Notes under the pieces: generated by a model
What the model saw: the letters and a program-made list of their open reading frames with translations, nothing else
Database searches by the model: none
What the model was told of the DNA's origin: nothing
Shown here: piece by piece, positions 1 through 64,000 of the stretch
Layout of the letters: every line of letters starts with the position of its first letter
Position numbering within the stretch: position 1 is the stretch's first letter
Origin: a virus
Lineage: Duplodnaviria; Caudoviricetes
DNA length: 64,000 nt
Direction: 5' to 3' (one strand)
IMG/VR virus record: IMGVR_UViG_3300024269_000024
Coordinates: 32,001 to 96,000 of that record
Made by a program: the position numbers and the translations under genes

Positions 1-392
1 TCACTGGTGTAGTTACTGGATCTGAAGTAATATTTGACGCCACGCCAGCCGACGTTAGAATTGGAAAAAAGTTTGCCAGTAACGAAGGTATTCAGGTTGG
101 TGAACTGGTTGTTTCATCAAGCTACGGATCTATAGTATTGTCTGCTAATAGTGAAGCAGCCATTCCGGCTCCAGAGTACGAATACAGCCATTTAATGGTT
201 ACAATATGCCGTTATGATACAAATGAGGAGCAAAGTGTAGTTCCCATGTATGTATCAGTTGGTGACGCAATGTATGATGCAATCAGTGGCACAAAGTTGT
301 CTGACATTGCTGTTGACACAGAAAATGGGCAGATTAACTTGGGCATCACAGTAAACGAAGAATATGTGCTGAGATATTGCGTTATAGGTTAA
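1..392 (+). CDS. Phage fibre-associated protein, 5'-truncated by the window
   Basis: The frame of ORF 138..392 is open back to base 3 (TGVVTGSEVIFDATPADVRIGKKF...). The 'DATPADVxxGKxF' motif is typical of phage fibre proteins. Confidence 0.6.
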   Translation, partial: TGVVTGSEVIFDATPADVRIGKKFASNEGIQVGELVVSSSYGSIVLSANSEAAIPAPEYEYSHLMVTICRYDTNEEQSVVPMYVSVGDAMYDAISGTKLSDIAVDTENGQINLGITVNEEYVLRYCVIG

Positions 393-446
393 TAATATTA
401 ATAACATAAAACTAATGATAAAACCTCGTAAAAGGAGGGAAAGAAA

Positions 447-1169
447 ATGGCACAATATGTAACGAAGATTAAAACAGATGCAGGTGACTTGCAAATTGAC
501 TATAATGCGCTGGCCAACCTACCCGATGTTGTTACTAAAGAGTACGGCAATGATACCTATGTAACAAAAGAACTTGGTGCGGCCACATATGCTCCACGTG
601 GTATGGTTTCTCAAACAGTAAGCTATGGCGCAGACGATGATGAAGATGCTATTCTTATGGAGCTGTTTGCGGCAACACCCAACAATACACAGAGAGTAGT
701 TTATGCAGTAAATAATGGCTCTCCATGGTTTTGGACCATCGCAAAGACATCAGAAGACTATGGTTGTGTAATTGCATATAAGTATGGATATTGGGGTACG
801 CCATTCATAAAGTATAAAAATATTTGGGGCGGAACTGTTGGTAGCGAATGGAGTGTTACAAATCCTGAAATGGAGCCAGGTGTTGAATATAGAACTACAG
901 AATATTGGCGCGGTTATCCAGTATACACTAAATTAGTTGACTTTGGGGCGCTGCCAAAGAGCGCCAAAAAGTCTGTTTCTTATACAGATGTTAGCGTTCG
1001 TTCTGCTATTAGATGTTCTGCCACTACTTCTGCAGGAGATACCATTCCATTAAAGAACGGGAGTCAAGAATTAGCGATTTACGCATCTAATAAAAATATT
1101 CATATCACATCCAACTATGACGCAAGTAGTATGACTAGCTATGCGCAAGTGTGGTATGTTAAAAATTAA
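447..1169 (+). CDS. Putative tail fibre/receptor-binding subunit
   Basis: AAGGAGG RBS; 240 aa; 'NPEMEPGVEYRTTEYWRGYPVYTK' followed by a beta-rich C-terminus resembles fibre tip modules of Bacillota phages. Confidence 0.6.
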   Translation: MAQYVTKIKTDAGDLQIDYNALANLPDVVTKEYGNDTYVTKELGAATYAPRGMVSQTVSYGADDDEDAILMELFAATPNNTQRVVYAVNNGSPWFWTIAKTSEDYGCVIAYKYGYWGTPFIKYKNIWGGTVGSEWSVTNPEMEPGVEYRTTEYWRGYPVYTKLVDFGALPKSAKKSVSYTDVSVRSAIRCSATTSAGDTIPLKNGSQELAIYASNKNIHITSNYDASSMTSYAQVWYVKN

Positions 1170-1177
1170 TAATACGT

Positions 1178-1206
1178 AGGAGTCAACTATCCCTTGGCTC
1201 CTTTTA
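1178..1206 (+). terminator. Intrinsic terminator-like hairpin
   Basis: AGGAGTCAA-loop-TTGGCTCCT followed by a T run, just after the stop at 1169. Confidence 0.55.
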
Positions 1207-1226
1207 ATTTAAAAGGAGGGATATAA

Positions 1227-1538
1227 ATGGCAACAAAACGAGTTCAAATTATTGGTTCTCTGCTTAAGCCTAGTGCAAAAATATCTAATGTAGAGCTGTT
1301 GTCGGCAAACTGGATGGGTGATGCAAGCCCATATTATCAGGTAGTTGATGTCGAAGGTGCGACACCATGTAGCCAGGTTGACTTGACTCCTAGCATTGAG
1401 CAGTTGAATATTTTCTACGAAAAAGATTTGAGTTTTGTAACCGAAAATGAAGATGGTATTGTAACTGTATATGCAATTGGTCAAAAGCCAGAGAATGATT
1501 ACACTATTCAAGTCACCATTACGGAGGTGAGCTCATGA
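1227..1538 (+). CDS. Small fibre-associated beta protein
   Basis: AAGGAGG RBS; 103 aa; 'LLSANW.G..SPY.Q.V.V.G.T' motif common in phage fibre modules; ATGA overlap with the next gene. Confidence 0.6.
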   Translation: MATKRVQIIGSLLKPSAKISNVELLSANWMGDASPYYQVVDVEGATPCSQVDLTPSIEQLNIFYEKDLSFVTENEDGIVTVYAIGQKPENDYTIQVTITEVSS

Positions 1539-2182
1539 GCAAGATTATTGGCGTGACTGTTGGAACACCATTGCCTAAGCCAAATTTTAAACAAACTGAC
1601 CCCACCAAGGGTGATTATATTAAAAATAAACCCATATTATCTACAGTTGCTACTTCTGGTTCTTGGGGCGATCTCAAGGATAAGCCGTTCGGTGAAGAGG
1701 GTTGGACTATTGAGTGGGACGGCGATATAACCGACAAGGAAACTGTGACTTTGGACGGGCTGGAGCTTGTGCGCGTTTCTGACAACACGATTGCGCTTTC
1801 CGATGTACTGGGTAGCGTGGTGAGTTATGAGATTTCATACGATGGTGTTGAAACAAGAACATTCTGTGTCACCGAGGATTGTGTTGCTGACGGCGAAGGA
1901 TTGATGTTTGCAATTACACACACAGGCTCTGATACTGGTGTTCCGATTGTTATAATTTGCAATCAAGACTTGGGAGAGTATGGCATATCAATGCGTGAGG
2001 GCGTATATTTCGCAAACAAATTTGTGCATGCGCGTTCTATTTCCAGTACAACCATCAAGACCATCGACGAAACCTACATCCCAGACACAATTGCTCGCGC
2101 ATCAGATGTTGAAGCGAACACTTCTGAGATAAATGCATTCACTCCTATCACTTATGCTGAAATTGAAGCGCTTTTCGATTAA
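1535..2182 (+). CDS. Fibre/adhesin subunit carrying a KPFGE...YIPDTIAR cassette
   Basis: GGAGGTG RBS; 215 aa; shares boundary motifs with the genes at 2295, 5863, 6577 and 7824. Confidence 0.65.
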   Translation: MSKIIGVTVGTPLPKPNFKQTDPTKGDYIKNKPILSTVATSGSWGDLKDKPFGEEGWTIEWDGDITDKETVTLDGLELVRVSDNTIALSDVLGSVVSYEISYDGVETRTFCVTEDCVADGEGLMFAITHTGSDTGVPIVIICNQDLGEYGISMREGVYFANKFVHARSISSTTIKTIDETYIPDTIARASDVEANTSEINAFTPITYAEIEALFD

Positions 2183-2294
2183 TTAAATAATCAACAAATG
2201 CATGTAGGCCATTAATTTAGCCTATTTTTTATAGACATATATTATATTTATTTTTATATTATTTAAAATTTAAATAGCAAAGGAGAAATTTATT

Positions 2295-4226
2295 ATGGCT
2301 GAAATTAAAAAGTATTTATCTCTTGATAGACTGGCACAGTACGATGCTCTAATCAAAGCAAAGATTGATAATGATATTTCTGGCGTAAATGCTTCTATTT
2401 CTGATATTACATCTGGTTCTACAGTAGTAAAGAAGGCTGAAGAAGCTACTTCTGCAACAAAGGCAACTCAGGATGCTTCTGGCAATGTAATTACTGATAC
2501 ATATGAAACCAAAACTGATGCTCAAGCAAAATTAGATGAAGCAAAAGGCTATACTGATACTGCCGAAGCTAATGCCAAGGCGTATGCAGACGGCAAGGAC
2601 GCTGCTATTCAGGCCGCTCAAAAGGCTGGCGATGATGCTGCTGCTGCCGCTGGTGTTGCCGATGGTAAAGCTGTTAAGGCTCAGGGTGATGTTGACACTT
2701 TGAAGGGCTACGTCGGCACTATTCCTGCTGATGCAACTGCAACAAACGTTGTCGCTTATGTTCAGGAGAAGACTGCTGGCATCGCATCTGAAAGTGCAAT
2801 GATTGAGTTGGGCAATCGTGTTGGTGTTGTTGAGGGCAAAGTTGCTACTATTGAAGGCGATTATTTAAAGGCTGCTGACAAAACCGAACTTCAGAATGCT
2901 ATCGACGCTAAGGTTGCTCAGACCGATTATGACACTAAGATGGGTCAAATTGACGAGAAAACTGAGAGCTTGCAGACTCAGATTAATACTATTATGAACA
3001 ACCCTGATGCTGAGGGTGCTATTAACTCTATTAATGAGTTTACTAAGTATGTTGAAGATCATGGCACTATCGCTGACGGTTTCCGCGCTGATATTGACAA
3101 GAACAAGGATGATATTGCTGCTGAAGTGAAGAGAGCTGGCGAAGCTGAGACTGCTTTGTCTGGTCGTTTAGACACCTTGGAAGCTATCAATCATGATGCA
3201 TATATTGCCGCCGACGAAGCTATGAAGAATGAGCTTGATGGCGATATTGCCGATCTTGCTGCTGCTATTGAAGCTGCTAAGACAGATGCTGCCAATAAGG
3301 ATGCCGTTGTTCTTGCTGAAGCCCAGAAAGCCACTCAAAAGGCTGCTGTTGCTGCTCAAATTAAATTTAACGAATTGAATGAAAAAATTGTGCAGAGCGA
3401 CTGGTCTGTAAATGACGAGAGTGATTCTGCTTATATTAAAGGCAGAACCCATTGGGTTGAAGAAGGGTCTTATGAAGTCAGTGGAACTTTTGATGGTGAT
3501 ATTAGTTCTAAGACGTACATGAAGGAGCTTGGTGGTGCAAATAAGGGCTATGTTCGATTAACAAGTGATACTATAACAAATTTTGATAATTTTATAGATG
3601 GTGAAATTATTCTTTATGATGAAAAAAATGATACCGATTATCGTTATAGTGTAGATATTGTTAAAATAAATAATGATATAAGTGCCACGGATAGAGTCGT
3701 TGCTGGCACTGTTTATGGTTTCGCTTCTAGTGATGGAGATATAATTATCGCAACAGAAGGCAGCGCTGGACTTGTAACAGTTTATGCTGGTGGTAGACAA
3801 GGGATGCGTGTCCCGCTAACAGGCCCTGGCATTTGGGTATGGTACGACAATAGCGGCACCAATTTAGTTAAGATGGAATATATTTCTAGTTATAGTTTCA
3901 GATTTGCAGATGAAGTGGCTCATCCATTAGATGAAAAATTTATCCCAGATTCTATTGCGCGTGAGTCTGATATTGAAGCTCTTGAGAGTGCCGACAATGC
4001 TCTATCTGGACGTTTGGATGCTCTGGAAGCTATTGATCATAGCCATAGTAATAAGACTATTCTGGATAGTATTACTGCCGAAAATATTACCACTTGGAAC
4101 ACTGTTACTTCTAAGGCTGCACAAGCAGATTTAACTGCTGTTGGCGACAGAGTTACTGCAATTGAGACTTGGCGTGATAATTTCGTTGAAATTTCTGAGG
4201 AAGAAATTAACGGCATGTTCGCCTAA
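2295..4226 (+). CDS. Ala-rich coiled-coil fibre protein with an inserted globular cassette
   Basis: AAGGAG RBS; 643 aa; heptad-like Ala/Asp/Lys-rich shaft; AT-richer insert at about 3390-3960; shares motifs with the 21857 gene. Confidence 0.7.
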   Translation: MAEIKKYLSLDRLAQYDALIKAKIDNDISGVNASISDITSGSTVVKKAEEATSATKATQDASGNVITDTYETKTDAQAKLDEAKGYTDTAEANAKAYADGKDAAIQAAQKAGDDAAAAAGVADGKAVKAQGDVDTLKGYVGTIPADATATNVVAYVQEKTAGIASESAMIELGNRVGVVEGKVATIEGDYLKAADKTELQNAIDAKVAQTDYDTKMGQIDEKTESLQTQINTIMNNPDAEGAINSINEFTKYVEDHGTIADGFRADIDKNKDDIAAEVKRAGEAETALSGRLDTLEAINHDAYIAADEAMKNELDGDIADLAAAIEAAKTDAANKDAVVLAEAQKATQKAAVAAQIKFNELNEKIVQSDWSVNDESDSAYIKGRTHWVEEGSYEVSGTFDGDISSKTYMKELGGANKGYVRLTSDTITNFDNFIDGEIILYDEKNDTDYRYSVDIVKINNDISATDRVVAGTVYGFASSDGDIIIATEGSAGLVTVYAGGRQGMRVPLTGPGIWVWYDNSGTNLVKMEYISSYSFRFADEVAHPLDEKFIPDSIARESDIEALESADNALSGRLDALEAIDHSHSNKTILDSITAENITTWNTVTSKAAQADLTAVGDRVTAIETWRDNFVEISEEEINGMFA

Positions 4227-4254
4227 TTTAAAGTCGTTTGATTAATAATATGTA

Positions 4255-4285
4255 GAAAGACCCTTTAATTAGGGTCTTTCGTTTT
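4255..4285 (+). terminator. Intrinsic terminator-like hairpin
   Basis: GAAAGACCCT-TTAATT-AGGGTCTTTC followed by GTTTT. Confidence 0.65.
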
Positions 4286-4305
4286 AAATTAGAAGGAGAA
4301 ATTTT

Positions 4306-5676
4306 ATGGCAAAGATTGATATTACCTTTAATAATAAAAATTACTCTATTCACGAATCCTCTCTTTCTGACGTTTCTGACGCTTTAAAGTCTCACTTATC
4401 CACTACCATGAGTGGTTCTGGTGCAATGATTAATCTTGGTGGAGATTCTTATAGTGTTGATTCTGAAAAGTTATCTGCTGCTACTAATGCTTTTGTTTCA
4501 CATTTAGGCACTATTACTGGTAGTAGTTCTAAGGTTGTCGTTGGTGAAAATGAGTATGGCATTGATTATAATAAGGTCAATGAGGCGATTTTGGAATTGG
4601 AAACTGTTTTAAGCAATTTACATAATTCTGACAGTCCTGATATTCCGATTGCTAAAAATGTTGTGTTAGAAGTTAATAAAATAACAGATACTACCTATGT
4701 AGATGATACTGCTTATAACGACGAAGAATTTATTTTGCTTAATATCTATCCAAAAACGAATGGTATGATTTTTATCACCTATGGTGATTTGACCAAAGTC
4801 ATTATAGATACAAGTGGGGCAGCAGAGCCAGCTAAACAGCAAGTTTTCTTTGGTACTTTTAATGGCGTATCTGACTCTGTAACAACACCTTCTAGTGGCA
4901 TATTGACGATTGAGGGCGATTATAGAGATTTTGGTGTAGGATCATATGATACTAAGCATAATTTTAATTTTTATAATGGCATAACTGCTGTTCATGATTT
5001 TGGAAATGTTACTAGTCTTGATCGTACATTCTGGGGCTGTACAAATCTTACAAGCATAACTATTCCTAATAGCATTACCAGTATTGGTTATAGCGCATTC
5101 CAAAATACAGGTCTTACAAGTGTTATTATCCCCGATAGCGTTATTAGTCTTGGTGATAATGCGTTTAGAGATTGTGTAAATCTTACAAGCGTTACTATTC
5201 CCAATAGTGTTACTGATTTAGGTAATAATACGTTCTGGGGCTGCACAAGCCTTACGAATATCACTATTCCCAATAGCGTTACTAGTATTAAACATTATGT
5301 ATTCCATGAATGTACGGGTCTTACAAATGTAATTATTCCTGATAGTGTCGTTCACATTGGTCAGGAAGCGTTCTATGGCTGTACAAGCCTTATGAATATT
5401 ACTATTCCCAATAGTGTTACTGACATTTCTGGTAGCGCATTCCAAAATACAGGTCTTACAAGTATTACCATTCCTGATAGTGTCGTTCACATTGGCATGG
5501 AAACATTCTCTAATTGTACAAATCTTACAAGTGTTAGTTTTGACAATACAGATGGTTGGTTCGTTTCAAAACATAGTACTGCCACGAGTGGCACACCTAT
5601 AGATGTAACAGATCCTGTTGCGAATGTGACACTGTTAACTGACACTTATAGCAATTATTATTGGAAACGAGCTTAG
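4306..5676 (+). CDS. BspA-type (LRR_5) leucine-rich repeat adhesin
   Basis: About 8 repeats of 'F.xCTxLTSITIPxSVTxIGxxA' in the C-terminal half; three short N-terminal repeats; AAGGAG RBS. Confidence 0.85.
   Translation: MAKIDITFNNKNYSIHESSLSDVSDALKSHLSTTMSGSGAMINLGGDSYSVDSEKLSAATNAFVSHLGTITGSSSKVVVGENEYGIDYNKVNEAILELETVLSNLHNSDSPDIPIAKNVVLEVNKITDTTYVDDTAYNDEEFILLNIYPKTNGMIFITYGDLTKVIIDTSGAAEPAKQQVFFGTFNGVSDSVTTPSSGILTIEGDYRDFGVGSYDTKHNFNFYNGITAVHDFGNVTSLDRTFWGCTNLTSITIPNSITSIGYSAFQNTGLTSVIIPDSVISLGDNAFRDCVNLTSVTIPNSVTDLGNNTFWGCTSLTNITIPNSVTSIKHYVFHECTGLTNVIIPDSVVHIGQEAFYGCTSLMNITIPNSVTDISGSAFQNTGLTSITIPDSVVHIGMETFSNCTNLTSVSFDNTDGWFVSKHSTATSGTPIDVTDPVANVTLLTDTYSNYYWKRA
5030..5540 (+). repeat. 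Coding tandem repeats (about 66-69 bp) of the BspA LRR array
   Basis: Near-identical copies, e.g. AGCGCATTCCAAAATACAGGTCTTACAAGT near 5092 and 5434, and ATTCCTGATAGTGTCGTTCACATTGG near 5335 and 5470. Confidence 0.8.
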
Positions 5677-5701
5677 AACTAAATAAAAATTACTAAATAC
5701 A

Positions 5702-5725
5702 AGAGGGGATTTTGCTATCCCCTCT
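5702..5725 (+). terminator. Hairpin downstream of the LRR gene
   Basis: AGAGGGGAT-TTTGCT-ATCCCCTCT; the T tract is weak. Confidence 0.45.
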
Positions 5726-5862
5726 AAATGAGCATTCTATTAGAAATATTTCTAAAGAAAATCTTAATCACATATTTAATTAGTACTCATGTATAATGCG
5801 CAAATACATGGCTATTAGTTAACTAAGCTGACAAATTATAAATTTTGAAAGGAGATTTCAAA

Positions 5863-6564
5863 ATGCCTGATTCAATTAAAAAATATTTGTCTCTTGATAG
5901 ATTGAAAAAATATGACGAGTTGATCAAGACAAAGATTGACAGTGATATTGCCAATCATAAGCATAGCTGGAATGAGTTGAACGATAAGCCGTTCGGCGAG
6001 GAAAGTATTGAGCGCATCGAAATTGATATGATGGGACAGACTATAGGATTCTTGAAAGTTTCGGACAATACTGAGCTCGCTGTATCTCCTGCGGCTGATG
6101 GTATGGCAAAAGTTTGGCGTACTATATCAGAAGTTTCTGACTTTAATAACGCACCGTGGGTGTTGGTAGATGATAAAGTCGCTGCAATTTCTGAACTGAT
6201 GGTACTTGTATTTTTTGAAGATGTTGAGAATTACGAAGTGGAAGAAATCGTCTTTAATGCAACAAAAGGCGTATACTTCATGGACACTAGGGCACTGGGC
6301 TATGAAGCCTTTTTATCTGGATTTGCAAGCGATTCTAAAGCTACTGAACCTGAAATCACTTGGGATGGTAATGATTCATATATTAAGCAGCTTGATGAAA
6401 AGTATATTCCAGATACCATCGCTCGCGTAGAAGACATTCCAGAGATCGAAGTCGCTACAGACGAAGAAGTAATTACAATGCTAATGGAACTAGATATGCT
6501 CCCAACATTCGTTGATAGCGAAGGAGCTCTATTAATTGATAACAATGGTTCAATTCCAATTTAA
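5863..6564 (+). CDS. Fibre/adhesin subunit with IKKYLSLDRL N-terminus and KPFGE...YIPDTIAR cassette
   Basis: The ATG at 5863 follows AAAGGAG, so it is preferred over 5845. The N-terminus is nearly identical to that of the 2295 gene. Confidence 0.7.
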   Translation: MPDSIKKYLSLDRLKKYDELIKTKIDSDIANHKHSWNELNDKPFGEESIERIEIDMMGQTIGFLKVSDNTELAVSPAADGMAKVWRTISEVSDFNNAPWVLVDDKVAAISELMVLVFFEDVENYEVEEIVFNATKGVYFMDTRALGYEAFLSGFASDSKATEPEITWDGNDSYIKQLDEKYIPDTIARVEDIPEIEVATDEEVITMLMELDMLPTFVDSEGALLIDNNGSIPI

Positions 6565-6576
6565 GGAGGAACTTAT

Positions 6577-7761
6577 ATGACAAACATTAATTTAAAAAAT
6601 ATTGCAAATATTCCTGTTGTAGAAAGCATGAGTGATAATACTCATTTACTTGCGGAGCAGGAAGGAAATTATGTAAGAGTACCAAAAAATAGTGTTAATG
6701 GTGGTGGCTCTGACATCCCAATGTCGCGTGGACTTAAAAAAGTTGTCTATAACGGCAATAAGGACGATTATGAAATAGTTGATATGGATGAAATGTGCTT
6801 TGTACGTGTCATGGAAGACGTTATTTCTGAAGACGATCTAATTGGTGGAAAATGTACATATTTTTGGATAATAGAAAGTAATACAAAAAAAATTACTGAT
6901 GAAATGATTTTTGTAGCATCAGAAAATATTGTAGGCGTCGATGTTGCAGGCACGCTTATAATTCTCTTATGCTCACAAGATGGTAGTACCTATAACGACT
7001 TAACATTCAATAAAGGTGTATATGTTACAGACAATGGCAGTGATAAAGTTATTCAATCATTTGAATATTATGGAGAAGTAATTAGCCAAGATATCCTTCC
7101 GCGAGATATTGTTTGTGACTGGTCAAATATAACTAATAAACCATTTGGTGAAACACCAATCGAAATTGTATCTGAATTTGAATGTGAATTTTCAGATAGT
7201 TATCCATATAGCAACATTACATCAATTCCTCCATTTACTATTGAAGATAAAAAGAAATATACCGTTATATGGGATGGAGAAACTTATACCTGTACAGCAG
7301 ACATTAATTGTTTTGGAGATGCTAGTTGTCAAATTGCACAAGTACAACCATCAGAAGAGCCATTTTATATGCTAATGAACGAATATGGTGAAATAGAAAT
7401 ATATGCAGAATCTCCAGGAATGCATACTATAACCATTTATGGCGAAGAAACATATACTATTGATCCCAGGTATCTTCCACCTGAGGCGGGTTGCAGTGCG
7501 TTAAATGTTGTGGTTGAAATGTATAATTCTGATTATATATGTGACACCACTCGCGAGGCTATTGCAAACGCACTCAACTCCAGAAAGCCAGTATATATTA
7601 CGCTTGTAGATTTTAATATTGGATCTGGTATTGTAATGCAAATGTACCCATTAAAAAGGTTGGTATTTGAAGAAAACGGCAATATTAATATGGAGTTTGA
7701 GGGCGACCATCGTATTACATATAACACGGACGAAATGATTTTTGAAACCATACCTTCTTAA
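6577..7761 (+). CDS. Fibre/adhesin subunit with two cassette domains
   Basis: AAGGAGG RBS; acidic 394 aa; 'DWSNITNKPFGE...TIDPRYLP' boundaries. Confidence 0.65.
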   Translation: MTNINLKNIANIPVVESMSDNTHLLAEQEGNYVRVPKNSVNGGGSDIPMSRGLKKVVYNGNKDDYEIVDMDEMCFVRVMEDVISEDDLIGGKCTYFWIIESNTKKITDEMIFVASENIVGVDVAGTLIILLCSQDGSTYNDLTFNKGVYVTDNGSDKVIQSFEYYGEVISQDILPRDIVCDWSNITNKPFGETPIEIVSEFECEFSDSYPYSNITSIPPFTIEDKKKYTVIWDGETYTCTADINCFGDASCQIAQVQPSEEPFYMLMNEYGEIEIYAESPGMHTITIYGEETYTIDPRYLPPEAGCSALNVVVEMYNSDYICDTTREAIANALNSRKPVYITLVDFNIGSGIVMQMYPLKRLVFEENGNINMEFEGDHRITYNTDEMIFETIPS

Positions 7762-7768
7762 TACATAT

Positions 7769-7799
7769 AAAGGCGGTAGTTTAATTCTACCGCCTTTTT
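7769..7799 (+). terminator. Intrinsic terminator
   Basis: AAAGGCGGTAG-TTTAATT-CTACCGCCTTT followed by TT. Confidence 0.7.
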
Positions 7800-7823
7800 A
7801 ACTAAATAACATGAGGTGATTAA

Positions 7824-9650
7824 ATGGAAAAACTAACACCTTTAAATGGTTTACGCAATAGTATTGCGTCAATAAAAAGTATTTTAGACACAAAAGCAAA
7901 TAAAGAAGATATCCGAGCAAACGTACAACCAGACTGGAACCAGAATGATGAAACGGCAGATGATTATGTTAAGAATAGGCCGTTTTATACTGGTGAGCCT
8001 AAGTCAATCACCGTTGAGATTTTGCCAGAAATAAATAGTGCATCCATTGAGGGTGATATTATACTTTCAGAACCTTTGGTAGAAGGTAGAACTTATACCG
8101 TTACATGTGATGGTATTGAGTATGAATGCGTTGCACGCAATTATGATGGTTATTTGATGTTGGGTAATAATGCAATTTATGAATATGATGGGGATATTAC
8201 AACTGATACTGGTGAACCTTTTGCAATGGAAACAGAAGAAACAAGCACAACATTGTGGGTGTATATGGCAGAAGAAAAAGATTTTACTTTGTCAATTTCT
8301 TACTCTGTAATTCAAGAAAATATCGTAAAGCTTCCTATGAAGTATCTACCCGACGGATATCCATATAAAGAAAGCTATTCTGGAGAAATTGTACCAGAGA
8401 CTACAATAAATATTGAAAGTACAGGCGATCCTGTTTTTGATCCGTTTGTAATTGAGTTTGTGGCTGGTGGCATTTATAATGTAACTTGGGATGGCATTGA
8501 ATACGAATGCGTGTCATACATTGTCCAAGGCCCAAATTCTCCAAGTATCGGTAATGGAGAAATTGCGGGTGTAAACGGAGGTAATGGAGAGCCATTTTTC
8601 TGTACGGTTTACGAAGGTCAAGTAATGTTGTTTGCAGCCGAAGTTGGTACGCATACAATTTCAATAAGTGGTACAATAGAAAAAGTTGTTCAAATGTCAA
8701 GCGAATATATTCCGAAGTTTACAATCAATGTTGATGTAACATACGACCCGCATCCCAACGCGAGTGCTGCATATTTTTGTACAATGGACAAGAGTGTGGC
8801 AGAAATTGCAAAAGCATACCTTGGTGGACTTGAAATGCGAGCCATAAACAAAGAAACGGGAGAATATTATATTCTGGAAACTGCAAAACAAGGTACGTTT
8901 GGCGATTGGGAATTTGATTTTGTAAACTGGAAGATTGATGGCGACATTCATTTTAAACACTTGCACATGTGGACTCCGAGCAGCGGCGATGCGGTCGCAT
9001 TGTATACAACAGAACAAGCCAATGCCATATATGAAGGAACCAATAATACTAATTATTTGGCGTCAGTACCGGCGGTATGCGATTTTGTAAACTCTAAATG
9101 TTATATCAGCTATAACGAACAAGAATTAACAGAAGAGCAACAAGCTCAGGCAAGAAAAAATATTGGTGCAGCAAATTCAAAATCTGTTGATTGTATCAAT
9201 TTGGTTGACCAAGAAAATGGTTACACATATGCCGTTTGTATGCGCAATGGTACTCTTGTAACATATTGTCAGATTGAGAAAATAGAAGTAACAACTATGC
9301 CCAACAAAACTGAGTATATGGTTGGTGAAATATTCGACCCAACAGGAATTGTAATAACAGCAACTACCTATGATGGAGTATCAAAGGAAGTAACGAATTT
9401 TGAATATGACACTACGCCTATCACAGATAGTACATCATATGTAAAGGTTACTTATACTGAGGGAGGCATGAGTCATGCTGTCGAAGTTCCTGTAGCAGTA
9501 ATACCATTTGATCCTGAGATTGTTCTTGTTGACTTTGATTATACAGATAATGGCAATGGAACTTATACGATTACTGGTTGGAAAGAAACTTATAGTGGTC
9601 AACCAAGTACAGAACTGATAATTCCAAACAATAGTTTAGTTATATTGTAA
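7824..9650 (+). CDS. Multidomain fibre/adhesin: two tandem cassettes, Ig-like domain, C-terminal LRR-cap-like segment
   Basis: 'QPDWNQND..DDYVKNRPFY', a duplicated 'Y.VT.DGIEYECV' domain, 'LTEEQQAQARKNIGA', and Ig-like 'IEVTTMPNKTEY.VGE.FDPTG'. Confidence 0.7.
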   Translation: MEKLTPLNGLRNSIASIKSILDTKANKEDIRANVQPDWNQNDETADDYVKNRPFYTGEPKSITVEILPEINSASIEGDIILSEPLVEGRTYTVTCDGIEYECVARNYDGYLMLGNNAIYEYDGDITTDTGEPFAMETEETSTTLWVYMAEEKDFTLSISYSVIQENIVKLPMKYLPDGYPYKESYSGEIVPETTINIESTGDPVFDPFVIEFVAGGIYNVTWDGIEYECVSYIVQGPNSPSIGNGEIAGVNGGNGEPFFCTVYEGQVMLFAAEVGTHTISISGTIEKVVQMSSEYIPKFTINVDVTYDPHPNASAAYFCTMDKSVAEIAKAYLGGLEMRAINKETGEYYILETAKQGTFGDWEFDFVNWKIDGDIHFKHLHMWTPSSGDAVALYTTEQANAIYEGTNNTNYLASVPAVCDFVNSKCYISYNEQELTEEQQAQARKNIGAANSKSVDCINLVDQENGYTYAVCMRNGTLVTYCQIEKIEVTTMPNKTEYMVGEIFDPTGIVITATTYDGVSKEVTNFEYDTTPITDSTSYVKVTYTEGGMSHAVEVPVAVIPFDPEIVLVDFDYTDNGNGTYTITGWKETYSGQPSTELIIPNNSLVIL

Positions 9651-9664
9651 GGTGGTGAAAAGAT

Positions 9665-10804
9665 ATGATAAATTTTAGACAGTACAGCAATGTAACTAAA
9701 ATTGTAATTCCAGATGGAGTTACTTTAACAAACAATAATTTTGCTTCAAAATTTATGTATTTAAGCAATCTTAAAGAAGTTAAATTGTCCAATAAGATTA
9801 CTCGTATTAGTGCGGCATTTACTTCATGTGGAAGTTTAGTCAGCCCTATTTGTGGTGACAATATAACTGAAATGCAATATGCGTACAATTCATGTTATAA
9901 TTTGATTGGTCCGCCTGTATGTGGAAAGAATGTTATCAATATGGCTTCTGCGTATAATAATTGTTGGAATTTAACTGGTTCGCCCGTATGTGGTGATAAT
10001 GTTACAAATATGTCCTCAACATATACTAATTGCAGAAATCTGACAGGCTCGCCTGTGTGTGGTAAGAATGTAACTAGCATGATAGCAACATACAATTATT
10101 GTCAAAAATTAACTGGTTCCCCTGTTTGCGGTGAAAAAATTACAAATATGTGGCGTACATATTATGGCTGTAGCAATCTAACAGGCTCTCCTGTTTGTGG
10201 AGATAATGTTGTAGATATGTATGAGACATATTGCAGTTGTGTTAATTTAACTGGCTCTCCAGTGTGCGGTAATAAAGTGACTAATATGGCAAATACATAT
10301 AGATCCTGTAGAAATTTAACTGGTTTTCCCGTATGCGGGCATAATGTTACTACATTGGATTACGCATATTCTAACTGTTCAAATCTAACTGGTTCGCCTG
10401 TTTGTGGGCCTAAGGTAACAGATATGATGTTTGCATATCAATCCTGTTATAACTTAACAGGTTCTCCTGTGTGTGGAGATAGTGTTGTAGATATGTATGG
10501 TACATATCAAAATTGTACAAATCTATATGGCAATTCTTATTTTTATTCTGTAAGTGTAAATCGCGCTACAGGTTGCTTTAAAGGTCGCAATACTGCAAAC
10601 ATTCTACGCATTTACACAGTAAAGAATTCTACCACAATGACAACACTACTAACCAACAACACTTCTTCCCTCGTCGGCGCAGCCATCACATGGACTGATG
10701 ACATCACAACAAACGGCTGCTATTACAACACCCAATACAACATTTACATCTACCCCGTAGATGATGTAGCCGCCGCACGTACAGCAAACGGCGATGACGA
10801 ATAA
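9665..10804 (+). CDS. Cys-rich 23-aa LRR-like repeat protein (10 'NLTGSPVCG' units)
   Basis: Tandem C-x-N-L-T-G-S-P-V-C-G-x-x-V-x-x-M-x-x-[AT]-Y-x-x repeats; the C-terminus is homologous to that of the 15262 gene. Confidence 0.8.
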   Translation: MINFRQYSNVTKIVIPDGVTLTNNNFASKFMYLSNLKEVKLSNKITRISAAFTSCGSLVSPICGDNITEMQYAYNSCYNLIGPPVCGKNVINMASAYNNCWNLTGSPVCGDNVTNMSSTYTNCRNLTGSPVCGKNVTSMIATYNYCQKLTGSPVCGEKITNMWRTYYGCSNLTGSPVCGDNVVDMYETYCSCVNLTGSPVCGNKVTNMANTYRSCRNLTGFPVCGHNVTTLDYAYSNCSNLTGSPVCGPKVTDMMFAYQSCYNLTGSPVCGDSVVDMYGTYQNCTNLYGNSYFYSVSVNRATGCFKGRNTANILRIYTVKNSTTMTTLLTNNTSSLVGAAITWTDDITTNGCYYNTQYNIYIYPVDDVAAARTANGDDE

Positions 10805-10840
10805 ATAATCAAAAAAAATATAAAAAGGAAGGTATTATAT

Positions 10841-11887
10841 ATGAAGAAATATAACCGTAAAATTGATGTAATTATACCCGCCTACAATGTGCCAGATCAT
10901 GTCCTATTTCGTTGTCTTTCTAGCATTTCTTGCCAAGACATCGTATCTGACCTTGAGGTAACCATTGTAGATGACGCTTCAACTAAACAGAACTACGCTG
11001 AAGTAATTAAAGCTTTTACTCCGGTAATGAAAATCAATCTGCTACGATACGAAATTAATGGTGGTCCAGGCGTGGCACGTCAATATGGTATTGATCACAC
11101 CAAGAACGGTTATATGACCTTCATTGATGCCGACGATACTCTAAATGGAGCCTTCGCACTCAAAGCACTGCGCAACGGCATTGAAATGGGAGACGGCATC
11201 TTCCATATGTGCGTTGGTGTTTTTGATGAAGTGCATGAGGAAGGGTTTAAGCCTGGTGAAGGCCCAATTCTAATGACACATGAGCAGGATATGGTTTGGA
11301 TGTTTGGTAAGCTTTATCGTAGAAGTTTTATCGACAGATATAAGATTCACTTCCATGAAAGCTCTAGAGCAAATGAAGATAATGGCTTCAATACCATGAT
11401 TCGTCTGTGTTCTAGCGATCAAGAACAGATCAACTTCATTCCTGCTCATGTGTATTATTGGCATGAGAATCCCAACAGCATTACTCGCGCAAATGACTGC
11501 CAGTATAGCTACGGCAGCTCTGAGCGTGATAGCTTCTATGGTTATGTTGAAAATATGATTTTTGCAATCAAGGAAGCTAAGACCAGAAAGCCATATAATG
11601 GTTTTATTACAATGTGGTCTGTAATGTGCATGTTAAATATTTATGAGTATTACATTGAATGTTATGCTCGCGCAAGAGAGCATGCGGATACTAATTTCAA
11701 GTGGTGTAAGCGTTATTATGACGAAGTTTATAGTTTAATTGAACATGATATTTCCGATGAAATTCTTGCAGAGCATTATAACGATGTAATGAAGAATGCT
11801 TATATGGGGGACAAGCTGAATGGCATTATTCCTTGTATGGGCATTTATGAATTTTTAGATAAACTAAAGGACGCAAGTGTTGATTGA
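10841..11887 (+). CDS. Family 2 (GT-A) glycosyltransferase
   Basis: VIIPAYN, IVDDAS, GPGVARQYG, FIDADD (DxD motif) and EDNGFN motifs. Confidence 0.9.
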   Translation: MKKYNRKIDVIIPAYNVPDHVLFRCLSSISCQDIVSDLEVTIVDDASTKQNYAEVIKAFTPVMKINLLRYEINGGPGVARQYGIDHTKNGYMTFIDADDTLNGAFALKALRNGIEMGDGIFHMCVGVFDEVHEEGFKPGEGPILMTHEQDMVWMFGKLYRRSFIDRYKIHFHESSRANEDNGFNTMIRLCSSDQEQINFIPAHVYYWHENPNSITRANDCQYSYGSSERDSFYGYVENMIFAIKEAKTRKPYNGFITMWSVMCMLNIYEYYIECYARAREHADTNFKWCKRYYDEVYSLIEHDISDEILAEHYNDVMKNAYMGDKLNGIIPCMGIYEFLDKLKDASVD

Positions 11888-11914
11888 TTATTACAGAAAG
11901 GAGGCAAGGTATGA

Positions 11915-14053
11915 GTGAGTGGTTCATATAAAATATACGCCTCTGAAAATTACGTCTCAGAACAAATAAATGTAGCTATCGAATCTTTAAAGGACGATGG
12001 TTACATTGTTGAACCAAAGTCAAATGATATACCAAAAGTTTTTATAGATGGTATAATCCCGACTACAAAGGACGATGCGCTTGCAGAGTTGACTTATATT
12101 TCCGCGACGCACCAATTCCATGCTTATTTATTAATTAAGTGTCAAGGAACTTCGTCTATGAAATATCCAAAGAAAAACTTTACCATAAAGCTATATAAAG
12201 ATGAGGCTCGTTCCGAAAAATTTAAAATAAATTTTAAGGGCTGGGGACGGCAGTATAAATTCTGTTTGAAAGCAAATTGGATAGATATATCTCACACAAG
12301 GAATATTGTGTCAGCTCAAATTGCCGGAGACATTGTTAAGACGCGTCCAAATTATTTAGAGCTTCCTGAGCTTTTGCGCACCAGTCCAAACCAGGGCATG
12401 ATAGATGGCTTTCCAATTAAAGTATACGCAAATGGTATATATCAAGGCCGGTATACTTGGAATATTCCAAAGGATGCTTGGATGACTAACATGGATGGTT
12501 CGCTTGATAACCATTGCATTCTTTGCGGTGAAAATTATGTAGGCGGATGTTTTCGCGCCCTACCTTTAATAGATGGAACTGACTGGTCTGACGAAGTTCA
12601 TGATAGTGCTCCAGCTTCCATAGTGTCTCGCTGGTCTGAAGTTGTAAATTTTGTAATGACAAGCAGCGATGAAGATTTTAAAGCAAATATAAGCAATTAT
12701 ATTGATTTGCAAAGTCTAATTGATTATCATATATTCGGCATATATGCTTGTGGTTCAGACTCGTATGGTAAAAATCAAATCTATTTAACTTACGATGGAA
12801 TTAAATGGTATGCCTCACTTTACGATCTTGATACTACTTGGGGTTTGTATTGGAATGGTGAAGCTGTAATGGGTTATGACTATGGACGAGAAAAATATGA
12901 AGATAGGATTCAAAATAGAGAAGGTAACCTTCTATTTGAGAGAATAGAGCAAAATTTTTATTTAGAGCTTCAAGCTAGATGGGCAGAATTAAAACAATCT
13001 GCTTTGTCTATGTCCAACGTCATTAATCGTTTTGAAAGATTTTCTGACTTATTCACTTCTGATTTGATTAAAGAAGATTATGCTTCTACTACTGCTGGCG
13101 GTGCTTATAGTGGAATTCCTTCCGTGGCCAAAAATAATATTCAACAGATTAGAAATTTTGCAGCCGCACGCAGAAGTTGGACTGATGAGTATTTTAATAG
13201 CTTAACTCCAGTAGTAAGAATTCCTTGTACTGGTATTACATTATCTGCGACTGAATTAATTTTCTTAGAAGCAAGCTCTCAAACCATTACTGCTTCTGTA
13301 ACTCCAGTAGATACCACAGATAAAATTATTTGGTCTTCTGATAATACTGAAGTAGTAATAGTAGAGAATGGAGTTGTAACCGCTATTGACAATGGTACAG
13401 CTACTATAACCGCTACTTGCGGCGACTATTCTGCTACTTGTTCAATTTCTGTTTCTGGTATTGAAGAACCAGTAATTCCAGATGAACCAGAAGTTGATGA
13501 AAGAATTCTCTATCAACTACCTGAACCTACTACCTTTACTGGCTCTAATTATATTGACACTGGTGTAGCACCTCTTGCCGAAGATAAACCATTTACTCTT
13601 ATACTTGACTGGACGCACACTGGTGAAAGTGAATTCGTTGGAAGCAGATATGTTATTGCTCATGCTATGACAGAAACTTCTCCATATCCAGGTATTATTC
13701 TACAATACAATAGTAATGGTATTGTTTCTGAATATAGACAGGGCACAAATACTATTTCTTCTAACTCTACCAGCGGTCTCATTGACAATGCTGACCTACA
13801 TCGCGTAAAGGTTGTATATCGCAAGGACGAAAGTGGTAAAGTTACTGTCGCGAGATGTTACAATGAAAATGGACAAATCCATAAGAATGAAAAAACTATG
13901 GATTATTACGCAGTACATGAAGAGCTACGACTTGGATGTTATCGCTCCAACGTTGGAGGAACAGGACGTTTTGCTAAGGGTCTCTTAAATGATTGTAAGA
14001 TTTATAACTACGCATTAAGCGATGAACAGATGGAAGAATTACTTACAATGTGA
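11915..14053 (+). CDS. CotH-family kinase domain fused to Ig-like (Big_2) and LamG/ConA-like domains
   Basis: QGTSS..PKKNF, LKANWIDISHTRN, YQGRY, D...KN and YDLDTTWG match CotH motifs. 'TASVTP.DTTDKI.WSS' is Big_2-like; 'L.DCKIYNYALS' is a LamG-like ending. Confidence 0.8.
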   Translation: MSGSYKIYASENYVSEQINVAIESLKDDGYIVEPKSNDIPKVFIDGIIPTTKDDALAELTYISATHQFHAYLLIKCQGTSSMKYPKKNFTIKLYKDEARSEKFKINFKGWGRQYKFCLKANWIDISHTRNIVSAQIAGDIVKTRPNYLELPELLRTSPNQGMIDGFPIKVYANGIYQGRYTWNIPKDAWMTNMDGSLDNHCILCGENYVGGCFRALPLIDGTDWSDEVHDSAPASIVSRWSEVVNFVMTSSDEDFKANISNYIDLQSLIDYHIFGIYACGSDSYGKNQIYLTYDGIKWYASLYDLDTTWGLYWNGEAVMGYDYGREKYEDRIQNREGNLLFERIEQNFYLELQARWAELKQSALSMSNVINRFERFSDLFTSDLIKEDYASTTAGGAYSGIPSVAKNNIQQIRNFAAARRSWTDEYFNSLTPVVRIPCTGITLSATELIFLEASSQTITASVTPVDTTDKIIWSSDNTEVVIVENGVVTAIDNGTATITATCGDYSATCSISVSGIEEPVIPDEPEVDERILYQLPEPTTFTGSNYIDTGVAPLAEDKPFTLILDWTHTGESEFVGSRYVIAHAMTETSPYPGIILQYNSNGIVSEYRQGTNTISSNSTSGLIDNADLHRVKVVYRKDESGKVTVARCYNENGQIHKNEKTMDYYAVHEELRLGCYRSNVGGTGRFAKGLLNDCKIYNYALSDEQMEELLTM

Positions 14054-14064
14054 GGTGAATAATT

Positions 14065-15249
14065 ATGAATGATTCATATAAAGTATATGCTTCTCAAGAA
14101 TATGTAGATAATAAAGTACCAGAGGCGCAAGGTGCGCATAAGCAGCTTGTAACCGATGCAGATGGCAATGTGAAGTGGGAAGATAGAGCTGGTGGGTATA
14201 GCGTCGGTCCAATCGAAAGTGTTTTAATGGAGGAACAAACGATATCGTTTACGTATGACACAGATGCGACAATGTCCGCCCCATCGAACTGGCCAGAGAC
14301 TCGATTGGAAATAGTAGCTGGAAACACATATCATGTTTATATCGACGGCGCAACATATACATGTAATGCTACAGCATTTTATTCATATGTATTAATCGGT
14401 AATGCGGCTGTGTTAGGAATGGACGACACGGGCGAGCCTTTTTTATGGATGGATAATGGGGCGCAGCAGATGTTGTATATGTTCTCTGACACTTCCGATG
14501 CTGAACATATAATAAGAATTTCAGAGATTAAAATCGTTGATATTACAATTCCGGGCAAGTATCTTCCGATCGCTTCTGATGATTCATACGGCTCTGTGAA
14601 GCTCACAGACATTGTTACCACGTATGTGTTTTCCTCTGATTACCCTAACGCTTCCCAGATGCAAGAAGCTGTATCTAAACTCAATGAGGGCAGAGCGACA
14701 ATCGTGTGGCAAGGTGAACGATACGTAGATGGGTTCTTGGATGATGATCTAAACATCTATTTAAAGCGGCTCGACGAAGTGACGTGTTATCGCAAATACC
14801 CCCTTCGATTAGAAGAAGGAACCCAAGAATATTATAGCCTTAACATGTTCGAGCGCGCCGAGGAAACGAGCGACATCTTTCTGAAGACAAAAGGAACACC
14901 CGGAATTTCGGCACGTTTTTGCATAGGCAGTGATAACATCCCTATTATCGTTAGGTCCGACGACAACCAAACTATATGGACCCCATCGACCAAGGTTTCA
15001 GAACTGGAAAACGATGCTGGATATATTACAAGTTATACTGAAACCGATCCTACCGTGCCAGCTTGGGCGAAGGAGCCAAATAAACCTACATATGCTGCCA
15101 GCGAAATTGGTGCAGGCACTTTGGCTGGCGAAGTAGTTGCAAGCACATCTTCTCAAGCGCCAGATACCGCTTTGCTTAGAAACAGTAAATTAGTTTCAAC
15201 AGACACTAATCCAACCGTTAATGGCGAAATTTATTGGACCTACGGTTAA
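14065..15249 (+). CDS. Fibre/adhesin subunit
   Basis: N-terminus SYKVYASQEYV resembles the preceding gene; contains a cassette domain, 'TKVSELENDAGY' and 'ETDPTVPAWAK..KPTY' fibre motifs; ends NGEIYWTYG. Confidence 0.7.
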   Translation: MNDSYKVYASQEYVDNKVPEAQGAHKQLVTDADGNVKWEDRAGGYSVGPIESVLMEEQTISFTYDTDATMSAPSNWPETRLEIVAGNTYHVYIDGATYTCNATAFYSYVLIGNAAVLGMDDTGEPFLWMDNGAQQMLYMFSDTSDAEHIIRISEIKIVDITIPGKYLPIASDDSYGSVKLTDIVTTYVFSSDYPNASQMQEAVSKLNEGRATIVWQGERYVDGFLDDDLNIYLKRLDEVTCYRKYPLRLEEGTQEYYSLNMFERAEETSDIFLKTKGTPGISARFCIGSDNIPIIVRSDDNQTIWTPSTKVSELENDAGYITSYTETDPTVPAWAKEPNKPTYAASEIGAGTLAGEVVASTSSQAPDTALLRNSKLVSTDTNPTVNGEIYWTYG

Positions 15250-15261
15250 GGAGGTTGTTTT

Positions 15262-17679
15262 ATGGCTCATAAAGTTTTAGTGGGCGGAACAGCCTATAAT
15301 GTAACTGGCGGTAAAAGCATGGTTAGCGGCACAGTGTATGGTATTAAAAAAGGTAGAACTTTAGTTGGTGGAACTGGATATGATATTAAGTTTCTAGAAG
15401 ATGCTTATGCTATGTTGTATAGTAGTGGTAACTTTGTATTCCAAAGAGGCGACGATGTTGCTGAGGGAGAGACGTTAGTTAAGAGTTATACTGGGTTTGA
15501 GGACAAAAAACCAGATACTGTGGTTGAAACACTATGGTATGGATATAGAAATAATATTATAAATGTTTCTTTTAAAGATGAAATAACTCCAATTTCACTA
15601 TTTGCTTGGTTTTACACTTCACGAAATATTAAAATTATGGACCCTACTAATTTAAATTTAAGTCGCGCAACAAGTATGAGCAGAGCTTTTGAAGATTGTT
15701 ATAATTTAATTAGATATCCTATATGTGGCGAAAATATTACTACTATGTATAGAGCATATAGCGATTGTTATAATTTAACAGGTTCTCCAGTATGCGGCAA
15801 TAATGTCATTAATATGGCTAATACATATTATTACTGCAATAATTTAACTGGCTCTCCTATATGCGGTGAAAGAGTAATTGATATGAATTATTCATATTAT
15901 AATTGCTCAAACTTAACTGGCTCACCTGTTTGTGGCGATAATGTTGTTAGTATGGCACGTACATATACCAATTGTATAAACTTAACTGGCTCGCCTGTTT
16001 GTGGCAAAGAAGTTGTTGATATGACTGCCACTTATAGCAATTGCTATAACTTAACAGGTCAACCAGTTTGTGGCGAAAAAGTTACCACTATGAGTTATGC
16101 TTACCATAGTTGCACTAATCTTACAGGACATGTTGTTGTAGGTGAAAATGTTACAAATATTTCCCACACATATTATTCATGTAGAAATCTTACAGGGTCT
16201 CCAGTATGTGGAGATAAGATTACAAATATGTATATGGCATATATGCAATGTTATAATTTAACTGGCTCTCCTGTGTGTGGAAATAATGTTATTGATATGT
16301 TTCGTGCTTATGAATCCTGTTCAAATCTAACGGGTTCGCCAGTTTGCGGGCCAAATGTGACTAATATGTGTAGCGCGTATTCGAGCTGCAAAGGTTTAAC
16401 AGGGGTTCCAGCATGTGGCGATAAAGTTATAAATATGGCAAGTGCATTTTCAGGATGTACTGGTTTAACTGGAAACCCAATATGTGGAAGTAATGTAACG
16501 GACATGGGTAGTGCTTACGCGGGCTGTACGGGTTTAACTGGCGTTCCAGTTTGCGGCGATAATGTAACAAGCATGGAGAGTACTTATAGAGGATGTATTA
16601 ATTTAACTGGTTCACCTGTTTGCGGAGAAAATGTTATTCATATGCCTAGTACCTATGAAAACTGCTTTAATATAACTGGTTCTCCTGTATGTGGTAGTAA
16701 TGTAACTTCTATGCAACGCACTTATGCAAATTGTTATAACTTAACAGGTTCTCCAGTCTGTGGGGAGAATGTTACAAGTATGGCGGGCGCATATTATAGA
16801 TCTGGCGTAACTGGTTCCCCTGTATGTGGAGACAAGGTTACAACAATGCGTGAAACTTATGCTTCTAGTAAAATAACAGGCTCTCCAGTCTGTGGACCAA
16901 ATGTAATAGATATGTATTATACTTATGTAGATTGCAGCATAACTGGTTCTCCAGTTTGTGGAAATAATGTTACGAACATGAGCTGGGCATATTATGGCTG
17001 TAAAAAGCTTAATGGTCTTCCTGTTTGTGGAAAGAATGTTATTAATATGATTAGAACATATTATGGTTGTACCAATTTAATTGGTTCACCAGCATGTGGA
17101 AATAGTGTTGTAGATATGTTTGCCGCTTATGAAGCATGCAAAAATTTAACTGGTTCACCTATTTGTGGGGAAAATGTTGTTAGAATATCCAGTACATATC
17201 AAAATTGCACCAATCTTGCCACAAATGGATATTTCTATTCAGCAATTATTTCTGATGCCTCAAATTGCTTTAATGGCAGAAATAGACAAACATATTTAAA
17301 CCTTTATGTTCCAGTTAATTCTGTTACTTTAAATACTGTTTTGATTAATAACTCCAATTCTCTCATAGGCAGAACAATAACTTGGACAAATGATATTGCC
17401 ACAAATGGCTGTTATTACAACACTGCATATAATATTTATATTTATCCAGTGGAAAGCGTAGAAGCCACACGGTTTGAAAACGAATTTGATGAAACATTAA
17501 ATTTATCAGATGAAAATGATGATAGATATTTTGATGTTATTGAAGAATCCATCAAAGCTAAAACAGAATGGGTATGCGCGGCGACTTCATTGAGTATTGA
17601 TAACGGATATGCATTCGCTATAAGTGTAAATCTACATGATCTAGAAAATGTAACAATTGAAAATATGGAGGTGAAATAA
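15262..17679 (+). CDS. Cys-rich 23-aa LRR-like repeat protein (about 22 units)
   Basis: AAGGAGG RBS; N-terminal 'KVLVGG..Y.V..GK..V.G..Y.IKKG' segment, then 'YAMLYSSG.FVFQRG' cap, then the repeats. Confidence 0.8.
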   Translation: MAHKVLVGGTAYNVTGGKSMVSGTVYGIKKGRTLVGGTGYDIKFLEDAYAMLYSSGNFVFQRGDDVAEGETLVKSYTGFEDKKPDTVVETLWYGYRNNIINVSFKDEITPISLFAWFYTSRNIKIMDPTNLNLSRATSMSRAFEDCYNLIRYPICGENITTMYRAYSDCYNLTGSPVCGNNVINMANTYYYCNNLTGSPICGERVIDMNYSYYNCSNLTGSPVCGDNVVSMARTYTNCINLTGSPVCGKEVVDMTATYSNCYNLTGQPVCGEKVTTMSYAYHSCTNLTGHVVVGENVTNISHTYYSCRNLTGSPVCGDKITNMYMAYMQCYNLTGSPVCGNNVIDMFRAYESCSNLTGSPVCGPNVTNMCSAYSSCKGLTGVPACGDKVINMASAFSGCTGLTGNPICGSNVTDMGSAYAGCTGLTGVPVCGDNVTSMESTYRGCINLTGSPVCGENVIHMPSTYENCFNITGSPVCGSNVTSMQRTYANCYNLTGSPVCGENVTSMAGAYYRSGVTGSPVCGDKVTTMRETYASSKITGSPVCGPNVIDMYYTYVDCSITGSPVCGNNVTNMSWAYYGCKKLNGLPVCGKNVINMIRTYYGCTNLIGSPACGNSVVDMFAAYEACKNLTGSPICGENVVRISSTYQNCTNLATNGYFYSAIISDASNCFNGRNRQTYLNLYVPVNSVTLNTVLINNSNSLIGRTITWTNDIATNGCYYNTAYNIYIYPVESVEATRFENEFDETLNLSDENDDRYFDVIEESIKAKTEWVCAATSLSIDNGYAFAISVNLHDLENVTIENMEVK
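15690..17215 (+). repeat. About 69-bp coding tandem repeat array (about 22 units)
   Basis: Recurrent AA(C/T)TTAAC(T/A)GG(T/C)TC.CC.GT.TG(T/C)GG core with variable spacer codons; the same unit occurs at about 9830-10520. Confidence 0.85.
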
Positions 17680-17681
17680 GA

Positions 17682-18764
17682 ATGAATTATAATTCTATAG
17701 ATGAAATTTTATCTGCTGGTATTACAAACATGGAAGTAATTAGGGACAATACCAAACAAGATGATGGCACAGATACCATTACTGGCGTATCATGGTTTAC
17801 TTTTAATGGAACTGTTGCGTCCACTATTTACGTAAGTGGCAACTCTTGGATTGGGTTTGGCTCAAGTTCAGAACATTTAAAAGTAAATAGAAGAAATGGA
17901 GCAATGTGGTCATTTTATAGAGAAGAAGGAACATTATATGATTATTATAAATTTCTAAAGATAAGATGGAAAGGATACAGCCGAAATAGTCAAACTTCAT
18001 TTTCGTATGCTATAGAATATGACGTAATTCTTTGGGATACTGGCGATATATCTCTCCATATGATTTCCATTCCTACTTCATATAATACTGGAACATATTC
18101 GTTAGTTGCCTCTTCTACTTATACTTATAATGTTTCTACTACATCTCCATATGTTACATTTACAAAAACGGACGCGGGATTTGATGTAAAAAATGAAATT
18201 ATTAACTTAGAGTTTCCATACGAAAAAATATATTTAATTCGTTCTGGTTCTACTTACTATACTGTTGTGAATGACGTTCTTAGTGAAGTTATTGGTGCAG
18301 ATATTTCTTCTACAACATTTTTAAATTATGGTATTAAAATGATTCCAGAATTATCTTTGTTAGCTGGTTTGTCCAATCCTGAAATACTTTATTGGACTGA
18401 CAGTGAAAAGTGTCTTATAAACAATTTAAGAATTCAAGGTTCACCTTCTCCTCAATTAATACACTACAATCCACAAACTATACCAGAAGGTTCAGGAATC
18501 AAAGGAATTGAAGCAAAACGTGCACATGATGATGTTTTATTCACCATCACTTTCAATGGTGGCACAACATGGCATTATTATGATACTGTAACCATGACAT
18601 GGATTACGGCAGAGTCAAATTTAGTTGGTATGAGTCCATCTGTTCTAAAAGCTTTGATACCAAGTATATGGGCAGAAATTACAACGTCTTCTACGTTTCA
18701 AATTCGTTGCTTGTTGCCATCAACAGAAAGTTATGTTGATAAAATATATGTTGGATATGTTTAA
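17682..18764 (+). CDS. Putative adhesin with a nidogen-like N-terminal domain
   Basis: 'WFTFNGT...IYVSGNSWIGFG' resembles the NIDO-type motif; GGAGG RBS. Confidence 0.55.
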   Translation: MNYNSIDEILSAGITNMEVIRDNTKQDDGTDTITGVSWFTFNGTVASTIYVSGNSWIGFGSSSEHLKVNRRNGAMWSFYREEGTLYDYYKFLKIRWKGYSRNSQTSFSYAIEYDVILWDTGDISLHMISIPTSYNTGTYSLVASSTYTYNVSTTSPYVTFTKTDAGFDVKNEIINLEFPYEKIYLIRSGSTYYTVVNDVLSEVIGADISSTTFLNYGIKMIPELSLLAGLSNPEILYWTDSEKCLINNLRIQGSPSPQLIHYNPQTIPEGSGIKGIEAKRAHDDVLFTITFNGGTTWHYYDTVTMTWITAESNLVGMSPSVLKALIPSIWAEITTSSTFQIRCLLPSTESYVDKIYVGYV

Positions 18765-18784
18765 ATAAAAAGAATACAAAATAA

Positions 18785-18824
18785 AAAATGCTTGCGTGAG
18801 GATATACACTTGCGTAAGCATTTT
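18785..18824. terminator. Long hairpin, possibly a bidirectional terminator
   Basis: AAAATGCTTGCGTGAG / CTTGCGTAAGCATTTT inverted repeat with G-U pairs. Confidence 0.55.
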
Positions 18825-18862
18825 GGATAAACCAAAACTTCTTAATAGGAGGTTGATTAATA

Positions 18863-19231
18863 ATGGCGACTTATATTGAGATTAACGAAGTAAGATATCC
18901 TGCCAGTATTACTGGCAGACTAGTTGATAGAGACTGGGATGACAGAGAATCCAAGGCTATCAAGTTAGAGATGTCTTACGCTGATGCTATTGCGCTTTTC
19001 GTTGATGATATTTCTTGGAGTATTGTTCAGGACATTGAAGAAGTTACTGTAGAATATGACGAAGAGGCAGGCGAAATGGTGTCTAAAACTACAACTAAGT
19101 ATGAATATTTTGATAACAGCGAATATAGCATTGCTGGCGATGTTGTAGATCACAGAGATGGTACTGTTACTGTAAAAATGGGCAAGTCTACTGCGGCAGA
19201 ATTGCTTGCTATGCTTGAGGAGGTGCTGTAA
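18863..19231 (+). CDS. Hypothetical phage protein
   Basis: AGGAGG RBS; 122 aa; 'AGDVVDHRDGTVTVKMGK' motif seen in fibre-module accessory genes. Confidence 0.6.
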   Translation: MATYIEINEVRYPASITGRLVDRDWDDRESKAIKLEMSYADAIALFVDDISWSIVQDIEEVTVEYDEEAGEMVSKTTTKYEYFDNSEYSIAGDVVDHRDGTVTVKMGKSTAAELLAMLEEVL

Positions 19232-19233
19232 TT

Positions 19234-19635
19234 ATGCTGACAAAATCTAAAGCAAAAGCAATTGTAGATGCTCTTGTTAAACTTCGTAATTTGGCTACAG
19301 ATGAACAAGCGATAGAAGTTCCTGCGCTGTATCCAGTTTGGTCAGAAGAAATTATGTATGAAGTTGGCGAGAGAGTTGTATATAATGATGTTTTATACAA
19401 GGTGCTGCAATCACACACTTCTCAAGCAGATTGGACTCCAGATGTAGCAGTTAGCCTATTTGCTAAAGTTCTTATTGTGGATGAAAATGTTGTTTCTGAA
19501 TGGGAGCAGCCTGAAAGTACTAATCCTTATATGACTGGCGATAAAGTTTCTTATAATGGTAAGACTTATGTTTCTACTGTTGATAATAACGTATGGTCGC
19601 CCGACACATATGGTTGGCAGGAAGTAACTGAATAA
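19234..19635 (+). CDS. Carbohydrate-binding (CBM5/12-like) protein
   Basis: Two modules: 'YEVGERVVYNDVLYKVLQSHTSQADWTP' and 'YMTGDKVSYNGKTY.S..DNNVWSP..YGW'. Confidence 0.75.
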   Translation: MLTKSKAKAIVDALVKLRNLATDEQAIEVPALYPVWSEEIMYEVGERVVYNDVLYKVLQSHTSQADWTPDVAVSLFAKVLIVDENVVSEWEQPESTNPYMTGDKVSYNGKTYVSTVDNNVWSPDTYGWQEVTE

Positions 19636-19660
19636 AACTTAATACTCACATCGATAGGAG

Positions 19661-20368
19661 GTGAGAAAAGTGTCGCAAAATATATTCAAAATTTATGACG
19701 GACGCACAAATTTCTGGCAATGGGATACTAAACAAAAGTTAATTGTTTTAGATGAACGTGTTACAGAAGTGCGTTTTTCAAATAGAAACATGGAGCACTC
19801 TAAGCGCAGACCTGTTTATACTGACAAAGATGGTGTGCGCATTTGTAATGTACCTGATATTCTACTACAGCTTCCCAAGAATTTGATCGCATATGCGATT
19901 GTTAAAGGCGAAGATGGATGCTGCAGTACACTCAAGGCGGTCAAGTTTGCCGTTTATCAGCAGCCAATTCCTACCGATTATATTTGTGAACAAGATGCGG
20001 TTGTTGATGATATTCTTATGAGGCTTGAAATTCTTGAAAGTCTGCTTAAGGATGTTTCAACTGGCGCACAGCAGCTTACTAAGTTTACTAGCATGGTTGA
20101 TGCGGCCAAGTGGGCTATTGAAGATGGACAGCCTGGAGATATTGTTGTTATAAAGCTGGATATCGGCTGGGTGCCACATGTTGTTGAAGAGGACAAGAGT
20201 CTCACTCCAATTTGCAATTGTGATGGTGAGATGGTTACTATTAAGCTTGATGGTGATGATGCCGATGGAATCCCAAGCGGAGAAATTGAAGTATTCTACG
20301 ATGGAAACTACGTAGAAGACGAAAATTTAATTCAATATTTTGATGGTGGAAGCGCTGCTGGCATTTAA
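19661..20368 (+). CDS. Hypothetical fibre-anchor protein with a C-terminal FDGG motif
   Basis: AGGAGG RBS (the true start may be the GTG at 19670); 'FWQWDT.QKL' N-terminal motif. Confidence 0.55.
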   Translation: MRKVSQNIFKIYDGRTNFWQWDTKQKLIVLDERVTEVRFSNRNMEHSKRRPVYTDKDGVRICNVPDILLQLPKNLIAYAIVKGEDGCCSTLKAVKFAVYQQPIPTDYICEQDAVVDDILMRLEILESLLKDVSTGAQQLTKFTSMVDAAKWAIEDGQPGDIVVIKLDIGWVPHVVEEDKSLTPICNCDGEMVTIKLDGDDADGIPSGEIEVFYDGNYVEDENLIQYFDGGSAAGI

Positions 20369-20418
20369 TATGTCAGTAGCTTTTTCATATATAAAATCTT
20401 AAGAAAGGATGATGTTAA

Positions 20419-21819
20419 ATGGCAACGAAAGTTATTAAGACGGTCTTTCAATTTAGAAGAGCAACGACCGCCGAATGGCTTGCCAACAAGGACGTTATTC
20501 CTGCCCCAGGTGAACCTTGTTACGATTTAACTGCGCATACACTAAGAATTGGTGATGGCGTTCTCACATATGAGAATCTACCAGTTATTGGTGGCGTAGA
20601 CGTAAAGGTAGAAGCCGACGGCAAATCTATTGTCCTAGAAGACGATGTTTTTAAACTTGCGGGTTTTGATGCTGCCGCAACTGGCGCTCAGCCCCGCAAA
20701 AATGACAAAGGCGAATTAGAATGGGTTGTTCCTTCTACTGAAGCGTTTGACGATCTAAAGTCTGAAGTGGAAACTCTACAGGAGACAGTTACCACTATTA
20801 AGGAGATTGTCACACCTTCTGCTGATGGTGCTGCTCCACTGCTTTCTAGACTTGAAACTCTAGAGCACAAAATGGACAAAACTGGCGATGGTACAGTTGA
20901 CGCCAAGATTGATGCAAAGATTAAGGAATTTGCCTCTGACCTAACTGAGAATGATAAGGTTGACACTTTACTTGAGCTTATCAATTATGTTGACACTCAC
21001 GGCAAAGACGTTGCTGGTATGGTTGCTGACATTGCAGCCCTTCAGGATCTAGTTGGCGATACATCTGTTGAAGAGCAGATTGAAGCGGCTGGTCATGTAT
21101 CTAAGGATGAAGCTGCTGTAACTCTACAGCGCATAAAGTACGAGATTTCTCATAAACCAGTTGGCACTCTAGTTGATTACAACGACAAGGAAATCAGAGT
21201 TATGGTTCCTGCTAATACCCAGTGGGTAAAGCAGTCTGTTGGTAGCACTGGCAATGCTAACATGTATTATATGGGCTTTAAAGCCTATGCTCCCGAAGGC
21301 GCTGTAAGCTTCAAAGAAGGCGATAAGGGTGTTGTCGAAGACAAGATGTTCACATTTGACGATGACTTTGCTGGCATTGACGAATATGGCAGAAAGTATA
21401 GTATTGTTTGGCTTGCGCTTGCGTCCTATGATGAGGCGAAAGATGAGTGGACTTACTTCGGCAAGAACTCTTCTGCGAAGAAGTATGTTGGTTGGACTTA
21501 CGTTGTTGAATGGTATGATGCTGATGGTGCGATCATTGAATCTGACTGTATCCGCATTAACCTGAGCAATGAATCTTGTCATAACATTGTTGAACCCTAT
21601 TATGCTACAAACCTGATTAAGGGCGTTAGCGTTGGTGGATCCCTACTAGATATTGTTGATGGTGTTGTTAGTATTCCCGCTTTTGCTGGTCTCAAGAGCT
21701 CTGATGAAATTGTTGTCAATGAAGATGGTACGCTAAGTGTTGGTGTTATCAGCTTTGACAAGATTGCTCAGGGTGAAGGTGAAGTCATCATTATGGATGG
21801 CGGCAATGCAGTGGGTTAA
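20419..21819 (+). CDS. Fibre protein with an Mtd_N/hyaluronidase-N-like N-terminal domain
   Basis: 'QFRRATTAEW....IPAPGEPCYD.....LRIGDG...YENLP'; ends MDGGNAVG. Confidence 0.75.
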   Translation: MATKVIKTVFQFRRATTAEWLANKDVIPAPGEPCYDLTAHTLRIGDGVLTYENLPVIGGVDVKVEADGKSIVLEDDVFKLAGFDAAATGAQPRKNDKGELEWVVPSTEAFDDLKSEVETLQETVTTIKEIVTPSADGAAPLLSRLETLEHKMDKTGDGTVDAKIDAKIKEFASDLTENDKVDTLLELINYVDTHGKDVAGMVADIAALQDLVGDTSVEEQIEAAGHVSKDEAAVTLQRIKYEISHKPVGTLVDYNDKEIRVMVPANTQWVKQSVGSTGNANMYYMGFKAYAPEGAVSFKEGDKGVVEDKMFTFDDDFAGIDEYGRKYSIVWLALASYDEAKDEWTYFGKNSSAKKYVGWTYVVEWYDADGAIIESDCIRINLSNESCHNIVEPYYATNLIKGVSVGGSLLDIVDGVVSIPAFAGLKSSDEIVVNEDGTLSVGVISFDKIAQGEGEVIIMDGGNAVG

Positions 21820-21856
21820 TATTAAAAAATTATTTATTTAAAGGAGAGAATTGATT

Positions 21857-23707
21857 ATGGCTATTGAAAATGCAAAGACTCTAAATGTAAGAATTAAGAA
21901 TAAGTATGACTCCTATGAAAACTGGGCTGAATCTGGTCTCATTCTAGAAGCTGGCGAAATTGCTATTGCGTATACTACTGTTAATGTTGAAGTTGGTAAC
22001 GGTAAGATTGAACAGCATCCCGAACTACTAATGAAGGTCGGTGATGGCTCCAAAACTTTTGCGAACCTTCCTTGGCTAAGCGCGAAGGCTGCTGACGTAG
22101 CTGCTTGGGCCAAGGCCGCAACCAAGCCCACTTATGCTGCCAGCGAAATCACTGGTATTGATGCCAAGATCGCTGACTATGTTACCAATGAGATGGGCAT
22201 TCAGGTTGACACTGATACCCAGTACAAGATGGTTAAGGTAAATGATTATCAGTACAAGCTAATGGCTAAGTCCAAGGCTGATGCTGACTACACTGTTGAA
22301 GTTGGCACCATCGAGATCCCCAATGACACCGCAGCTATTTCTGCTCTTGAAGCTCTAGTTGGTACCGATTCTGTTGCAACTCAGATTGCAGACGCTCTAA
22401 AGGTGTATTCTACCACCGAGCAGATGAACGCTGCAATCGCTACCGCTAAGGGCGAAGCAGTGTCTCATGCTGATGGTCTAAACACCGCCATGAATACCCG
22501 TGTTGCTGCTCTAGAGGCCATTGATCACACTCACACCTTCGTTGAGTCTGAGCTAAACCTCATCAAGGAAGGCGACGTTGAAAAGTGGAACGCTGCTGAG
22601 CAGAATGCCAAGACCTATGCCAAGGACTATGCTGACGGTCTAAATACTGCTATGGACGAGCGTGTTGCTGAACTAGAGGGTATGTTCGGTGATGGCGAAG
22701 GCACTGTTGAAGCTCAGATCGAAGCTGCTGTTGCTGCCGAGGCTGCACTACGTGAGGCTGCTGACAATGGTCTTTCCGGCAGAATCAAGGCTATCGAGGA
22801 TGACCATCTAGTTGGCGCTGACAAGACTGCCCTACAGGAGCAGATCACCGCTAACGCTGATGCTATTGAAGATCTAGAAGAGCTAGTTGGCACTACCGCT
22901 GTTGCTACCCAGATCGAAGAGGCCGTTGCCGCTGAAGCTGAAATCGCTCGTGCTGCCGAGAAGGCCAATGCTGATGCTATTGGTGTTCTAAATGGTGATG
23001 CCGAAACCGCAGGCTCTGTTGACTACAAGATCGCTCAGAAGTTCGCTACTCTAATGGAGAATCCTGACGAAGCAATGAACTCCATTCAGGAGCTAGTTGA
23101 CTGGACCACTGAGCATGCTGGTTCCGCTCTAGAGATGAGCAATCAGGTTACTGCCAATAAGAACGCTATTGCTACCCTAAACGGTGGTGCTGATGTTGCT
23201 GGCTCTGTGGACAAGAAGATTGCTGATGCCATTGCCGCTGAAAATCTATCTCAGTATGCTACTGACACTGAGCTTTCTGGTGTCGATTCCAGACTACAGG
23301 CCGTTGAGACCGCTATTGGCGAGACTGGCTCTGTTGCTACCGCTATTGAAGGCGCTGTGACCGAAGCTAAGGGTTACACTGATGCTGAAGTTAAGAAGCT
23401 TGCTGAGGGCGCTGTTGCTGACAATGCTGCTGCCATTGGCGAGCTAGAGGAGCTAGTTGGTACCACTGCAGTTTCCACTCAGATCGAAAATGCTATTGCC
23501 GCTCTAAAGATCGGCGATTATGCTAAGGCCGCTGACCTAACTGCTGCTATCGAACAGCACGCTAAGGATAAGAAGACTCTTGAGGATGCTATCGCTCTAA
23601 AGGCAAATGACGCTGATCTAGCTGCTATCGCTAAGACTGGCTCTACTGACGATCTAGTTCAGGGTACTCAAGTCCTCGTGTTCGACTGCGGTACCTCTGC
23701 TGTCTAA
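21857..23707 (+). CDS. Mtd_N-like domain plus long Ala-rich coiled-coil fibre
   Basis: ATG at 21857 after AAGGAG; 'KYDSYENW....ILEAGEIAI...MKVGDG.KTF.NLPW'; ends FDCGTSAV. Confidence 0.75.
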   Translation: MAIENAKTLNVRIKNKYDSYENWAESGLILEAGEIAIAYTTVNVEVGNGKIEQHPELLMKVGDGSKTFANLPWLSAKAADVAAWAKAATKPTYAASEITGIDAKIADYVTNEMGIQVDTDTQYKMVKVNDYQYKLMAKSKADADYTVEVGTIEIPNDTAAISALEALVGTDSVATQIADALKVYSTTEQMNAAIATAKGEAVSHADGLNTAMNTRVAALEAIDHTHTFVESELNLIKEGDVEKWNAAEQNAKTYAKDYADGLNTAMDERVAELEGMFGDGEGTVEAQIEAAVAAEAALREAADNGLSGRIKAIEDDHLVGADKTALQEQITANADAIEDLEELVGTTAVATQIEEAVAAEAEIARAAEKANADAIGVLNGDAETAGSVDYKIAQKFATLMENPDEAMNSIQELVDWTTEHAGSALEMSNQVTANKNAIATLNGGADVAGSVDKKIADAIAAENLSQYATDTELSGVDSRLQAVETAIGETGSVATAIEGAVTEAKGYTDAEVKKLAEGAVADNAAAIGELEELVGTTAVSTQIENAIAALKIGDYAKAADLTAAIEQHAKDKKTLEDAIALKANDADLAAIAKTGSTDDLVQGTQVLVFDCGTSAV

Positions 23708-23728
23708 TTTAATATAACTTAATTATTT

Positions 23729-23766
23729 GGGGCCGCCCTGTTGATTACAACGGGGCGGTTCTATTT
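23729..23766 (+). terminator. Intrinsic terminator-like hairpin
   Basis: GGCCGCCCTGTTG-ATTA-CAACGGGGCGGTT followed by an AT-rich tract. Confidence 0.6.
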
Positions 23767-23785
23767 ATGTATGGGGGTGTTGCCC

Positions 23786-24124
23786 ATGTTTCATAAATTA
23801 TTTGAAATGAAGCTTAAAAGAATTGAAAAACGCGGAGAGCGTCAAAAGCGTAAGCATGAGCTTCAAGCTAAGTATGCGGAATATTATCCCAGCAAGCATA
23901 GGAAGGTTTCTAATGTAATGCTTGTTGTGATTGTAATTGCAATTGTTGGATTTGCAATTGCTGATTATATTTTACAGTATTATATGGGAATGGAAATTAG
24001 TTCAACTTTGACGACATGTTGGTTTTCATTCTGGGGCGCTGAAATCGTTGGGCTGACAGGAATAAAAGTGAGTAAAGTTTTAAAAACATATAGGCAAGAA
24101 AATGAAGAAGATAGTGTAGGGTAA
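23786..24124 (+). CDS. Two-TM membrane protein (holin/antiholin-like)
   Basis: Likely start at ATG 23786 (GGGGG RBS); basic N-terminus and two hydrophobic segments; adjacent to a holin-like gene. Confidence 0.55.
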   Translation: MFHKLFEMKLKRIEKRGERQKRKHELQAKYAEYYPSKHRKVSNVMLVVIVIAIVGFAIADYILQYYMGMEISSTLTTCWFSFWGAEIVGLTGIKVSKVLKTYRQENEEDSVG

Positions 24125-24137
24125 AGAGGTGTAGATT

Positions 24138-24473
24138 ATGGAATGGCACGAGGTTGTTGTAAGCATCTTATCTGGTTTGGCAATAGCTATTCCACTTGTT
24201 GTTGAATTAGTAAAGTGGGTTAAGAAAGCCGTAGAGGAAAAAAATTGGCAAGAACTTCTAAAGCTAGTCACCAATCTTATGACTGAAGCTGAATCGAAGT
24301 TTCAAAACGGCGCTGACAGAAAAGAATGGGTGCTCACTTGTGTAAAGGCAAGCGCTGATACTATTAATTATAAGATTGATTTAGAACAAGTTGGTAATCT
24401 TGTGGATTCTTTGTGCGCTATGTCCAAAATTGTGAATGCGCCAAAGGAAGAAGAAACTGAAGTGAAAGAATAA
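24138..24473 (+). CDS. Putative holin (LL-H-like)
   Basis: Single N-terminal TM helix followed by the 'EAE..F..GA.RKEWV' motif of LL-H-type holins. Confidence 0.65.
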   Translation: MEWHEVVVSILSGLAIAIPLVVELVKWVKKAVEEKNWQELLKLVTNLMTEAESKFQNGADRKEWVLTCVKASADTINYKIDLEQVGNLVDSLCAMSKIVNAPKEEETEVKE

Positions 24474-24495
24474 GGTGGGATTAACGCCCACCTTA
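24471..24495 (+). terminator. Hairpin after the holin
   Basis: TAAGGTGGG / CCCACCTTA inverted repeat. Confidence 0.5.
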
Positions 24496-24566
24496 AAATA
24501 TAACTGTGAAATTATATTAAAATATTATTTTAATTTTATATACAAGAATGAAGAAAAGGAGGTGCC

Positions 24567-27356
24567 ATGATGGGAATTTCAATTTTAGAAGCATTACGTC
24601 GATCTGTTCGTTCTTTATATGTTAAGATTCCTACTGAGCTTAGTGTATCTGGTAACAAGCTGTTCTTGTCGCATAATGGCACACTATTAGACGAGGGTAT
24701 TGAATATAATCCTGGCGGCGGTACTGGTGGTGGCAGCGCAGGATATGTCACATTAAAAAATTTATTATATTCATCAAGTATTACAGCTGCGCATGGCAGC
24801 ACCGTAGAGCTAAAATTCTCATATGCAACTACAGAGGAAACAGATGACGGTAGTGCGAGTATTTATTTGGATGATGTTTTACAAATGACAACCTCAATTA
24901 AAAGAGGCGAAAATTCAATTGATATTACAAAATATTTAAGAAGCGGAACTAATAATATCAAGCTAACATGCTCAGATCCCTATGGCAACGAAAGATCTCT
25001 TAAATATACTGTTAGCGTTATATCTCTATCTCTTACAACCAGTTTTAGTGACGCAAAACCGTATACTGGTGATTATTTTGAAATTCCATATATTTTAACA
25101 GGCGATGGAGAAAAAATAATGCATTTTGAGTTTGACGGAGAGGACATTACTGAAACAGTATCTTCGTCTGGCACAAACTCAAAAAAGACAATTTATTTTG
25201 AAACAAGAGGGCATGGAACGTACACATTAAAAATGTACGCGGAAATGGAGCTCTCTGGTCAAACTGTTACAAGCGACGTTTATTATTTTGATATTATGCG
25301 CGTAATGGGTACGACGCCTTTGATTAGTTCAGTTTGTGACATTGTTAGCGCGAAACAGTACGAAACAGTTGGTATTCCATTTGCTGTTTATCATGCGACA
25401 GATGCTGCGCCCGTTGTTGACCTTATTATTAGTAAAGACGGTGTAGTTCATTCTCAAAAAACAATGACTGCGAATCGTGGAGAGCGAGTTATTTGGCATG
25501 CAAGAACAACAATAGTTGGTAATGTTGATTTTACTATTTCATATGATGGCGTAAGCAAAACTCATACTATTGCTATTACAGAAAGCGATATTAATGTGTC
25601 TGTAAGACAAAATGATATGGCATTTGAGTTGAGAGCCGCTGGAAAGTCAAATAATGACACAGATAAAGATGTGTGGGTTAGTAGCATTGGAGATGTATCT
25701 GTAGATTTTGAAAATGTTGGCTGGAATGTTCAGCAAAAAACATTTATTGTAACAGGCGCTGATTCTGGTTCAGAAATAAAGAAAAAATATGCAATTGGCA
25801 CTGGATGGGCTACCGATGACAACGGTGATACTGCACTGAGATTGTCAGGAGATGCGAGAGCTACAATCAACTTTAAGCCATTTGCTGAAGACTGGACTAC
25901 GTCAAAAACAATTGAGATGGAATTTGCAATTCGCGATGTTAATAACCGTGACGCAGTTGCGATTTCTTGTATGAATAATAATGTTGGTTTTAAGATTACT
26001 GCGGACACGGCTTCTTTGATTCGAAATAATGTTCCTATTGTAGAAGCGAAGTATGTAGATGATGAAAAAATTCATTTGGCGTTTGTAGTTGAAAAGCAGG
26101 TTATGAACGATCATACTGTTAGACTGGTTACATCTTATTTGAATGGTGTGCTGTCTAGCGCGGCTACGTTTGCTGAGAGTGATTCTATATTTCAAAATCC
26201 TGCCGTTAATATATCTGTCGGGTCTTCTGACTGTTCTCTTGACTTATACATGATGCGCTTTTATGATGTTGCTCTTACTAGTCATGAGTTGAGAGACAAT
26301 TATATTGCGGATAGCATGGATGCAGATCTATTGGCAGATAATGATGTTTATGTTAATGGTGCAATTGAATATAGTAAGCTAGAAAACAAGATTCCAGTTA
26401 TGAGAATTACTGGCGAACTTCCTTCTAAAAAGGCGGATTCAAATAAGAAAAAGGGCGGCAGAGATTATCCTGTTGATGTAATTTATACAAATAAAAGCCC
26501 AATTCCAAGTATTCAAGAGAATAATGTGTTAATCCATGTACAAGGCACGAGCTCCGAAGGATATATCAGAAAAAACTGGGACCTTGATTTTGAAAATGAA
26601 TACCAACACATGGATGGACAGTTGCCAACCGACTATTTTACTATGAAAGCTGACTATGCAGAGGCTACAGGCACGCACAATACCGGCAATGCAAACTATG
26701 TGCATACTTTTTATACTGCAGATAAGTTTAGTGATGATGCGCCTTTTGTCATTGATCCACGCGCAAGGTCGACGATAGCTGGATTTCCATGTGTAATTTT
26801 CCATCGCAAAACAGAAAGTGAACCATATACCTTTGCTGGAAAATATAATTTTAACTTTTCAAAAGATTCTGAAAATGTATTTGGGTTCACAGCTACTCGT
26901 GAAGATGGCACTCCAATTTACCCAAAAATTCAGTCATGGGAATTTTGTGAAAACAAATATCTTGCATGTAGGTTTAGACAAGACCCAGATGCTTCAGATA
27001 TTACAGAAGATAATTGGAAAGAATGGTTCGATGACAGATATCTTTACGATGGCGGTGACCTAGAAGACTTTAAAATTATGTATCGCTGGGTTTATTCTAC
27101 CTGCCAGGACAATGCAACAGGAGAAAATCTTGCCGATGCTTATGTGGATGTTGACGGTGTAACTCATACTAAAGATACAAAAGAATATAGGTTGGCAAAA
27201 TTTAAGACAGAGTTTAAAGAACACTTTGATTTAGATTTTAGTCTTGTTTATTATTTGTATACTTTTGTAATGTTGATGTGTGACCAGAGAGCAAAAAATA
27301 TGTTCTTGACTTCATGGGATGGAATCATATGGCATCCGTGGCTATATGACAACGAT
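24567..27356 (+). CDS. Exon 1 of a large (about 1978 aa spliced) virion-associated protein: Ig-like and LamG-like domains plus N-part of a CotH-like kinase
   Basis: 930 codons ending ...HPWLYDND; CotH-like motifs VQGTSS..Y.RKNW, MKADYAE..GTHN, GKYNFN, DQRAKN. The ORF track runs on into the intron to 27425. Confidence 0.8.
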
Positions 27357-28375
27357 AAAAATTTTTATGTCGTTGTAAAACCTTTTCTAATATACGGCGA
27401 AAATCATGAGAATGATAACGCCTAGGAAAATCATAAATAAGTTTTCGATATTTATTACTAATGATAAAGAGGTGTAATTAATTTTATGCCAAGAGTTAAT
27501 GTGCTTGAAAAATATATCTATTTAATTGGGCAAAAAATCAATAAATGGACCGTTTTAGAATTAAAGCGTGATAGAAGAAATTGCGACGCTATATGCATGT
27601 GTGAATGTGGGAATATAAAACCCGTCAATGTATACAATCTTATTAACAATAAAACTCAAGATTGTGGATGTGGCAGAAAAGCAATGCTTAGAGAGGCAAG
27701 AACTAAAAATTTAGTTGGACAAAGGTTTGGAAAACTTGTTGCTGTAGAATTGTTGGAAGAGAGCAATAAATTTAATCGCAGGCTGTATAGATGTAAGTGC
27801 GACTGCGGCAATGAAATCATTGTTCCAAGCAGTTGTTTGACCACAAATCATACTTCTTCGTGCGGATGTATTCTATCATATTACAACATGTATATTGACA
27901 TTTTATTGGATAAACTTAATGTTAAGCATAGGCCAGAATATACAATAACTATTGATGGACATAAATTTAGATATGATTTTTATTTATGTGATTATAATTT
28001 AATTATTGAATATGATGGCGAACAACATTATATGCCAGTTAATTTTGGTGACAATGATCCAATTAAAATGGAAGAAAATTTAAAAAGGGTTCAAGAACAT
28101 GATCGTTTAAAAAATAAATATTGTGAAGAAAATAACATAAGCCTTTTAAGAATCCCGTATTGGGAAAAATATAATATCGATAAACTTATTCACGATTGCC
28201 TACAACGACTGAACGAAAAGGATCTTGCTAAAACAGCTTAAGCAAGATATGTAACAGTCTGAACTGCAACTATAATCTAAAAATGAAATTGCAGAGGGAA
28301 GGTCGGCGGTAACCAGACCGTCTTGGAAGAACCTTCCCCGCTTGTAGAAATACAAGTCATAAAAGTAACAGAGTG
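27357..28375 (+). mobile_element. Group I self-splicing intron (1019 nt)
   Basis: The 5' exon ends in U, and ACAACGAU pairs with the IGS GUCGUUGU (27369-76) including a U-G wobble. P3 CCTTTTC (27381) / GAAAAGG (28215); P4 GGCG/CGCC; P5 ATCAT-GAGA-ATGAT; P7 GACTG (28207) / CAGTC (28255); P8 ATCTTGCT/AGCAAGAT; P9 hairpins including CTTGTA-GAAA-TACAAG; terminal G at 28375. Removal restores YDND|TCLG in frame. Confidence 0.9.
27486..28241 (+). CDS. Intron-encoded homing endonuclease (two Cys-rich Zn modules plus a Vsr/DUF559-like nuclease)
   Basis: Two 'G..F.K..V.....C.C.CGN......L....T..CGC' repeats, then 'RYDFYL....IIEYDGEQH'. It lies inside the intron and its 3' end overlaps P7/P3/P8. Confidence 0.8.
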   Translation: MPRVNVLEKYIYLIGQKINKWTVLELKRDRRNCDAICMCECGNIKPVNVYNLINNKTQDCGCGRKAMLREARTKNLVGQRFGKLVAVELLEESNKFNRRLYRCKCDCGNEIIVPSSCLTTNHTSSCGCILSYYNMYIDILLDKLNVKHRPEYTITIDGHKFRYDFYLCDYNLIIEYDGEQHYMPVNFGDNDPIKMEENLKRVQEHDRLKNKYCEENNISLLRIPYWEKYNIDKLIHDCLQRLNEKDLAKTA

Positions 28376-31300
28376 ACATGTTTAGGCATTAATAATGAAG
28401 GCTATCTTCGTTACGATTATTACCATGAAGATTTAGGACAAAACGATGCTGTTGGCGCAACCAACGTGTATAACGGATATGATTCCGTGCTATGGAATAA
28501 CTTTGCAGAAGCATTTAAAGATGATATTCAAAAAACATATAGCTCGTGGAGAAGTGGATATTCTCCGCTATTAAGTTACAATAATGTTATGAAATATTTT
28601 ATAACAGATCAGTCTGATAAATGGTGTATATCTATTTACAATGAAGACGCAGAATACAAGTATCTATCAATGTACAGGAATGGCGACGACTCTTCTTTCT
28701 TGTATCAAGTTAAAGGCACAGGCGAAGAACACTTAAAGTATTTTATAAAAAATCGTTTGATGTATTGCGACTCAAAGTGGCAAGCAGGCGATTTTATTAA
28801 TAAGGATACAAATACTATTTTATTGCGCCTAAACTCCCCTGACGGCATTGAGGATGATGCAATTAAACCAGATATGACGATTAAGTACAAAACATTCTCT
28901 AATATGTATACTGGTGTGCGTTATGGTACTAACGGCATATTGTCGTCTATATACACAGACAGAGGCAAACTAGTAGAACATAAAATGCCAGATGGTGAAG
29001 ACCCAAATAACCTTGATACATATATTTTTGGTGCCAACGAAATTTCTGAGCTTGAAGATATGTCGTTATTGTATGCAAACTTAATTAATATTAGTGCAGC
29101 AAGCAAATTAACAAAGCTAGTAGTTGGCAATAGTCATCCAAATTATAAAAACGATGTTTTAAAAAGCCTGTCATTTTCTAATAATAGACTGTTGAGAGAA
29201 GTAAATGTATGCAATTGTACTGGACTGACAATGACGCTTGACTTCTCGCTATGTCCAGATATTCAATATATTTACGCTACTGGTAGCAAGATTTCAGGTG
29301 TACAATTGCCAGATTCAGGTTTCTTAAAAGTCATTCATCTACCTGAAACGGTTAGTAACCTTACATTTGTAAATCAGCATCACATAGAAGAATTTATTTG
29401 CGAAGGATATGGCAATGTTACTACGATCAAGATAGAAAACTCCAATAACATTCCATTGCAAGATATTTTACTTGGTTGTGATTCTTCTGTGTTGGCATCC
29501 GTATCTGTAAAAAATATTAATTGGAATGTTAGCTCTGAGGAAAATCTACAGATAATTGTTGACAAACTAATAGCATGCAATGGATCGGTTGTTGAAGGTG
29601 CAGTTTATTTGCCAAGTGGCGTAACTGTATCGGATGATCTAAAAGTTACAATTCATCAGAACTTTCCAAACTTAAATGTTATTGATGATAATCCAGTATT
29701 CTACATTGACTATTTTAATTTTGATAATACAATTTGGGATACTGAAATGGTAAGTGCAGGCGAAGATGCAATTGGTCCACAGAAAGGTGATCCAGATGAT
29801 ATTGTGCAAGAAGCATTTGGATTAAGACACTTGTTTGTACAATGGAAAGCATTGCCTGTTAATGTAAATAAAAATCATCAGATTGATGCAATATGGCAAA
29901 CTCAATATTGGGTTAAATATTATGATAGCGACATATTGCTGTATGATTATTGGGCAGATCAAGGTAGCGAAGCAAAAGATCCAGTGTTAGATGGACCTAT
30001 ACCAGCACCAGAAAAACCTGGCAATGATGAGTTGCGATATTCGTTCAATGGATGGGACAATTTGCCAACGAATATTCAAAAATCGACAAACATAAACGCC
30101 CTCTGGTCCAACGTTTACCCCGTCCGCTTCTATGCAGCAGAAACCTCTACAATCCCACACTATGTACAATGGGTTAAAGAGGGCGAAGATGTTCATGATC
30201 CAATATCAACAAATGAGTGCGCTGCACCAAGTGACATTGTAACTGAAGATATTACACATGTGTTCTCTAATTGGAACAACATCCCGACAAATATAACTGC
30301 AATTACAAATGTATATGCAGAATACTCACCGTTCTGGGCTGTGCGCTTCTATAATGGTTACATCCTGGAAGACACTCAGTGGATACCAACAGGTGGATCT
30401 GCTGTAGACCCAGTTAAGTCAGGGCGCATTGTAACTCCTACAAGAGAAAGTACTGCACAATATGATTTTACATTCTCTGGTTGGGAAGGTAATTACACAA
30501 ATGTAACTGATCCTAGAAAAATTATGGCTACATTTGACTCGACTATTAGAAGATACACTGTTTATTTCTACAATGATGACGAGATATTGCAAACAATTGA
30601 AAACGTACCATATGGAACTGCAAATGTAACTTACACTGGCAGCACGCCAGTAAAAACAGGAGTGGATAATCCAGAAGAGTACGTGTTCAAAGGATGGGTG
30701 CCAGCACCAGAAAACATTACTGGTGACACCGAATGCTATGCGCTATTCAAGTTTACTGGATATATTTTCGGAAAATTGAGTAATGATAGCGAATATGGCA
30801 CTGTGGACAATCCAAACTGGGATGCAATTAATGCTTATTGGACCATAATTGGCTCCGATGTTGACGCTTACATAAGTGGATCTATGAGTAAATACGATTT
30901 CTACGCAAAGTATCAAATGGGTGGACGAATGATTATTCCTATTGCACTTTCTGGCAGTGATAATATCGTTGCCGATGTTGAAATCATTGCACGCGATCAT
31001 GACGATTTGGCAAGCGGCTCTGGTAAAGCTCCGCTAACATTCTTCTGTAAAGATTTGCCGCAGATAACTAAACCAATGAATGCAGAAAAAGACAATGATG
31101 GAGGATGGGAGTTGTCTGAAATGCGCACGTTCGCTAATGGTGAATTGTTTGACGCATTGCCGCAAGAGCTCAAGGCATTAATTAAGCTTGTAGCTAAAAT
31201 TTCTGACGGAGGCGCAACTTACAAGGCGTTAGTTACAACACACGATAAGATGTGGCTCGCATCGTATGACGAGGTTGGTTTTGTTGACGATGCTACGTAT

Positions 31301-31522
31301 GGACTATTGGGTCAAGGCACTTGGTATAAAGACGTGTTCCCAACAAAAAATAGTCGTGTAAAAACAATTATAGATGATACTGCTGCGGCTGGCTGGTGGT
31401 TGCGTTCCTCTCACTATGGAAGCATAGATAGCTCCTTGTTCATTCAGGTTACTAAAACTGGCGGTAAGTATTGTTACTTCCCGTCAAGTGCACTATATGT
31501 GGCATTTGGATTCTGCATATAA
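28376..31522 (+). CDS. Exon 2: CotH C-part, LRR region, InlB-B/Flg_new-like repeats, C-terminal C-type-lectin-like (DUF6273-like) domain
   Basis: Starts TCLGINNEG; LRR-like 'LREVNV.NC..L...LDFS.C..I..IYA.GS.I..V.LP'; five 'V.FY.....F.GW......T...V.A.F' repeats; ends 'WWLRS...F..V...G........VAFGFCI'. Confidence 0.8.
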   Translation, partial: TCLGINNEGYLRYDYYHEDLGQNDAVGATNVYNGYDSVLWNNFAEAFKDDIQKTYSSWRSGYSPLLSYNNVMKYFITDQSDKWCISIYNEDAEYKYLSMYRNGDDSSFLYQVKGTGEEHLKYFIKNRLMYCDSKWQAGDFINKDTNTILLRLNSPDGIEDDAIKPDMTIKYKTFSNMYTGVRYGTNGILSSIYTDRGKLVEHKMPDGEDPNNLDTYIFGANEISELEDMSLLYANLINISAASKLTKLVVGNSHPNYKNDVLKSLSFSNNRLLREVNVCNCTGLTMTLDFSLCPDIQYIYATGSKISGVQLPDSGFLKVIHLPETVSNLTFVNQHHIEEFICEGYGNVTTIKIENSNNIPLQDILLGCDSSVLASVSVKNINWNVSSEENLQIIVDKLIACNGSVVEGAVYLPSGVTVSDDLKVTIHQNFPNLNVIDDNPVFYIDYFNFDNTIWDTEMVSAGEDAIGPQKGDPDDIVQEAFGLRHLFVQWKALPVNVNKNHQIDAIWQTQYWVKYYDSDILLYDYWADQGSEAKDPVLDGPIPAPEKPGNDELRYSFNGWDNLPTNIQKSTNINALWSNVYPVRFYAAETSTIPHYVQWVKEGEDVHDPISTNECAAPSDIVTEDITHVFSNWNNIPTNITAITNVYAEYSPFWAVRFYNGYILEDTQWIPTGGSAVDPVKSGRIVTPTRESTAQYDFTFSGWEGNYTNVTDPRKIMATFDSTIRRYTVYFYNDDEILQTIENVPYGTANVTYTGSTPVKTGVDNPEEYVFKGWVPAPENITGDTECYALFKFTGYIFGKLSNDSEYGTVDNPNWDAINAYWTIIGSDVDAYISGSMSKYDFYAKYQMGGRMIIPIALSGSDNIVADVEIIARDHDDLASGSGKAPLTFFCKDLPQITKPMNAEKDNDGGWELSEMRTFANGELFDALPQELKALIKLVAKISDGGATYKALVTTHDKMWLASYDEVGFVDDATYGLLGQGTWYKDVFPTKNSRVKTIIDDTAAAGWWLRSSHYGSIDSSLFIQVTKTGGKYCYFPSSALYVAFGFCI

Positions 31523-31541
31523 AAAAAATAATACAACACAC

Positions 31542-31573
31542 AGGGCAAGTTTGGAAAGATGACTTGCCCTTTT
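31542..31573 (+). terminator. Intrinsic terminator
   Basis: AGGGCAAGT / ACTTGCCCT stem followed by TTT. Confidence 0.65.
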
Positions 31574-31617
31574 CTCTACAATTTTGGAAATGATAAATTG
31601 AAAGGAGATCGCTTATA

Positions 31618-33480
31618 ATGGCTGAAAAAAAGCTTCATGGACGTATTGTGCATAAGCATGATACTGCCTCAAATTGGGCCAAAGCAACCAGTTTTGTGCC
31701 CATGAAGGGCGAACTTATTATATATGATATTGATGACACACATGATTATGAACGTTTTAAAATTGGCGACGGCAAGACTACTGTAAATGCGCTGCCGTTC
31801 GCAGGTTCAACTAATGATTATACTATTACAGAAAAGAACAAACTAGCTGATATCGAAAATGGTGCTAATAAAACAATTGTTGATAGCGCACTTTCTTCGT
31901 CTAGCACCAATCCAGTACAAAATAAAGTTATTTATGACACTTTTGATAGCCTTGTTGGCGACGACCCAGTGTCAGATCAAATTACAAAAGCAATTGCTGA
32001 TAAAGTTGATTCTAAGGATGCGATCACAGGTCTGTCTGCGTCGGGCCAGACTGTAACATACACTAAGGGAGATGGTACTACTGGTACCATTACCACTCAA
32101 GATACACATATTACTTATTCTGCTGGTACTGGCATTGCGCTGGATGGTACGACATTCAGCAACTCTGGTGTGCGCTCCGTAGCCACTGGTTCTGCTAATG
32201 GTACTATTTCTGTAAACACAAATGGCATTAGCGCAAATGTTGCAGTTAAGGGACTAGGTTCTGCTGCATATACGGCTTATACCGCCTATGATGCGGCTGG
32301 GGCGGCAAACAGTGCATTGACAGACGCGAAGGAATATGCTGACGAACTATATGAAGGCATTACTCCTGAAAGTATTGGTGCGCTACCGATTACTGGTGGC
32401 AATATCACTGGTTATTTTAGACTTAAAAACCATGCGAAATACCCTGAATTTAGTTTCTGGCCTAGCTCACTTGCATCGGTGGCAAGTAAAATGATTGCAA
32501 ATGTTGCAATGTCTGATGAAGTCATCACTTCTAATCATTTATCTTTTAGAGAGTTGAGTTACGAGTCTGGAACTAATAATATGTTGCAAACGTATGAAAA
32601 TTACAATCTGCCTCGCGTCGATGCGGATAAAACCACAAATAACAATTACGACATACTCACGACAAAAAATCCTGTCACAGTTGCTCAAGGTGGCACAGGC
32701 GCAACGACAGCAGAGACAGCTTTAACGAATCTTGGTGCAGTATCTCAAGATGCATTCGATGCGCATAGCCATAGTTATATTGCGACTACATCTGAAAGTG
32801 GTTCATCTTCGTTTGTAGATTATAGAACACTTTCTTTTAAGGCTGGCACTGTACCTTATGGTGATACTGTAGATGGAAGTTATAACAGCCCATATGGCGC
32901 ATATACTAGTGGAGGAAATCAAGTTGACTATGGTTCTTTGCTAAGAGCGAATTTTTCTAATGCTTATTATACCGATCTTTGGTTTGATGCTAATAGAAAA
33001 ACACTAACATATAGACAAGTGATAAATGGTGTTTCTCAAGGCTGGAAGCAATTGGTGGACACCAGTGGCGCAACTATGACTGGTACACTTATTGCGGGTG
33101 GAGGATTTACTGTTAAACAAGAAAGCACTTGGCCTGCTATTGATTTTCAATGCGGCAGTGGTAACGATGGCTCGTTTGGCCTTGCCACAGGTACATCGAC
33201 ACTGAATCGAAATTATTTCTATTTCCGCGAGAAGAGTCAAAATTCTTCTGACTACAGTTCGCTGAGTTATTATGAGGACTATAGATTACCTTATCCCGAC
33301 AAAGACCGTACTAGCAATGGCACATATTATATTTTAACCACCAAAGATGTTGTCACTGTTGCACAGGGCGGCACTGGAGCTACAACAAAGGCCGATGCTC
33401 GTACAAATCTTGGTATAAAATCAGGCACATCACTTCCTGAAAGTGGCACAGTGGGAGACATTTTCTTCCTGCACAATTAA
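31618..33480 (+). CDS. Tail fibre protein with an Mtd_N-like N-terminus
   Basis: 'HKHDT..NW.KA..FVP.KGE.IIY...FKIGDG.T.V.ALPF', 'DSALS.SSTNPVQNKV', two 'TVAQGGTGATT...A..NLG' motifs; ends GTVGDIFF. Confidence 0.75.
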   Translation: MAEKKLHGRIVHKHDTASNWAKATSFVPMKGELIIYDIDDTHDYERFKIGDGKTTVNALPFAGSTNDYTITEKNKLADIENGANKTIVDSALSSSSTNPVQNKVIYDTFDSLVGDDPVSDQITKAIADKVDSKDAITGLSASGQTVTYTKGDGTTGTITTQDTHITYSAGTGIALDGTTFSNSGVRSVATGSANGTISVNTNGISANVAVKGLGSAAYTAYTAYDAAGAANSALTDAKEYADELYEGITPESIGALPITGGNITGYFRLKNHAKYPEFSFWPSSLASVASKMIANVAMSDEVITSNHLSFRELSYESGTNNMLQTYENYNLPRVDADKTTNNNYDILTTKNPVTVAQGGTGATTAETALTNLGAVSQDAFDAHSHSYIATTSESGSSSFVDYRTLSFKAGTVPYGDTVDGSYNSPYGAYTSGGNQVDYGSLLRANFSNAYYTDLWFDANRKTLTYRQVINGVSQGWKQLVDTSGATMTGTLIAGGGFTVKQESTWPAIDFQCGSGNDGSFGLATGTSTLNRNYFYFREKSQNSSDYSSLSYYEDYRLPYPDKDRTSNGTYYILTTKDVVTVAQGGTGATTKADARTNLGIKSGTSLPESGTVGDIFFLHN

Positions 33481-33495
33481 TTGGGGGTGAAATAT

Positions 33496-34617
33496 ATGGC
33501 GACAGTTTCAATTTCCGCTCCTTCAAGTAAATTCTCATATTTTACTTTAAATAATCAATCAGATATTAGTGCTGGATATAACATTCAATTTGTTGACAAT
33601 GGACGTATGTATATTGGAGCAGAAGCTTCATCTGGCACTAGTACTGGTGGTCGAGTTGGAGTCTTCGGTTTTAAATTGTATGATATTACAGATCGAACAC
33701 TTATACAAGGCATTGAATCATTAAGCTTTAAAATTTTTACAACCAATTCTGCAGTGGGATGGAATGGTTGTTCGGCAAGAATAGAATATATTGGTACAAC
33801 TGCAACAGCTCTTCAGGCTAATTGGAGGGTTGGTTCTAGTTCTGAAACAATTAGTCTTAAAGAGAATGCCAATGCGACAATTACTACAAGTAATCAAGAA
33901 ACTTGCTCTAATTTTGAAAATTTGATTAAGAACGCCGTATCTGGTCAATATTATTATTTTCGTTTGGTAAGAGAGAGTGGAATGGGCGCTCGTATAGATG
34001 AGAATATTGAATTAACAATTAACTATTCTGGTTCTTCTGCTAAACGTTTAGTCTCTTATATTTGGGGAACCTCTACACAAACATACACGTACCCTGAAAC
34101 GGCAATGACAAGCAACTCTTCTGCAAATTGTGTCGCTTCTGCAAGTTCAGTATATGGTACAAATTATGCTGCATGGAGAGCTTTTAACAAAAGCAATTCA
34201 GACCATTATGGTTGGGCAAGCTTAGATTCAGAATCAGAACCGTGGATACAATTACAAATGCCACAGGCGCTAGAAAATATTACAATAAAGCTTGTAAATA
34301 GAACGAAGGCAACTGGAGTTGAAGTAAATGGCCCTAAGGCTGGTTATGTACAGGGTAGCAATAATGGAACTTCATGGACACCACTTGCAAGTTTTAGTGG
34401 CTTTGATGGAACTACTTCTGCTGGAGTTTCTGGAACAATTTCATGCAATAACTCTATTGCTTATAAATATGTTCGAATTACACTTACTGAATCTGGTGGT
34501 GCTATAGGTGAAATATATATAACTGGAACTAAAACTCTGCCAGAAGGTTGGATAGAGGCAACTCCCTATGTTTACACTTCCAGTGGTTGGGAAAAGGCCA
34601 CAGCGTATAAATTTTGA
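33496..34617 (+). CDS. Fibre tip protein with a discoidin (F5/8 type C)-like domain
   Basis: ATG at 33496 after GGGGGTG; 'ASASS......AWRAF....W......PWIQ...QGSNNG..W...YKYVRI'. Confidence 0.7.
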   Translation: MATVSISAPSSKFSYFTLNNQSDISAGYNIQFVDNGRMYIGAEASSGTSTGGRVGVFGFKLYDITDRTLIQGIESLSFKIFTTNSAVGWNGCSARIEYIGTTATALQANWRVGSSSETISLKENANATITTSNQETCSNFENLIKNAVSGQYYYFRLVRESGMGARIDENIELTINYSGSSAKRLVSYIWGTSTQTYTYPETAMTSNSSANCVASASSVYGTNYAAWRAFNKSNSDHYGWASLDSESEPWIQLQMPQALENITIKLVNRTKATGVEVNGPKAGYVQGSNNGTSWTPLASFSGFDGTTSAGVSGTISCNNSIAYKYVRITLTESGGAIGEIYITGTKTLPEGWIEATPYVYTSSGWEKATAYKF

Positions 34618-34673
34618 TAACTTTAATTAGTTATATATTTAGAAACAAACGTAATTTAAAGAGGTGAAAGAAT

Positions 34674-35828
34674 ATGAAATGTGATTTAAACACAGTTATA
34701 AAAATTGCAGAGTCTCAGGTGGGCTATTTGGAGAAAAAGACAAATGCAAATCTTGATGACTTTACAGCTAATGCTGGTAAAAATAATTACACAAAATATA
34801 ATCGTGAATATTTGAAATGGAAGGCTGGTGGCGCTCAGCCAATGCAGTGGTGCGCGGCGTTTGTTTCTTGGTGTTTCGTTGAGGCATACGGTCTTGATAC
34901 GGCGAAGAAATTACTTTGCGGCAATGTGCACTGTTACACACCATACGGCGCTAAGTACTTTAAAGATAAGAATAGATACATCAAGAGAGGTGAAGGTGCG
35001 CCAAAGCCTGGAGATGTAGTGTTTTTCTATTCTTCAAGTAAGGGTCGCATTGGACATGTTGGTATCGTTTACAATGTAACTAGTTCTAGAGTATATACCA
35101 TTGAGGGCAATACATCTGGTGCGAGCGCATTGGTAACCAATGGCGGTGGCGTGTGTAAGAAGTCTTATGCACTAACATCTACATATATAGATGGTTATGG
35201 CCGTCCAGATTATGACAGCACAGATAGTGTTGTAGTTAAGACATACAAGCTAGGTGATCGTTTACTTGAAAAGGGTTGCAAGGGCAATGACGTAAAAGAG
35301 CTCCAGGAGGCGCTAATTAAGCTAGGTTACCTCGCAGCAGACCAAGCTGATGGTGATTTTGGTAGTATTACCGAAAGTGCTGTTAAGAAGTTTCAAGCTG
35401 CCAATGGATGTATCATCGACGGTCAGTATGGTGCAAATAGCCACGATGCAATGAGTAAGGCGCTACCTGTGACTGCTAAAAATGTTGTTACAATTACTGG
35501 TAATGCAGTTAATATACGTAGAGGCCCTGGCAAATCATATGGCATACTAAAGACTTCTCGCAAGGGCGACAAGTTTGACCGCGTTGATTCAAATGATTGG
35601 ATGTGTGTGAAGCATGACGGCGCTGTTTGCTGGGTTTCTGAGAAATACATAAACAATGGTGTTTGTACAGCTAGTGCGCTAAATGTGCGCAAGGGGCCAA
35701 ATACTGATTACAAGTCTGTTGGCTTTGTTCAAAAGGGACATAAGTTTACAGCGGTTGATACTAGTGAATGGATTCCAATTTTAATTGATGGCGTAATCTA
35801 TTGGGTGTCCGCGAAATATGCGAAGTAA
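34674..35828 (+). CDS. Endolysin: CHAP amidase, peptidoglycan-binding domain and SH3b domains
   Basis: QWCAAFVSW, GHVGIV, TIEGNT (CHAP); 'G.DVKELQEAL..LGY...DGDFG..TESAVKKFQ' (PG_binding_1); 'VNIRRGPG' and 'LNVRKGP' (SH3b). Confidence 0.9.
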   Translation: MKCDLNTVIKIAESQVGYLEKKTNANLDDFTANAGKNNYTKYNREYLKWKAGGAQPMQWCAAFVSWCFVEAYGLDTAKKLLCGNVHCYTPYGAKYFKDKNRYIKRGEGAPKPGDVVFFYSSSKGRIGHVGIVYNVTSSRVYTIEGNTSGASALVTNGGGVCKKSYALTSTYIDGYGRPDYDSTDSVVVKTYKLGDRLLEKGCKGNDVKELQEALIKLGYLAADQADGDFGSITESAVKKFQAANGCIIDGQYGANSHDAMSKALPVTAKNVVTITGNAVNIRRGPGKSYGILKTSRKGDKFDRVDSNDWMCVKHDGAVCWVSEKYINNGVCTASALNVRKGPNTDYKSVGFVQKGHKFTAVDTSEWIPILIDGVIYWVSAKYAK

Positions 35829-35860
35829 TACATGGAGCAGTTTGAATTAAGTTAATATGT

Positions 35861-35897
35861 ATAAGGCTCCACTATAAAAGTGGGGCCTTATTTTTTT
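35861..35897 (+). terminator. Intrinsic terminator
   Basis: ATAAGGCTCCAC-TATAAAA-GTGGGGCCTTAT followed by a T run. Confidence 0.75.
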
Positions 35898-35922
35898 ATG
35901 GGGAAAAAGGAGTTGATGGAAT

Positions 35923-36420
35923 ATGCTTATTGCTGGAATTGATGGAAGTACAAATAGCACAGGCGTTTCAATTATGAGAGACGGTAAACTTGAATTTTAT
36001 GACTTAATTGACTTACACAAAGAAAAAGACGCAATGAAGCGTATTCAAAAAATGCTATTAAAAATTTGCGAAATTTTGGATCGTTATAAACTTGATGCAG
36101 TTTATATGGAAAAGTCAATACTTAAAAGCAATGTAGACACGGTTCAAAAATTGGCAAATTTAGCTGGGGGCATGATGTTGTATTGCGCCCAGAATGGAAT
36201 TGAATTTAAACATCCTTTGCCACCTGAATGGCGTGCAAAAATAGGAATCAAGCAATCGAGCAAAATAAAGCGCGAAGTGTTAAAGGAGCAGGCAATATTA
36301 GCTGTAAAAAATGAATATTGGATTGATGTAAATGATGATATTGCTGAATCAATACTCATTGCAAGAAGCGCTTTTGATTTACCAAAGCTTGAGATTTCAG
36401 AGGATGATTTGTGGTGTTAA
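35923..36420 (+). CDS. ruvC: RuvC-like Holliday junction resolvase
   Basis: IAGIDGSTNSTG, VYME, 'W...IG' and DDIAESI acidic motifs of the RuvC fold. Confidence 0.75.
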   Translation: MLIAGIDGSTNSTGVSIMRDGKLEFYDLIDLHKEKDAMKRIQKMLLKICEILDRYKLDAVYMEKSILKSNVDTVQKLANLAGGMMLYCAQNGIEFKHPLPPEWRAKIGIKQSSKIKREVLKEQAILAVKNEYWIDVNDDIAESILIARSAFDLPKLEISEDDLWC

Positions 36421-36482
36421 ATTGGGAATTATGCTGTGAGCAGCTTTATATAGAGATTTGAATTAAAAAGGAGAAATGAGTT

Positions 36483-37043
36483 ATGAAGATTATGGAATTT
36501 ATTGAATATATGCAGAAGAACACTACCAGAACAATGAGAGATGACCAGATTCAGCAGATGGTTCAAAAGGTGCTTGGAGTTAAAACGTATCTCAGCATCA
36601 AGGAAAAGCGCAACTTGATTGATAACATTATCAATGCATGTATTTTATATGAGAATGGCATTTATAAGTTTGATGGTATCGACAAGTATGTTTATTTGAC
36701 TATGTACACAATTGATGCTTATACGAATCTTGAATTGAGTACCGACGTAGAGAATGATTTTGATATGCTTTCTGAAGCAAAGCTACTACCAATTGTTGTT
36801 GGCGTAATGCAAGAGGAGTACAACGATGTTAATATCTTATTCCAAATGCAGTGTGATGCAATTCTAGAAAATAACTCCGTAGAGTCGCTAATGGGCAAGC
36901 TTGTTGGAAATGTTACTGTGTTTTTAGACGATGTGCTTAATTCACTTAAGAAAATGACAGATTTTAAGCTTGGTGAAAATGTTGACGCGCAGCATATTTT
37001 AAAAATTTTAAACGCATTCCAGGGAGCTGATGGTAATGGCTAA
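36483..37043 (+). CDS. Hypothetical protein upstream of the tape measure gene (possible tail chaperone)
   Basis: AAGGAG RBS; 186 aa, helical; function inferred from position only. Confidence 0.5.
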   Translation: MKIMEFIEYMQKNTTRTMRDDQIQQMVQKVLGVKTYLSIKEKRNLIDNIINACILYENGIYKFDGIDKYVYLTMYTIDAYTNLELSTDVENDFDMLSEAKLLPIVVGVMQEEYNDVNILFQMQCDAILENNSVESLMGKLVGNVTVFLDDVLNSLKKMTDFKLGENVDAQHILKILNAFQGADGNG

Positions 37044-37602
37044 AGATATTTCTGCCAAATTTAGAGCAATTGAACGGCAAAGTTATCAAGCAGGCATTGC
37101 GGTGATGCAAGATGTGGCAAGAGCTGCCATAAGAAAGGCGAGGAATGAAGTTGCTATGAATTGCTTGAGGAGATATTATGCATATTATAAACCAAAGATG
37201 TATATAAGAACAAAAAATTTGCAAAGGGCAATAACTCCTATTCTGCGCCAGCGTCATGATAAAAATAAATACACTATATTACTTGGTATTCATTTTGACT
37301 CAAGCAAATTAAACGGAGTGTATCAAAGCAATTCGTGGTATCACCAATCTGGTGGCAAATGGGTTAGCAGAAATGACTCTAGCTTTAACTGGAAAGGTCA
37401 AAATAATGGTATTGTTGACCCAAGCTGGGTGTTAGAGAATTTTTTGGAAGGAAGACACCCTGACATGTATAGTTTCAAACAAGACCCAACTACTACACAT
37501 GAAGTAATGACTGAATTTTTCGAAGAAGATATGGCTGGACTGCTTGCAGGACTTATTGCAGTTGAGTTTCCAAAGGCAGTTAAGAATTTTCTTGGTATAT
37601 GA
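37030..37602 (+). CDS. Putative tail/neck component (HK97 gp10-like position and composition)
   Basis: Basic 190 aa with a 'YY..Y.PK.Y.RT..L' motif; directly precedes the tape measure gene. Confidence 0.5.
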   Translation: MVMAKDISAKFRAIERQSYQAGIAVMQDVARAAIRKARNEVAMNCLRRYYAYYKPKMYIRTKNLQRAITPILRQRHDKNKYTILLGIHFDSSKLNGVYQSNSWYHQSGGKWVSRNDSSFNWKGQNNGIVDPSWVLENFLEGRHPDMYSFKQDPTTTHEVMTEFFEEDMAGLLAGLIAVEFPKAVKNFLGI

Positions 37603-37616
37603 TGAGGTGGTAAATA

Positions 37617-40600
37617 ATGGCGAATGGAAATGTGTTAGGCACATATGAGTTTCAATTTAATTTTAATGCAAAAGATGCAAAGAAACAGATATTGTCAATT
37701 TCTAATGACTTTAAAAGTCAGTTGCAAGAGATGGATACCGCCTCAAGCAAGATGTCCGTACTTAGCAACATAGTTGGTTATTTAGAAAAACTAGACAAAG
37801 CGCTCGATCAATTTAAGGCAGAGCATAAAGATGACTTTAAAAATATGTTTGCTGGGTTAGATGATCAGCTGGCAGGCTCTTTGAAGTCTATGCTTGGTAT
37901 GTCAATGCAAGATTGGGACAAGTTGACTGGAATAAAGGGACGTATTGATGCCGCGAAAGCCAATAAAGCTAAACTTCCAGAGTTACGCGCAATAGCACAA
38001 GATCTTAATTCTTTGTTCACAATGATCGGAGACAGGGAATTTATTGATATTGATAAAATGTTTAAACAAGGCAAGGGTGTTAACGCTAAATTTGATGATC
38101 GTATCAAAATTTTAAGTAATGCTCTTGACGAATTTTACATGTCTTACCAGTTTGTTACTAATTCTATTAAAGATGGATTTGGTACAGGTGGTATGGCTGG
38201 TATTAGCAAGATGAGCGAAGAGGCCAAACAAGAGGCTCAGGCGCTTAGGGATTCGGCTAGAGAACTAAGAGATGCACAACAGCAGATGTTGATGGCGCAA
38301 TCAGATATACATAGCGCCGAAAAAGGGAACAAGGGCATTCAAGAAAAGTATAGAATAGATTTGACTGCAGACGCAGTTCGTGGTTTAATCGACGATTATG
38401 AAAGCCTAGATAGTAAGTTACGTGATAGTAAATTGTCAGCAAAAGAATACTGTGACACTTTGTTGCAAATGTCTGAGGTTATTATCAAGTTAAAAAATGC
38501 ACAAAAGGCAGTTGAAGCCAACGAAGACTTTAAGGGTGTTTTATCAAACGAATCTGGTTATACTGGTGGTAATACAGCTCGTCCACAAGATAGCTTTTTA
38601 TCTGGATCATTATCTTTGTATTCTAAAGTGCTATCAAAAGATCTTATGGATAGACGCATGGGGAATCAATTTGCTGTTTATATTCAGGATATAATTGATC
38701 AGAAAATGCAGCGATTTGTTGAACTTGTTCCCAACATTATTGGCAACGGACTGAGTGGAACACACGGTACTGGTTCTGGAACAGGAGATGGTTCAGGATC
38801 TGGTATAGGTGGTCTTTCACTTGATAAGTTAAAAGCTGAGCTAGATAAATATAAATCTATGTTTGAGCAGTCTCTAACTCCTGATTTAGAAGAAGACGAG
38901 TTAGTAAGGCTAGAAGAAGAGTGCGCGAAGATAATAAATGGGCTTGTTGAAATATGCCGATTAAGTGAAAGCGCAGGTGACGAGTTTAGAGACATATTTG
39001 TCGATTATGAAGAAGACAATATAGATTTTAATGAGCTAACTGCTCAAGTGACTAAATTTTTAGGTATATCTGACCAAATTTCAGATAGTACGTTTAAAGG
39101 CGTCGGTCAACATGCAGTAACTGCCACGGAATACATCCACGCTATGACAAACGCCATCAGAGAAATGTTTGATGTGTTGTCTAAGTCATCTGATATTGAA
39201 TATAAAGCGCTTATTGGTGGTACAGATATTGCTATAAGGGCGGGGCAAGAAGGTGAAATATCAGCAAAAACTACCGCAGAAGCTTTTTTGGCGAACTTGA
39301 TGCAGGATACCGATGTAGAAGCGCATAGCCATATGGGACGCGGTTCCTTTATTAATGCACCAGACTTTTTACAAGCAAAACGTCATCAGTATGGTGGTTT
39401 AGCTAAAATAAGTGCCGTTATTGGAGGCAAAGATATTGTAACCTTGGACTTGTCAAAAGTTAAAATGGAGGATGCAGATGTCGCTTATAAAAAATTACAA
39501 GAAGTAACAAGCGGTAGTGGACGGACAGAGATTCCAGTAGAAGAGCTAAATAAAATTTTAACAGATATCAATCCAGAATATACGGATGTTGCTAGAAAAT
39601 GGGATCCCTCAAACTTCCGTGAATTGGCTACATATATATATAGTGTAAAACAAAGTGCCGAACAAAGCATTGGTCCGTTAGAGAAGTTACAACAGCTATT
39701 AAATGTTTTAGCTCATTCGAAGGTAATTAATTATTCAAAATACAGTGATATGTTGAACGGTCTCACAAAAGACAATGTTGGCGAAGTATTTAATCATATT
39801 GCAAAGGCAGAAGGTATAACAGAAGATAATGAAACATTACAGGTAGACGCGGGAGACATATCAACAATTTCTGTTGATGCACTTATTGCAGATATCCAGA
39901 GAAAAAAAGATTTATTGGATGAAAAGCGAAAGGCTCTTCAAATTACATATCAAGAGATTGAAGATATTGCGGAAAAGTATGCGAAAACTAGAAGTTCAAA
40001 AGATAGTGAGGAGCGTAATTTTTTTAAGCAATATTTTCATGCGAGCGAGTTGCCAGAACTTGATAAGCTATTTATAGATAAAGCATCTGGAGACATTGGA
40101 ATGTCTGATGTTGTTAAAAATATTGCAGCTAGATTTGGTGTACAGGAACCGTCTCATGCGGAAGAAACCGTACAACAAAGCGCAGAAGAGCAGGCGGAAG
40201 CAATAGAATATGCAAAGAAAATACTAACTAAAGCATGGCAAGATTATTATAAGGCAGCGCAAGATGCAAAAGAAGCTGGGATTAGAATTGAAGATGGCGA
40301 AGTTTCTGAAGAGATGCAAAACATCCAAAATTCTATCACAAAGATGGTGGATCAATGGAAAACTCGTTTGCCAAATGGAAAAGATGCGTCATGGCATTTA
40401 GCCGCCTTGGATGGCTACATTACAGATGAAAAAGAAGCATGGACATTTGATGAGATCAAACACAAGATAAGTGAGGCTTTTGACGACAATAAGATCACTC
40501 TTGGCATCCCACTAGATGAAATTAAAAAGCAAGCTAGTGGGCTAGAAGAACTACAAGAAGAAATAAAATCCACGGCCCAAGCAGCCGAACAAACAGGAGA

Positions 40601-43600
40601 GGCCACAAAAAATGCTCAAGCCGCAACAGCCACCAGCGAGGCAGAAGTCGCACAAATGGGCGAGCTTGCAGGAAAAGTCAAAGAAGTTACAGAATCCGTT
40701 GAAGCGAAAACTAGAGCATTTGGAGAGGAAGCAGTTGCAGTAGATGAAGTTGTGACTAAAGAAATTGAATCTCTGGATAGATTAAAAGAATATCTTGAAA
40801 ATCTACAACGATTAATTTCTCAAATCTTTTCAGGCGAGCAGTTGAAAATTGGAGAGCTTGATGGTATTGACGAAAATGAAAAAAGTAATACTGGCAAGAG
40901 TTCAATTCCTGGCTTGTTAGGTGAAATCTCAGCGCACCTCAGTTCTATTTGTGGAATTTTAGAAGGCGTCACTGGTGTTAAATCAAAAGGTGAAGACTCT
41001 GTAACTAAGACTAAGCCAGTTGTAGAAGATGCTATTGGTGGCGATGGTCTTGACGATCAGGACTTTGGCGTGTTAAATCAAATGCTTGGTGCGCTTAAGG
41101 AAATCAGTGGAACTCTTACGGCAATGAAATCAGACGTTGATTCTGGCGATACATCGAAAAAGAGTTATGCTTTTGACGATACTCTACAGCAAACTAATGT
41201 AATTCTCAATAACATTTTAGGCGCAGTTAAAAATGAAGTGCAGGAAGGCAAAAACATTTCCAATGTACAAGAAAGTATTAGCAAGCTGATTAATGCTTTA
41301 ACGCCAGCTGTTAGTACATTGTATGACGTTGCAAGTGGCATTGTGCAAGCTCAAGAAAGAACTAAGACAAGCACAAGTCTTGCACAGGCAAGAATCGCCA
41401 ATAATCAAACTAGAAATGATTTAGTTGCCACTGCGCTTGGAGCGGTTGATTACAAAAAAATAAATGGTGGCAGTAGCAAAGTTACTGCTATGATACCGCG
41501 TACTGATGGTATTGTTGAAATGGTTGGGTATATTCAAACTGCTACTGATGAATGGGAACAGTTTACATTGCAGGTTGATGAGGCAAATAAAGTAAGCATT
41601 CTTGCTTATGACGTTAATGGTCGGGCTGCAAAAGAAGCTGCACGGGCAGCGAAAGCGCTCAAAAAAGAAGAGGAAAATAATCCTAAGTACAACCCTCTAG
41701 ATACCGCTAAAAAAGCACGTGAAGAATTACGCAAGCGTGGCGCAGATGACACGGAAACTACAGTGCAGTTTAAAGACAGCGGAAGATACACTGTCACTTC
41801 AAAAAAGACAATTGGCAATTTGTCTCAGGAAATTTTCCAGACATTTGATGAAGATGTCAAGGCAATGGAGCGCACGACCGTTACGGTGTCCGATCATATT
41901 GCTACTGAACTTGCAAGGGCGCACAAATTTATTACGGACAACTCGGCGAACATTGACAGTAAATTGTTGCAAGACTATAAGAGTGCGCATGATATGCTTG
42001 TTAATACAGATTGGGAAGGTAATAATGATCTTGATGGATGGAACAAGCAAATTGAGTTGGTCAAGCACTTAGGCAAAGAAGTACAAAAAGTTATTGAAGC
42101 AAAACGTAAGTTGAATGAGCAGCCAAATGCTGTCGCTAATGATACGAGATTAAAGGCTTATCTTGCGCAAGTGAATGATGCATTTAAATCAACTGGCATT
42201 GATGTTAATGCTCCAAAGACAAAGGAAGAAGAGGCAATTGTCGCAGCTCGCGATGCAGCGCTTAATAAACTGCTAGAGGTTAAAACCGTACAGGGCAATC
42301 TAGTAGATCTCAATGGACAAGAAAAACAAGCTGTTGATGCAGTGGTAAAAGCTTTAACAGACAAGACCAGCGCCTACATTCAAACTAAAAAGAACGCTGA
42401 AGCGGCAAAGCAAGCTCAGGATGCACTAAACAATATTCCAACTGCAAAGAGCGACCAGGCAAAGAATCTTAAGGATTTTACTGACAACTTAAAGAACTCA
42501 AACTTGTTGACCGCAGATTTGTCTGGTCGACTAACTGACATTAACAGCCAATTAAATAATGTTCAAACACCAGATCAACTAGATGAGTGGATCGAAAAGT
42601 TTGGAAAATTACAGACTGATATTGAGACGTTTATGCAGTCGCTGAAACAGGCTGGCATTGTAGGTGGCAAAAGTAAAGTAGACGACACACAGCAGTTTAT
42701 CCTTGATAATATCGATGATGTTACCAACGACAATCTGTTCAATGCTTATGCTGATGCGCATGCAGAACTTGTCGATATACAGAACAAATATGCCAAACAG
42801 CCTTCGTTGAGTCAAGCAGACATCGATGCATGGAAATCTCAGATTGATCATGTTAGACTTCTTGGTGATCAGATTGAAAAATTAATTATCAAAAGACAAC
42901 AACTTGCTGCTCAACCAGGTGTTGCATTAAGTGCAGAAAAGTTGGGTAAATATCAGAGCGACGCAAAAAGCATGCTCAAAGATTCTGGTTTCGATATAAA
43001 TAAAGAGGAAGACGACGTAGTTTACAAAAAGATTAAGGAAATCTATGGCAAAATACACGATAAGACAAAAGAATTACAAGGTAGCAAAGCTGTATTGACA
43101 GATGATCAAATTGCAGAATTTAATAGCTTAATGGCCAATCTTGAGACTTGGACTAAGAGGTATTCTCAGAGGAGACAAGACGAAGAAACACGTCAGAAAT
43201 TTAATCAAGACAAGCTATCTCAACAAGATGCATTTGACAAATATAAAAATGGCCTTAGCGGCATGGGCGACATGTCCGATGAGGTTAAACATAAATTAGA
43301 GCAACTAGGAGAAGAGCTTAAAAAGATTGGCGATCAAGATGCATTGGATGCATGGAAAAAGAGCTTTGAAGAGCTTCAGTCTACTGTCTCAAAAGGTTCT
43401 TTGTCAGAAATGGCAGATCTTAAGAGACAGACTAGCGCGCAAGTTAGAGGTTTGGATTTCAAGGATACGGACACTGACTTAGATGATGAGCAAAAAGAAA
43501 TTATAGCTCTGCGAAAGCAATTAATGACTCAGATTGATGAGTATGTTGCAAAAGTTAAAAACGGCGAGACTGCAGAGATTAACGGTATTAATGCAACAAA

Positions 43601-46600
43601 AGAAGCGCTAAATGAAAAGATTCGTCTGTATAAAGAAGCGCATAATACTAGCGAACAAAAAGCCAACCAAGGTGTTTATACGGGAGAGTTAAATAAGTAC
43701 AAAAGAGATATAAACAAAGCCATGAATAATATTGGCTTTAATGCAACAGACGAAAGTCTTGAAGGTGAACAAAAGAAAATTGCCGATATGTACATGAGAA
43801 TGCGTGTTCAGATTGAAGAGTGTACTGCGGCAGCAAAACGAGGCGAAGAAGTGCAATTGAGTGGTATTAGAGATATCGTAGCTGAATTGCAAAAAGAAAT
43901 TAATCTTTATAAGCAAGCGAATGGTATTTTTGACAACAATAAGGTAAATCGTGATGTTGCAAAGGCTGAGCGTGGATACAATCTCGCCACTTATAATTCT
44001 AAAGCATATAGTGGTTCAGAGGTTATAACTGAAAAATTGCAAAAATACAAAGCGGCTTTGGATGATTTAAAAGACTTACAAAAGAAAGCTAATAGCGTCG
44101 AAGGTTTGACTGCAGATGAAGCAACTAAGTTTGATCATTTGATTCAGCAGTGTAATAGATATGCGCAGGCTATAGATGGAGTCATTCAAAGTTCAGACAA
44201 ACTTGCAAAGAGCCAGAAGACAATAGATGTAAAACCTGTTAAACCAGGCACTAATGTTGATGATATACATAAGATTCAAAATGCTCTAGAAGGCTATGTA
44301 AATGAAACTTATGATGCAAAAGCGGCCATTGATGGTTTTAATTCAGATACTAATACATTAACTTTTACAGTCAAAGAAGCGGATGGAACAATTAGAAGAT
44401 ATGCAGCATCTTTGAATGCGGCAAAAACTGCAATTGTGACTACCTATGAAGGAGTCGGGAAAGAGACTTCTTTACTTGGTGAGTTGTTTGGTGGCTTAAA
44501 GCGCAAAATGAAAGAGCTGTGGACATATGCTGCAGCTAGATTGGGCGTTGACGAGTTAATTCAGGCGATTAGAACTGGAATTCAGTATGTAAGAGAAATT
44601 GATAGCGCGTTGACTGAATTGAAAAAAGTTACAAATGAAACTGATGCAACGTACAGTCGTTTCTTACAGAATATGTCTAAAACTGCAAGCGTGGTTGGAA
44701 GTACTGTAAAAGATCTGACAACTATGGCTGCTGAGTGGAGCCGTTTGGGCTATTCTCTTGAAGAAAGTGCTGAACTGGCCAAGAATACAGCAATCTTGCT
44801 AAATGTTTCTGAATTTACTGATGCGACACAGGCGTCTGAAGCACTTATCAGTACAATGCAGGCATTCCAGTATACTGCGGATGAAAGTGGACATGTGGTT
44901 GATATTTTAAATGAGGTTGGTAACAATTATGCCGTCTCATCCGATGGCATAGCAACCGCATTGAAAGACTCCGCCAGTGCACTTATGGAAGGCGGAAATA
45001 ACTTAGAACAGGCTACAGCTCTTGTTGCAGCAGCAAATAGAGTTGTGCAAGATCCAAATTCTGTGGGCAGTGCCCTCCGTACAATTTCTCTCCGTCTCCG
45101 TGGCACTTCAGTAGAAGTCCTCGAAGAAATGGGCGAAGCAACTGACGGAGTAGTAGAAAGTACAAGTAAACTCCAAGAAAAATTAAAAGCACTAACTGGT
45201 GTAGACATTCTTACCAACACGGGTGCTTATAAAGATACATACACAATTTTAAAAGAAATTGGCTCCGTATGGCAAGACCTTGGTAGTCTTGACCAAGCGG
45301 CAGCTCTAGAACTTATGGCGGGTAAGAATAGAGCTAACACTCTATCCGCAATCTTAAATAACATGTCAGACCTAGAAGGAGCCTATGAGTCTGCCATGAG
45401 CGCCAATGGTTCTGCAATTCGTGAAAATGAAACTTATCTTGATTCAATTGAAGGTAAAATTTCAAAGTTCAACAACGCAGTTCAAACCATGTGGATGAAC
45501 TTCATGAACGATGACGCTGTAAAATGGATTGTCGACCTAGGTACTGCGACAATTAAACTTATAAACACATTAAAGCTCGTTCCAACTGCTGCAGCGGGAC
45601 TAACAGCAATTAAAACTTTTTCCGTAAGCGCAAAAGATTCCCTTTCAGCTTTAGGCGAAGGACTTAGCGGTTTAATTACCAACTTTGGCAAGGAAGGAGT
45701 TAAAAATCTTGGCGCTACGATTGCCTCACAAGCAGGTTCCATTCTTGGCAGCTTGGGCAAGGGCCTTTTATTTGGCGGAGCCGCTTATGTTTTAACTACT
45801 GGCATTAGTCATATTATTACTGCTATTGATAAGTTAGCTCATAGCACCGAAAGGGCAGTCGAAAGAGCAGATGAAGCACTCAATAAATACTCTGACAAAC
45901 AAAAAGAACTTAAAGACCAAAAAACTACCGTAGATGAGCTTTCTGATTCTTACATCCGTCTATCAAGCGGCGTAAATACTTTGACCAATGACAACATTGG
46001 TTTAACTGTAGAATCATATGAAGAATATCTTGATGTTGTCAATCAAATTGCAGATTTACACCCAGAGCTTGTTGCAGGTTATGACGCAGAAGGCAATGCA
46101 ATTTTAACACTAAAGGGTAGAGTTGATCAGTTAGCGGACTCGTATCGCAAGGCACAAGAAGAAGCGGCGCTTGAGCTATTGACATCTAAAAATAAAACAG
46201 ACATTTGGAAAAAATATACCAGTGGAATGGACACTGGCGTGCAATATATTGATGAAAATAGCGGAAAATCTGGTTGGGGCAGCGTCTGGCAAGATGTGAC
46301 CGCAGACAATCAAAAAGATATTGTCGAAGCAATTTTGGCCATGAGCAACGAAGAGTTGACTCAGTTTTATGAATATGATAAGACTGGCAACGACGACATG
46401 TGGGGCATTTTACGGAAGCAGCTTTCTGACATGGGTACAGTTTTAGACGAAGGTCTTGTATATGCTGCATTTAATAAAGGATTTAGTATAGGTGACGATG
46501 AGCTTCATTCATTAGATACTTATAAGGCTTATTTTATCAACCAGTTATCTACATTAAATCAGACTATATCTGAGAGTATGAGTGGTATTCGTCAGACCGT

Positions 46601-49600
46601 TGCAGCCAGCTTGGTCTTTGATCCAATTTATCAACAATTAGATAGTGAGTCTCAGGATCTTGTAAATATTTTAATTAACAATCTTGATCCAAAGTTAATT
46701 GCAGATGCTGGTGTTAAAAGCACACAAGGGTTGATTGAATGGTTCTCTGGCAATGTGATTGCTCAAATTGATGAAAATTCAAATTTATACAATGATATCA
46801 CGGACGCATCCAATAATCTTATGAAAGCCATGGCAGATGGGGATAGCGATGCATATCAAGAGGCAAAGTCTGAATGGTCAAGTCTTGTTGAAAATATGGA
46901 AAGAGATGTAAACGGAAATATACAAATCGATCCAGACGCAGATATTGTTACCCAATATTTACAGCAACTTGCCAAAGACATTGAAAATCAATCAAAGAAT
47001 TACGAAGTTAAGCTTCAAATGCAGATGGATTTTGATTCTGCTAAATATATTGATGATATTGTTGACGACACAAACGAGAAAGCTAGACGTGCATTTTTTG
47101 AAGATCTTGAATTAGGCGAGAACGCCACAATGCAAGACTTGTATGAAAAAATAGGTACATCTTTAAATGATGGCAATGGAGTTCTTCGAGTGGACGAAGT
47201 TCAAAGTGCATATCAGGCATTTTTGAATGGAGATATGAATGACTGGTCCATGCCTCAGAGAGAAGCAATTGTTGCGCTTGATCAGGTTGTAAAAATGTAT
47301 GGTACCGATATTGATACTGTAATATCTCAACTTGTTGAACTTGGTTATGTTTCTAAGTCTATTAACGATATTGCTTCGTTTAGTCTTGCATCCGAAAAAA
47401 CCAATGAAGCCATTGACGCATTCCAAGATACAATCAGCTCGCTAAAAGACGCATGGGGCTCTCTAAACAGTAAAGAGATGACTAAGTCTGAATTTATAGA
47501 CTTGGCGCAAGAATTCCCAGAGCTCATGAAGGACGTAGACCTGTCTGACGATAACTGGATGGTTCGAGCAAAAGAAAACATAGAAGCACTAAATGCAGTT
47601 AAAGTTGATGACTTTGTTAAATCTCTTGAGGAAATGAAGGAGGCCATGATTGAGCGCGGTGAAGATCAAGCCGCTATTGATATGGTAGATTCTTTCATTA
47701 ACTACGCAAAAGAAGCACGAGCAATAAATGAAGTAACTAATGCACAGGCAGAGTACTATAGGCTTGTGCGCAGCTATGGAGATGAGGTGCGTGGTCCAAG
47801 TATTGCTAATGTTAATGAGGAAACAACTGCGTCAATCCGCAAACAAATTGAAGCTATAAAAGAATCTATTAATCAATATGAGCGTCTTGAGGACACTTTA
47901 TTGGGTACAACAAGCGCATTTGATCGATTCGCAAAGGCGCAAGAGGCTGACTCTAAGAATACATATGGAGAGCAATATATAGAAATGGCTCAAACCATGT
48001 ATGACGCTCTATACAAAACGGGTGAAGTCGGCTCTGAGGCGTTCTGGGCGGCAGTGCGTGCGTATGTTCCTGATGATGAATATGTTCACTTGCTCCCAGG
48101 CAAAGAACAACTCAATGCAATTAGGGATTACTTAAATGATAATGTATTCTCTTCTCTGACATTTGATGAGGGTGCATTTTCTATTGATTACAGTTCAATT
48201 GAAAAGTTCGTAGAAAAAGCGCAAAGCGTTGGCGTGTTCACTGGCACGGACTCAAATGCATTTGGACTGTCTGCTGACTTTATCAATAATCTACAAAAAG
48301 ATGAGGATGCTCTAGAAAAGTTTGCTGACCAAATGGGCATGACAGCAACTCAGGTTTATGCAATGTTGGCAGCAATGGATCAGTATAATGCTAATGGCGT
48401 TGGACTTTCTATGCTCTTGCAACTTGACACAAGCACTGCTGGACAAATTACATTGGTCACCAGTCAACTTGAACAATTGTACACACAGCGAGAAGCACTG
48501 CTCAAACAAGGCACAGATGACGTTGCGCTTGGTTACAATATGGACGAAATTGCCGCAACAGAAGCTCAATTGGGTTCACTACAACAGCAGGCAGTGGAAT
48601 CTGTAAAAGCATACGCAATGGTCGAAAACGCATTAAAAGCTACCGAAGAAAAAGTCGCAACAGTTTTGCCAGAGTCGATTTATACAGAGATTGGACTTAC
48701 TGGTGAAGAAAATGTTAAAGACGTGCTTCAGACCATAGAGGGCTACCTGATTAAGATTAGCGAACCAGCAGTTGTGGAGCTTGAAATTGCGCGACAGGAA
48801 ATTGAAGATCTTGAAAGCACAGATCCTACAATTACAGCGCATGTTAAGATTGATGATGATGGCTTATATGAGCTTATTAACGAAGAAGATTATCATGGTG
48901 AAATAGATCTGCAACATTACGTAGATCTGAAAAATGCAGAGTCTTTAATTGACAAGTCTCTAAGCGAAAATCTTACCAAGAGCGAGACATATCTTAGTGA
49001 AATTGCTGAAAATACACGCATTATGGCTGGTGAAAACGACACTGATAATGCACCTGAAGAGTCGAATGGCAATGATGTCAGCACAGACAAAAATCCTGTG
49101 CATGGCGGAGCTGGTGGCAAGTTTGGCAAGCCAACCATAGATACCGAAGCAACTGAATTGCATCTCAACACTATGAAAGACTTCTATAACTTAGGAGAAG
49201 CCATAGCTAAAGAGCGTGCAATGTTGTCTAGTAAGGGAGCAATGGATTTCTTGCAGCAAAGTACATATGACAATTTAGGTAAATTACAAAAAGAAGCAAC
49301 AGAAATTTATGATAAATTGAACGAAGGTGCTATGTCTGCGGAGGAAGCAATTCCTAAATTTAGCGAATTATTATCTCAGGCAGTTAAATTTGGTATAAAA
49401 CAGCCTAGTGCTCCTAGCATTGCAGAGGTGCCAAGTTGGTTAGATGTTACAAGCCCAGAAGGCAAGCTGTTTGGCGATGCAATTCTTGGACGTACTAACA
49501 ATGGCGCGGATAGCATGATGCCGCAATATGGGGAAGCTTATACAGATCCTGCAACTATTGCACCAGAACAAGTGGTTATTACAGATAGTAACTTGCAAAT

Positions 49601-52600
49601 AGATGGTGCAGATAACAAGATCGAAGGACCAGATGTGCAACAATATGACACATTTATTAAAGAACTAGAAACATTTGATCCTAATGCATTACTTCCTGCA
49701 GAGAAGATACAAGATATGGGCCTTAAGGAGATTGCTGATGAAGCTATTACTGCAGGAGATGCACTTGAATATTTCGCAAACAAGAAGCAAGATGCAATGG
49801 TTCCTGGAACGGCAGGGGCTTTGTTTGATGCAACGGCGATAAAAGAAGGAGTACTTACATATTCAGAACTGCAAAACGAAGTAACTTCATTTAACGAGCT
49901 GCTTGATCAAACCGATGAAATTATTGGAGATAACACTGAAGTCACTCAGGCGTATAGAGACTTATTACTTGAGATGTGTGAAACCGAGCAAGAAAGAGCG
50001 GATGTAAAAGCACAGTTTGACGAACATGATGGTAAGCTTATTGTAAAAAATTCTAGAGCTCTTAAAAAACTTGTCAGAGAGAAGAAAAAAGAGTTAGCCT
50101 CTGATGTTAAATTGGCAAAAGCACACGCTCAACTTGAATATTATGACTTGTACAAACAAATGCATGATCTGGTTAACAGTACGGAAGTAATGGATAGCAC
50201 AACGTTAAATTATATAAATTCTTTGTATGAAGAAATGGGTGCAATCCAAAGAACTATTGCCAAATATTCAATGCTTGAAGCACAGTTGCTTGGTACATCC
50301 AACGCATACGATAAATTGGCTGAAGCGCAAGAAGCAGATGCAGCAACGGACTACGGAAGTAAAGCTGAAGAACTAATGGGTGTTCTTGGTGAGGCATTTA
50401 CCACTGGTCAGCTTGGCACTCAGGCGGCACAAGTTGCTATAGAAGGGTTGGTGCCAGAGAGTGTTTATCAAGATGTAGACGATCTTGATGAAAAGATGAA
50501 AAAGATCTACAAATACTTCACGGGCGGCGAAGTGTCAAAACTATTTACTGTCAAATATACTGAAGAAGGCGAACTTGAAAGTGTAGAAATGACAGAGAAA
50601 AATGTTGAGGACTACACTGATAGTTTGTTTAAAAAAACTGTAGATTCTGCACTTGGAGAAGGTACTGTTTTTCAAGGAACATGGGATGAGTTTACTCTTA
50701 ATCCTGCCATTCAAACCCTTGAAGATTTTGCAAAAGCTTGCGGATTAACAGAAGAGGTCGCTTTTGCTTTCTTAACTGAGCTTGAAAAATATGATATTAA
50801 TTGGCTTGGTGGCGATTTTGAAACATTATTGGACCAGCTGATGGGCGACGATTTAGCATATGGAATACAAGAAGCAACTAAAGCAATGGCTGATCAGGAA
50901 ATAAAAATGGCCGAACTAAGAAAGAAAGTGGCTGATGGAGAGCTTTCAACTGGCGACCAAGAGTATATAAATGCTCAAAAAGAATATGATGTAGCTCAAG
51001 CAGAACTTGAATCTAAAGAAGAGCAAGCAATTGTCGACGTAACAGATTGGTCTAACAAAACAAAAGCGCTTGAAGAGCAAAAAAAGCATCTAGAAGATCT
51101 GGCAAAAGATTATGAAGAACTTAAAGCTTCTGATATGAATGCGGACGAAAAAGAAGAGGAATTGGAACGTCTAAATGCCGAAATGGATTCCACCACAGAA
51201 ACAATTGATGGACTTATTAGTGACCTTGATGAGTTAGGTGCGCCAACTGAGTTTGTTATAGAGGTTGCTTCAGCAGAAGCCCAGGAAAATATAGATAAGT
51301 TTAAGGAAAAATGGGAAGGTGCCGCAGAAGATGGTGACAAAAAGGCCGTTAAAATAACTGCGGCTGTAGAAGAAATTGATACGGCAGGTTTAGATGGTCT
51401 TGAAAAACTTGGCTTTACACAAAATTCCGATGGTACTTGGGAAGCAGGAGCAGATGTTAAAATTAAAGGATGGTCTGAATTAGATACTGCAAGTCAGCAA
51501 GAAATAATAGATTATATCAACATGCTAGAAGAACAGCATACAATTGACTTGTTATTAGGTGGAGGAACTAAAACGGTAGAAGACCATCTTTCAGATATAT
51601 CCAGGACCCTTGAGCATATAGCGCAGCTTTTTGACCCGACATACACAATAGATGTCAACACTAAAAACGCACAAAGTAAGATTTCTACGTTCAAAACCTC
51701 ATGGGATGGAATTAAATCTAAAACTGTTACTGTCTGGGCTTCAATTAAAAAAACTGCATCTAGTTTATGGAATCAATTAACTGGTAGGGGCGGCGTAAAT
51801 GGCACTGCGCATGTTCAAGGAACTGCATTTAAGAGTGGATCTTGGGGTGCTAAAGAAACTGAAACTGCATTGGTTGGAGAACTTGGACCAGAACTTCTTG
51901 TAAGAGGTAATCGATGGACTACTATTGGTGAAAATGGTGCAGAATTTAGAGATATTCGTAAGGGAGATATTATTTTTAACCATAAACAAACTGAAGATTT
52001 GTTGTCCAAGGGTTACGTAACAGGACGTGGTAAAGCTTTTGCTGAGGGTACCGCTTACGCTGGTATTAATACATGGACAGACACTGTAAAAGGATCTCAA
52101 TCTTATAATAGCACTTTAGGCAAAGAAATTTCCAACTCTGCCTCTAAACTATCCAAAGCAGCTAGTGATATTTCAAAATCTTCTGATAAACTTTCCGACG
52201 ACTTTAAAGAAATCTTTGACTGGATTGAAGTGCGCATAGAAGAAATCACAGAAGATCTCGATCTAAAGAGCGCAAAGCTTGAAAATGCAAATGGTTCTAA
52301 AAATCAAAACGTCATAATCGATGATATGATAGATTTGAACAAGCATCTTTACGATAACTTGACGGCTGGTGCATCTAAGTATTACGAATATGCTGCCAAG
52401 CTACTTGAAAAAGTGCCATCAGAATACCGTGATGCAGCCCAAAATGGTTCTATTGCAATTGAATCTTTTGTCGGTAAAGTTGGAGAAAGTACTCTTGAAG
52501 CAATTCAAGATTATCGCGAATGGGTACAAAAAGGCGCAGACGCAACCCAGCAAGCCGAAGAGACTCTAACAGAAATCTCCAGTCTTGCAAAACAAGCAAT

Positions 52601-54623
52601 TGACAATATCTCTGCAGACTATGAGAACAAGCGCTCTTCAAGAGACAATACACTAGAACAATACGAAGCGTACAATTCTCTACTTGAGACTGATCTTGGC
52701 TTTGAATCTGAAAAGATTTATAACGCCATGATTGCAGAAAATAAACAAGTAATTACGATGCTTGGCCAGCAGCGCGATGCAATGCAAGCAGAACTTAACA
52801 AGCGCGTTGAATCTGGTGAAATCAAAAAGTATTCTCAAGATTGGTACGATGCAGTTAATGACATTGCGGCGGTTGATGTAGAACTTATTGAACTAAGAAC
52901 AGATGTAGAAGATCTACAAGATTCAATCAATGATCTACATTGGGACAAGTTCGATGCGCTAATTGGTAGGCTTGAGATGGTTTCTGATGAGGCAGAAAAT
53001 CTAATTGACATACTAAGCAACTCTGATGTAGTTGACGAAGCTGGTAACTGGACCGACGAGGGTATTACTCAGCTTGGCTTGTATGCTCAAAAGATGGAAG
53101 CCGCAGAGGTTCAGGCGAAAAAGTACGAAGAAGAAATTGCTTATTTGAATGACAATTGGGAGAAGCTTGGCTATACAGAACAAGAGTATATTGAGAAGCT
53201 TGATGAATTAAAGTCTGGTCAATATGATGCAATTCAGGCTTATCATGATACTAAAGATGCCATTGTCGATCTGAATTCTGAGAGAGTAGAAGCTATCAAA
53301 GAAGGAATTCAAAAAGAGATTGATGCTTACACTGAGCTTATTGAGAAGAAGAAAGAAGAACTCGATGCAGAAAAAGATCTTTACGATTTCCAGAAGAGCG
53401 TAATGGAGCAAGAAAAAGACATTGCAGACATACAGCGTAAGCTTGCAGCGTTGTCTGGTGATAACTCTGCTTCGGCTCGTGCAAAACGCGCTCAACTTCA
53501 GGCTGAACTAGCAGAAGCCAATGCTGCACTTGAGGAATCTTATTATGAGCGTTCAGTTTCTAAGCAGCAAGAGGCACTTGATAGAGAGCTAGAAAACTTC
53601 CAAGAAGCAAAAGACAAGGAAATGGAAGGCTGGGATGAGTATCTTGAGGATACAAATAAGGTCGTTAGTGACAGCTTAACAACTATACAAGCAAATACCG
53701 ACGTTGTATATCAGACACTCAAAGCTCTAGGCCAAGAGTATAGCTTATCTATCACCGAATCTTTAACGTCTCCTTGGAAAGAAGGAGAGTATGCAATCCA
53801 ATCCTTCTCTGAACAGTTTGGCATATCTATGAGCGCTACCGTTGAGGAGCTTCAAGCCCTCGCGCTAAAGTTCAAAGAAACAATGCTAGAAATTGAGCAA
53901 GCTGGAACAGATGCGGTTAATAACGTGCAAGCGAGTGTTGAAGGTTACACAAAGGCCGAATATAAAGAGCCTGTAAAGAAAGAAGAGCCAAAAGCAGAAG
54001 AATCTACCAAACAAGACACAAAAGAGGAAACGAAAACAATAAAGGTTGGCGGCAAAATTGATGCTACTGGCGCAAAGATTTATGATTCCGCTACTGATAA
54101 AACTGGCGAAAGACAGTATTACCGCAATGATCCAATTTATGTTGTACTTGAAGAAAAGAATGGACGCTTAAAAGTTAGATACCATAAATCTTCTAAGGGC
54201 GCAACAGGTTGGTTCAACAAGAGCGATGTTAAAGCATATGCCAAAGGCACTACTGGAGTATCACATGATCAGCTTTCTATCATAGATGAACTTGGTCTTG
54301 AAGAGATTGTCATGCATGCCGAAAATGGTAAGCTTGCCTATCTTACCAAGGGAAGTGCGGTAATACCACATGATATTTCTGAGAATCTTATGGAGCTTGG
54401 TAAGCTAGATCCGTCTATAATACTAGATCGCAACAAGCCGAAGATTGGACTGCCTGCAGAGATTCATAACACAGAAATTCATATTGACAATAGTGTTGCA
54501 GAGCTTATTCACATTGACAATTGTTCTACTGAAACATTGCCAGATGTTAAGAAAATTGTTAACGAAGCTCTTGAAAAGCACACTCAAAAACTTAATAATA
54601 GCCTTAAACGCTATACAAGATAA
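37617..54623 (+). CDS. Giant tape measure protein (5668 aa)
   Basis: TP901-type core at about 44560-45500 (REIDSALTELKKVT, DILNEVGNNYA, GSALRTISLRL, LELMAGKNRAN); long coiled coil; two 'A.GT...ELGPE'-type motifs; SH3-like domain near the C-terminus; followed by Dit and Tal. Confidence 0.9.
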   Translation: MANGNVLGTYEFQFNFNAKDAKKQILSISNDFKSQLQEMDTASSKMSVLSNIVGYLEKLDKALDQFKAEHKDDFKNMFAGLDDQLAGSLKSMLGMSMQDWDKLTGIKGRIDAAKANKAKLPELRAIAQDLNSLFTMIGDREFIDIDKMFKQGKGVNAKFDDRIKILSNALDEFYMSYQFVTNSIKDGFGTGGMAGISKMSEEAKQEAQALRDSARELRDAQQQMLMAQSDIHSAEKGNKGIQEKYRIDLTADAVRGLIDDYESLDSKLRDSKLSAKEYCDTLLQMSEVIIKLKNAQKAVEANEDFKGVLSNESGYTGGNTARPQDSFLSGSLSLYSKVLSKDLMDRRMGNQFAVYIQDIIDQKMQRFVELVPNIIGNGLSGTHGTGSGTGDGSGSGIGGLSLDKLKAELDKYKSMFEQSLTPDLEEDELVRLEEECAKIINGLVEICRLSESAGDEFRDIFVDYEEDNIDFNELTAQVTKFLGISDQISDSTFKGVGQHAVTATEYIHAMTNAIREMFDVLSKSSDIEYKALIGGTDIAIRAGQEGEISAKTTAEAFLANLMQDTDVEAHSHMGRGSFINAPDFLQAKRHQYGGLAKISAVIGGKDIVTLDLSKVKMEDADVAYKKLQEVTSGSGRTEIPVEELNKILTDINPEYTDVARKWDPSNFRELATYIYSVKQSAEQSIGPLEKLQQLLNVLAHSKVINYSKYSDMLNGLTKDNVGEVFNHIAKAEGITEDNETLQVDAGDISTISVDALIADIQRKKDLLDEKRKALQITYQEIEDIAEKYAKTRSSKDSEERNFFKQYFHASELPELDKLFIDKASGDIGMSDVVKNIAARFGVQEPSHAEETVQQSAEEQAEAIEYAKKILTKAWQDYYKAAQDAKEAGIRIEDGEVSEEMQNIQNSITKMVDQWKTRLPNGKDASWHLAALDGYITDEKEAWTFDEIKHKISEAFDDNKITLGIPLDEIKKQASGLEELQEEIKSTAQAAEQTGEATKNAQAATATSEAEVAQMGELAGKVKEVTESVEAKTRAFGEEAVAVDEVVTKEIESLDRLKEYLENLQRLISQIFSGEQLKIGELDGIDENEKSNTGKSSIPGLLGEISAHLSSICGILEGVTGVKSKGEDSVTKTKPVVEDAIGGDGLDDQDFGVLNQMLGALKEISGTLTAMKSDVDSGDTSKKSYAFDDTLQQTNVILNNILGAVKNEVQEGKNISNVQESISKLINALTPAVSTLYDVASGIVQAQERTKTSTSLAQARIANNQTRNDLVATALGAVDYKKINGGSSKVTAMIPRTDGIVEMVGYIQTATDEWEQFTLQVDEANKVSILAYDVNGRAAKEAARAAKALKKEEENNPKYNPLDTAKKAREELRKRGADDTETTVQFKDSGRYTVTSKKTIGNLSQEIFQTFDEDVKAMERTTVTVSDHIATELARAHKFITDNSANIDSKLLQDYKSAHDMLVNTDWEGNNDLDGWNKQIELVKHLGKEVQKVIEAKRKLNEQPNAVANDTRLKAYLAQVNDAFKSTGIDVNAPKTKEEEAIVAARDAALNKLLEVKTVQGNLVDLNGQEKQAVDAVVKALTDKTSAYIQTKKNAEAAKQAQDALNNIPTAKSDQAKNLKDFTDNLKNSNLLTADLSGRLTDINSQLNNVQTPDQLDEWIEKFGKLQTDIETFMQSLKQAGIVGGKSKVDDTQQFILDNIDDVTNDNLFNAYADAHAELVDIQNKYAKQPSLSQADIDAWKSQIDHVRLLGDQIEKLIIKRQQLAAQPGVALSAEKLGKYQSDAKSMLKDSGFDINKEEDDVVYKKIKEIYGKIHDKTKELQGSKAVLTDDQIAEFNSLMANLETWTKRYSQRRQDEETRQKFNQDKLSQQDAFDKYKNGLSGMGDMSDEVKHKLEQLGEELKKIGDQDALDAWKKSFEELQSTVSKGSLSEMADLKRQTSAQVRGLDFKDTDTDLDDEQKEIIALRKQLMTQIDEYVAKVKNGETAEINGINATKEALNEKIRLYKEAHNTSEQKANQGVYTGELNKYKRDINKAMNNIGFNATDESLEGEQKKIADMYMRMRVQIEECTAAAKRGEEVQLSGIRDIVAELQKEINLYKQANGIFDNNKVNRDVAKAERGYNLATYNSKAYSGSEVITEKLQKYKAALDDLKDLQKKANSVEGLTADEATKFDHLIQQCNRYAQAIDGVIQSSDKLAKSQKTIDVKPVKPGTNVDDIHKIQNALEGYVNETYDAKAAIDGFNSDTNTLTFTVKEADGTIRRYAASLNAAKTAIVTTYEGVGKETSLLGELFGGLKRKMKELWTYAAARLGVDELIQAIRTGIQYVREIDSALTELKKVTNETDATYSRFLQNMSKTASVVGSTVKDLTTMAAEWSRLGYSLEESAELAKNTAILLNVSEFTDATQASEALISTMQAFQYTADESGHVVDILNEVGNNYAVSSDGIATALKDSASALMEGGNNLEQATALVAAANRVVQDPNSVGSALRTISLRLRGTSVEVLEEMGEATDGVVESTSKLQEKLKALTGVDILTNTGAYKDTYTILKEIGSVWQDLGSLDQAAALELMAGKNRANTLSAILNNMSDLEGAYESAMSANGSAIRENETYLDSIEGKISKFNNAVQTMWMNFMNDDAVKWIVDLGTATIKLINTLKLVPTAAAGLTAIKTFSVSAKDSLSALGEGLSGLITNFGKEGVKNLGATIASQAGSILGSLGKGLLFGGAAYVLTTGISHIITAIDKLAHSTERAVERADEALNKYSDKQKELKDQKTTVDELSDSYIRLSSGVNTLTNDNIGLTVESYEEYLDVVNQIADLHPELVAGYDAEGNAILTLKGRVDQLADSYRKAQEEAALELLTSKNKTDIWKKYTSGMDTGVQYIDENSGKSGWGSVWQDVTADNQKDIVEAILAMSNEELTQFYEYDKTGNDDMWGILRKQLSDMGTVLDEGLVYAAFNKGFSIGDDELHSLDTYKAYFINQLSTLNQTISESMSGIRQTVAASLVFDPIYQQLDSESQDLVNILINNLDPKLIADAGVKSTQGLIEWFSGNVIAQIDENSNLYNDITDASNNLMKAMADGDSDAYQEAKSEWSSLVENMERDVNGNIQIDPDADIVTQYLQQLAKDIENQSKNYEVKLQMQMDFDSAKYIDDIVDDTNEKARRAFFEDLELGENATMQDLYEKIGTSLNDGNGVLRVDEVQSAYQAFLNGDMNDWSMPQREAIVALDQVVKMYGTDIDTVISQLVELGYVSKSINDIASFSLASEKTNEAIDAFQDTISSLKDAWGSLNSKEMTKSEFIDLAQEFPELMKDVDLSDDNWMVRAKENIEALNAVKVDDFVKSLEEMKEAMIERGEDQAAIDMVDSFINYAKEARAINEVTNAQAEYYRLVRSYGDEVRGPSIANVNEETTASIRKQIEAIKESINQYERLEDTLLGTTSAFDRFAKAQEADSKNTYGEQYIEMAQTMYDALYKTGEVGSEAFWAAVRAYVPDDEYVHLLPGKEQLNAIRDYLNDNVFSSLTFDEGAFSIDYSSIEKFVEKAQSVGVFTGTDSNAFGLSADFINNLQKDEDALEKFADQMGMTATQVYAMLAAMDQYNANGVGLSMLLQLDTSTAGQITLVTSQLEQLYTQREALLKQGTDDVALGYNMDEIAATEAQLGSLQQQAVESVKAYAMVENALKATEEKVATVLPESIYTEIGLTGEENVKDVLQTIEGYLIKISEPAVVELEIARQEIEDLESTDPTITAHVKIDDDGLYELINEEDYHGEIDLQHYVDLKNAESLIDKSLSENLTKSETYLSEIAENTRIMAGENDTDNAPEESNGNDVSTDKNPVHGGAGGKFGKPTIDTEATELHLNTMKDFYNLGEAIAKERAMLSSKGAMDFLQQSTYDNLGKLQKEATEIYDKLNEGAMSAEEAIPKFSELLSQAVKFGIKQPSAPSIAEVPSWLDVTSPEGKLFGDAILGRTNNGADSMMPQYGEAYTDPATIAPEQVVITDSNLQIDGADNKIEGPDVQQYDTFIKELETFDPNALLPAEKIQDMGLKEIADEAITAGDALEYFANKKQDAMVPGTAGALFDATAIKEGVLTYSELQNEVTSFNELLDQTDEIIGDNTEVTQAYRDLLLEMCETEQERADVKAQFDEHDGKLIVKNSRALKKLVREKKKELASDVKLAKAHAQLEYYDLYKQMHDLVNSTEVMDSTTLNYINSLYEEMGAIQRTIAKYSMLEAQLLGTSNAYDKLAEAQEADAATDYGSKAEELMGVLGEAFTTGQLGTQAAQVAIEGLVPESVYQDVDDLDEKMKKIYKYFTGGEVSKLFTVKYTEEGELESVEMTEKNVEDYTDSLFKKTVDSALGEGTVFQGTWDEFTLNPAIQTLEDFAKACGLTEEVAFAFLTELEKYDINWLGGDFETLLDQLMGDDLAYGIQEATKAMADQEIKMAELRKKVADGELSTGDQEYINAQKEYDVAQAELESKEEQAIVDVTDWSNKTKALEEQKKHLEDLAKDYEELKASDMNADEKEEELERLNAEMDSTTETIDGLISDLDELGAPTEFVIEVASAEAQENIDKFKEKWEGAAEDGDKKAVKITAAVEEIDTAGLDGLEKLGFTQNSDGTWEAGADVKIKGWSELDTASQQEIIDYINMLEEQHTIDLLLGGGTKTVEDHLSDISRTLEHIAQLFDPTYTIDVNTKNAQSKISTFKTSWDGIKSKTVTVWASIKKTASSLWNQLTGRGGVNGTAHVQGTAFKSGSWGAKETETALVGELGPELLVRGNRWTTIGENGAEFRDIRKGDIIFNHKQTEDLLSKGYVTGRGKAFAEGTAYAGINTWTDTVKGSQSYNSTLGKEISNSASKLSKAASDISKSSDKLSDDFKEIFDWIEVRIEEITEDLDLKSAKLENANGSKNQNVIIDDMIDLNKHLYDNLTAGASKYYEYAAKLLEKVPSEYRDAAQNGSIAIESFVGKVGESTLEAIQDYREWVQKGADATQQAEETLTEISSLAKQAIDNISADYENKRSSRDNTLEQYEAYNSLLETDLGFESEKIYNAMIAENKQVITMLGQQRDAMQAELNKRVESGEIKKYSQDWYDAVNDIAAVDVELIELRTDVEDLQDSINDLHWDKFDALIGRLEMVSDEAENLIDILSNSDVVDEAGNWTDEGITQLGLYAQKMEAAEVQAKKYEEEIAYLNDNWEKLGYTEQEYIEKLDELKSGQYDAIQAYHDTKDAIVDLNSERVEAIKEGIQKEIDAYTELIEKKKEELDAEKDLYDFQKSVMEQEKDIADIQRKLAALSGDNSASARAKRAQLQAELAEANAALEESYYERSVSKQQEALDRELENFQEAKDKEMEGWDEYLEDTNKVVSDSLTTIQANTDVVYQTLKALGQEYSLSITESLTSPWKEGEYAIQSFSEQFGISMSATVEELQALALKFKETMLEIEQAGTDAVNNVQASVEGYTKAEYKEPVKKEEPKAEESTKQDTKEETKTIKVGGKIDATGAKIYDSATDKTGERQYYRNDPIYVVLEEKNGRLKVRYHKSSKGATGWFNKSDVKAYAKGTTGVSHDQLSIIDELGLEEIVMHAENGKLAYLTKGSAVIPHDISENLMELGKLDPSIILDRNKPKIGLPAEIHNTEIHIDNSVAELIHIDNCSTETLPDVKKIVNEALEKHTQKLNNSLKRYTR

Positions 54624-54631
54624 AACAACAT

Positions 54632-54662
54632 GGAGAGGGTCGAAAGATCCTCTCCTATTTTA
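54632..54662 (+). terminator. Intrinsic terminator
   Basis: GGAGAGGGTC-GAAA-GATCCTCTCC followed by TATTTT. Confidence 0.75.
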
Positions 54663-54695
54663 TATTAAATAAAAAGAAAGGAGCTGAAAATCTAT

Positions 54696-55913
54696 ATGTC
54701 TTCATACTATCCTTCATTTTCGTATCTAGGGATCAACTCAAGAGACAAGGGACTCGTAGTTTCGCATTTTGATGCAGACCAAGGTGAGTCTGATACTTTT
54801 CTTGGTATGGAACCAGTATACACTGAAAGCGCAGACGGTTCGCGCAGACTAGATTATGGCGCAAAATACAATAACGTTGCTGTTTTTAGGATTACGGTAA
54901 TCAAAGAAGATGGTGGCGATTTCTCAGTTAAAGAAGTACGTGATAATCTACGGTGGCTTACGGGCGCAAAATCAAACTCATCACTAGACTTATTTGAAAA
55001 CTTTGTGGAAGAATTTGTAAGCGATGATAGCAGATGCACTTTTGAGTTAACAAATTACTGTGACAATATTTTTAATGTTTACGTCAATGGCTCTATATTC
55101 AATGGCTACATAGGCACTGGAAGCGACGTTAATAAAACTAAGTCTTCTATCACTTTATCAAACGTACCTGGTGTGCAACCAGCATTAAAACAAGGTGATA
55201 CTGTCAAAATAGCTTATGGCAGAATCAAGTATTCATTTACTTGTCGTGTAACAAATGCATGGCAATATAAAATGGATGCAAGAACAGTAGGTCTTATTTT
55301 AGAATTCACATCTATTTCACCATGGGCTTATTCTGCAAAACAGGTTGTGTCTGCTTCGATTGACGGCTCCGCAGCTTTAACAATTGACAATAAGACAGAT
55401 GATTTGTATGGCGCTACGCCTGTAAATGTTATATTTGAAAATACAACTGGTGGCTCATTGGTGATAACAAACAATGCAACTGGGGACATAACAAAAGTAT
55501 TTAATCTCAGTGAAAATGAAACTATTACTATGAGCAACAACATGATGATTTTATCAAGCGTTCCCAACAAAACATTTGGAAATGATTTTAATTTTGTTTT
55601 TCAGCGGCTGTATGCCAACCAAAATAAATTAAACATAGATGGCACTGGAAATATTACATTTGAGTACGTGTATGTAATAAAAATTGGCGATTGCGCTATG
55701 GATATTAATGTTATTTCAGACCCGATATGTAACGACAACGGAGAAATTATTCTAGATACTCTTGATTGGAGTAGGATTACTGGAACACCTACAACTTATC
55801 AGGCATATGGAATAACAAATGTATATTCAAAAGTAGAAGTAGATATGCTCGTTGCGGGTATTGAAATAGATGAGGATGAGCTCAGTAGAATGCTGGTCGA
55901 AGAGCTCAATTAA
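54696..55913 (+). CDS. Distal tail protein (Dit-like) with an insertion and a C-terminal extension
   Basis: Follows the tape measure gene; 'FSYLGINS.D.GL', 'RWLTG', 'FT..SPWAYS', 'N.L...G.....FEY' Dit-type motifs. Confidence 0.7.
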   Translation: MSSYYPSFSYLGINSRDKGLVVSHFDADQGESDTFLGMEPVYTESADGSRRLDYGAKYNNVAVFRITVIKEDGGDFSVKEVRDNLRWLTGAKSNSSLDLFENFVEEFVSDDSRCTFELTNYCDNIFNVYVNGSIFNGYIGTGSDVNKTKSSITLSNVPGVQPALKQGDTVKIAYGRIKYSFTCRVTNAWQYKMDARTVGLILEFTSISPWAYSAKQVVSASIDGSAALTIDNKTDDLYGATPVNVIFENTTGGSLVITNNATGDITKVFNLSENETITMSNNMMILSSVPNKTFGNDFNFVFQRLYANQNKLNIDGTGNITFEYVYVIKIGDCAMDINVISDPICNDNGEIILDTLDWSRITGTPTTYQAYGITNVYSKVEVDMLVAGIEIDEDELSRMLVEELN

Positions 55914-55934
55914 CAGTTAGGAGGAAAAGGAACT

Positions 55935-58900
55935 ATGTTATTGCCTAAAGACATATTATCGGGCACATATAGAAAACCGGACGTTTATCTATGCGAAGCT
56001 GACAAGTCAAAAATATGTAAGCTAGAAACATCTAACATGTCTGGTACTTTCAAGTTCAATGCCTATAGCGAACTAACTTTTGATGTGGCTCGTGTTTATA
56101 ACGATATTATTACTGGTTCGACGCAAGTAAACCCATACTACAATAAGATTGAAGCGTTGCGCCTTATCCTCTTAGACGATTTCGGATATTTCGAGATACA
56201 AGACCCAGAAATTGATGGCGATGGCATTAAAGAAACTAAATCACTTGTAGCTTATTCTTTGGAATATACATTGTCACAAAAATACTTAGAAACGTTTTAT
56301 GTAAACAGGGGCACAATCGATTCGGTTGAAGTGCTTTATTTAGAAGAACAAAAGTTAAATAATCAAAATGCAACTCTTGCGCCAGTGACTTTTTATAATC
56401 AAAATGTCCCAGAATTGAGCTTGCTACACTTGGTTTTAGAAAAGGCATATGGGTGGACAATCGGTCACGTGGACGACTCTTTAAAAACAATGAGTCGCCA
56501 ATTTGAAGTTGACAGAGAGTCTATTTATGATTTTATCATGAATGAAGTCTGTGAGAAATTCAATTGCTATGCTATATTTGATACATTCAAAAATGAAATT
56601 AATTTTTACGCAGAAACATCAGTGAATAAATTTACTGGAGACGGTATTACAAATACATTTACTGTTTATCCTGTATTCTCAGAACTTGGAACAGTATCGA
56701 TTGATGGCTATAAAACAATTGATTATGAATATAACAATATCACTGGTGAGTTAAAACTTGGCGCAACACCACCATTTGGCGCAATGATTGAAGTGACTGA
56801 TGGCTCATTAAGTTCTTGGGAAACTGACGTATATGTTACTTTTGATAATTTAGCGCAAGAAATGCATATTAGTTATCCATCGGACGACATCAAAACGGTA
56901 TTAACCGTTAAGGGTGCAGACGATCTTGACATTAGAGAAGTAAATAATGGACTACCATATATTGTTGATCTATCTTATTTCTATAACGTAGACCGAATGG
57001 GGCAAGATTTATACGATAAATATACTGAATATTTGGCAAAATGCACAGCAAGTCAAAATGAGTATAAAGAAAACTCCCAAGAGATTATAAAACTTTCAAA
57101 CAGAATCCTGTATGAAACAAATAGACTTTCACTGCAATATCGTGAGCCAGAAGAGGTTGTAACTTCTACGACAGTTGGCACTTATTACACTCGTCACGAA
57201 CATACCAGTAGCGCTGACGGAAGTACTGTATATTATTATACTGAAGTTTCATTACCTGCAGATTATATCGAGGGTACGGAGTATTATTCTGTAGCGAGCA
57301 TAAGTTTGAATGAAGATAAGTTTTCCAATCTGTATGAGGCGTTACAAAAATATTACAAATCTTATTTTTATACTGGAGAAGTAATTGAAATTATTGGTGA
57401 AGATTCGACTTTAGTGGATGATTTTTCTTTTATGGAAGAATACAAGATAAATGGTGAAGAAACGTACACAATAGAACAGCTAAATACAACATTAAGTTCC
57501 ACTGAAATATCCGCCGAAGATAAAGATGCGGTAGTTCTAAAATTTTTAAGCGCAATATGGGATCAGCTTGGTTTAGAGCCGCTTAAAACATCATACCTAG
57601 CCCCATACAAGAAAATACAGACAGTAAATGCAAGCGCTGGGTGGTCTGAAAAAAACAATGATAATTACGGGTCATATTATCTAGTTGTTTTAATTTTAGA
57701 ATCAATAGAAGATGCAATCAACAAGCAGCATGCAAATATTGATCACTTGAATAACATGATGTCAGAATATAGTGATGCAAATGCAAAGATTAGCGCAAGT
57801 TTATTGATAGACAATCCTGACAACTTTACGCCAGCGCAAATTGTTCGTTTGAGTGCCTTTTTAAGAGAAGATGAATATGTTGATGACAACTTTGCGCCCA
57901 CTGGCAACGAAAGCACGGAAGAGCTGTTTAAACTAAAGCAAGAGCTATTAGAGTGCGGACGAATTGAGCTATCTAAATTATGCGAACCGCGTTTAAAATT
58001 CACAATGTCGCTTGCCAATATTTATGCTTTGCCAGAGTTTGCCCCGATTGTAAACCAGTTTAAGCTTGGAAATTTGATAAAAATTGCATTGAGGCCAGAC
58101 TATATTAAGCACACAAGATTGATGCAAGTTAATTTTAATTTCGAGGACTTCTCTGACTTTTCTTGCGAGTTTGGCGACTTATCATCTGTTAGATCGCAAA
58201 CAGATTTACATGCAGATTTGTTATCACAGGCTATTAGTGCTGGTAAAACTGTAGCAAGTAATGCCAGCTATTGGGATAGTGGCACAGATACTGCCAATTC
58301 AATTGATGTTCGTTTGCAGCAGGGTTTGCTTAATGCGGCAACTGAAATTAAAGATATTGATGGCAATCAGCTCTCATATATTGATAAATACGGTATACAC
58401 TTGCAAGCAAAAAATCCTGACACAGGAGCAATAGAGCCCGAACAGGGATGGATTGTAAATAACAAAATCCTTTATTCCGATGATGCGTTTAAAACAACGA
58501 AGTCTGTGTTTGGTAAGTATAAAATTAGTAACAATGAAGAGCGATGGGGTCTGTTAGCCGATGCAGTAGTGGCAGGATACATTGAGGGCTCAACTATGAT
58601 CGGCGGTACAATTAAAATTGGCGATCAAGGTGATGGCTCATATGCATTTGAAGTTGACGAGTACGGAAATGTTACAATGGGTGGCAACAACCATGCTGCC
58701 GTTATTAAGTTCATGAATTGTGTTAATCCTTCTGCAGATTTTGCTGATCAATTTTTGGTTGCGTATATTGAATTATACCAAGATGGAAGTGTAGTAGATA
58801 AATCTAAAACAAGTAAATATTATGTTCTTCCTTCTGATTATAATGACAATTTGTCCAGCCAGGATCTTAAAAGTATAAATACTACAGATAACAAATACAT

Positions 58901-59489
58901 ATATTTTGTGCATCCAAAGACATCCGACAATGGAGCTACCACATACAATTTAATTCTTGGAGAGTATATTGATCAAGAAATAGGCTGGACAAAGATTGAA
59001 GAAGAATACTCGTATTCCTACACAAGCAACATTACAGAGCGTGATTCCAAAGTGTTTGTCATCCCAAATGTAACTTCGGCAAGTTTTAATGATGTTGAAG
59101 CTGTTATTTTTGATGATAATGGAAGAGCTATTGCAATTGCCAATGCGGACGCAGATATTGCGCAAATGCAAAAAGATATAAACAACTATTTTAAGTTTAA
59201 CCGAAACGATGGATTGATTATTGGTCAAACAAGCAATCAATTTTATGTACAAATAGAGCCAACAAAGATGGGGTTTCATGATAATAGTGGCACAGAGGAT
59301 GTCGAGGTTGTAAGTATAGGCGGTCAATCTGCAACAATTCAAAATGCAACGTTTAACGGAGATGCGCAATTTAATAATGATATATCAGTTGCTGGTAACA
59401 CAACATTTAATGGACAAGTCAATATGTCCAATAGATTTATTTGGAACATCGAAGAAAATGGCAGCTTGTCACTGTCAATAAATACATAA
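55935..59489 (+). CDS. Tail-associated hub/spike protein (Tal-like)
   Basis: Follows Dit; 'SELTFDV', 'GWTIG.VD', 'FDT....INFY', 'FKLGN.I', 'GL.AD.VVAG.I.G' motifs of siphophage Tal proteins. Confidence 0.7.
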   Translation: MLLPKDILSGTYRKPDVYLCEADKSKICKLETSNMSGTFKFNAYSELTFDVARVYNDIITGSTQVNPYYNKIEALRLILLDDFGYFEIQDPEIDGDGIKETKSLVAYSLEYTLSQKYLETFYVNRGTIDSVEVLYLEEQKLNNQNATLAPVTFYNQNVPELSLLHLVLEKAYGWTIGHVDDSLKTMSRQFEVDRESIYDFIMNEVCEKFNCYAIFDTFKNEINFYAETSVNKFTGDGITNTFTVYPVFSELGTVSIDGYKTIDYEYNNITGELKLGATPPFGAMIEVTDGSLSSWETDVYVTFDNLAQEMHISYPSDDIKTVLTVKGADDLDIREVNNGLPYIVDLSYFYNVDRMGQDLYDKYTEYLAKCTASQNEYKENSQEIIKLSNRILYETNRLSLQYREPEEVVTSTTVGTYYTRHEHTSSADGSTVYYYTEVSLPADYIEGTEYYSVASISLNEDKFSNLYEALQKYYKSYFYTGEVIEIIGEDSTLVDDFSFMEEYKINGEETYTIEQLNTTLSSTEISAEDKDAVVLKFLSAIWDQLGLEPLKTSYLAPYKKIQTVNASAGWSEKNNDNYGSYYLVVLILESIEDAINKQHANIDHLNNMMSEYSDANAKISASLLIDNPDNFTPAQIVRLSAFLREDEYVDDNFAPTGNESTEELFKLKQELLECGRIELSKLCEPRLKFTMSLANIYALPEFAPIVNQFKLGNLIKIALRPDYIKHTRLMQVNFNFEDFSDFSCEFGDLSSVRSQTDLHADLLSQAISAGKTVASNASYWDSGTDTANSIDVRLQQGLLNAATEIKDIDGNQLSYIDKYGIHLQAKNPDTGAIEPEQGWIVNNKILYSDDAFKTTKSVFGKYKISNNEERWGLLADAVVAGYIEGSTMIGGTIKIGDQGDGSYAFEVDEYGNVTMGGNNHAAVIKFMNCVNPSADFADQFLVAYIELYQDGSVVDKSKTSKYYVLPSDYNDNLSSQDLKSINTTDNKYIYFVHPKTSDNGATTYNLILGEYIDQEIGWTKIEEEYSYSYTSNITERDSKVFVIPNVTSASFNDVEAVIFDDNGRAIAIANADADIAQMQKDINNYFKFNRNDGLIIGQTSNQFYVQIEPTKMGFHDNSGTEDVEVVSIGGQSATIQNATFNGDAQFNNDISVAGNTTFNGQVNMSNRFIWNIEENGSLSLSINT

Positions 59490-59510
59490 TATAGCACTGG
59501 AGGTGATTAA

Positions 59511-61403
59511 ATGGCAACACAAACAGGTACAGTGTCTGGTAAAATTACAGGACGTGAATATCGCATTGAATGGTCTACGGTGCAATCTATTGCTGATAAC
59601 GCTACTACAATAACATGTGTGCACAAATTGATTAACAGCTCAGGATATTCGCTTAACATAGCTGCTCGTAATAATGTGGGCACCAATATTAACAAATGCA
59701 CTGTTAATGGCGAGACTAAAAATTATGCTTCTCCAGCAATTAAAACTAGTGGCGGAACCACGCACGAGTTGGGCGTTACAACACACGTTGTAAAACATAA
59801 CAGTGATGGAACAATAGGTAGCATATCAATTAAAGGTGTTTTTAATATAATGGCCACTTTGTCTGGTAAATATGTAACTAGCATAACGGCAACTGGCACA
59901 ATTGAACTAAATGACATTCCAAGAGCATCTTCACTGTCGTTATCGGTTTCGAGTGTGAATGTTTTAGGCTCAATTACCGCAAACATCACACGAGCTACAA
60001 CTAGTTTTGTTCATGATGTTGAATTTTATATTAATAGTACATATTATAAAAAATACACTGGTGTTGGGACATCTCAAGCATATCAAATTCCAGAAGCGTG
60101 GTATGCAGCAATGCCGTCTTCGTCAAGTTGCACTGCATATTGTCGTATTACCACACGTGACAGTGCAGGCACACAAATCGGCTCTCAAGTTACAAAATCA
60201 TTTACAGTAAATGTGCCTTCTACTGTTGTCCCTAGTGTTGAAGGTATAGAATTAAGTACAGATCCGTATATCACAACGCAGGATGGTAATAGCAGGAATA
60301 TTTTAGTAAAAGGTAAAAACAAAATGAAAGTGCGTGCATATGGATGCAAGGCAGGAAAGGGTAGCAGTATAAAATCTTACACATTTCAAGCGATATATAA
60401 TTCAACAATTATTGCTACCGCCTCCATAACTAGCACGTCTACCGATGTGTCTACTACACTTGGTCCATTTTCGCAAACTGGAGCTATAACATTTAAAGTC
60501 ATTGTTGCAGACAGTAGACAAAGATCTGCTAGTAAACAATCAGGATGGGAGTGCCACGATTACGCATCTCCGTCCTTTGGTGCATTTAATGCATATAGAG
60601 CAAATTCTGACGCGTCCGCCAATACTAACGGAGAGTGGCTTATGTGCACTTATACACCAAGATACTCAGGTGTTAATGGCACAAATAGTGCTACCGTAAC
60701 AGTTTATTATAATGATGGTACACAGTTACAAACTGCTACAGGTAAAAATGGTCAAGCGCTTATTAGTCTTGGTAATAACGATAAAACGTATAGAGTGTAC
60801 TTGACTATTAATGACAACTACGGAGGTTCCGCACAATCATCTACGATAGTTGTATTTGGCCAGTCTAGAATATTTAATATAACTCCAGATGGCACTGGGT
60901 TTGCAATAGGCAAAATGGCAGAAAAAAATAACTGGTTTGAATGTAGATGGGACGCAAAGTTTGATGGTGATATTTATAGCAAAAATGATACTATTGTCAC
61001 ATCTGACAAAATGGCAAAAAAGGATATTGCAAATATGTCCACAGAACAGGAACGATTGTTTAATGAGCTGCGTCCAGTTACGTTTAAATTCAAAGACGGA
61101 TCGGGTGATCGAACGCACTACGGTTTTATTTCTCAGGATATTGAAGAAGCATTGTTTAGTTTAGATTTAACTGGAAAAGACTTTGCGGGATTCTGTAAAA
61201 ATTTACAAATTGATGGCAACGGGAATCCTGTGATTGATGAAAATGGACAAGCTGTATATGATTATTTCCTTAGGTACTCGGAGTTTATCGCTCTGAATAC
61301 ATATATGATACAAAAGCTACAAGCAGAAAATGCGGAGCTTAGATCTGAGCTTCAAGGACTAAAAGAACTTATTGTCGGCACCAGTTCAAAAAATATTGAT
61401 TAA
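59511..61403 (+). CDS. Baseplate/fibre protein (DUF859-like) with a C-terminal peptidase S74 intramolecular chaperone
   Basis: 'QSIADN.T', 'L.DIPRAS', 'G.AIGK.AE'; C-terminal 'TSD...KKDI...LRPVTF.FK...HYGFISQDIE...LRYSEFIAL'. Confidence 0.75.
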   Translation: MATQTGTVSGKITGREYRIEWSTVQSIADNATTITCVHKLINSSGYSLNIAARNNVGTNINKCTVNGETKNYASPAIKTSGGTTHELGVTTHVVKHNSDGTIGSISIKGVFNIMATLSGKYVTSITATGTIELNDIPRASSLSLSVSSVNVLGSITANITRATTSFVHDVEFYINSTYYKKYTGVGTSQAYQIPEAWYAAMPSSSSCTAYCRITTRDSAGTQIGSQVTKSFTVNVPSTVVPSVEGIELSTDPYITTQDGNSRNILVKGKNKMKVRAYGCKAGKGSSIKSYTFQAIYNSTIIATASITSTSTDVSTTLGPFSQTGAITFKVIVADSRQRSASKQSGWECHDYASPSFGAFNAYRANSDASANTNGEWLMCTYTPRYSGVNGTNSATVTVYYNDGTQLQTATGKNGQALISLGNNDKTYRVYLTINDNYGGSAQSSTIVVFGQSRIFNITPDGTGFAIGKMAEKNNWFECRWDAKFDGDIYSKNDTIVTSDKMAKKDIANMSTEQERLFNELRPVTFKFKDGSGDRTHYGFISQDIEEALFSLDLTGKDFAGFCKNLQIDGNGNPVIDENGQAVYDYFLRYSEFIALNTYMIQKLQAENAELRSELQGLKELIVGTSSKNID

Positions 61404-61437
61404 AAGGATAAATATTTGAAATGGGGGTTGATTAAAT

Positions 61438-62052
61438 GTGATAAGTTACATAGAATATGTAAACATGCCAACCAAGGTGGCAATTGCTTTGGTTGGCATG
61501 TTTTTAATCATGCAAGTTGTTGGAGAGTTGTTGGAGCTAAAGGGTAAAATTGTACCAGAGTTTGTTAAGGTTAGAAAGTATTTTGATCGAAAAAAGAAAG
61601 AAAAACAACAAGCCGCAGATACACTAAAGCAGGTGCAAACATTGCTAAATGAAGTAAATCAGCACTATAGTCAAGATAATATTGAGAAGCGTAATGCATG
61701 GATGGACTGGGTTAATTCTCGCGCAGTTGTTTATGATGCGGCAGTTTCTGAACTTACAGAGTTAAAAGAGGCGCTAGCAGCAAATAATGAATTGACTTTA
61801 GAGTTGTATATTAACACTAATAGACATAGAATAATTGATTTTGCCAGACTTGTTGCTGATGATAACGCATTAGTGTCAAGGGAAGAGTTTAGCCGTATTT
61901 ATAAGGTAGACCAAGAGTATCATTCAACGCTTGCTAAGCATAATCGAGAGAATGGTGAAGTTGATACCGCCATGAGACTCATAGAAGAAGCATATGATTA
62001 TAGAATGAAAAATCATGCGTTCATTGAAGATATTCGAGGATACAATAATTAA
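61438..62052 (+). CDS. Membrane-anchored coiled-coil protein (possible lysis accessory)
   Basis: GTG start after GGGGG; one N-terminal hydrophobic helix; 'Y......NG.V..A...I...Y' C-terminal motif. Confidence 0.55.
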   Translation: MISYIEYVNMPTKVAIALVGMFLIMQVVGELLELKGKIVPEFVKVRKYFDRKKKEKQQAADTLKQVQTLLNEVNQHYSQDNIEKRNAWMDWVNSRAVVYDAAVSELTELKEALAANNELTLELYINTNRHRIIDFARLVADDNALVSREEFSRIYKVDQEYHSTLAKHNRENGEVDTAMRLIEEAYDYRMKNHAFIEDIRGYNN

Positions 62053-62057
62053 TAATT

Positions 62058-62094
62058 TAAGGGGTTGTACGTAATGTACAGCCCCTTATTTTTT
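62058..62094. terminator. Bidirectional terminator between convergent genes
   Basis: TAAGGGGTTGTAC-GTAAT-GTACAGCCCCTTA followed by a T run. Confidence 0.7.
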
Positions 62095-62241
62095 ACGCTC
62101 GTATTCTTCTAAATAGTCCATGATAATTTTATTGCATAAAGAATTTAATGTTCTTTCGTCTTTATTTGCAATGATTTCTAGGCGCAATTTCTTTGAGATC
62201 GGCAGCCTTAGGGTTAACGTACATGTCTCTTCTTTCTTCAT
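62086..62241 (-). CDS. Small ribbon-helix-helix (Arc-like) DNA-binding protein, 51 aa
   Basis: ATG at 62241 after a GAGG RBS; 'TLTLRLP...K.RLE.IA.K..RTLNSL...II..YL' is the Arc/RHH pattern. Confidence 0.75.
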   Translation of the reverse strand: MKKEETCTLTLRLPISKKLRLEIIANKDERTLNSLCNKIIMDYLEEYERKK

Positions 62242-62263
62242 AAAATACCTCGTTTTTGATTGT

Positions 62264-62299
62264 ATTATAGTAGTTTTTGAACACAAATGCAATGCATTT
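62264..62299 (-). promoter_or_regulatory. Sigma70/SigA-type promoter of the RHH gene with an overlapping palindromic operator
   Basis: On the minus strand, TTGCAT-17 nt-TATAAT (62292-62264). The perfect inverted repeat AAATGCA-A-TGCATTT (62285-62299) covers the -35 box. Confidence 0.7.
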
Positions 62300-62305
62300 A
62301 TGAAT

Positions 62306-62331
62306 AGGGGATGCCACAATTGGTATCCCCT
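62306..62331 (-). terminator. Hairpin after the recombinase gene
   Basis: AGGGGATGCCA / TGGTATCCCCT inverted repeat next to the recombinase stop. Confidence 0.55.
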
Positions 62332-62336
62332 GATTT

Positions 62337-64000
62337 TTAGAACAACATTTTTTTATACATTTGTTTAAAACTCATTCCTAAATTGCTAATGTTGGTTAAT
62401 AGTTTTAATGTAACATTGTTGTTTTGTAATCCTCCTATTGTCCTAACATCATTGTTGTAATGTGTATAGTTTTTAAGTGCATTTTCATTAACAAGTAATT
62501 TATATCCCAACTTATCCTCTCCTCTCTTGACTATTATACCATCTTCTTCAAATTTATTGAAGTATTTTGTAAATTTAACATATCCTATTAGTATCCCACT
62601 ATTATGTATATGCTTCCAACAATTGCTAGGATAAATACATTCTTTGTTAGGCAGTATATATTCAGTTATTAGTCTATTCAAGTTATCTTTGGTTGATTCT
62701 TTGATGTTGATTTTATTATTACACAATTCATGTAAATCACCCTTGAGGTATATGTCTAAACTTCCATCTTCATAAATTACTATTTTATCAACTAATATTA
62801 AAACTTGTTTTTTAGTGAGCTCACCAGTATTAATAATTTCATCTAACAAATTAATTGTTGATTTGAAGTTTTGTCTTATTTCATTTTCTTTTGAACTTAT
62901 ATTCATGGCATCCGAAATCTGCCTCTCTAAACAACCTATCATTTTGTATTTACTATTCATGGCCTCGCTGTACATATTATCAATAATATCACTCATACTT
63001 GGGTTGTTCATTATCTCACGCATTTTTTGTTCCATAAGCACTTTAACTTCTTGCTTAATTCTTTCTAGATCTTTTTGTAGGTCATTGACATTGTCTTGTT
63101 TTTTGAATTCACGTTCAAATATATTATCAAAGTTTTGTATTATTTTTACTAATTCTTGCCTGCAATCAGCAATGAATGTTATTAAACATTCTTTGATTTG
63201 ATAATCCATAATTGCATGGCTTGTACAAACACTAGTCCCAAATTGATTGTATGAGTTACATATATATCTAATATTTGATCCACTTTTTGCAGATGTTAGC
63301 GTTTTGCCGCAATCTGCGCATTGCAATAGCCCATTAAACAAATTGTCTTTTTTAACTTTCGTTCCACGATAAGGCTTCTTTTTTCGCTGCAGTCGTATTT
63401 CCTGTGCTAATTGAAATGTCGCTTTGTCTATAATTGGTTCATGAGCATCTTCAAATACATAGTATTTATCTGGAGAGTTTTTTGTTCGCTTGCCATTAAT
63501 TGTCCTACATATTGTTTTATGCAATGTGAGAGTGCCGATGTAAAACTTGTTGCTAAGTATTCTTTGTATAGTGTCACCTGTCCACATGGTTGCTTTAAGC
63601 CGAGAAGTTCTTCCAGTGCTTTCTATAGTAATCTTTCTAATTGTACTGGCAGTTGGCACGTTTTCTTTATTAAATTTGTCTGCTATGGCTCGCAGTCCCA
63701 TGCCGTTTATATATAAATCAAATATTTGTATAACATAAGGTGCAGTAGTGGTATCTATATAATACATTTTTTTGTTAACTGGATCTTTTTTATATCCATA
63801 AGGGACAGTGTTTATAAATGCCCCTTCTTTCTGCAATGTGTTGATGGCATCCTTAGTTTTCATACTGGCATCTCTGATATAATCTTCGTTCATCCAACCA
63901 TATATGCCAACCATTTTGTGTGTTTTGGGGTCAAGTGTGTCATACCCTTCATATACTGTTAATACACGTTTGCCATCTTCTAGTACATTTTCTAAAAACA
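62337..64000 (-). CDS. Large serine recombinase (integrase), 5'-truncated by the window
   Basis: PYGY, 'IL.N.FYIG', HEPII (recombinase domain), CADCG...YIC...C (zinc ribbon), coiled coil, 'LVDKIVI'. The frame stays open from 63914 to the window end (..LENVLEDGKRVLTVYEGYDT..). Confidence 0.9.
   Translation of the reverse strand, partial: FLENVLEDGKRVLTVYEGYDTLDPKTHKMVGIYGWMNEDYIRDASMKTKDAINTLQKEGAFINTVPYGYKKDPVNKKMYYIDTTTAPYVIQIFDLYINGMGLRAIADKFNKENVPTASTIRKITIESTGRTSRLKATMWTGDTIQRILSNKFYIGTLTLHKTICRTINGKRTKNSPDKYYVFEDAHEPIIDKATFQLAQEIRLQRKKKPYRGTKVKKDNLFNGLLQCADCGKTLTSAKSGSNIRYICNSYNQFGTSVCTSHAIMDYQIKECLITFIADCRQELVKIIQNFDNIFEREFKKQDNVNDLQKDLERIKQEVKVLMEQKMREIMNNPSMSDIIDNMYSEAMNSKYKMIGCLERQISDAMNISSKENEIRQNFKSTINLLDEIINTGELTKKQVLILVDKIVIYEDGSLDIYLKGDLHELCNNKINIKESTKDNLNRLITEYILPNKECIYPSNCWKHIHNSGILIGYVKFTKYFNKFEEDGIIVKRGEDKLGYKLLVNENALKNYTHYNNDVRTIGGLQNNNVTLKLLTNISNLGMSFKQMYKKMLF

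Follow-up and report, generated by a model that had tools for sequence, protein, structure and literature searches.

Paired terminal modules in the fibre cluster of a large uncultured tailed phage suggest that its fibre pieces join end to end

The best explanation for the fibres of a large uncultured tailed phage, with a genome of about 158 kb, is that they are encoded as many separate gene products, and the sequences of these products suggest that each piece is joined to the next in the order of their genes. The motifs at their ends are strictly terminal, widely distributed and paired as classes across gene boundaries, one tail recurring on unrelated bodies, each time immediately ahead of one N-terminal type. 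From this arrangement we infer physical binding, its stoichiometry, the succession of pieces in the chain and the site of the anchor protein on the virion. The reading as a whole, which would make positions 447-34617 of the window (the entire 64,000-nt stretch analysed) and about 1.2 kb before them the host-recognition fibre module of the phage, has roughly an even chance of being right.

The fibre cluster already begins about 1.2 kb before the window, and all features located below are on the plus strand. A sequence-only reading of this DNA had described about 25 fibre-like genes that reuse a few short terminal peptides; when the sequence was re-checked, all the peptides were found where it had placed them. 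The span holds 27 ORFs with many fibre pieces, but some of them are not fibre-like, namely a GT2 glycosyltransferase (10841-11887), a small membrane protein and a holin-like gene (starting at 23741 and 24138, within 23741..24473) and an HNH endonuclease (27486-28241). Among the head domains proposed earlier, LRR_5, CBM_5_12, F5/8-type-C, CotH and DUF6273 were recovered, and Laminin_G_3 scored 19.4 bits against a Pfam cut-off of 27.6. Regexes for the motifs, composed after the motifs were known, each match 2-4 of the 166 ORFs of the genome, all in this cluster, against 0.00-0.22 matches expected from shuffles. The LRR_5 (BspA-type) protein (4306..5676; Pfam LRR_5, E 3.6e-58) comes after the tail of 2295-4226 and before the next gene with an N-terminal helix.

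Class-level pairing, in which a given C-terminal class is followed by a given N-terminal class, has strong support from comparative genomics at the anchor (19661..20368). This protein has a conserved body of residues 1 to about 182 and an exchangeable C-terminal tail, here ...YFDGGSAAGI, which occurs in two dialects, ...DGG.A.. or ...IWE.LE. The matching start domain is always found in later fibre genes, an Mtd_N-like domain with DGG tails and a second type with tryptophan tails. In alignment A6 the anchor bodies are 56-88% identical to that of the window in nine of the 12 other rows, the remainder being L046 (42%) and two distant equivalents (16-17%), and past ...PIC(N/D)C.GE the bodies split abruptly into two unrelated tails. 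An Mtd_N-type gene follows the DGG-tailed anchors in 8/8 cases, once across an inserted endonuclease gene, and the other N-terminal type follows the tryptophan-tailed anchors in all three cases with a next gene in the locus and both distant equivalents, G002 and L007 (5/5 together), although gene order is conserved and these events are not independent. HMM searches found A sockets and no B sockets in 7/7 DGG records, and B sockets and no A sockets in 4/4 tryptophan records. Contig L042 carries both anchors, each followed by its own fibre type. On the anchor body tree the tail type requires two changes, in the ML tree and in 200/200 bootstrap trees, with a single branch reaching the strict support threshold and L046 forming a long branch. 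On at least two occasions the anchor tail has apparently been swapped along with the type of fibre encoded downstream. The tails of the fibres themselves are similar to the anchor tail of the same dialect, and a socket gene again comes next after each. In the AF2 prediction the anchor tail (189-235) is disordered, and the N-terminal domain forms a sandwich of the generic Ig/FN3-like kind (structural Z <=7.0).

Three fibre pieces downstream carry sockets of the Mtd_N-like kind. The first (20419..21819) combines an N-terminal Mtd_N socket, which scores 37.9 bits against a Pfam cut-off of 26.3, with a C-terminal "hook" module of about 90 residues that ends ...IIMDGGNAVG. The second (21857..23707, in the ORF 21851-23707) has the socket subtype MAIENAKTLNVRI...ENW, below the cut-off at 25.7 bits, and ends ...VFDCGTSAV; the third (31618..33480) has another subtype (...RIVHKHDTASNW...), also below it at 19.4 bits, and the tail ...LPESGTVGDIFFLHN. 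The hook profile retrieved 1598 representative relatives at E<=1e-3. Among the best 150 of these, 131 reach the end of the profile, and in 129 of these the hook stops 0-8 residues short of the C-terminus; sockets begin at residue 1-2 in 120/120. A DNA pattern for NVNKLVQT located 49 IMG/VR loci, of which 46 are true hooks. In all 46 a socket-type gene begins 14-109 nt after the hook, as it does after none of the three chance matches, but gene order near the hooks is kept across the whole phage group and many loci have a similar gene before the hook gene, so the adjacency counts are not independent and 46/46 represents a small number of separate events, for which synteny alone could account. 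Prokaryote genome contigs gave one true hook in 22 matches, with a socket next, and no socket after the 21 chance matches. Across 37 distinct junctions, similarity between hooks correlated with that of the next gene's socket at r 0.53 and with that of the hook's own upstream flank at r 0.55 and 0.54; with no covariation beyond linkage, the fine code of cognate and non-cognate pairs put forward in the sequence-only reading is unsupported, whereas its hook-and-socket claim finds support at the level of classes. This genome has three hooks and four sockets, not an exact balance, and its ...DCG tail gene lies 8 kb from the proposed partner, 31618. In L025, L027, L042, L044 and L087 a gene of the 31618 subtype directly follows a ...[DN]CG.. 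tail gene.

A second pairing, near the start of the window, links ...EI..(L/M)F tails with an N-terminal helix. A 103-aa "TEV-domain" protein (1227..1538), ending ...TIQVTITEVSS, overlaps by 4 nt the gene for a 215-aa fibre piece (1535..2182) that ends ...ITYAEIEALFD and whose first 33 or so residues, MSKIIGVTVGT...YIKNKP, are very conserved: 67 of 77 other matches to this piece span <=22% of the query, essentially that peptide, at 67-97% identity on otherwise different bodies. Next comes a 643-aa coiled-coil-looking fibre (2295..4226) with the helix motif IKKYLSLDRLAQYDALIK and the tail ...ISEEEINGMFA; a 435-aa homologue in L047 shares the start and the type of ending. The motif, IKKYLSLDRL..YD..IK, also begins the fibre piece at 5863..6564, the two starts being 60% identical over 35 residues (E 1.5e-7 in an all-versus-all comparison of 29 proteins). 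ATDEEVITML, listed earlier as a C-terminal peptide, is present there as residues 204-213 of the ORF 5845-6564 (about 6454-6483), but it opens a C-terminal module of about 36 residues, ATDEEVITML...DSEGALLIDNNGSIPI, rather than ending the protein; the module also ends several of the proteins matched by the 215-aa piece and a 1330-aa fibre of L017. Two further fibre pieces (6577-7761 and 7824-9650) share the repeat unit [DW..D...Y(I/V)KN(K/R)P]-globular domain-[(K/E)Y(I/L)P], and the second begins MEKLTPLNGL and has a Big_3 domain. The ...EI..(L/M)F tail was found on three unrelated bodies, and in five of six cases, from three lineages (this phage, L005 and L047), the next gene has the N-terminal helix; in the sixth an LRR gene comes next. 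Homologues of the TEV-domain protein occupy the same place in L017, L020 and L021, and its domain also ends longer fibres (alignment A9). Its AF2 model (pLDDT 85.5) has residues 1-12 disordered and the last strand, 92-100, within a beta-sandwich, with a weak best structural match (Z 5.4) to tailspike C-terminal domains.

A third C-terminal motif, G.I(Y/F)(F/W), ends a 394-aa piece at 14065-15249 (...GEIYWTYG; ...NPTVNGEIYWTYG) and the piece at 31618-33480 (...GDIFFLHN). Within 13 nt of each tail lies a gene with short repeated Gly/aromatic units. One encodes an 805-aa tip-like protein (15262..17679) whose short Gly-rich repeats at the N-terminus give way to Cys-rich LRR-like repeats, the other a tip protein (33481..34617) that has an F5/8-type-C (discoidin) domain and, at its C-terminus, a hairpin-like repeat rich in Tyr and Trp. 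In L025 and L044, too, G.I[YF]F tails are succeeded by genes for comparable tips, and the ending ...NPTVNGQICW.Y. was seen again in P0012 and P0031. The proposed association of these tails with tip genes is partly supported.

In the assembly that we propose, every piece has one of a small set of N-terminal attachment modules, which would be the Mtd_N-like sockets in their three subtypes, the amphipathic N-terminal helix and the extremely conserved peptide of about 33 residues, and the C-terminal end modules carried by many pieces would be the DGG hook, the ...EI..(L/M)F tail and the G.I(Y/F)(F/W) tail. Most likely each N-terminal module docks onto the C-terminal module of the product whose gene comes immediately earlier, and the products would assemble serially or with branches, roughly by gene order. 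One chain would run from the anchor 19661 through 20419, 21857 and 31618 to the tip 33481, and another from 1227 through 1535, 2295 and 5863 to 6577. According to section 2.5 of PMC10743442, the N-terminal beta-prism of Mtd is "presumably" what links the trimer of this protein to the tail fibre, and the introduction of PMC12143355 describes receptor-binding proteins (RBPs) as attached N-terminally to the baseplate, the neck or other fibre-like proteins.

The main competitor, with an appreciable but clearly smaller chance, is that each product attaches to the virion alone through its conserved N-terminal module. The C-terminal modules would then be foldon-like folding or trimerisation nuclei, or ends recognised by chaperones, and the succession of ends and starts would be conserved gene order only. 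The order kept across the phage group and the lack of covariation beyond linkage both fit this account. So does the internal position of the hook in L028 and L044, where a head of about 210 residues without a socket follows in the same chain, such that the module can serve as an ordinary neck. Many trimeric fibres do fold from a C-terminal nucleus. C-terminal chaperone domains of the Peptidase_S74 type are noted in PMC12143355, but neither this nor another known C-terminal chaperone domain was found among the cluster proteins. Independent attachment also leaves unexplained why an anchor that is not a fibre has its tail in the dialect of the downstream fibres, why that tail was exchanged with the fibre type at least twice, why L042 holds two matched sets, and why the same ...EI..LF tail stands on unrelated bodies upstream of an N-helix gene.

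It is improbable that the conserved ends are boundaries for module exchange by homologous recombination, kept by history and not by protein function. The fibres are indeed mosaic, and homing-endonuclease genes are inserted at several junctions. In 21857-type fibres the N- and C-terminal subtypes assort independently (L027 and L043 share 74% N-terminally and 33% C-terminally, L027 and L028 48% and 77%). The conservation, however, is of protein and not of DNA: the first 33 codons of 1535-2182 show 16-17 synonymous changes against one non-synonymous (versus L017 and L020), so selection acts at the protein level, and termini are conserved above middles (66/37/49% and 53/37/55%). At the ...EI..(L/M)F junctions the DNA that separates a tail from the following start is unrelated between lineages, and the strictly terminal motifs are conserved in 1598 divergent clusters. 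Very improbable is that the shared ends are mere leftovers of local gene duplication with no special role, which suits the clear paralogues 9665-10804 (a Cys-rich LRR-like repeat protein) and 15262-17679 (56% identity to the latter's repeats) but is contradicted for the EI, DGG and G.I(Y/F)(F/W) motifs, which turn up in many more phages, on differing bodies and at the termini every time. Duplication does fit the start SYK[IV]YAS..YV, which the sequence-only reading had counted among the docking peptides. It begins a CotH, Big_2 and LamG-like protein (11915-14053; SYKIYASENYV) and the 394-aa piece at 14065 (SYKVYASQEYV), two adjacent genes of this genome that are its only carriers among 647 distinct ORFs examined, and is a local two-gene similarity.

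Docking of one fibre protein at the end of a second is an established principle, known from the T4 long fibres, BppU/BppL of TP901-1 and Klebsiella phages of the KP32 type; no description of the present end motifs was found in the literature searched. In the BppU-BppL baseplate "tripod" of TP901-1 and Tuc2009, receptor-binding trimers encoded by genes of their own are held at their N-termini by the C-terminal part of the anchor, whereas 13 anchor sequences of the present kind gave no match to BppU_N or any other Pfam family, and their profile found no PDB relative. The T4 long tail fibre (gp34-gp35-gp36-gp37) is likewise one fibre made end to end from the products of neighbouring genes, as the relevant part of PMC5537660 has it, and those genes adjoin in the gene row of NC_000866; our cluster differs in having more pieces, reusable end classes and at least two dialects. 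No link in sequence to the T4 proteins emerged: the C-terminus of gp36 matched the hook profile with an hhalign probability of 0.1% and the N-terminus of gp37 the socket profile with 20%, and Pfam Mtd_N gave no match to gp37. [quoted passage not shown] Here the sequences and the phage type differ, the conserved element of the upstream protein is strictly a C-terminal module or tail, and the proposed chain extends to as many as five genes instead of a pair. Mtd_N-type N-termini like that of 20419 are found in Mtd of Bordetella phage BPP-1 and in the streptococcal prophage hyaluronidase HylP, and the socket profile weakly matches the N-terminus of 6x3m (E 0.09). The portions of the Mtd literature examined describe no binding partner for Mtd_N, whereas the present cluster offers a candidate, the DGG hook, defined by genomics only.

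Three small cluster genes (17682..19635) include the CBM_5_12 protein (19234-19635). Two large structural ORFs, 24567-27425 and 28373-31522, match consecutive parts of one 2494-aa PHROG family; the region 24567..31522 ends in a DUF6273 domain, read as C-type-lectin-like after section 2.2 of PMC10743442. The HNH endonuclease gene separates these two ORFs, and in the relative G002 the structural ORF is split likewise, with a different endonuclease-like gene between the halves.

Every terminal motif that the sequence-only reading had placed along the fibre cluster (447-34617, plus strand) was recovered at its position, and Pfam confirmed the domains LRR_5, CBM_5_12, CotH, Big_2/Big_3, F5/8-type-C, DUF6273 and Mtd_N. 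Regular expressions for the motifs matched cluster genes only, each in 2-4 of the 166 ORFs where shuffles give an expectation of 0.00-0.22, in a test that is post hoc since the expressions were written after the motifs had been seen.

The gene at 19661-20368, the anchor, joins a conserved body to an exchangeable C-terminal tail, and its relatives are present in 24 IMG/VR loci, with bodies that are mostly 56-88% identical to that of the window. Past the sequence ...PIC(N/D)C.GE, anchors end in either of two tails with no relation to each other, ...(Y/W)(F/Y/W)DGG.A.G. (the DGG dialect) or ...EW..I....YIW(E/Q/K).. (the tryptophan dialect). After the DGG-tailed anchors of eight lineages the next gene begins with an Mtd_N-type domain, in the locus L044 with an inserted endonuclease gene in between. 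Tryptophan-tailed anchors are followed by a different gene start in all three cases that have the next gene in the locus, as are the distant equivalents in G002 and L007, a dialect represented by five lineages only. The tails of the fibres themselves are in the same dialect as the anchor, and the next subtype of N-terminal socket again lies downstream: a DGG tail precedes a 21857-type socket and a ...[DN]CG tail a 31618-type socket, and in the tryptophan dialect ...TWGEM precedes the second socket type and ...LTWGEF the third. With custom HMMs, DGG records had A-type sockets (the proposed DGG partners) and no B-type sockets (the proposed tryptophan partners) in 7/7 cases, and tryptophan records had B-type and no A-type sockets in 4/4. 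One contig, L042, contains both anchors, each followed by its own socket set. On a tree of the anchor bodies, in which one branch only reaches the strict support level and L046 forms a long branch, tail type requires two changes, both in the ML tree and in 200/200 bootstrap trees. The anchor AF2 model is poor (pLDDT 57.8), and its N-terminal domain resembles nothing more specific than generic Ig/FN3 sandwiches (Z 7.0 or less). No related chain was found when the anchor profile was compared with the PDB, where the best match was a ribosomal protein (E 0.67).

The DGG hook is a module that closes its proteins, and the socket is one that opens them. A profile of the last 90 residues gathered 1598 representative proteins at E<=1e-3, of which 461 pass the stricter E<=1e-10. 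Among the best 150 of the 1598, the profile's end was reached in 131; in 129 of these the C-terminus lies 0-8 residues further on, and in the other two it is 27 and 57 residues away. The socket profile found 3373 proteins and starts at residue 1-2 in 120/120 of the best 120, a set in which the socket is always N-terminal and which is dominated by near-identical proteins. A hook and a socket fused in one chain were not seen among the best 150 hook relatives or in this socket set, a negative of little weight given that redundancy. In the window proteins the Mtd_N match begins at residues 11-16; the protein of 20419-21819 scores 37.9 bits with Mtd_N (PF18454), above the gathering score of 26.3, and those of 21857-23707 (25.7 bits), 31618-33480 (19.4 bits) and the upstream gene G30862 (21.4 bits) fall below it and are Mtd_N-like by custom HMM only. 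The socket profile has only a weak match in the PDB, the N-terminus of the hyaluronidase 6x3m (E 0.09). No solved relative of the hook appeared in the PDB profile search. Pfam and PHROGs annotation of the window protein missed the hook as well, as did tblastn of two hook sequences against deposited phages. Since the hook is widespread (1598 clusters) yet missed by these annotations, this is a real annotation gap. The hook is internal in two loci, with a head domain next in the same chain: in the natural fusions L028:10713-12374 and L044:11310-12959 it runs into a beta-helix-like head of ~210 residues that ends ...GDYYVVK(P/R)I, and an otherwise similar gene in L029 ends at the hook.

Hook loci were collected with a DNA pattern for one conserved hook peptide, which found 49 viral loci, 46 of them true hooks. 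The proposed succession of DGG tail and Mtd_N-like start held in these other genomes: a socket-type gene follows all 46 true viral hooks after a gap of 14-109 nt and none of the 3 chance matches, counts that are not independent because the phage group as a whole shares a conserved gene order at its hooks. Across 185,579 prokaryote genomes the pattern occurred at 22 places; the one true hook lies in a MAG labelled Dorea sp. and has a socket next, against 0/21 of the chance matches. A search for loci with the single protein of 20419-21819 gave three loci only. In the locus L087 a 31618-type socket stands directly after a ...FDCG.. tail, which supports the pairing of 21857-23707 with 31618-33480, here 8 kb apart. 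In this genome 3 hooks stand against 4 sockets.

The other motif sets fared unevenly. The ...EI..(L/M)F tail has six occurrences in three lineages (two each in the window, L005 and L047) and is borne on three unrelated bodies, with intergenic DNA that differs among the lineages. Its expected partner, the helix motif (K)Y(L/V)...L..Y...IK, starts the next gene in 5/6 cases, but 2295-4226 is followed by an LRR gene, after which comes the N-helix gene 5863-6564; a single-protein locus search with 5845-6564 found nothing. Compared over 35 residues, the two IKKYLSLDRL starts agree at 60% of positions. The peptide ATDEEVITML, thought to be a third tail of this kind, does recur on other proteins, but it opens a longer C-terminal module rather than ending the chain. 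A G.I(Y/F)(F/W) end followed by a tip with a Tyr/Trp hairpin-like repeat was found at 31618->33481, in L025 and in L044, but the repeat at 14065->15262 is of a different kind. The SYK[IV]YAS start, listed as a further shared terminal peptide, is confined to two adjacent window genes (2/647 distinct ORFs) and looks like local paralogy.

Another junction recurs in regular form: genes whose product ends in the TEV domain (...TIQVTITEV..) share 4 nt with the following gene, whose product starts M..(K)IIG.TVG or MISGN.VG. In the AF2 model of the 103-aa TEV-domain protein (1227-1538; pLDDT 85.5) the TEV strand lies within a beta-sandwich, while residues 1-12 are disordered. A fold name could not be given to this model, Foldseek finding nothing at E<0.1 and VIA scores being too low (Z 5.4 or less); the weak VIA matches were tailspike C-terminal domains and H-type lectins. 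A stronger example of a shared terminus than any in the sequence-only reading is the ~33-residue start of 1535-2182 (MSKIIGVTVGT...YIKNKP; window 1535-1633): 67 of the 77 other database matches cover essentially this N-terminal peptide alone, at 67-97% identity, on bodies otherwise unrelated. Against two relatives, these 33 codons have 16-17 synonymous changes and 1 non-synonymous change; it is therefore the peptide and not the DNA that is conserved, and by its codons the start is judged to be under purifying selection. The proteins sharing it, dozens of metagenomic sequences from 78 to 1330 residues long, have a handful of recurrent C-terminal endings, such as ...QVQIITWEADD, ...LGQAILGQMVLA and ...IPNAEEASF.

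From these successions we infer that neighbouring gene products may be joined end to end in one fibre, with pairing at the level of class only. A fine-grained pairing code, as had been proposed, was not borne out: over 37 distinct junctions (of 54), similarity between hooks and next-gene sockets gave a Mantel r of 0.53, no better than that between hooks and their own upstream flanks (0.55 and 0.54). The tail ...I(I/V)MDGG(N/S)AV does pair with the start MAIENAKTLNV in 3/3 cases, and linkage can explain this as well. Serial or branched docking is the best explanation, and one to which we give an even chance, because of the exchange of anchor tails, the two matched sets of L042, the strictly terminal position of the modules and the shared tail on unrelated bodies. 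Docking is weakened, or at least limited, by the conserved gene order, by the flank correlations, by the internal hooks of L028 and L044 and by the unequal numbers of hooks and sockets in this genome. Its main rival, which we think rather unlikely, has each product attach independently, with foldon-like ends, and the order of genes kept by synteny, as conserved gene order around the hooks and the flank correlations would allow; against it stand the exchange of anchor tails, the matched sets of L042 and the shared tail on unrelated bodies. That the terminal peptides are recombination linkers is improbable, since neither the synonymous changes nor the unrelated intergenic DNA fits this well.

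A wider reading may be entertained, somewhat more tentatively: a large clade of uncultured phages would build long or branched fibres of up to five or six gene products from a limited repertoire of joints, reusable and mutually orthogonal. The DGG hook would plug into the Mtd_N socket, with three subtypes, and would be the long-missing partner of Mtd_N; the tryptophan tail would plug into a second socket type, also with three subtypes; the EI..LF tail would join an N-terminal helix, and the G.IYF tail a tip protein. One virion could then carry two separate chains without cross-wiring, as L042 suggests, and fibre architecture would be readable from gene ends.

Serial and branched multi-protein fibres are already known. 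TP901-1 BppU/BppL is an established multi-protein receptor-binding assembly; BppU homology was not found in the anchor, BppU_N being absent from 13/13 anchor sequences (Pfam, E<=1). The T4 long fibre (gp34-37) is another established case (PMC5537660), and no homology to its gp36-gp37 joint was detected: the C-terminal 100 residues of gp36 gave an hhalign probability of 0.1% against the hook (local hook HMM E 0.95), and the gp37 N-terminus gave 20% against the socket, a value that points neither way. The branching domain and docking peptide of KP32-type phages are established too (PMC13352976); the T4 gp10-like family of that domain was not found by Pfam among 29 window proteins (E<=0.01), and the secondary RBP docking peptide is analogous, not homologous, to the ~33-residue start of 1535-2182. 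PMC10743442 presumes that the N-terminal prism of Mtd attaches it to the fibre, and PMC12143355 speaks in general terms of attachment by the N-terminus and connection by the C-terminus. By Pfam no cluster protein carries the C-terminal chaperone Peptidase_S74, which occurs only in a tail protein (59511-61403) that lies outside the cluster. The motifs of the cluster were not found described in the literature searched, where sequence motifs are hard to search for. If the joints are real, sequence alone would be enough to predict how fibres are ordered and branched in thousands of uncultured phages. Mtd_N, which is widespread and has links to DGR-diversified receptor binders, would then have a defined partner, and there would be natural plug-in points for swapping receptor-binding modules.

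The window covers bases 32001-96000 of the source record, an IMG/VR virus record of 158,032 bases that is estimated to be 95% complete. Terminase, portal and head-type genes lie upstream of the cluster, whose span holds 27 ORFs, all on the plus strand. On its 3' side are an endolysin gene with CHAP, PG_binding and SH3 domains (34674-35828), a RuvC-like gene (35923-36420), two small ORFs and a plus-strand ORF of 5668 residues (37617-54623) with a PhageMin_Tail (tape-measure-type) domain at residues 2354-2569, after which the layout closes with tail-tip genes. Tape measures specify about 1.5 Å of tail length per residue; were this ORF one, the tail would be ~850 nm long, far above usual lengths. 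Deposited phage genomes gave no match to the region (megablast of 447-24000; tblastn of 1535-2182 and two hook fragments), and the window gave no match in Rfam or tRNA scans.

Non-fibre genes within the span, by Pfam and related annotation, are a GT2 glycosyltransferase, a holin-like gene and an HNH endonuclease. The GT2 glycosyltransferase and a CotH-kinase/Big_2/LamG-like protein (10841-14053) are unusual virion-module cargo inside a fibre cluster, and the holin-like gene (24138-24473) is separated from the endolysin by 10 kb of fibre and structural genes. Endonuclease-like genes (N-terminus ...GIDCKG..WEE...) are inserted exactly between hook gene and socket gene at several junctions of the 15 kb locus L042, and likewise in L043 and L044. 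In the window, 24567-27425 and 28373-31522 match successive segments (584-1158 and 1538-2024) of a single 2494-aa PHROG family and are separated by the HNH endonuclease gene (27486-28241); no intron RNA was detected in the split gene by Rfam, and in the relative G002 the gene is split in the same way around another endonuclease-like gene. Upstream of the window, at genome positions 27486-29884 (locus L003/L004), a virion structural gene seems shortened, with 213 aa against 252-286 aa in relatives, and an HNH endonuclease gene follows it; a mobile element may have interrupted this gene as well.

Follow-up and report, generated by a model that had tools for sequence, protein, structure and literature searches.

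Group I introns are typically self-splicing. The td and nrdB introns of phage T4, which encode I-TevI and I-TevIII respectively, are group I introns that occupy a conserved enzyme motif and carry the endonuclease ORF in the loop of P6; the nrdB intron, like the one described here, also lacks P2. Another phage group I intron is the recA intron of Bacillus thuringiensis phage 0305phi8-36, whose product I-Bth0305I is the prototype of the EDxHD family (PMC3239194). I-Bth0305I has NUMOD2/HTH motifs in its N-terminal part and the residues D196, H213 and D222, and its ORF interrupts P5 (PMC3239194). With regard to the host gene of the present intron, the catalytic Asp and metal-binding Asp of B. subtilis CotH are given as D228 and D251 (PMC7821199), and CotH-type kinase domains in phages have been noted as unstudied (PMC8008677).

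The window analysed here is a 64,000-nucleotide stretch of Caudoviricetes DNA, in which positions 27357-28375 are very probably a mobile group I intron that interrupts the gene of a 1978-aa CotH-like protein of the tail/lysis region (Table 1). As the original prediction stated, there are three separate ORFs at the locus, at 24567-27425 (952 aa), 27486-28241 (251 aa) and 28373-31522 (1049 aa) in the ORF listing. Computational joining of 27356 to 28376 gives a single open frame of 1978 aa, ...WLYDND|TCLGINNEG, in which the intron break falls between the D and the T of LYDND|TCLG, within the CotH-like kinase domain. The predicted spliced exon joint is ...GACAACGAU-ACAUGUUUA..., and splicing would shorten the product by 1019 nt relative to the genomic form. 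With these boundaries the 5' site has its U.G pair and the intron ends in a G (G28375), and the sole alternative register, one base rightward, violates the U.G and terminal-G rules alike. An interrupted conserved motif, and nothing more, would also be expected of an intein or of another kind of intron (group II or bulge-helix-bulge), a reading to which we give almost no probability. The unspliced exon-1 ORF continues 23 codons into the insert and stops at 27425, and the insert ORF lies in another register with its own start; an intein is excluded because of this in-frame stop codon. Pfam finds no intein or reverse-transcriptase domain, which argues against an intein and group II, and the P3-P7-P3'-P8-P7' scheme, together with the U.G and the terminal G, is that of a group I intron.

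Table 1. Predicted features of the intron-bearing locus and the CotH paralogue, by position in the window.
Feature	Position	Strand	Remarks
Intron-free CotH paralogue, 712 aa	11915..14053	+	Pfam CotH E 1.6e-27, 97.3 bits; comparison only
Exon 1 of predicted 1978-aa CotH-like tail-region protein	24567..27356	+	Codons 1-930; PHROG 14959 positions 584-1158
P1 5' strand, exon ACAACGAU	27349..27356	+	5' splice site after U27356; MFE fold
Group I intron (very probable)	27357..28375	+	1019 nt, phase 0
Internal guide GUCGUUGU = P1 3' strand	27369..27376	+	Followed by J1/3 AAAA
P3 5' strand CCUUUUC	27381..27387	+	Pairs with 28215-28221; predicted independently by RNAalifold
P4 GGCG/CGCC enclosing P5 AUCAU GAGA AUGAU	27396..27422	+	P4 27396-99 with 27419-22; P5 27403-07 with 27412-16; covariation, RNAalifold
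P6 5' strand UAGG + P6a 5' strand AAUC	27423..27432	+	P6 27423-26 with 28199-202; endonuclease cassette in loop beyond
Shine-Dalgarno-like AAAGAGGUG	27466..27474	+	11 nt before endonuclease start codon; sequence only
Putative homing-endonuclease gene, 251 aa	27486..28241	+	In P6 loop; Pfam, PHROG, Foldseek
P6a 3' strand GAUU + P6 3' strand CCUA	28194..28202	+	Covariation, family covariance model
P7 5' strand CGACUG	28206..28211	+	Preceded by J6/7 CAA; covariation
P3 3' strand GAAAAGG	28215..28221	+	Covariation
P8 hairpin AUCUUGC/GCAAGAU	28222..28248	+	Strands 28222-28 / 28242-48
P7 3' strand CAGUCUG, U28260 bulged	28255..28261	+	Preceded by J8/7 AUGUAA
P9 hairpin CUGCAA/UUGCAG	28264..28294	+	100% of cells paired; 5/6 pairs covary
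P9.1 GGGAAGG/CCUUCCC, inner P9.1a GGCGG/CCGUC	28296..28338	+	Conserved GUAA..AGAC loop
P9.2 hairpin CUUGUA GAAA UACAAG	28341..28356	+	95.5% of cells paired; 4/6 pairs covary
Conserved 3' tail ...AAAGUAACAGAGUG	28357..28375	+	Terminal G28375, then 3' splice site
Exon 2	28376..31522	+	Codons 931-1978; PHROG 14959 positions 1538-2024

Across the junction, the alignment of the spliced protein with the uninterrupted gene of phage NatCom_3357 (PYDFDTAIGINNEG) is gap-free, and so is that with the uninterrupted gene of Bacteroides phage BT-TP2 (PYDMDTLFGVRND). Together with the open frame, these homologues bear out the claim that splicing joins two ORFs into one 1978-aa protein reading WLYDND|TCLG. 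The search for intron-less alleles, which had been proposed as a check, thus yielded two uninterrupted genes, and also a 320-nt metagenome contig from run X9 in which 27356 is joined exactly to 28376, with exons about 97% identical (flanks of 234 and 86 nt, with 6 and 5 differences). Four metagenome runs were compared at the junction, all contigs being typed 'DNA?'; for X9 this type is a guess, and the joined contig could come from an allele lacking the intron or from a transcript that had been spliced. In L003, L004 and L005, three relatives with 84-85% DNA identity, this site holds an intron of 256 nt that lacks the endonuclease gene. Over 100 residues to either side of the junction, protein identity is 94-95% (L017, on the same contig as L004). 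The interrupted gene is under selection, because its flanking protein is so nearly identical in relatives with an ORF-less intron. The ORF-less intron gave no match by blastn against 50,697 GenBank phage records, and a close relative studied by experiment is therefore lacking; of the window stretch the nuclease core alone matched GenBank phages.

These alleles bear on whether the gene is truly split, with a nuclease and the remnants of a dead intron between two halves that are never spliced, giving polypeptides of 952 and 1049 aa or a pseudogene. Both halves are open, the second could formally start at a GTG at 28373, and Rfam recognises no intron in the window. However, this GTG consists of the last three intron bases and, unlike the nuclease ORF, has no purine-rich ribosome site, the motif broken between D and T is continuous in all of the uninterrupted homologues examined, and the core helices are all intact and covarying. 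That relatives keep an ORF-less 256-nt insert at the site, next to flanking protein that is 94-95% identical, is understandable only if the RNA loses the insert. We consider a truly split gene very improbable, and infer splicing itself, as expected of a group I intron, from the comparison of DNA and protein.

That the intron directly follows the YDxD motif in a CotH-like domain, as originally proposed, agrees with the uninterrupted homologues, the exact joint and the RNA covariation. The intron-free CotH paralogue carries the corresponding motif SLYDLDTTWG at 12815-12844, where it had been reported, and residues 577-1005 of the spliced protein align with this paralogue (E 2e-10). The exon halves have no CotH (PF08757) match in Pfam when queried separately; of the homologues, BT-TP2 scores 32.2 bits with PF08757 across the junction and NatCom_3357 18.6 bits, at a cut-off of 23.8 bits. 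NCBIfam has no family for the three locus proteins or the CotH paralogue, and sequence searches of the PDB with the paralogue found no CotH structure. The motif D-QRAK-N (D-x4-N) is followed, 22 and 24 residues on, by the two Asp of YDND, a spacing that resembles that of 228 to 251 in B. subtilis CotH, the residues being compared unaligned. The CotH-like protein may be a functional kinase, as had been argued from homing at this motif, and it keeps the D-x4-N and YDxD residues. Besides the remainder of the CotH-like domain, exon 2 holds a region of repeats and, at the C-terminal end, a DUF6273. The homologue in phage NatCom_3357 comes after the tape-measure and Dit genes, with holin and endolysin downstream of it, and in the window tail-protein and endolysin genes lie downstream of the split gene; this gene context fits a member of the tail/lysis region.

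In the RNA, P1 pairs ACAACGAU with GUCGUUGU, the last exon base forming U27356.G27369. P4 is short, with 4 pairs only, and J4/5 and J5/4 are A-rich. A full set of group I pairings had been claimed, which holds for P1 and for P3 to P9.2; P2 is absent from the intron, and no P10 could be drawn for it (at most one base pair). A pairing of the P3 5' strand CCUUUUC with GGGAAGGU of the 3' domain was rejected, as relatives show its partner to be GAAAAGG at 28215-21. GGGAAGG closes P9.1, by comparison with relatives.

Several lines of statistical evidence support this fold. The core pattern has one match in the window and none in 100 shuffles, and a family covariance model run over the 64 kb finds only the intron halves (70.1 bits, E 3e-14, and 46.5 bits, E 8e-9), the next-best match having an E of 1.8. 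The ORF-less allele has a fold z of -4.84, and its MFE fold alone recovers P1, P3, P4, P5, P6, P8, P9, P9.1 and P9.2. For P3-P9.2 overall, 93-98% of cells are paired, as against 72-73% in shuffled controls and 31-44% when the partners are slid. In a plain MAFFT alignment of 25 ORF-less relatives these values are 93.0%, 73.2% and 36-42%, and RNAalifold also predicts P3, P4 and P6 from the same 25 rows. These rows were kept from 28 flagged as ORF-less, the others being a false positive of the ORF-less filter (L025), a misregistered row with a long P6 insert (L041) and a near-copy of L009 (L087).

A model-guided alignment of 45 matches is 96.5% paired, and 30/35 pairs are changed on both sides. 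Covarying pairs were found in P3 (7/7), P4 (4/4), P6 (4/4), P7 (3/6) and P8 (3/3), with 100% of cells paired in P3 and P6. P7 was left out of the guiding model, and relatives found without it have the P7 variants CGAUCA/UGAUCUG (L109) and CGACUA/UAGUCUG (L114 and others). When 23 3' halves, the window row among them, were aligned by plain MAFFT, 97.9% of cells were paired and 26/37 pairs covaried; here P8 is 97.7% paired (6/7 pairs covary), P9.1 98.1% (7/7) and P9.1a 95.7% (4/5). The GUAACAG of the 3' tail is invariant in 23/23 rows, and every one of the 23 tails has a final G, but the row ends were chosen by a pattern that requires it. Comparison of the window with L003 alone reveals three compensatory pairs in P3, two in P5 and one in P6, the last being UAGG/CCUA in the window and UUGG/CCAA in L003.

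The proposed Infernal test with the Rfam group I model was negative. RF00028 (Intron_gpI) has no match in the window at the gathering score or at E <= 10, and, at E <= 10, none in the ORF-less 256-nt allele L003. On the loci of the first 20 relatives (E <= 1) it found none of the group; its sole match, L018 2191-2482, is unmarked by the P7 pattern and was later also matched by the family covariance model. The helix order is common to RF00028 and the group, and the RF00028 structure line puts P3, P4, P5, P6, P8 and P9 alike in three relatives. The difference lies in the scores, of which the window has none; three group members score below threshold (37.1, 23.5 and 21.5 bits) and the gathering score, 50 bits, is attained by none of the group. 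The intron is a familiar kind of element, from a large group that is missed by the standard RNA library.

The 251-aa ORF is matched by PHROG homing-endonuclease families (E 5e-27 to 9e-14) and by Pfam DUF2726 (26.4 bits, cut-off 24.7), and Pfam gives no NUMOD match to it at E <= 0.01. The protein has two Cys-rich N-terminal repeats (C.C.CG ... CGCG), which are beta, and a C-terminal Vsr/EDxHD-like nuclease domain. In Foldseek searches with its AlphaFold model (pLDDT 81) the best match is the I-Bth0305I catalytic domain 3r3p (prob 1.00, TM 0.57-0.64 on target), followed by Vsr 1vsr and 1cw0 (prob 0.99-1.00), the nuclease matches having E-values of 0.011-0.07, above the tool's 0.001 line. This model points to a Vsr-type fold for the C-terminal domain, and D164, E175, D177, H181 and D206 of the nuclease are invariant in 9/9 relatives. 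The last 14 codons overlap P6', J6/7, P7, P3' and the 5' strand and loop of P8, and the stop codon UAA (28239-28241) lies within the P8 loop.

The intron belongs to a group with at least 67 distinct cores in IMG/VR, for which CotH-like genes are the commonest host (30/67). A CotH-like gene had been called an unusual host; the literature searched holds no report of a group I intron in such a gene, but within this group the description fails. Insertions in the CotH domain occur at three or more motifs, AG|KYNFN, YDxD|T and LG|xNNEG. At other insertion sites the guide differs, again pairs with the local exon and ends in U.G, as in L023 (GCUGAUG), L068 (GGCGAAG) and L054 (GCUCAAA). P1 is unconvincing in 3/24 relatives, counted without a chance control: L010 with 3 bp, L094 with 4 bp, and L037, in which the longest P1 helix is not that beside J1/3. 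The P6 loops of relatives house nucleases from four or more unrelated families (Vsr-like, GIY-YIG, HNH and LAGLIDADG), and the last codons of these ORFs read through P7, all three frames being used among them.

This variety is relevant to whether the intron is unable to self-splice and needs a helper, either an intron-encoded maturase or a host factor, as the 4-bp P4, the lack of P2 and P10 and the overlap of the nuclease ORF with the core could suggest. The ORF-less alleles, however, retain the whole fold with no intron-encoded protein, and the presence of at least four unrelated nuclease families in the same loop argues against a dedicated maturase. We think such dependence unlikely.

In the proposed splicing, the guide GUCGUUGU would pair with the last eight exon bases in the pre-mRNA, with U27356 in the P1 U.G wobble, and the core would fold from P3-P8 and P4-P6, with P7 closing it and P9-P9.2 as an extension. 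Free guanosine bound in P7 would attack after U27356, G28375 would then replace it in P7, and the exons would join as LYDND-TCLG, restoring the kinase domain. In a mixed infection the endonuclease may cleave near YDND|T in alleles lacking the intron, and repair from intron-bearing genomes would copy the intron into the cut allele. Since the endonuclease ORF reads through P6', P7 and P3' and ends in P8, translating ribosomes and a folded ribozyme core would be mutually exclusive on one RNA. It is possible, and we suggest it only tentatively, that this compact P2-less group is a specialised parasite of the CotH kinase domain of phage tail proteins, whose core is re-aimed mainly via the guide and which has a built-in switch from splicing to spreading and back. 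The sites, nuclease families and frames are seen in the sequences; specialisation and switch are conjectural.

Gene callers would list three unrelated ORFs at this locus and miss the 1978-aa protein. As Rfam-based screens miss the whole group, large tail proteins of gut and rumen phages are routinely split in databases. Repeated homing into three CotH-domain motifs marks them as the most conserved DNA of these genes, and the homing sites could serve as natural markers for CotH-domain motifs. Being small and well defined, the ORF-less alleles of 256 nt offer candidates for a new group I ribozyme model, and a possible Rfam seed.

Like the td and nrdB introns of T4, the window intron lies in a conserved motif and has its endonuclease ORF in the P6 loop. 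It differs from them in its host, a CotH-like tail-region protein rather than an enzyme of nucleotide metabolism, in its nuclease, which is Vsr-like and not GIY-YIG or HNH, and in that it lacks P7.1/P7.2 and its ORF extends into P7-P8. It resembles the intron of I-Bth0305I in being a group I intron from a large phage and in encoding a two-part endonuclease with a C-terminal Vsr fold; the window nuclease has 17% sequence identity with 3r3p. The window protein differs in having Cys-rich repeats and no NUMOD, and its ORF lies in P6, not P5. A similar nuclease core is found in Staphylococcus Kayvirus genomes, annotated in the deposited records as a 'group I intron-associated VSR homing endonuclease' (e.g. 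the terL region of OP432864), with 80-84% DNA identity over 62-75 nt. Rfam gave no match on the Kayvirus intron either. The core motifs of the introns are alike (AACGACUA ... AUAGUCUAAAC in Kayvirus, AACGACUG ... ACAGUCUGAAC in the window), whereas the P3-P6 part differs in sequence and layout and the Kayvirus host gene is the terminase.

A genuine mobile group I intron, carrying the gene for a Vsr-like homing endonuclease, interrupts the CotH-like gene. Its boundaries, its fold and alleles lacking either the intron or the ORF are demonstrated here; splicing chemistry, cleavage and homing are inferred. In the virus record holding the window (158,032 bases, rated 95% complete), ORF calling breaks this locus into three frames (see table). 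The 952-aa and 1049-aa ORFs both match PHROG 14959, a profile of length 2494, the first at positions 584-1158 and the second at 1538-2024. Joining 27356 to 28376 by script, as splicing would, gives one uninterrupted 1978-aa frame with the sequence ...IWHPWLYDND/TCLGINNEGYL... (slash, junction). The product aligns in one stretch (residues 71-1395) with an uninterrupted 1673-aa gene of phage NatCom_3357, and over 52-1397 with a 2262-aa gene of Bacteroides phage BT-TP2. Both alignments are gapless at the junction, where LYDNDTCLGINNEG in the window faces PYDFDTAIGINNEG and PYDMDTLFGVRND in the homologues.

A 320-nt contig from a public bovine gut run (X9) passes from 27123-27356 directly into 28376-28461, skipping exactly 1019 bases, with 6 differences on one flank and 5 on the other. 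It comes either from a close relative whose allele lacks the intron or, should the run be RNA (its molecule type, 'DNA?', is a guess), from a spliced message; because the joint is exact, the boundaries are fixed under either reading. The junction is ambiguous by one base, an A being present on both sides, and group I rules settle the register, as only that of the original prediction gives a U before the 5' site and a G at the intron end. The exact placement it proposed is therefore borne out by the open spliced frame, the gapless homologues and the X9 joint, and the intron-less alleles it suggested looking for are represented by the two uninterrupted phage genes and, should its run be DNA, the X9 contig.

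Positions of the intron, its host gene and related features (L-handles are relatives' loci)
Feature	Locus	Position	Strand	Detail
ORF with GtrB-like O-antigen-conversion glycosyltransferase match	window	10841-11887	+	PHROG 22739, E 3e-11; directly upstream of CotH paralogue
CotH paralogue, intron-free	window	11915-14053	+	712 aa; full CotH match, E 1.6e-27; also Big_2 and Laminin_G_3 domains
ORFs of 952, 251 and 1049 aa	window	between 24567 and 31522	+	ORF calling
5' exon	window	24567-27356	+	
Group I intron	window	27357-28375	+	1019 nt
Guide	window	27369-27376	+	P1 3' strand
3' exon	window	28376-31522	+	
Long open frame	window	37617-54623	+	5668 aa; downstream of lysis gene
Reverse-transcriptase gene	BT-TP2 (L002)	10282-11499		after CotH-like homologue
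Same-group intron	L037	1360-1680		160,883-base IMG/VR contig
RF00028 weak match	L018	2191-2482		37.1 bits, E 6e-6
Covariance-model matches	L018	1430-1574, 1886-2043, 2286-2488		within ~1.5 kb
Covariance-model matches	L068	221-388, 1082-1246, 1460-1624		within ~1.5 kb

The elements stand in the order of the group I scheme: P1, J1/3 (AAAA, with no P2), P3, P4, P5, P5', P4' and P6, with the ORF in its loop, then P6', J6/7 (CAA), P7, P3', P8, J8/7, P7', P9, P9.1 (with an inner helix) and P9.2, followed by a conserved tail ending in G28375. Three IMG/VR contigs (L003-L005), whose exons are both 84-85% identical to the window in DNA, have about nine bases in place of window 27429-28198, leaving a 256-nt, ORF-less insert at the same codon boundary. 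Between the window and L003, compensatory pairs number three in P3 (CCUUUUC/GAAAAGG vs CUCUCUC/GAGAGAG), two in P5 (AUCAU/AUGAU vs ACCGU/ACGG) and one in P6 (UAGG/CCUA vs UUGG/CCAA); P8 is a hairpin in both, of quite different sequence. For the ORF-less allele the computed folding energy is -79.3 kcal/mol (z = -4.84), and the minimum-energy structure includes P1 with the exon.

Searched with a pattern built from both P7 strands, the window gives a single match (none in 100 shuffles), as does the complete record; in IMG/VR the pattern retrieved 90 stretches, representing 67 distinct cores. When 25 ORF-less members were aligned by plain MAFFT, 93.0% of 848 cells were paired, compared with 73.2% after shuffling and 36-42% with partners slid, and from this alignment RNAalifold alone predicts P3, P4, P6 and P6a. 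The covariance model built from it aligned 45 matches with 96.5% paired and changes on both sides in 30 of 35 pairs, an alignment that leans towards the nested helices to which it is fitted. On the 64-kb window the model finds just the two intron halves (70.1 and 46.5 bits). P7 is absent from the model; the search pattern had fixed it in the first set, and it covaries in members found by a second pattern, placed on P4 (CGAUCA/UGAUCUG in L109; CGACUA/UAGUCUG in L114, L117, L121 and L149). When 23 3' halves, the window's included, were aligned by plain MAFFT, 97.9% were paired and 26 of 37 pairs covaried across P8, P9, P9.1, P9.1a and P9.2. In relatives at other insertion sites the stretch before J1/3 differs, and pairs with the local exon end via a final U.G (exon/guide CAUCGGU/GCUGAUG in L023, CUUCGCU/GGCGAAG in L068, UUUGGGU/GCUCAAA in L054); a 6-10 bp helix ending in U.G can be drawn in 21 of 24 relatives.

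The Infernal search proposed with the original prediction came back negative: RF00028, the Rfam group I model, matches neither the window nor the 256-nt allele. Its weak matches to three members (L018; L149, 23.5 bits; L121, 21.5 bits) all score below the 50-bit cut-off. Our covariance model matches the L018 place at 71.7 bits, and in all three the Rfam structure line puts helices where this analysis does. As a rough sensitivity check, the Staphylococcus Kayvirus terL region, with an annotated intron-associated nuclease and the classic core motifs AACGACUA and AUAGUCUAAAC, gave no Rfam match at E <= 1. We read the RF00028 negative as the model's blind spot, though as a test of group I membership its result is still negative.

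The 251-aa ORF, to which cleavage and homing would be due, matches homing-endonuclease PHROGs (E 5e-27 to 9e-14), and a purine-rich ribosome site, AAAGAGGUG, precedes its ATG. Nine relatives align with it full-length, sharing two or three Cys-rich repeats and the C-terminal block R.D...IEYDG..H...D..K..YC...LLRIPY. The RNA of its final 14 codons (LQRLNEKDLAKTA) also forms P6', J6/7, P7, P3' and one half of P8; translation stops within the P8 loop. The P6 loops of the group hold nucleases of several families: Vsr-like, GIY-YIG (L082, 24.6 bits), HNH with NUMOD4 (L059; NUMOD4 53.2 bits, HNH_3 20.6 bits, below the 24.8 cut-off), LAGLIDADG (L015, 27.6 bits) and a treble-clef zinc-finger type (L025). 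ORFs of different families (e.g. L059, L015, L082, L014) all terminate inside the ribozyme core, and the P7 strand CAACGACUGA is read in all three frames, as QRL, TTE or NND-stop, the last having its stop codon inside P7.

Contigs from runs X1, X4 and X7 also show short forms, three in number, whose joints skip 755, 800 and 819 bases. Runs X1 and X4, which hold the ORF-less form with the 800- and 819-base joints, also contain contigs that match the window without a difference through both cassette ends (27374-28330), so that both forms coexist in one sample; one of the two runs may be the sample from which the window derives. Protein flanking the junction is 94-95% identical (L017, same contig as L004) against about 84% for DNA, and the interrupted gene has thus been kept by selection in lineages with the ORF-less insert. 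Such selection would be difficult to account for were the insert not removed from the RNA.

CotH-like exons accompany 30 of the 67 distinct cores (tblastn). Inspection of the 3' exons by eye puts the insertions at three sites within the CotH domain: AG/KYNFN (5 cores), the window's YDxD/T (at least 15 cores) and LG/xNNEG, in phase 1 (about 15 rows, near-copies among them). In L037 an intron whose guide, GUCGUUGU, is identical to the window's lies six codons downstream of the window's site in a CotH-like gene (..YDDDTSLGND/NVGGLS), after the look-alike CAACGAU, and looks like a jump to a similar site nearby. The clustered matches in L068 and L018 indicate that some genes have several introns of the group.

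The BT-TP2 homologue has a CotH match above cut-off that spans the junction, and residues 577-1005 of the spliced protein align with the paralogue (E 2e-10), a second CotH protein, which brings the number of CotH-type domains in the phage's structural region to two. D-QRAK-N ... YDND resembles D228/D251 of Bacillus subtilis CotH in spacing; mutation of D228 and D251 is reported to kill that kinase (PMC7821199). CotH-type domains in phages are described in one account as unstudied (PMC8008677), and a literature search combining 'group I intron', CotH and phage found no paper. Since the BT-TP2 homologue is followed by a reverse-transcriptase gene, some CotH-like homologues may be targets of diversity-generating retroelements.

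The predicted structure of the 251-aa protein (pLDDT 81) best matches the catalytic domain of I-Bth0305I (3r3p), then Vsr; these Foldseek matches have high probability, yet E-values of 0.011-0.07. I-Bth0305I, the intron-encoded EDxHD prototype, is reported to cut beside the insertion site in recA (PMC3239194). The window's nuclease differs from it in the N-terminal part and has no NUMOD motifs. Elements of this kind have long been known; what is new here is the host gene, an intron group invisible to Rfam, and the manner in which the nuclease ORF and ribozyme core overlap.
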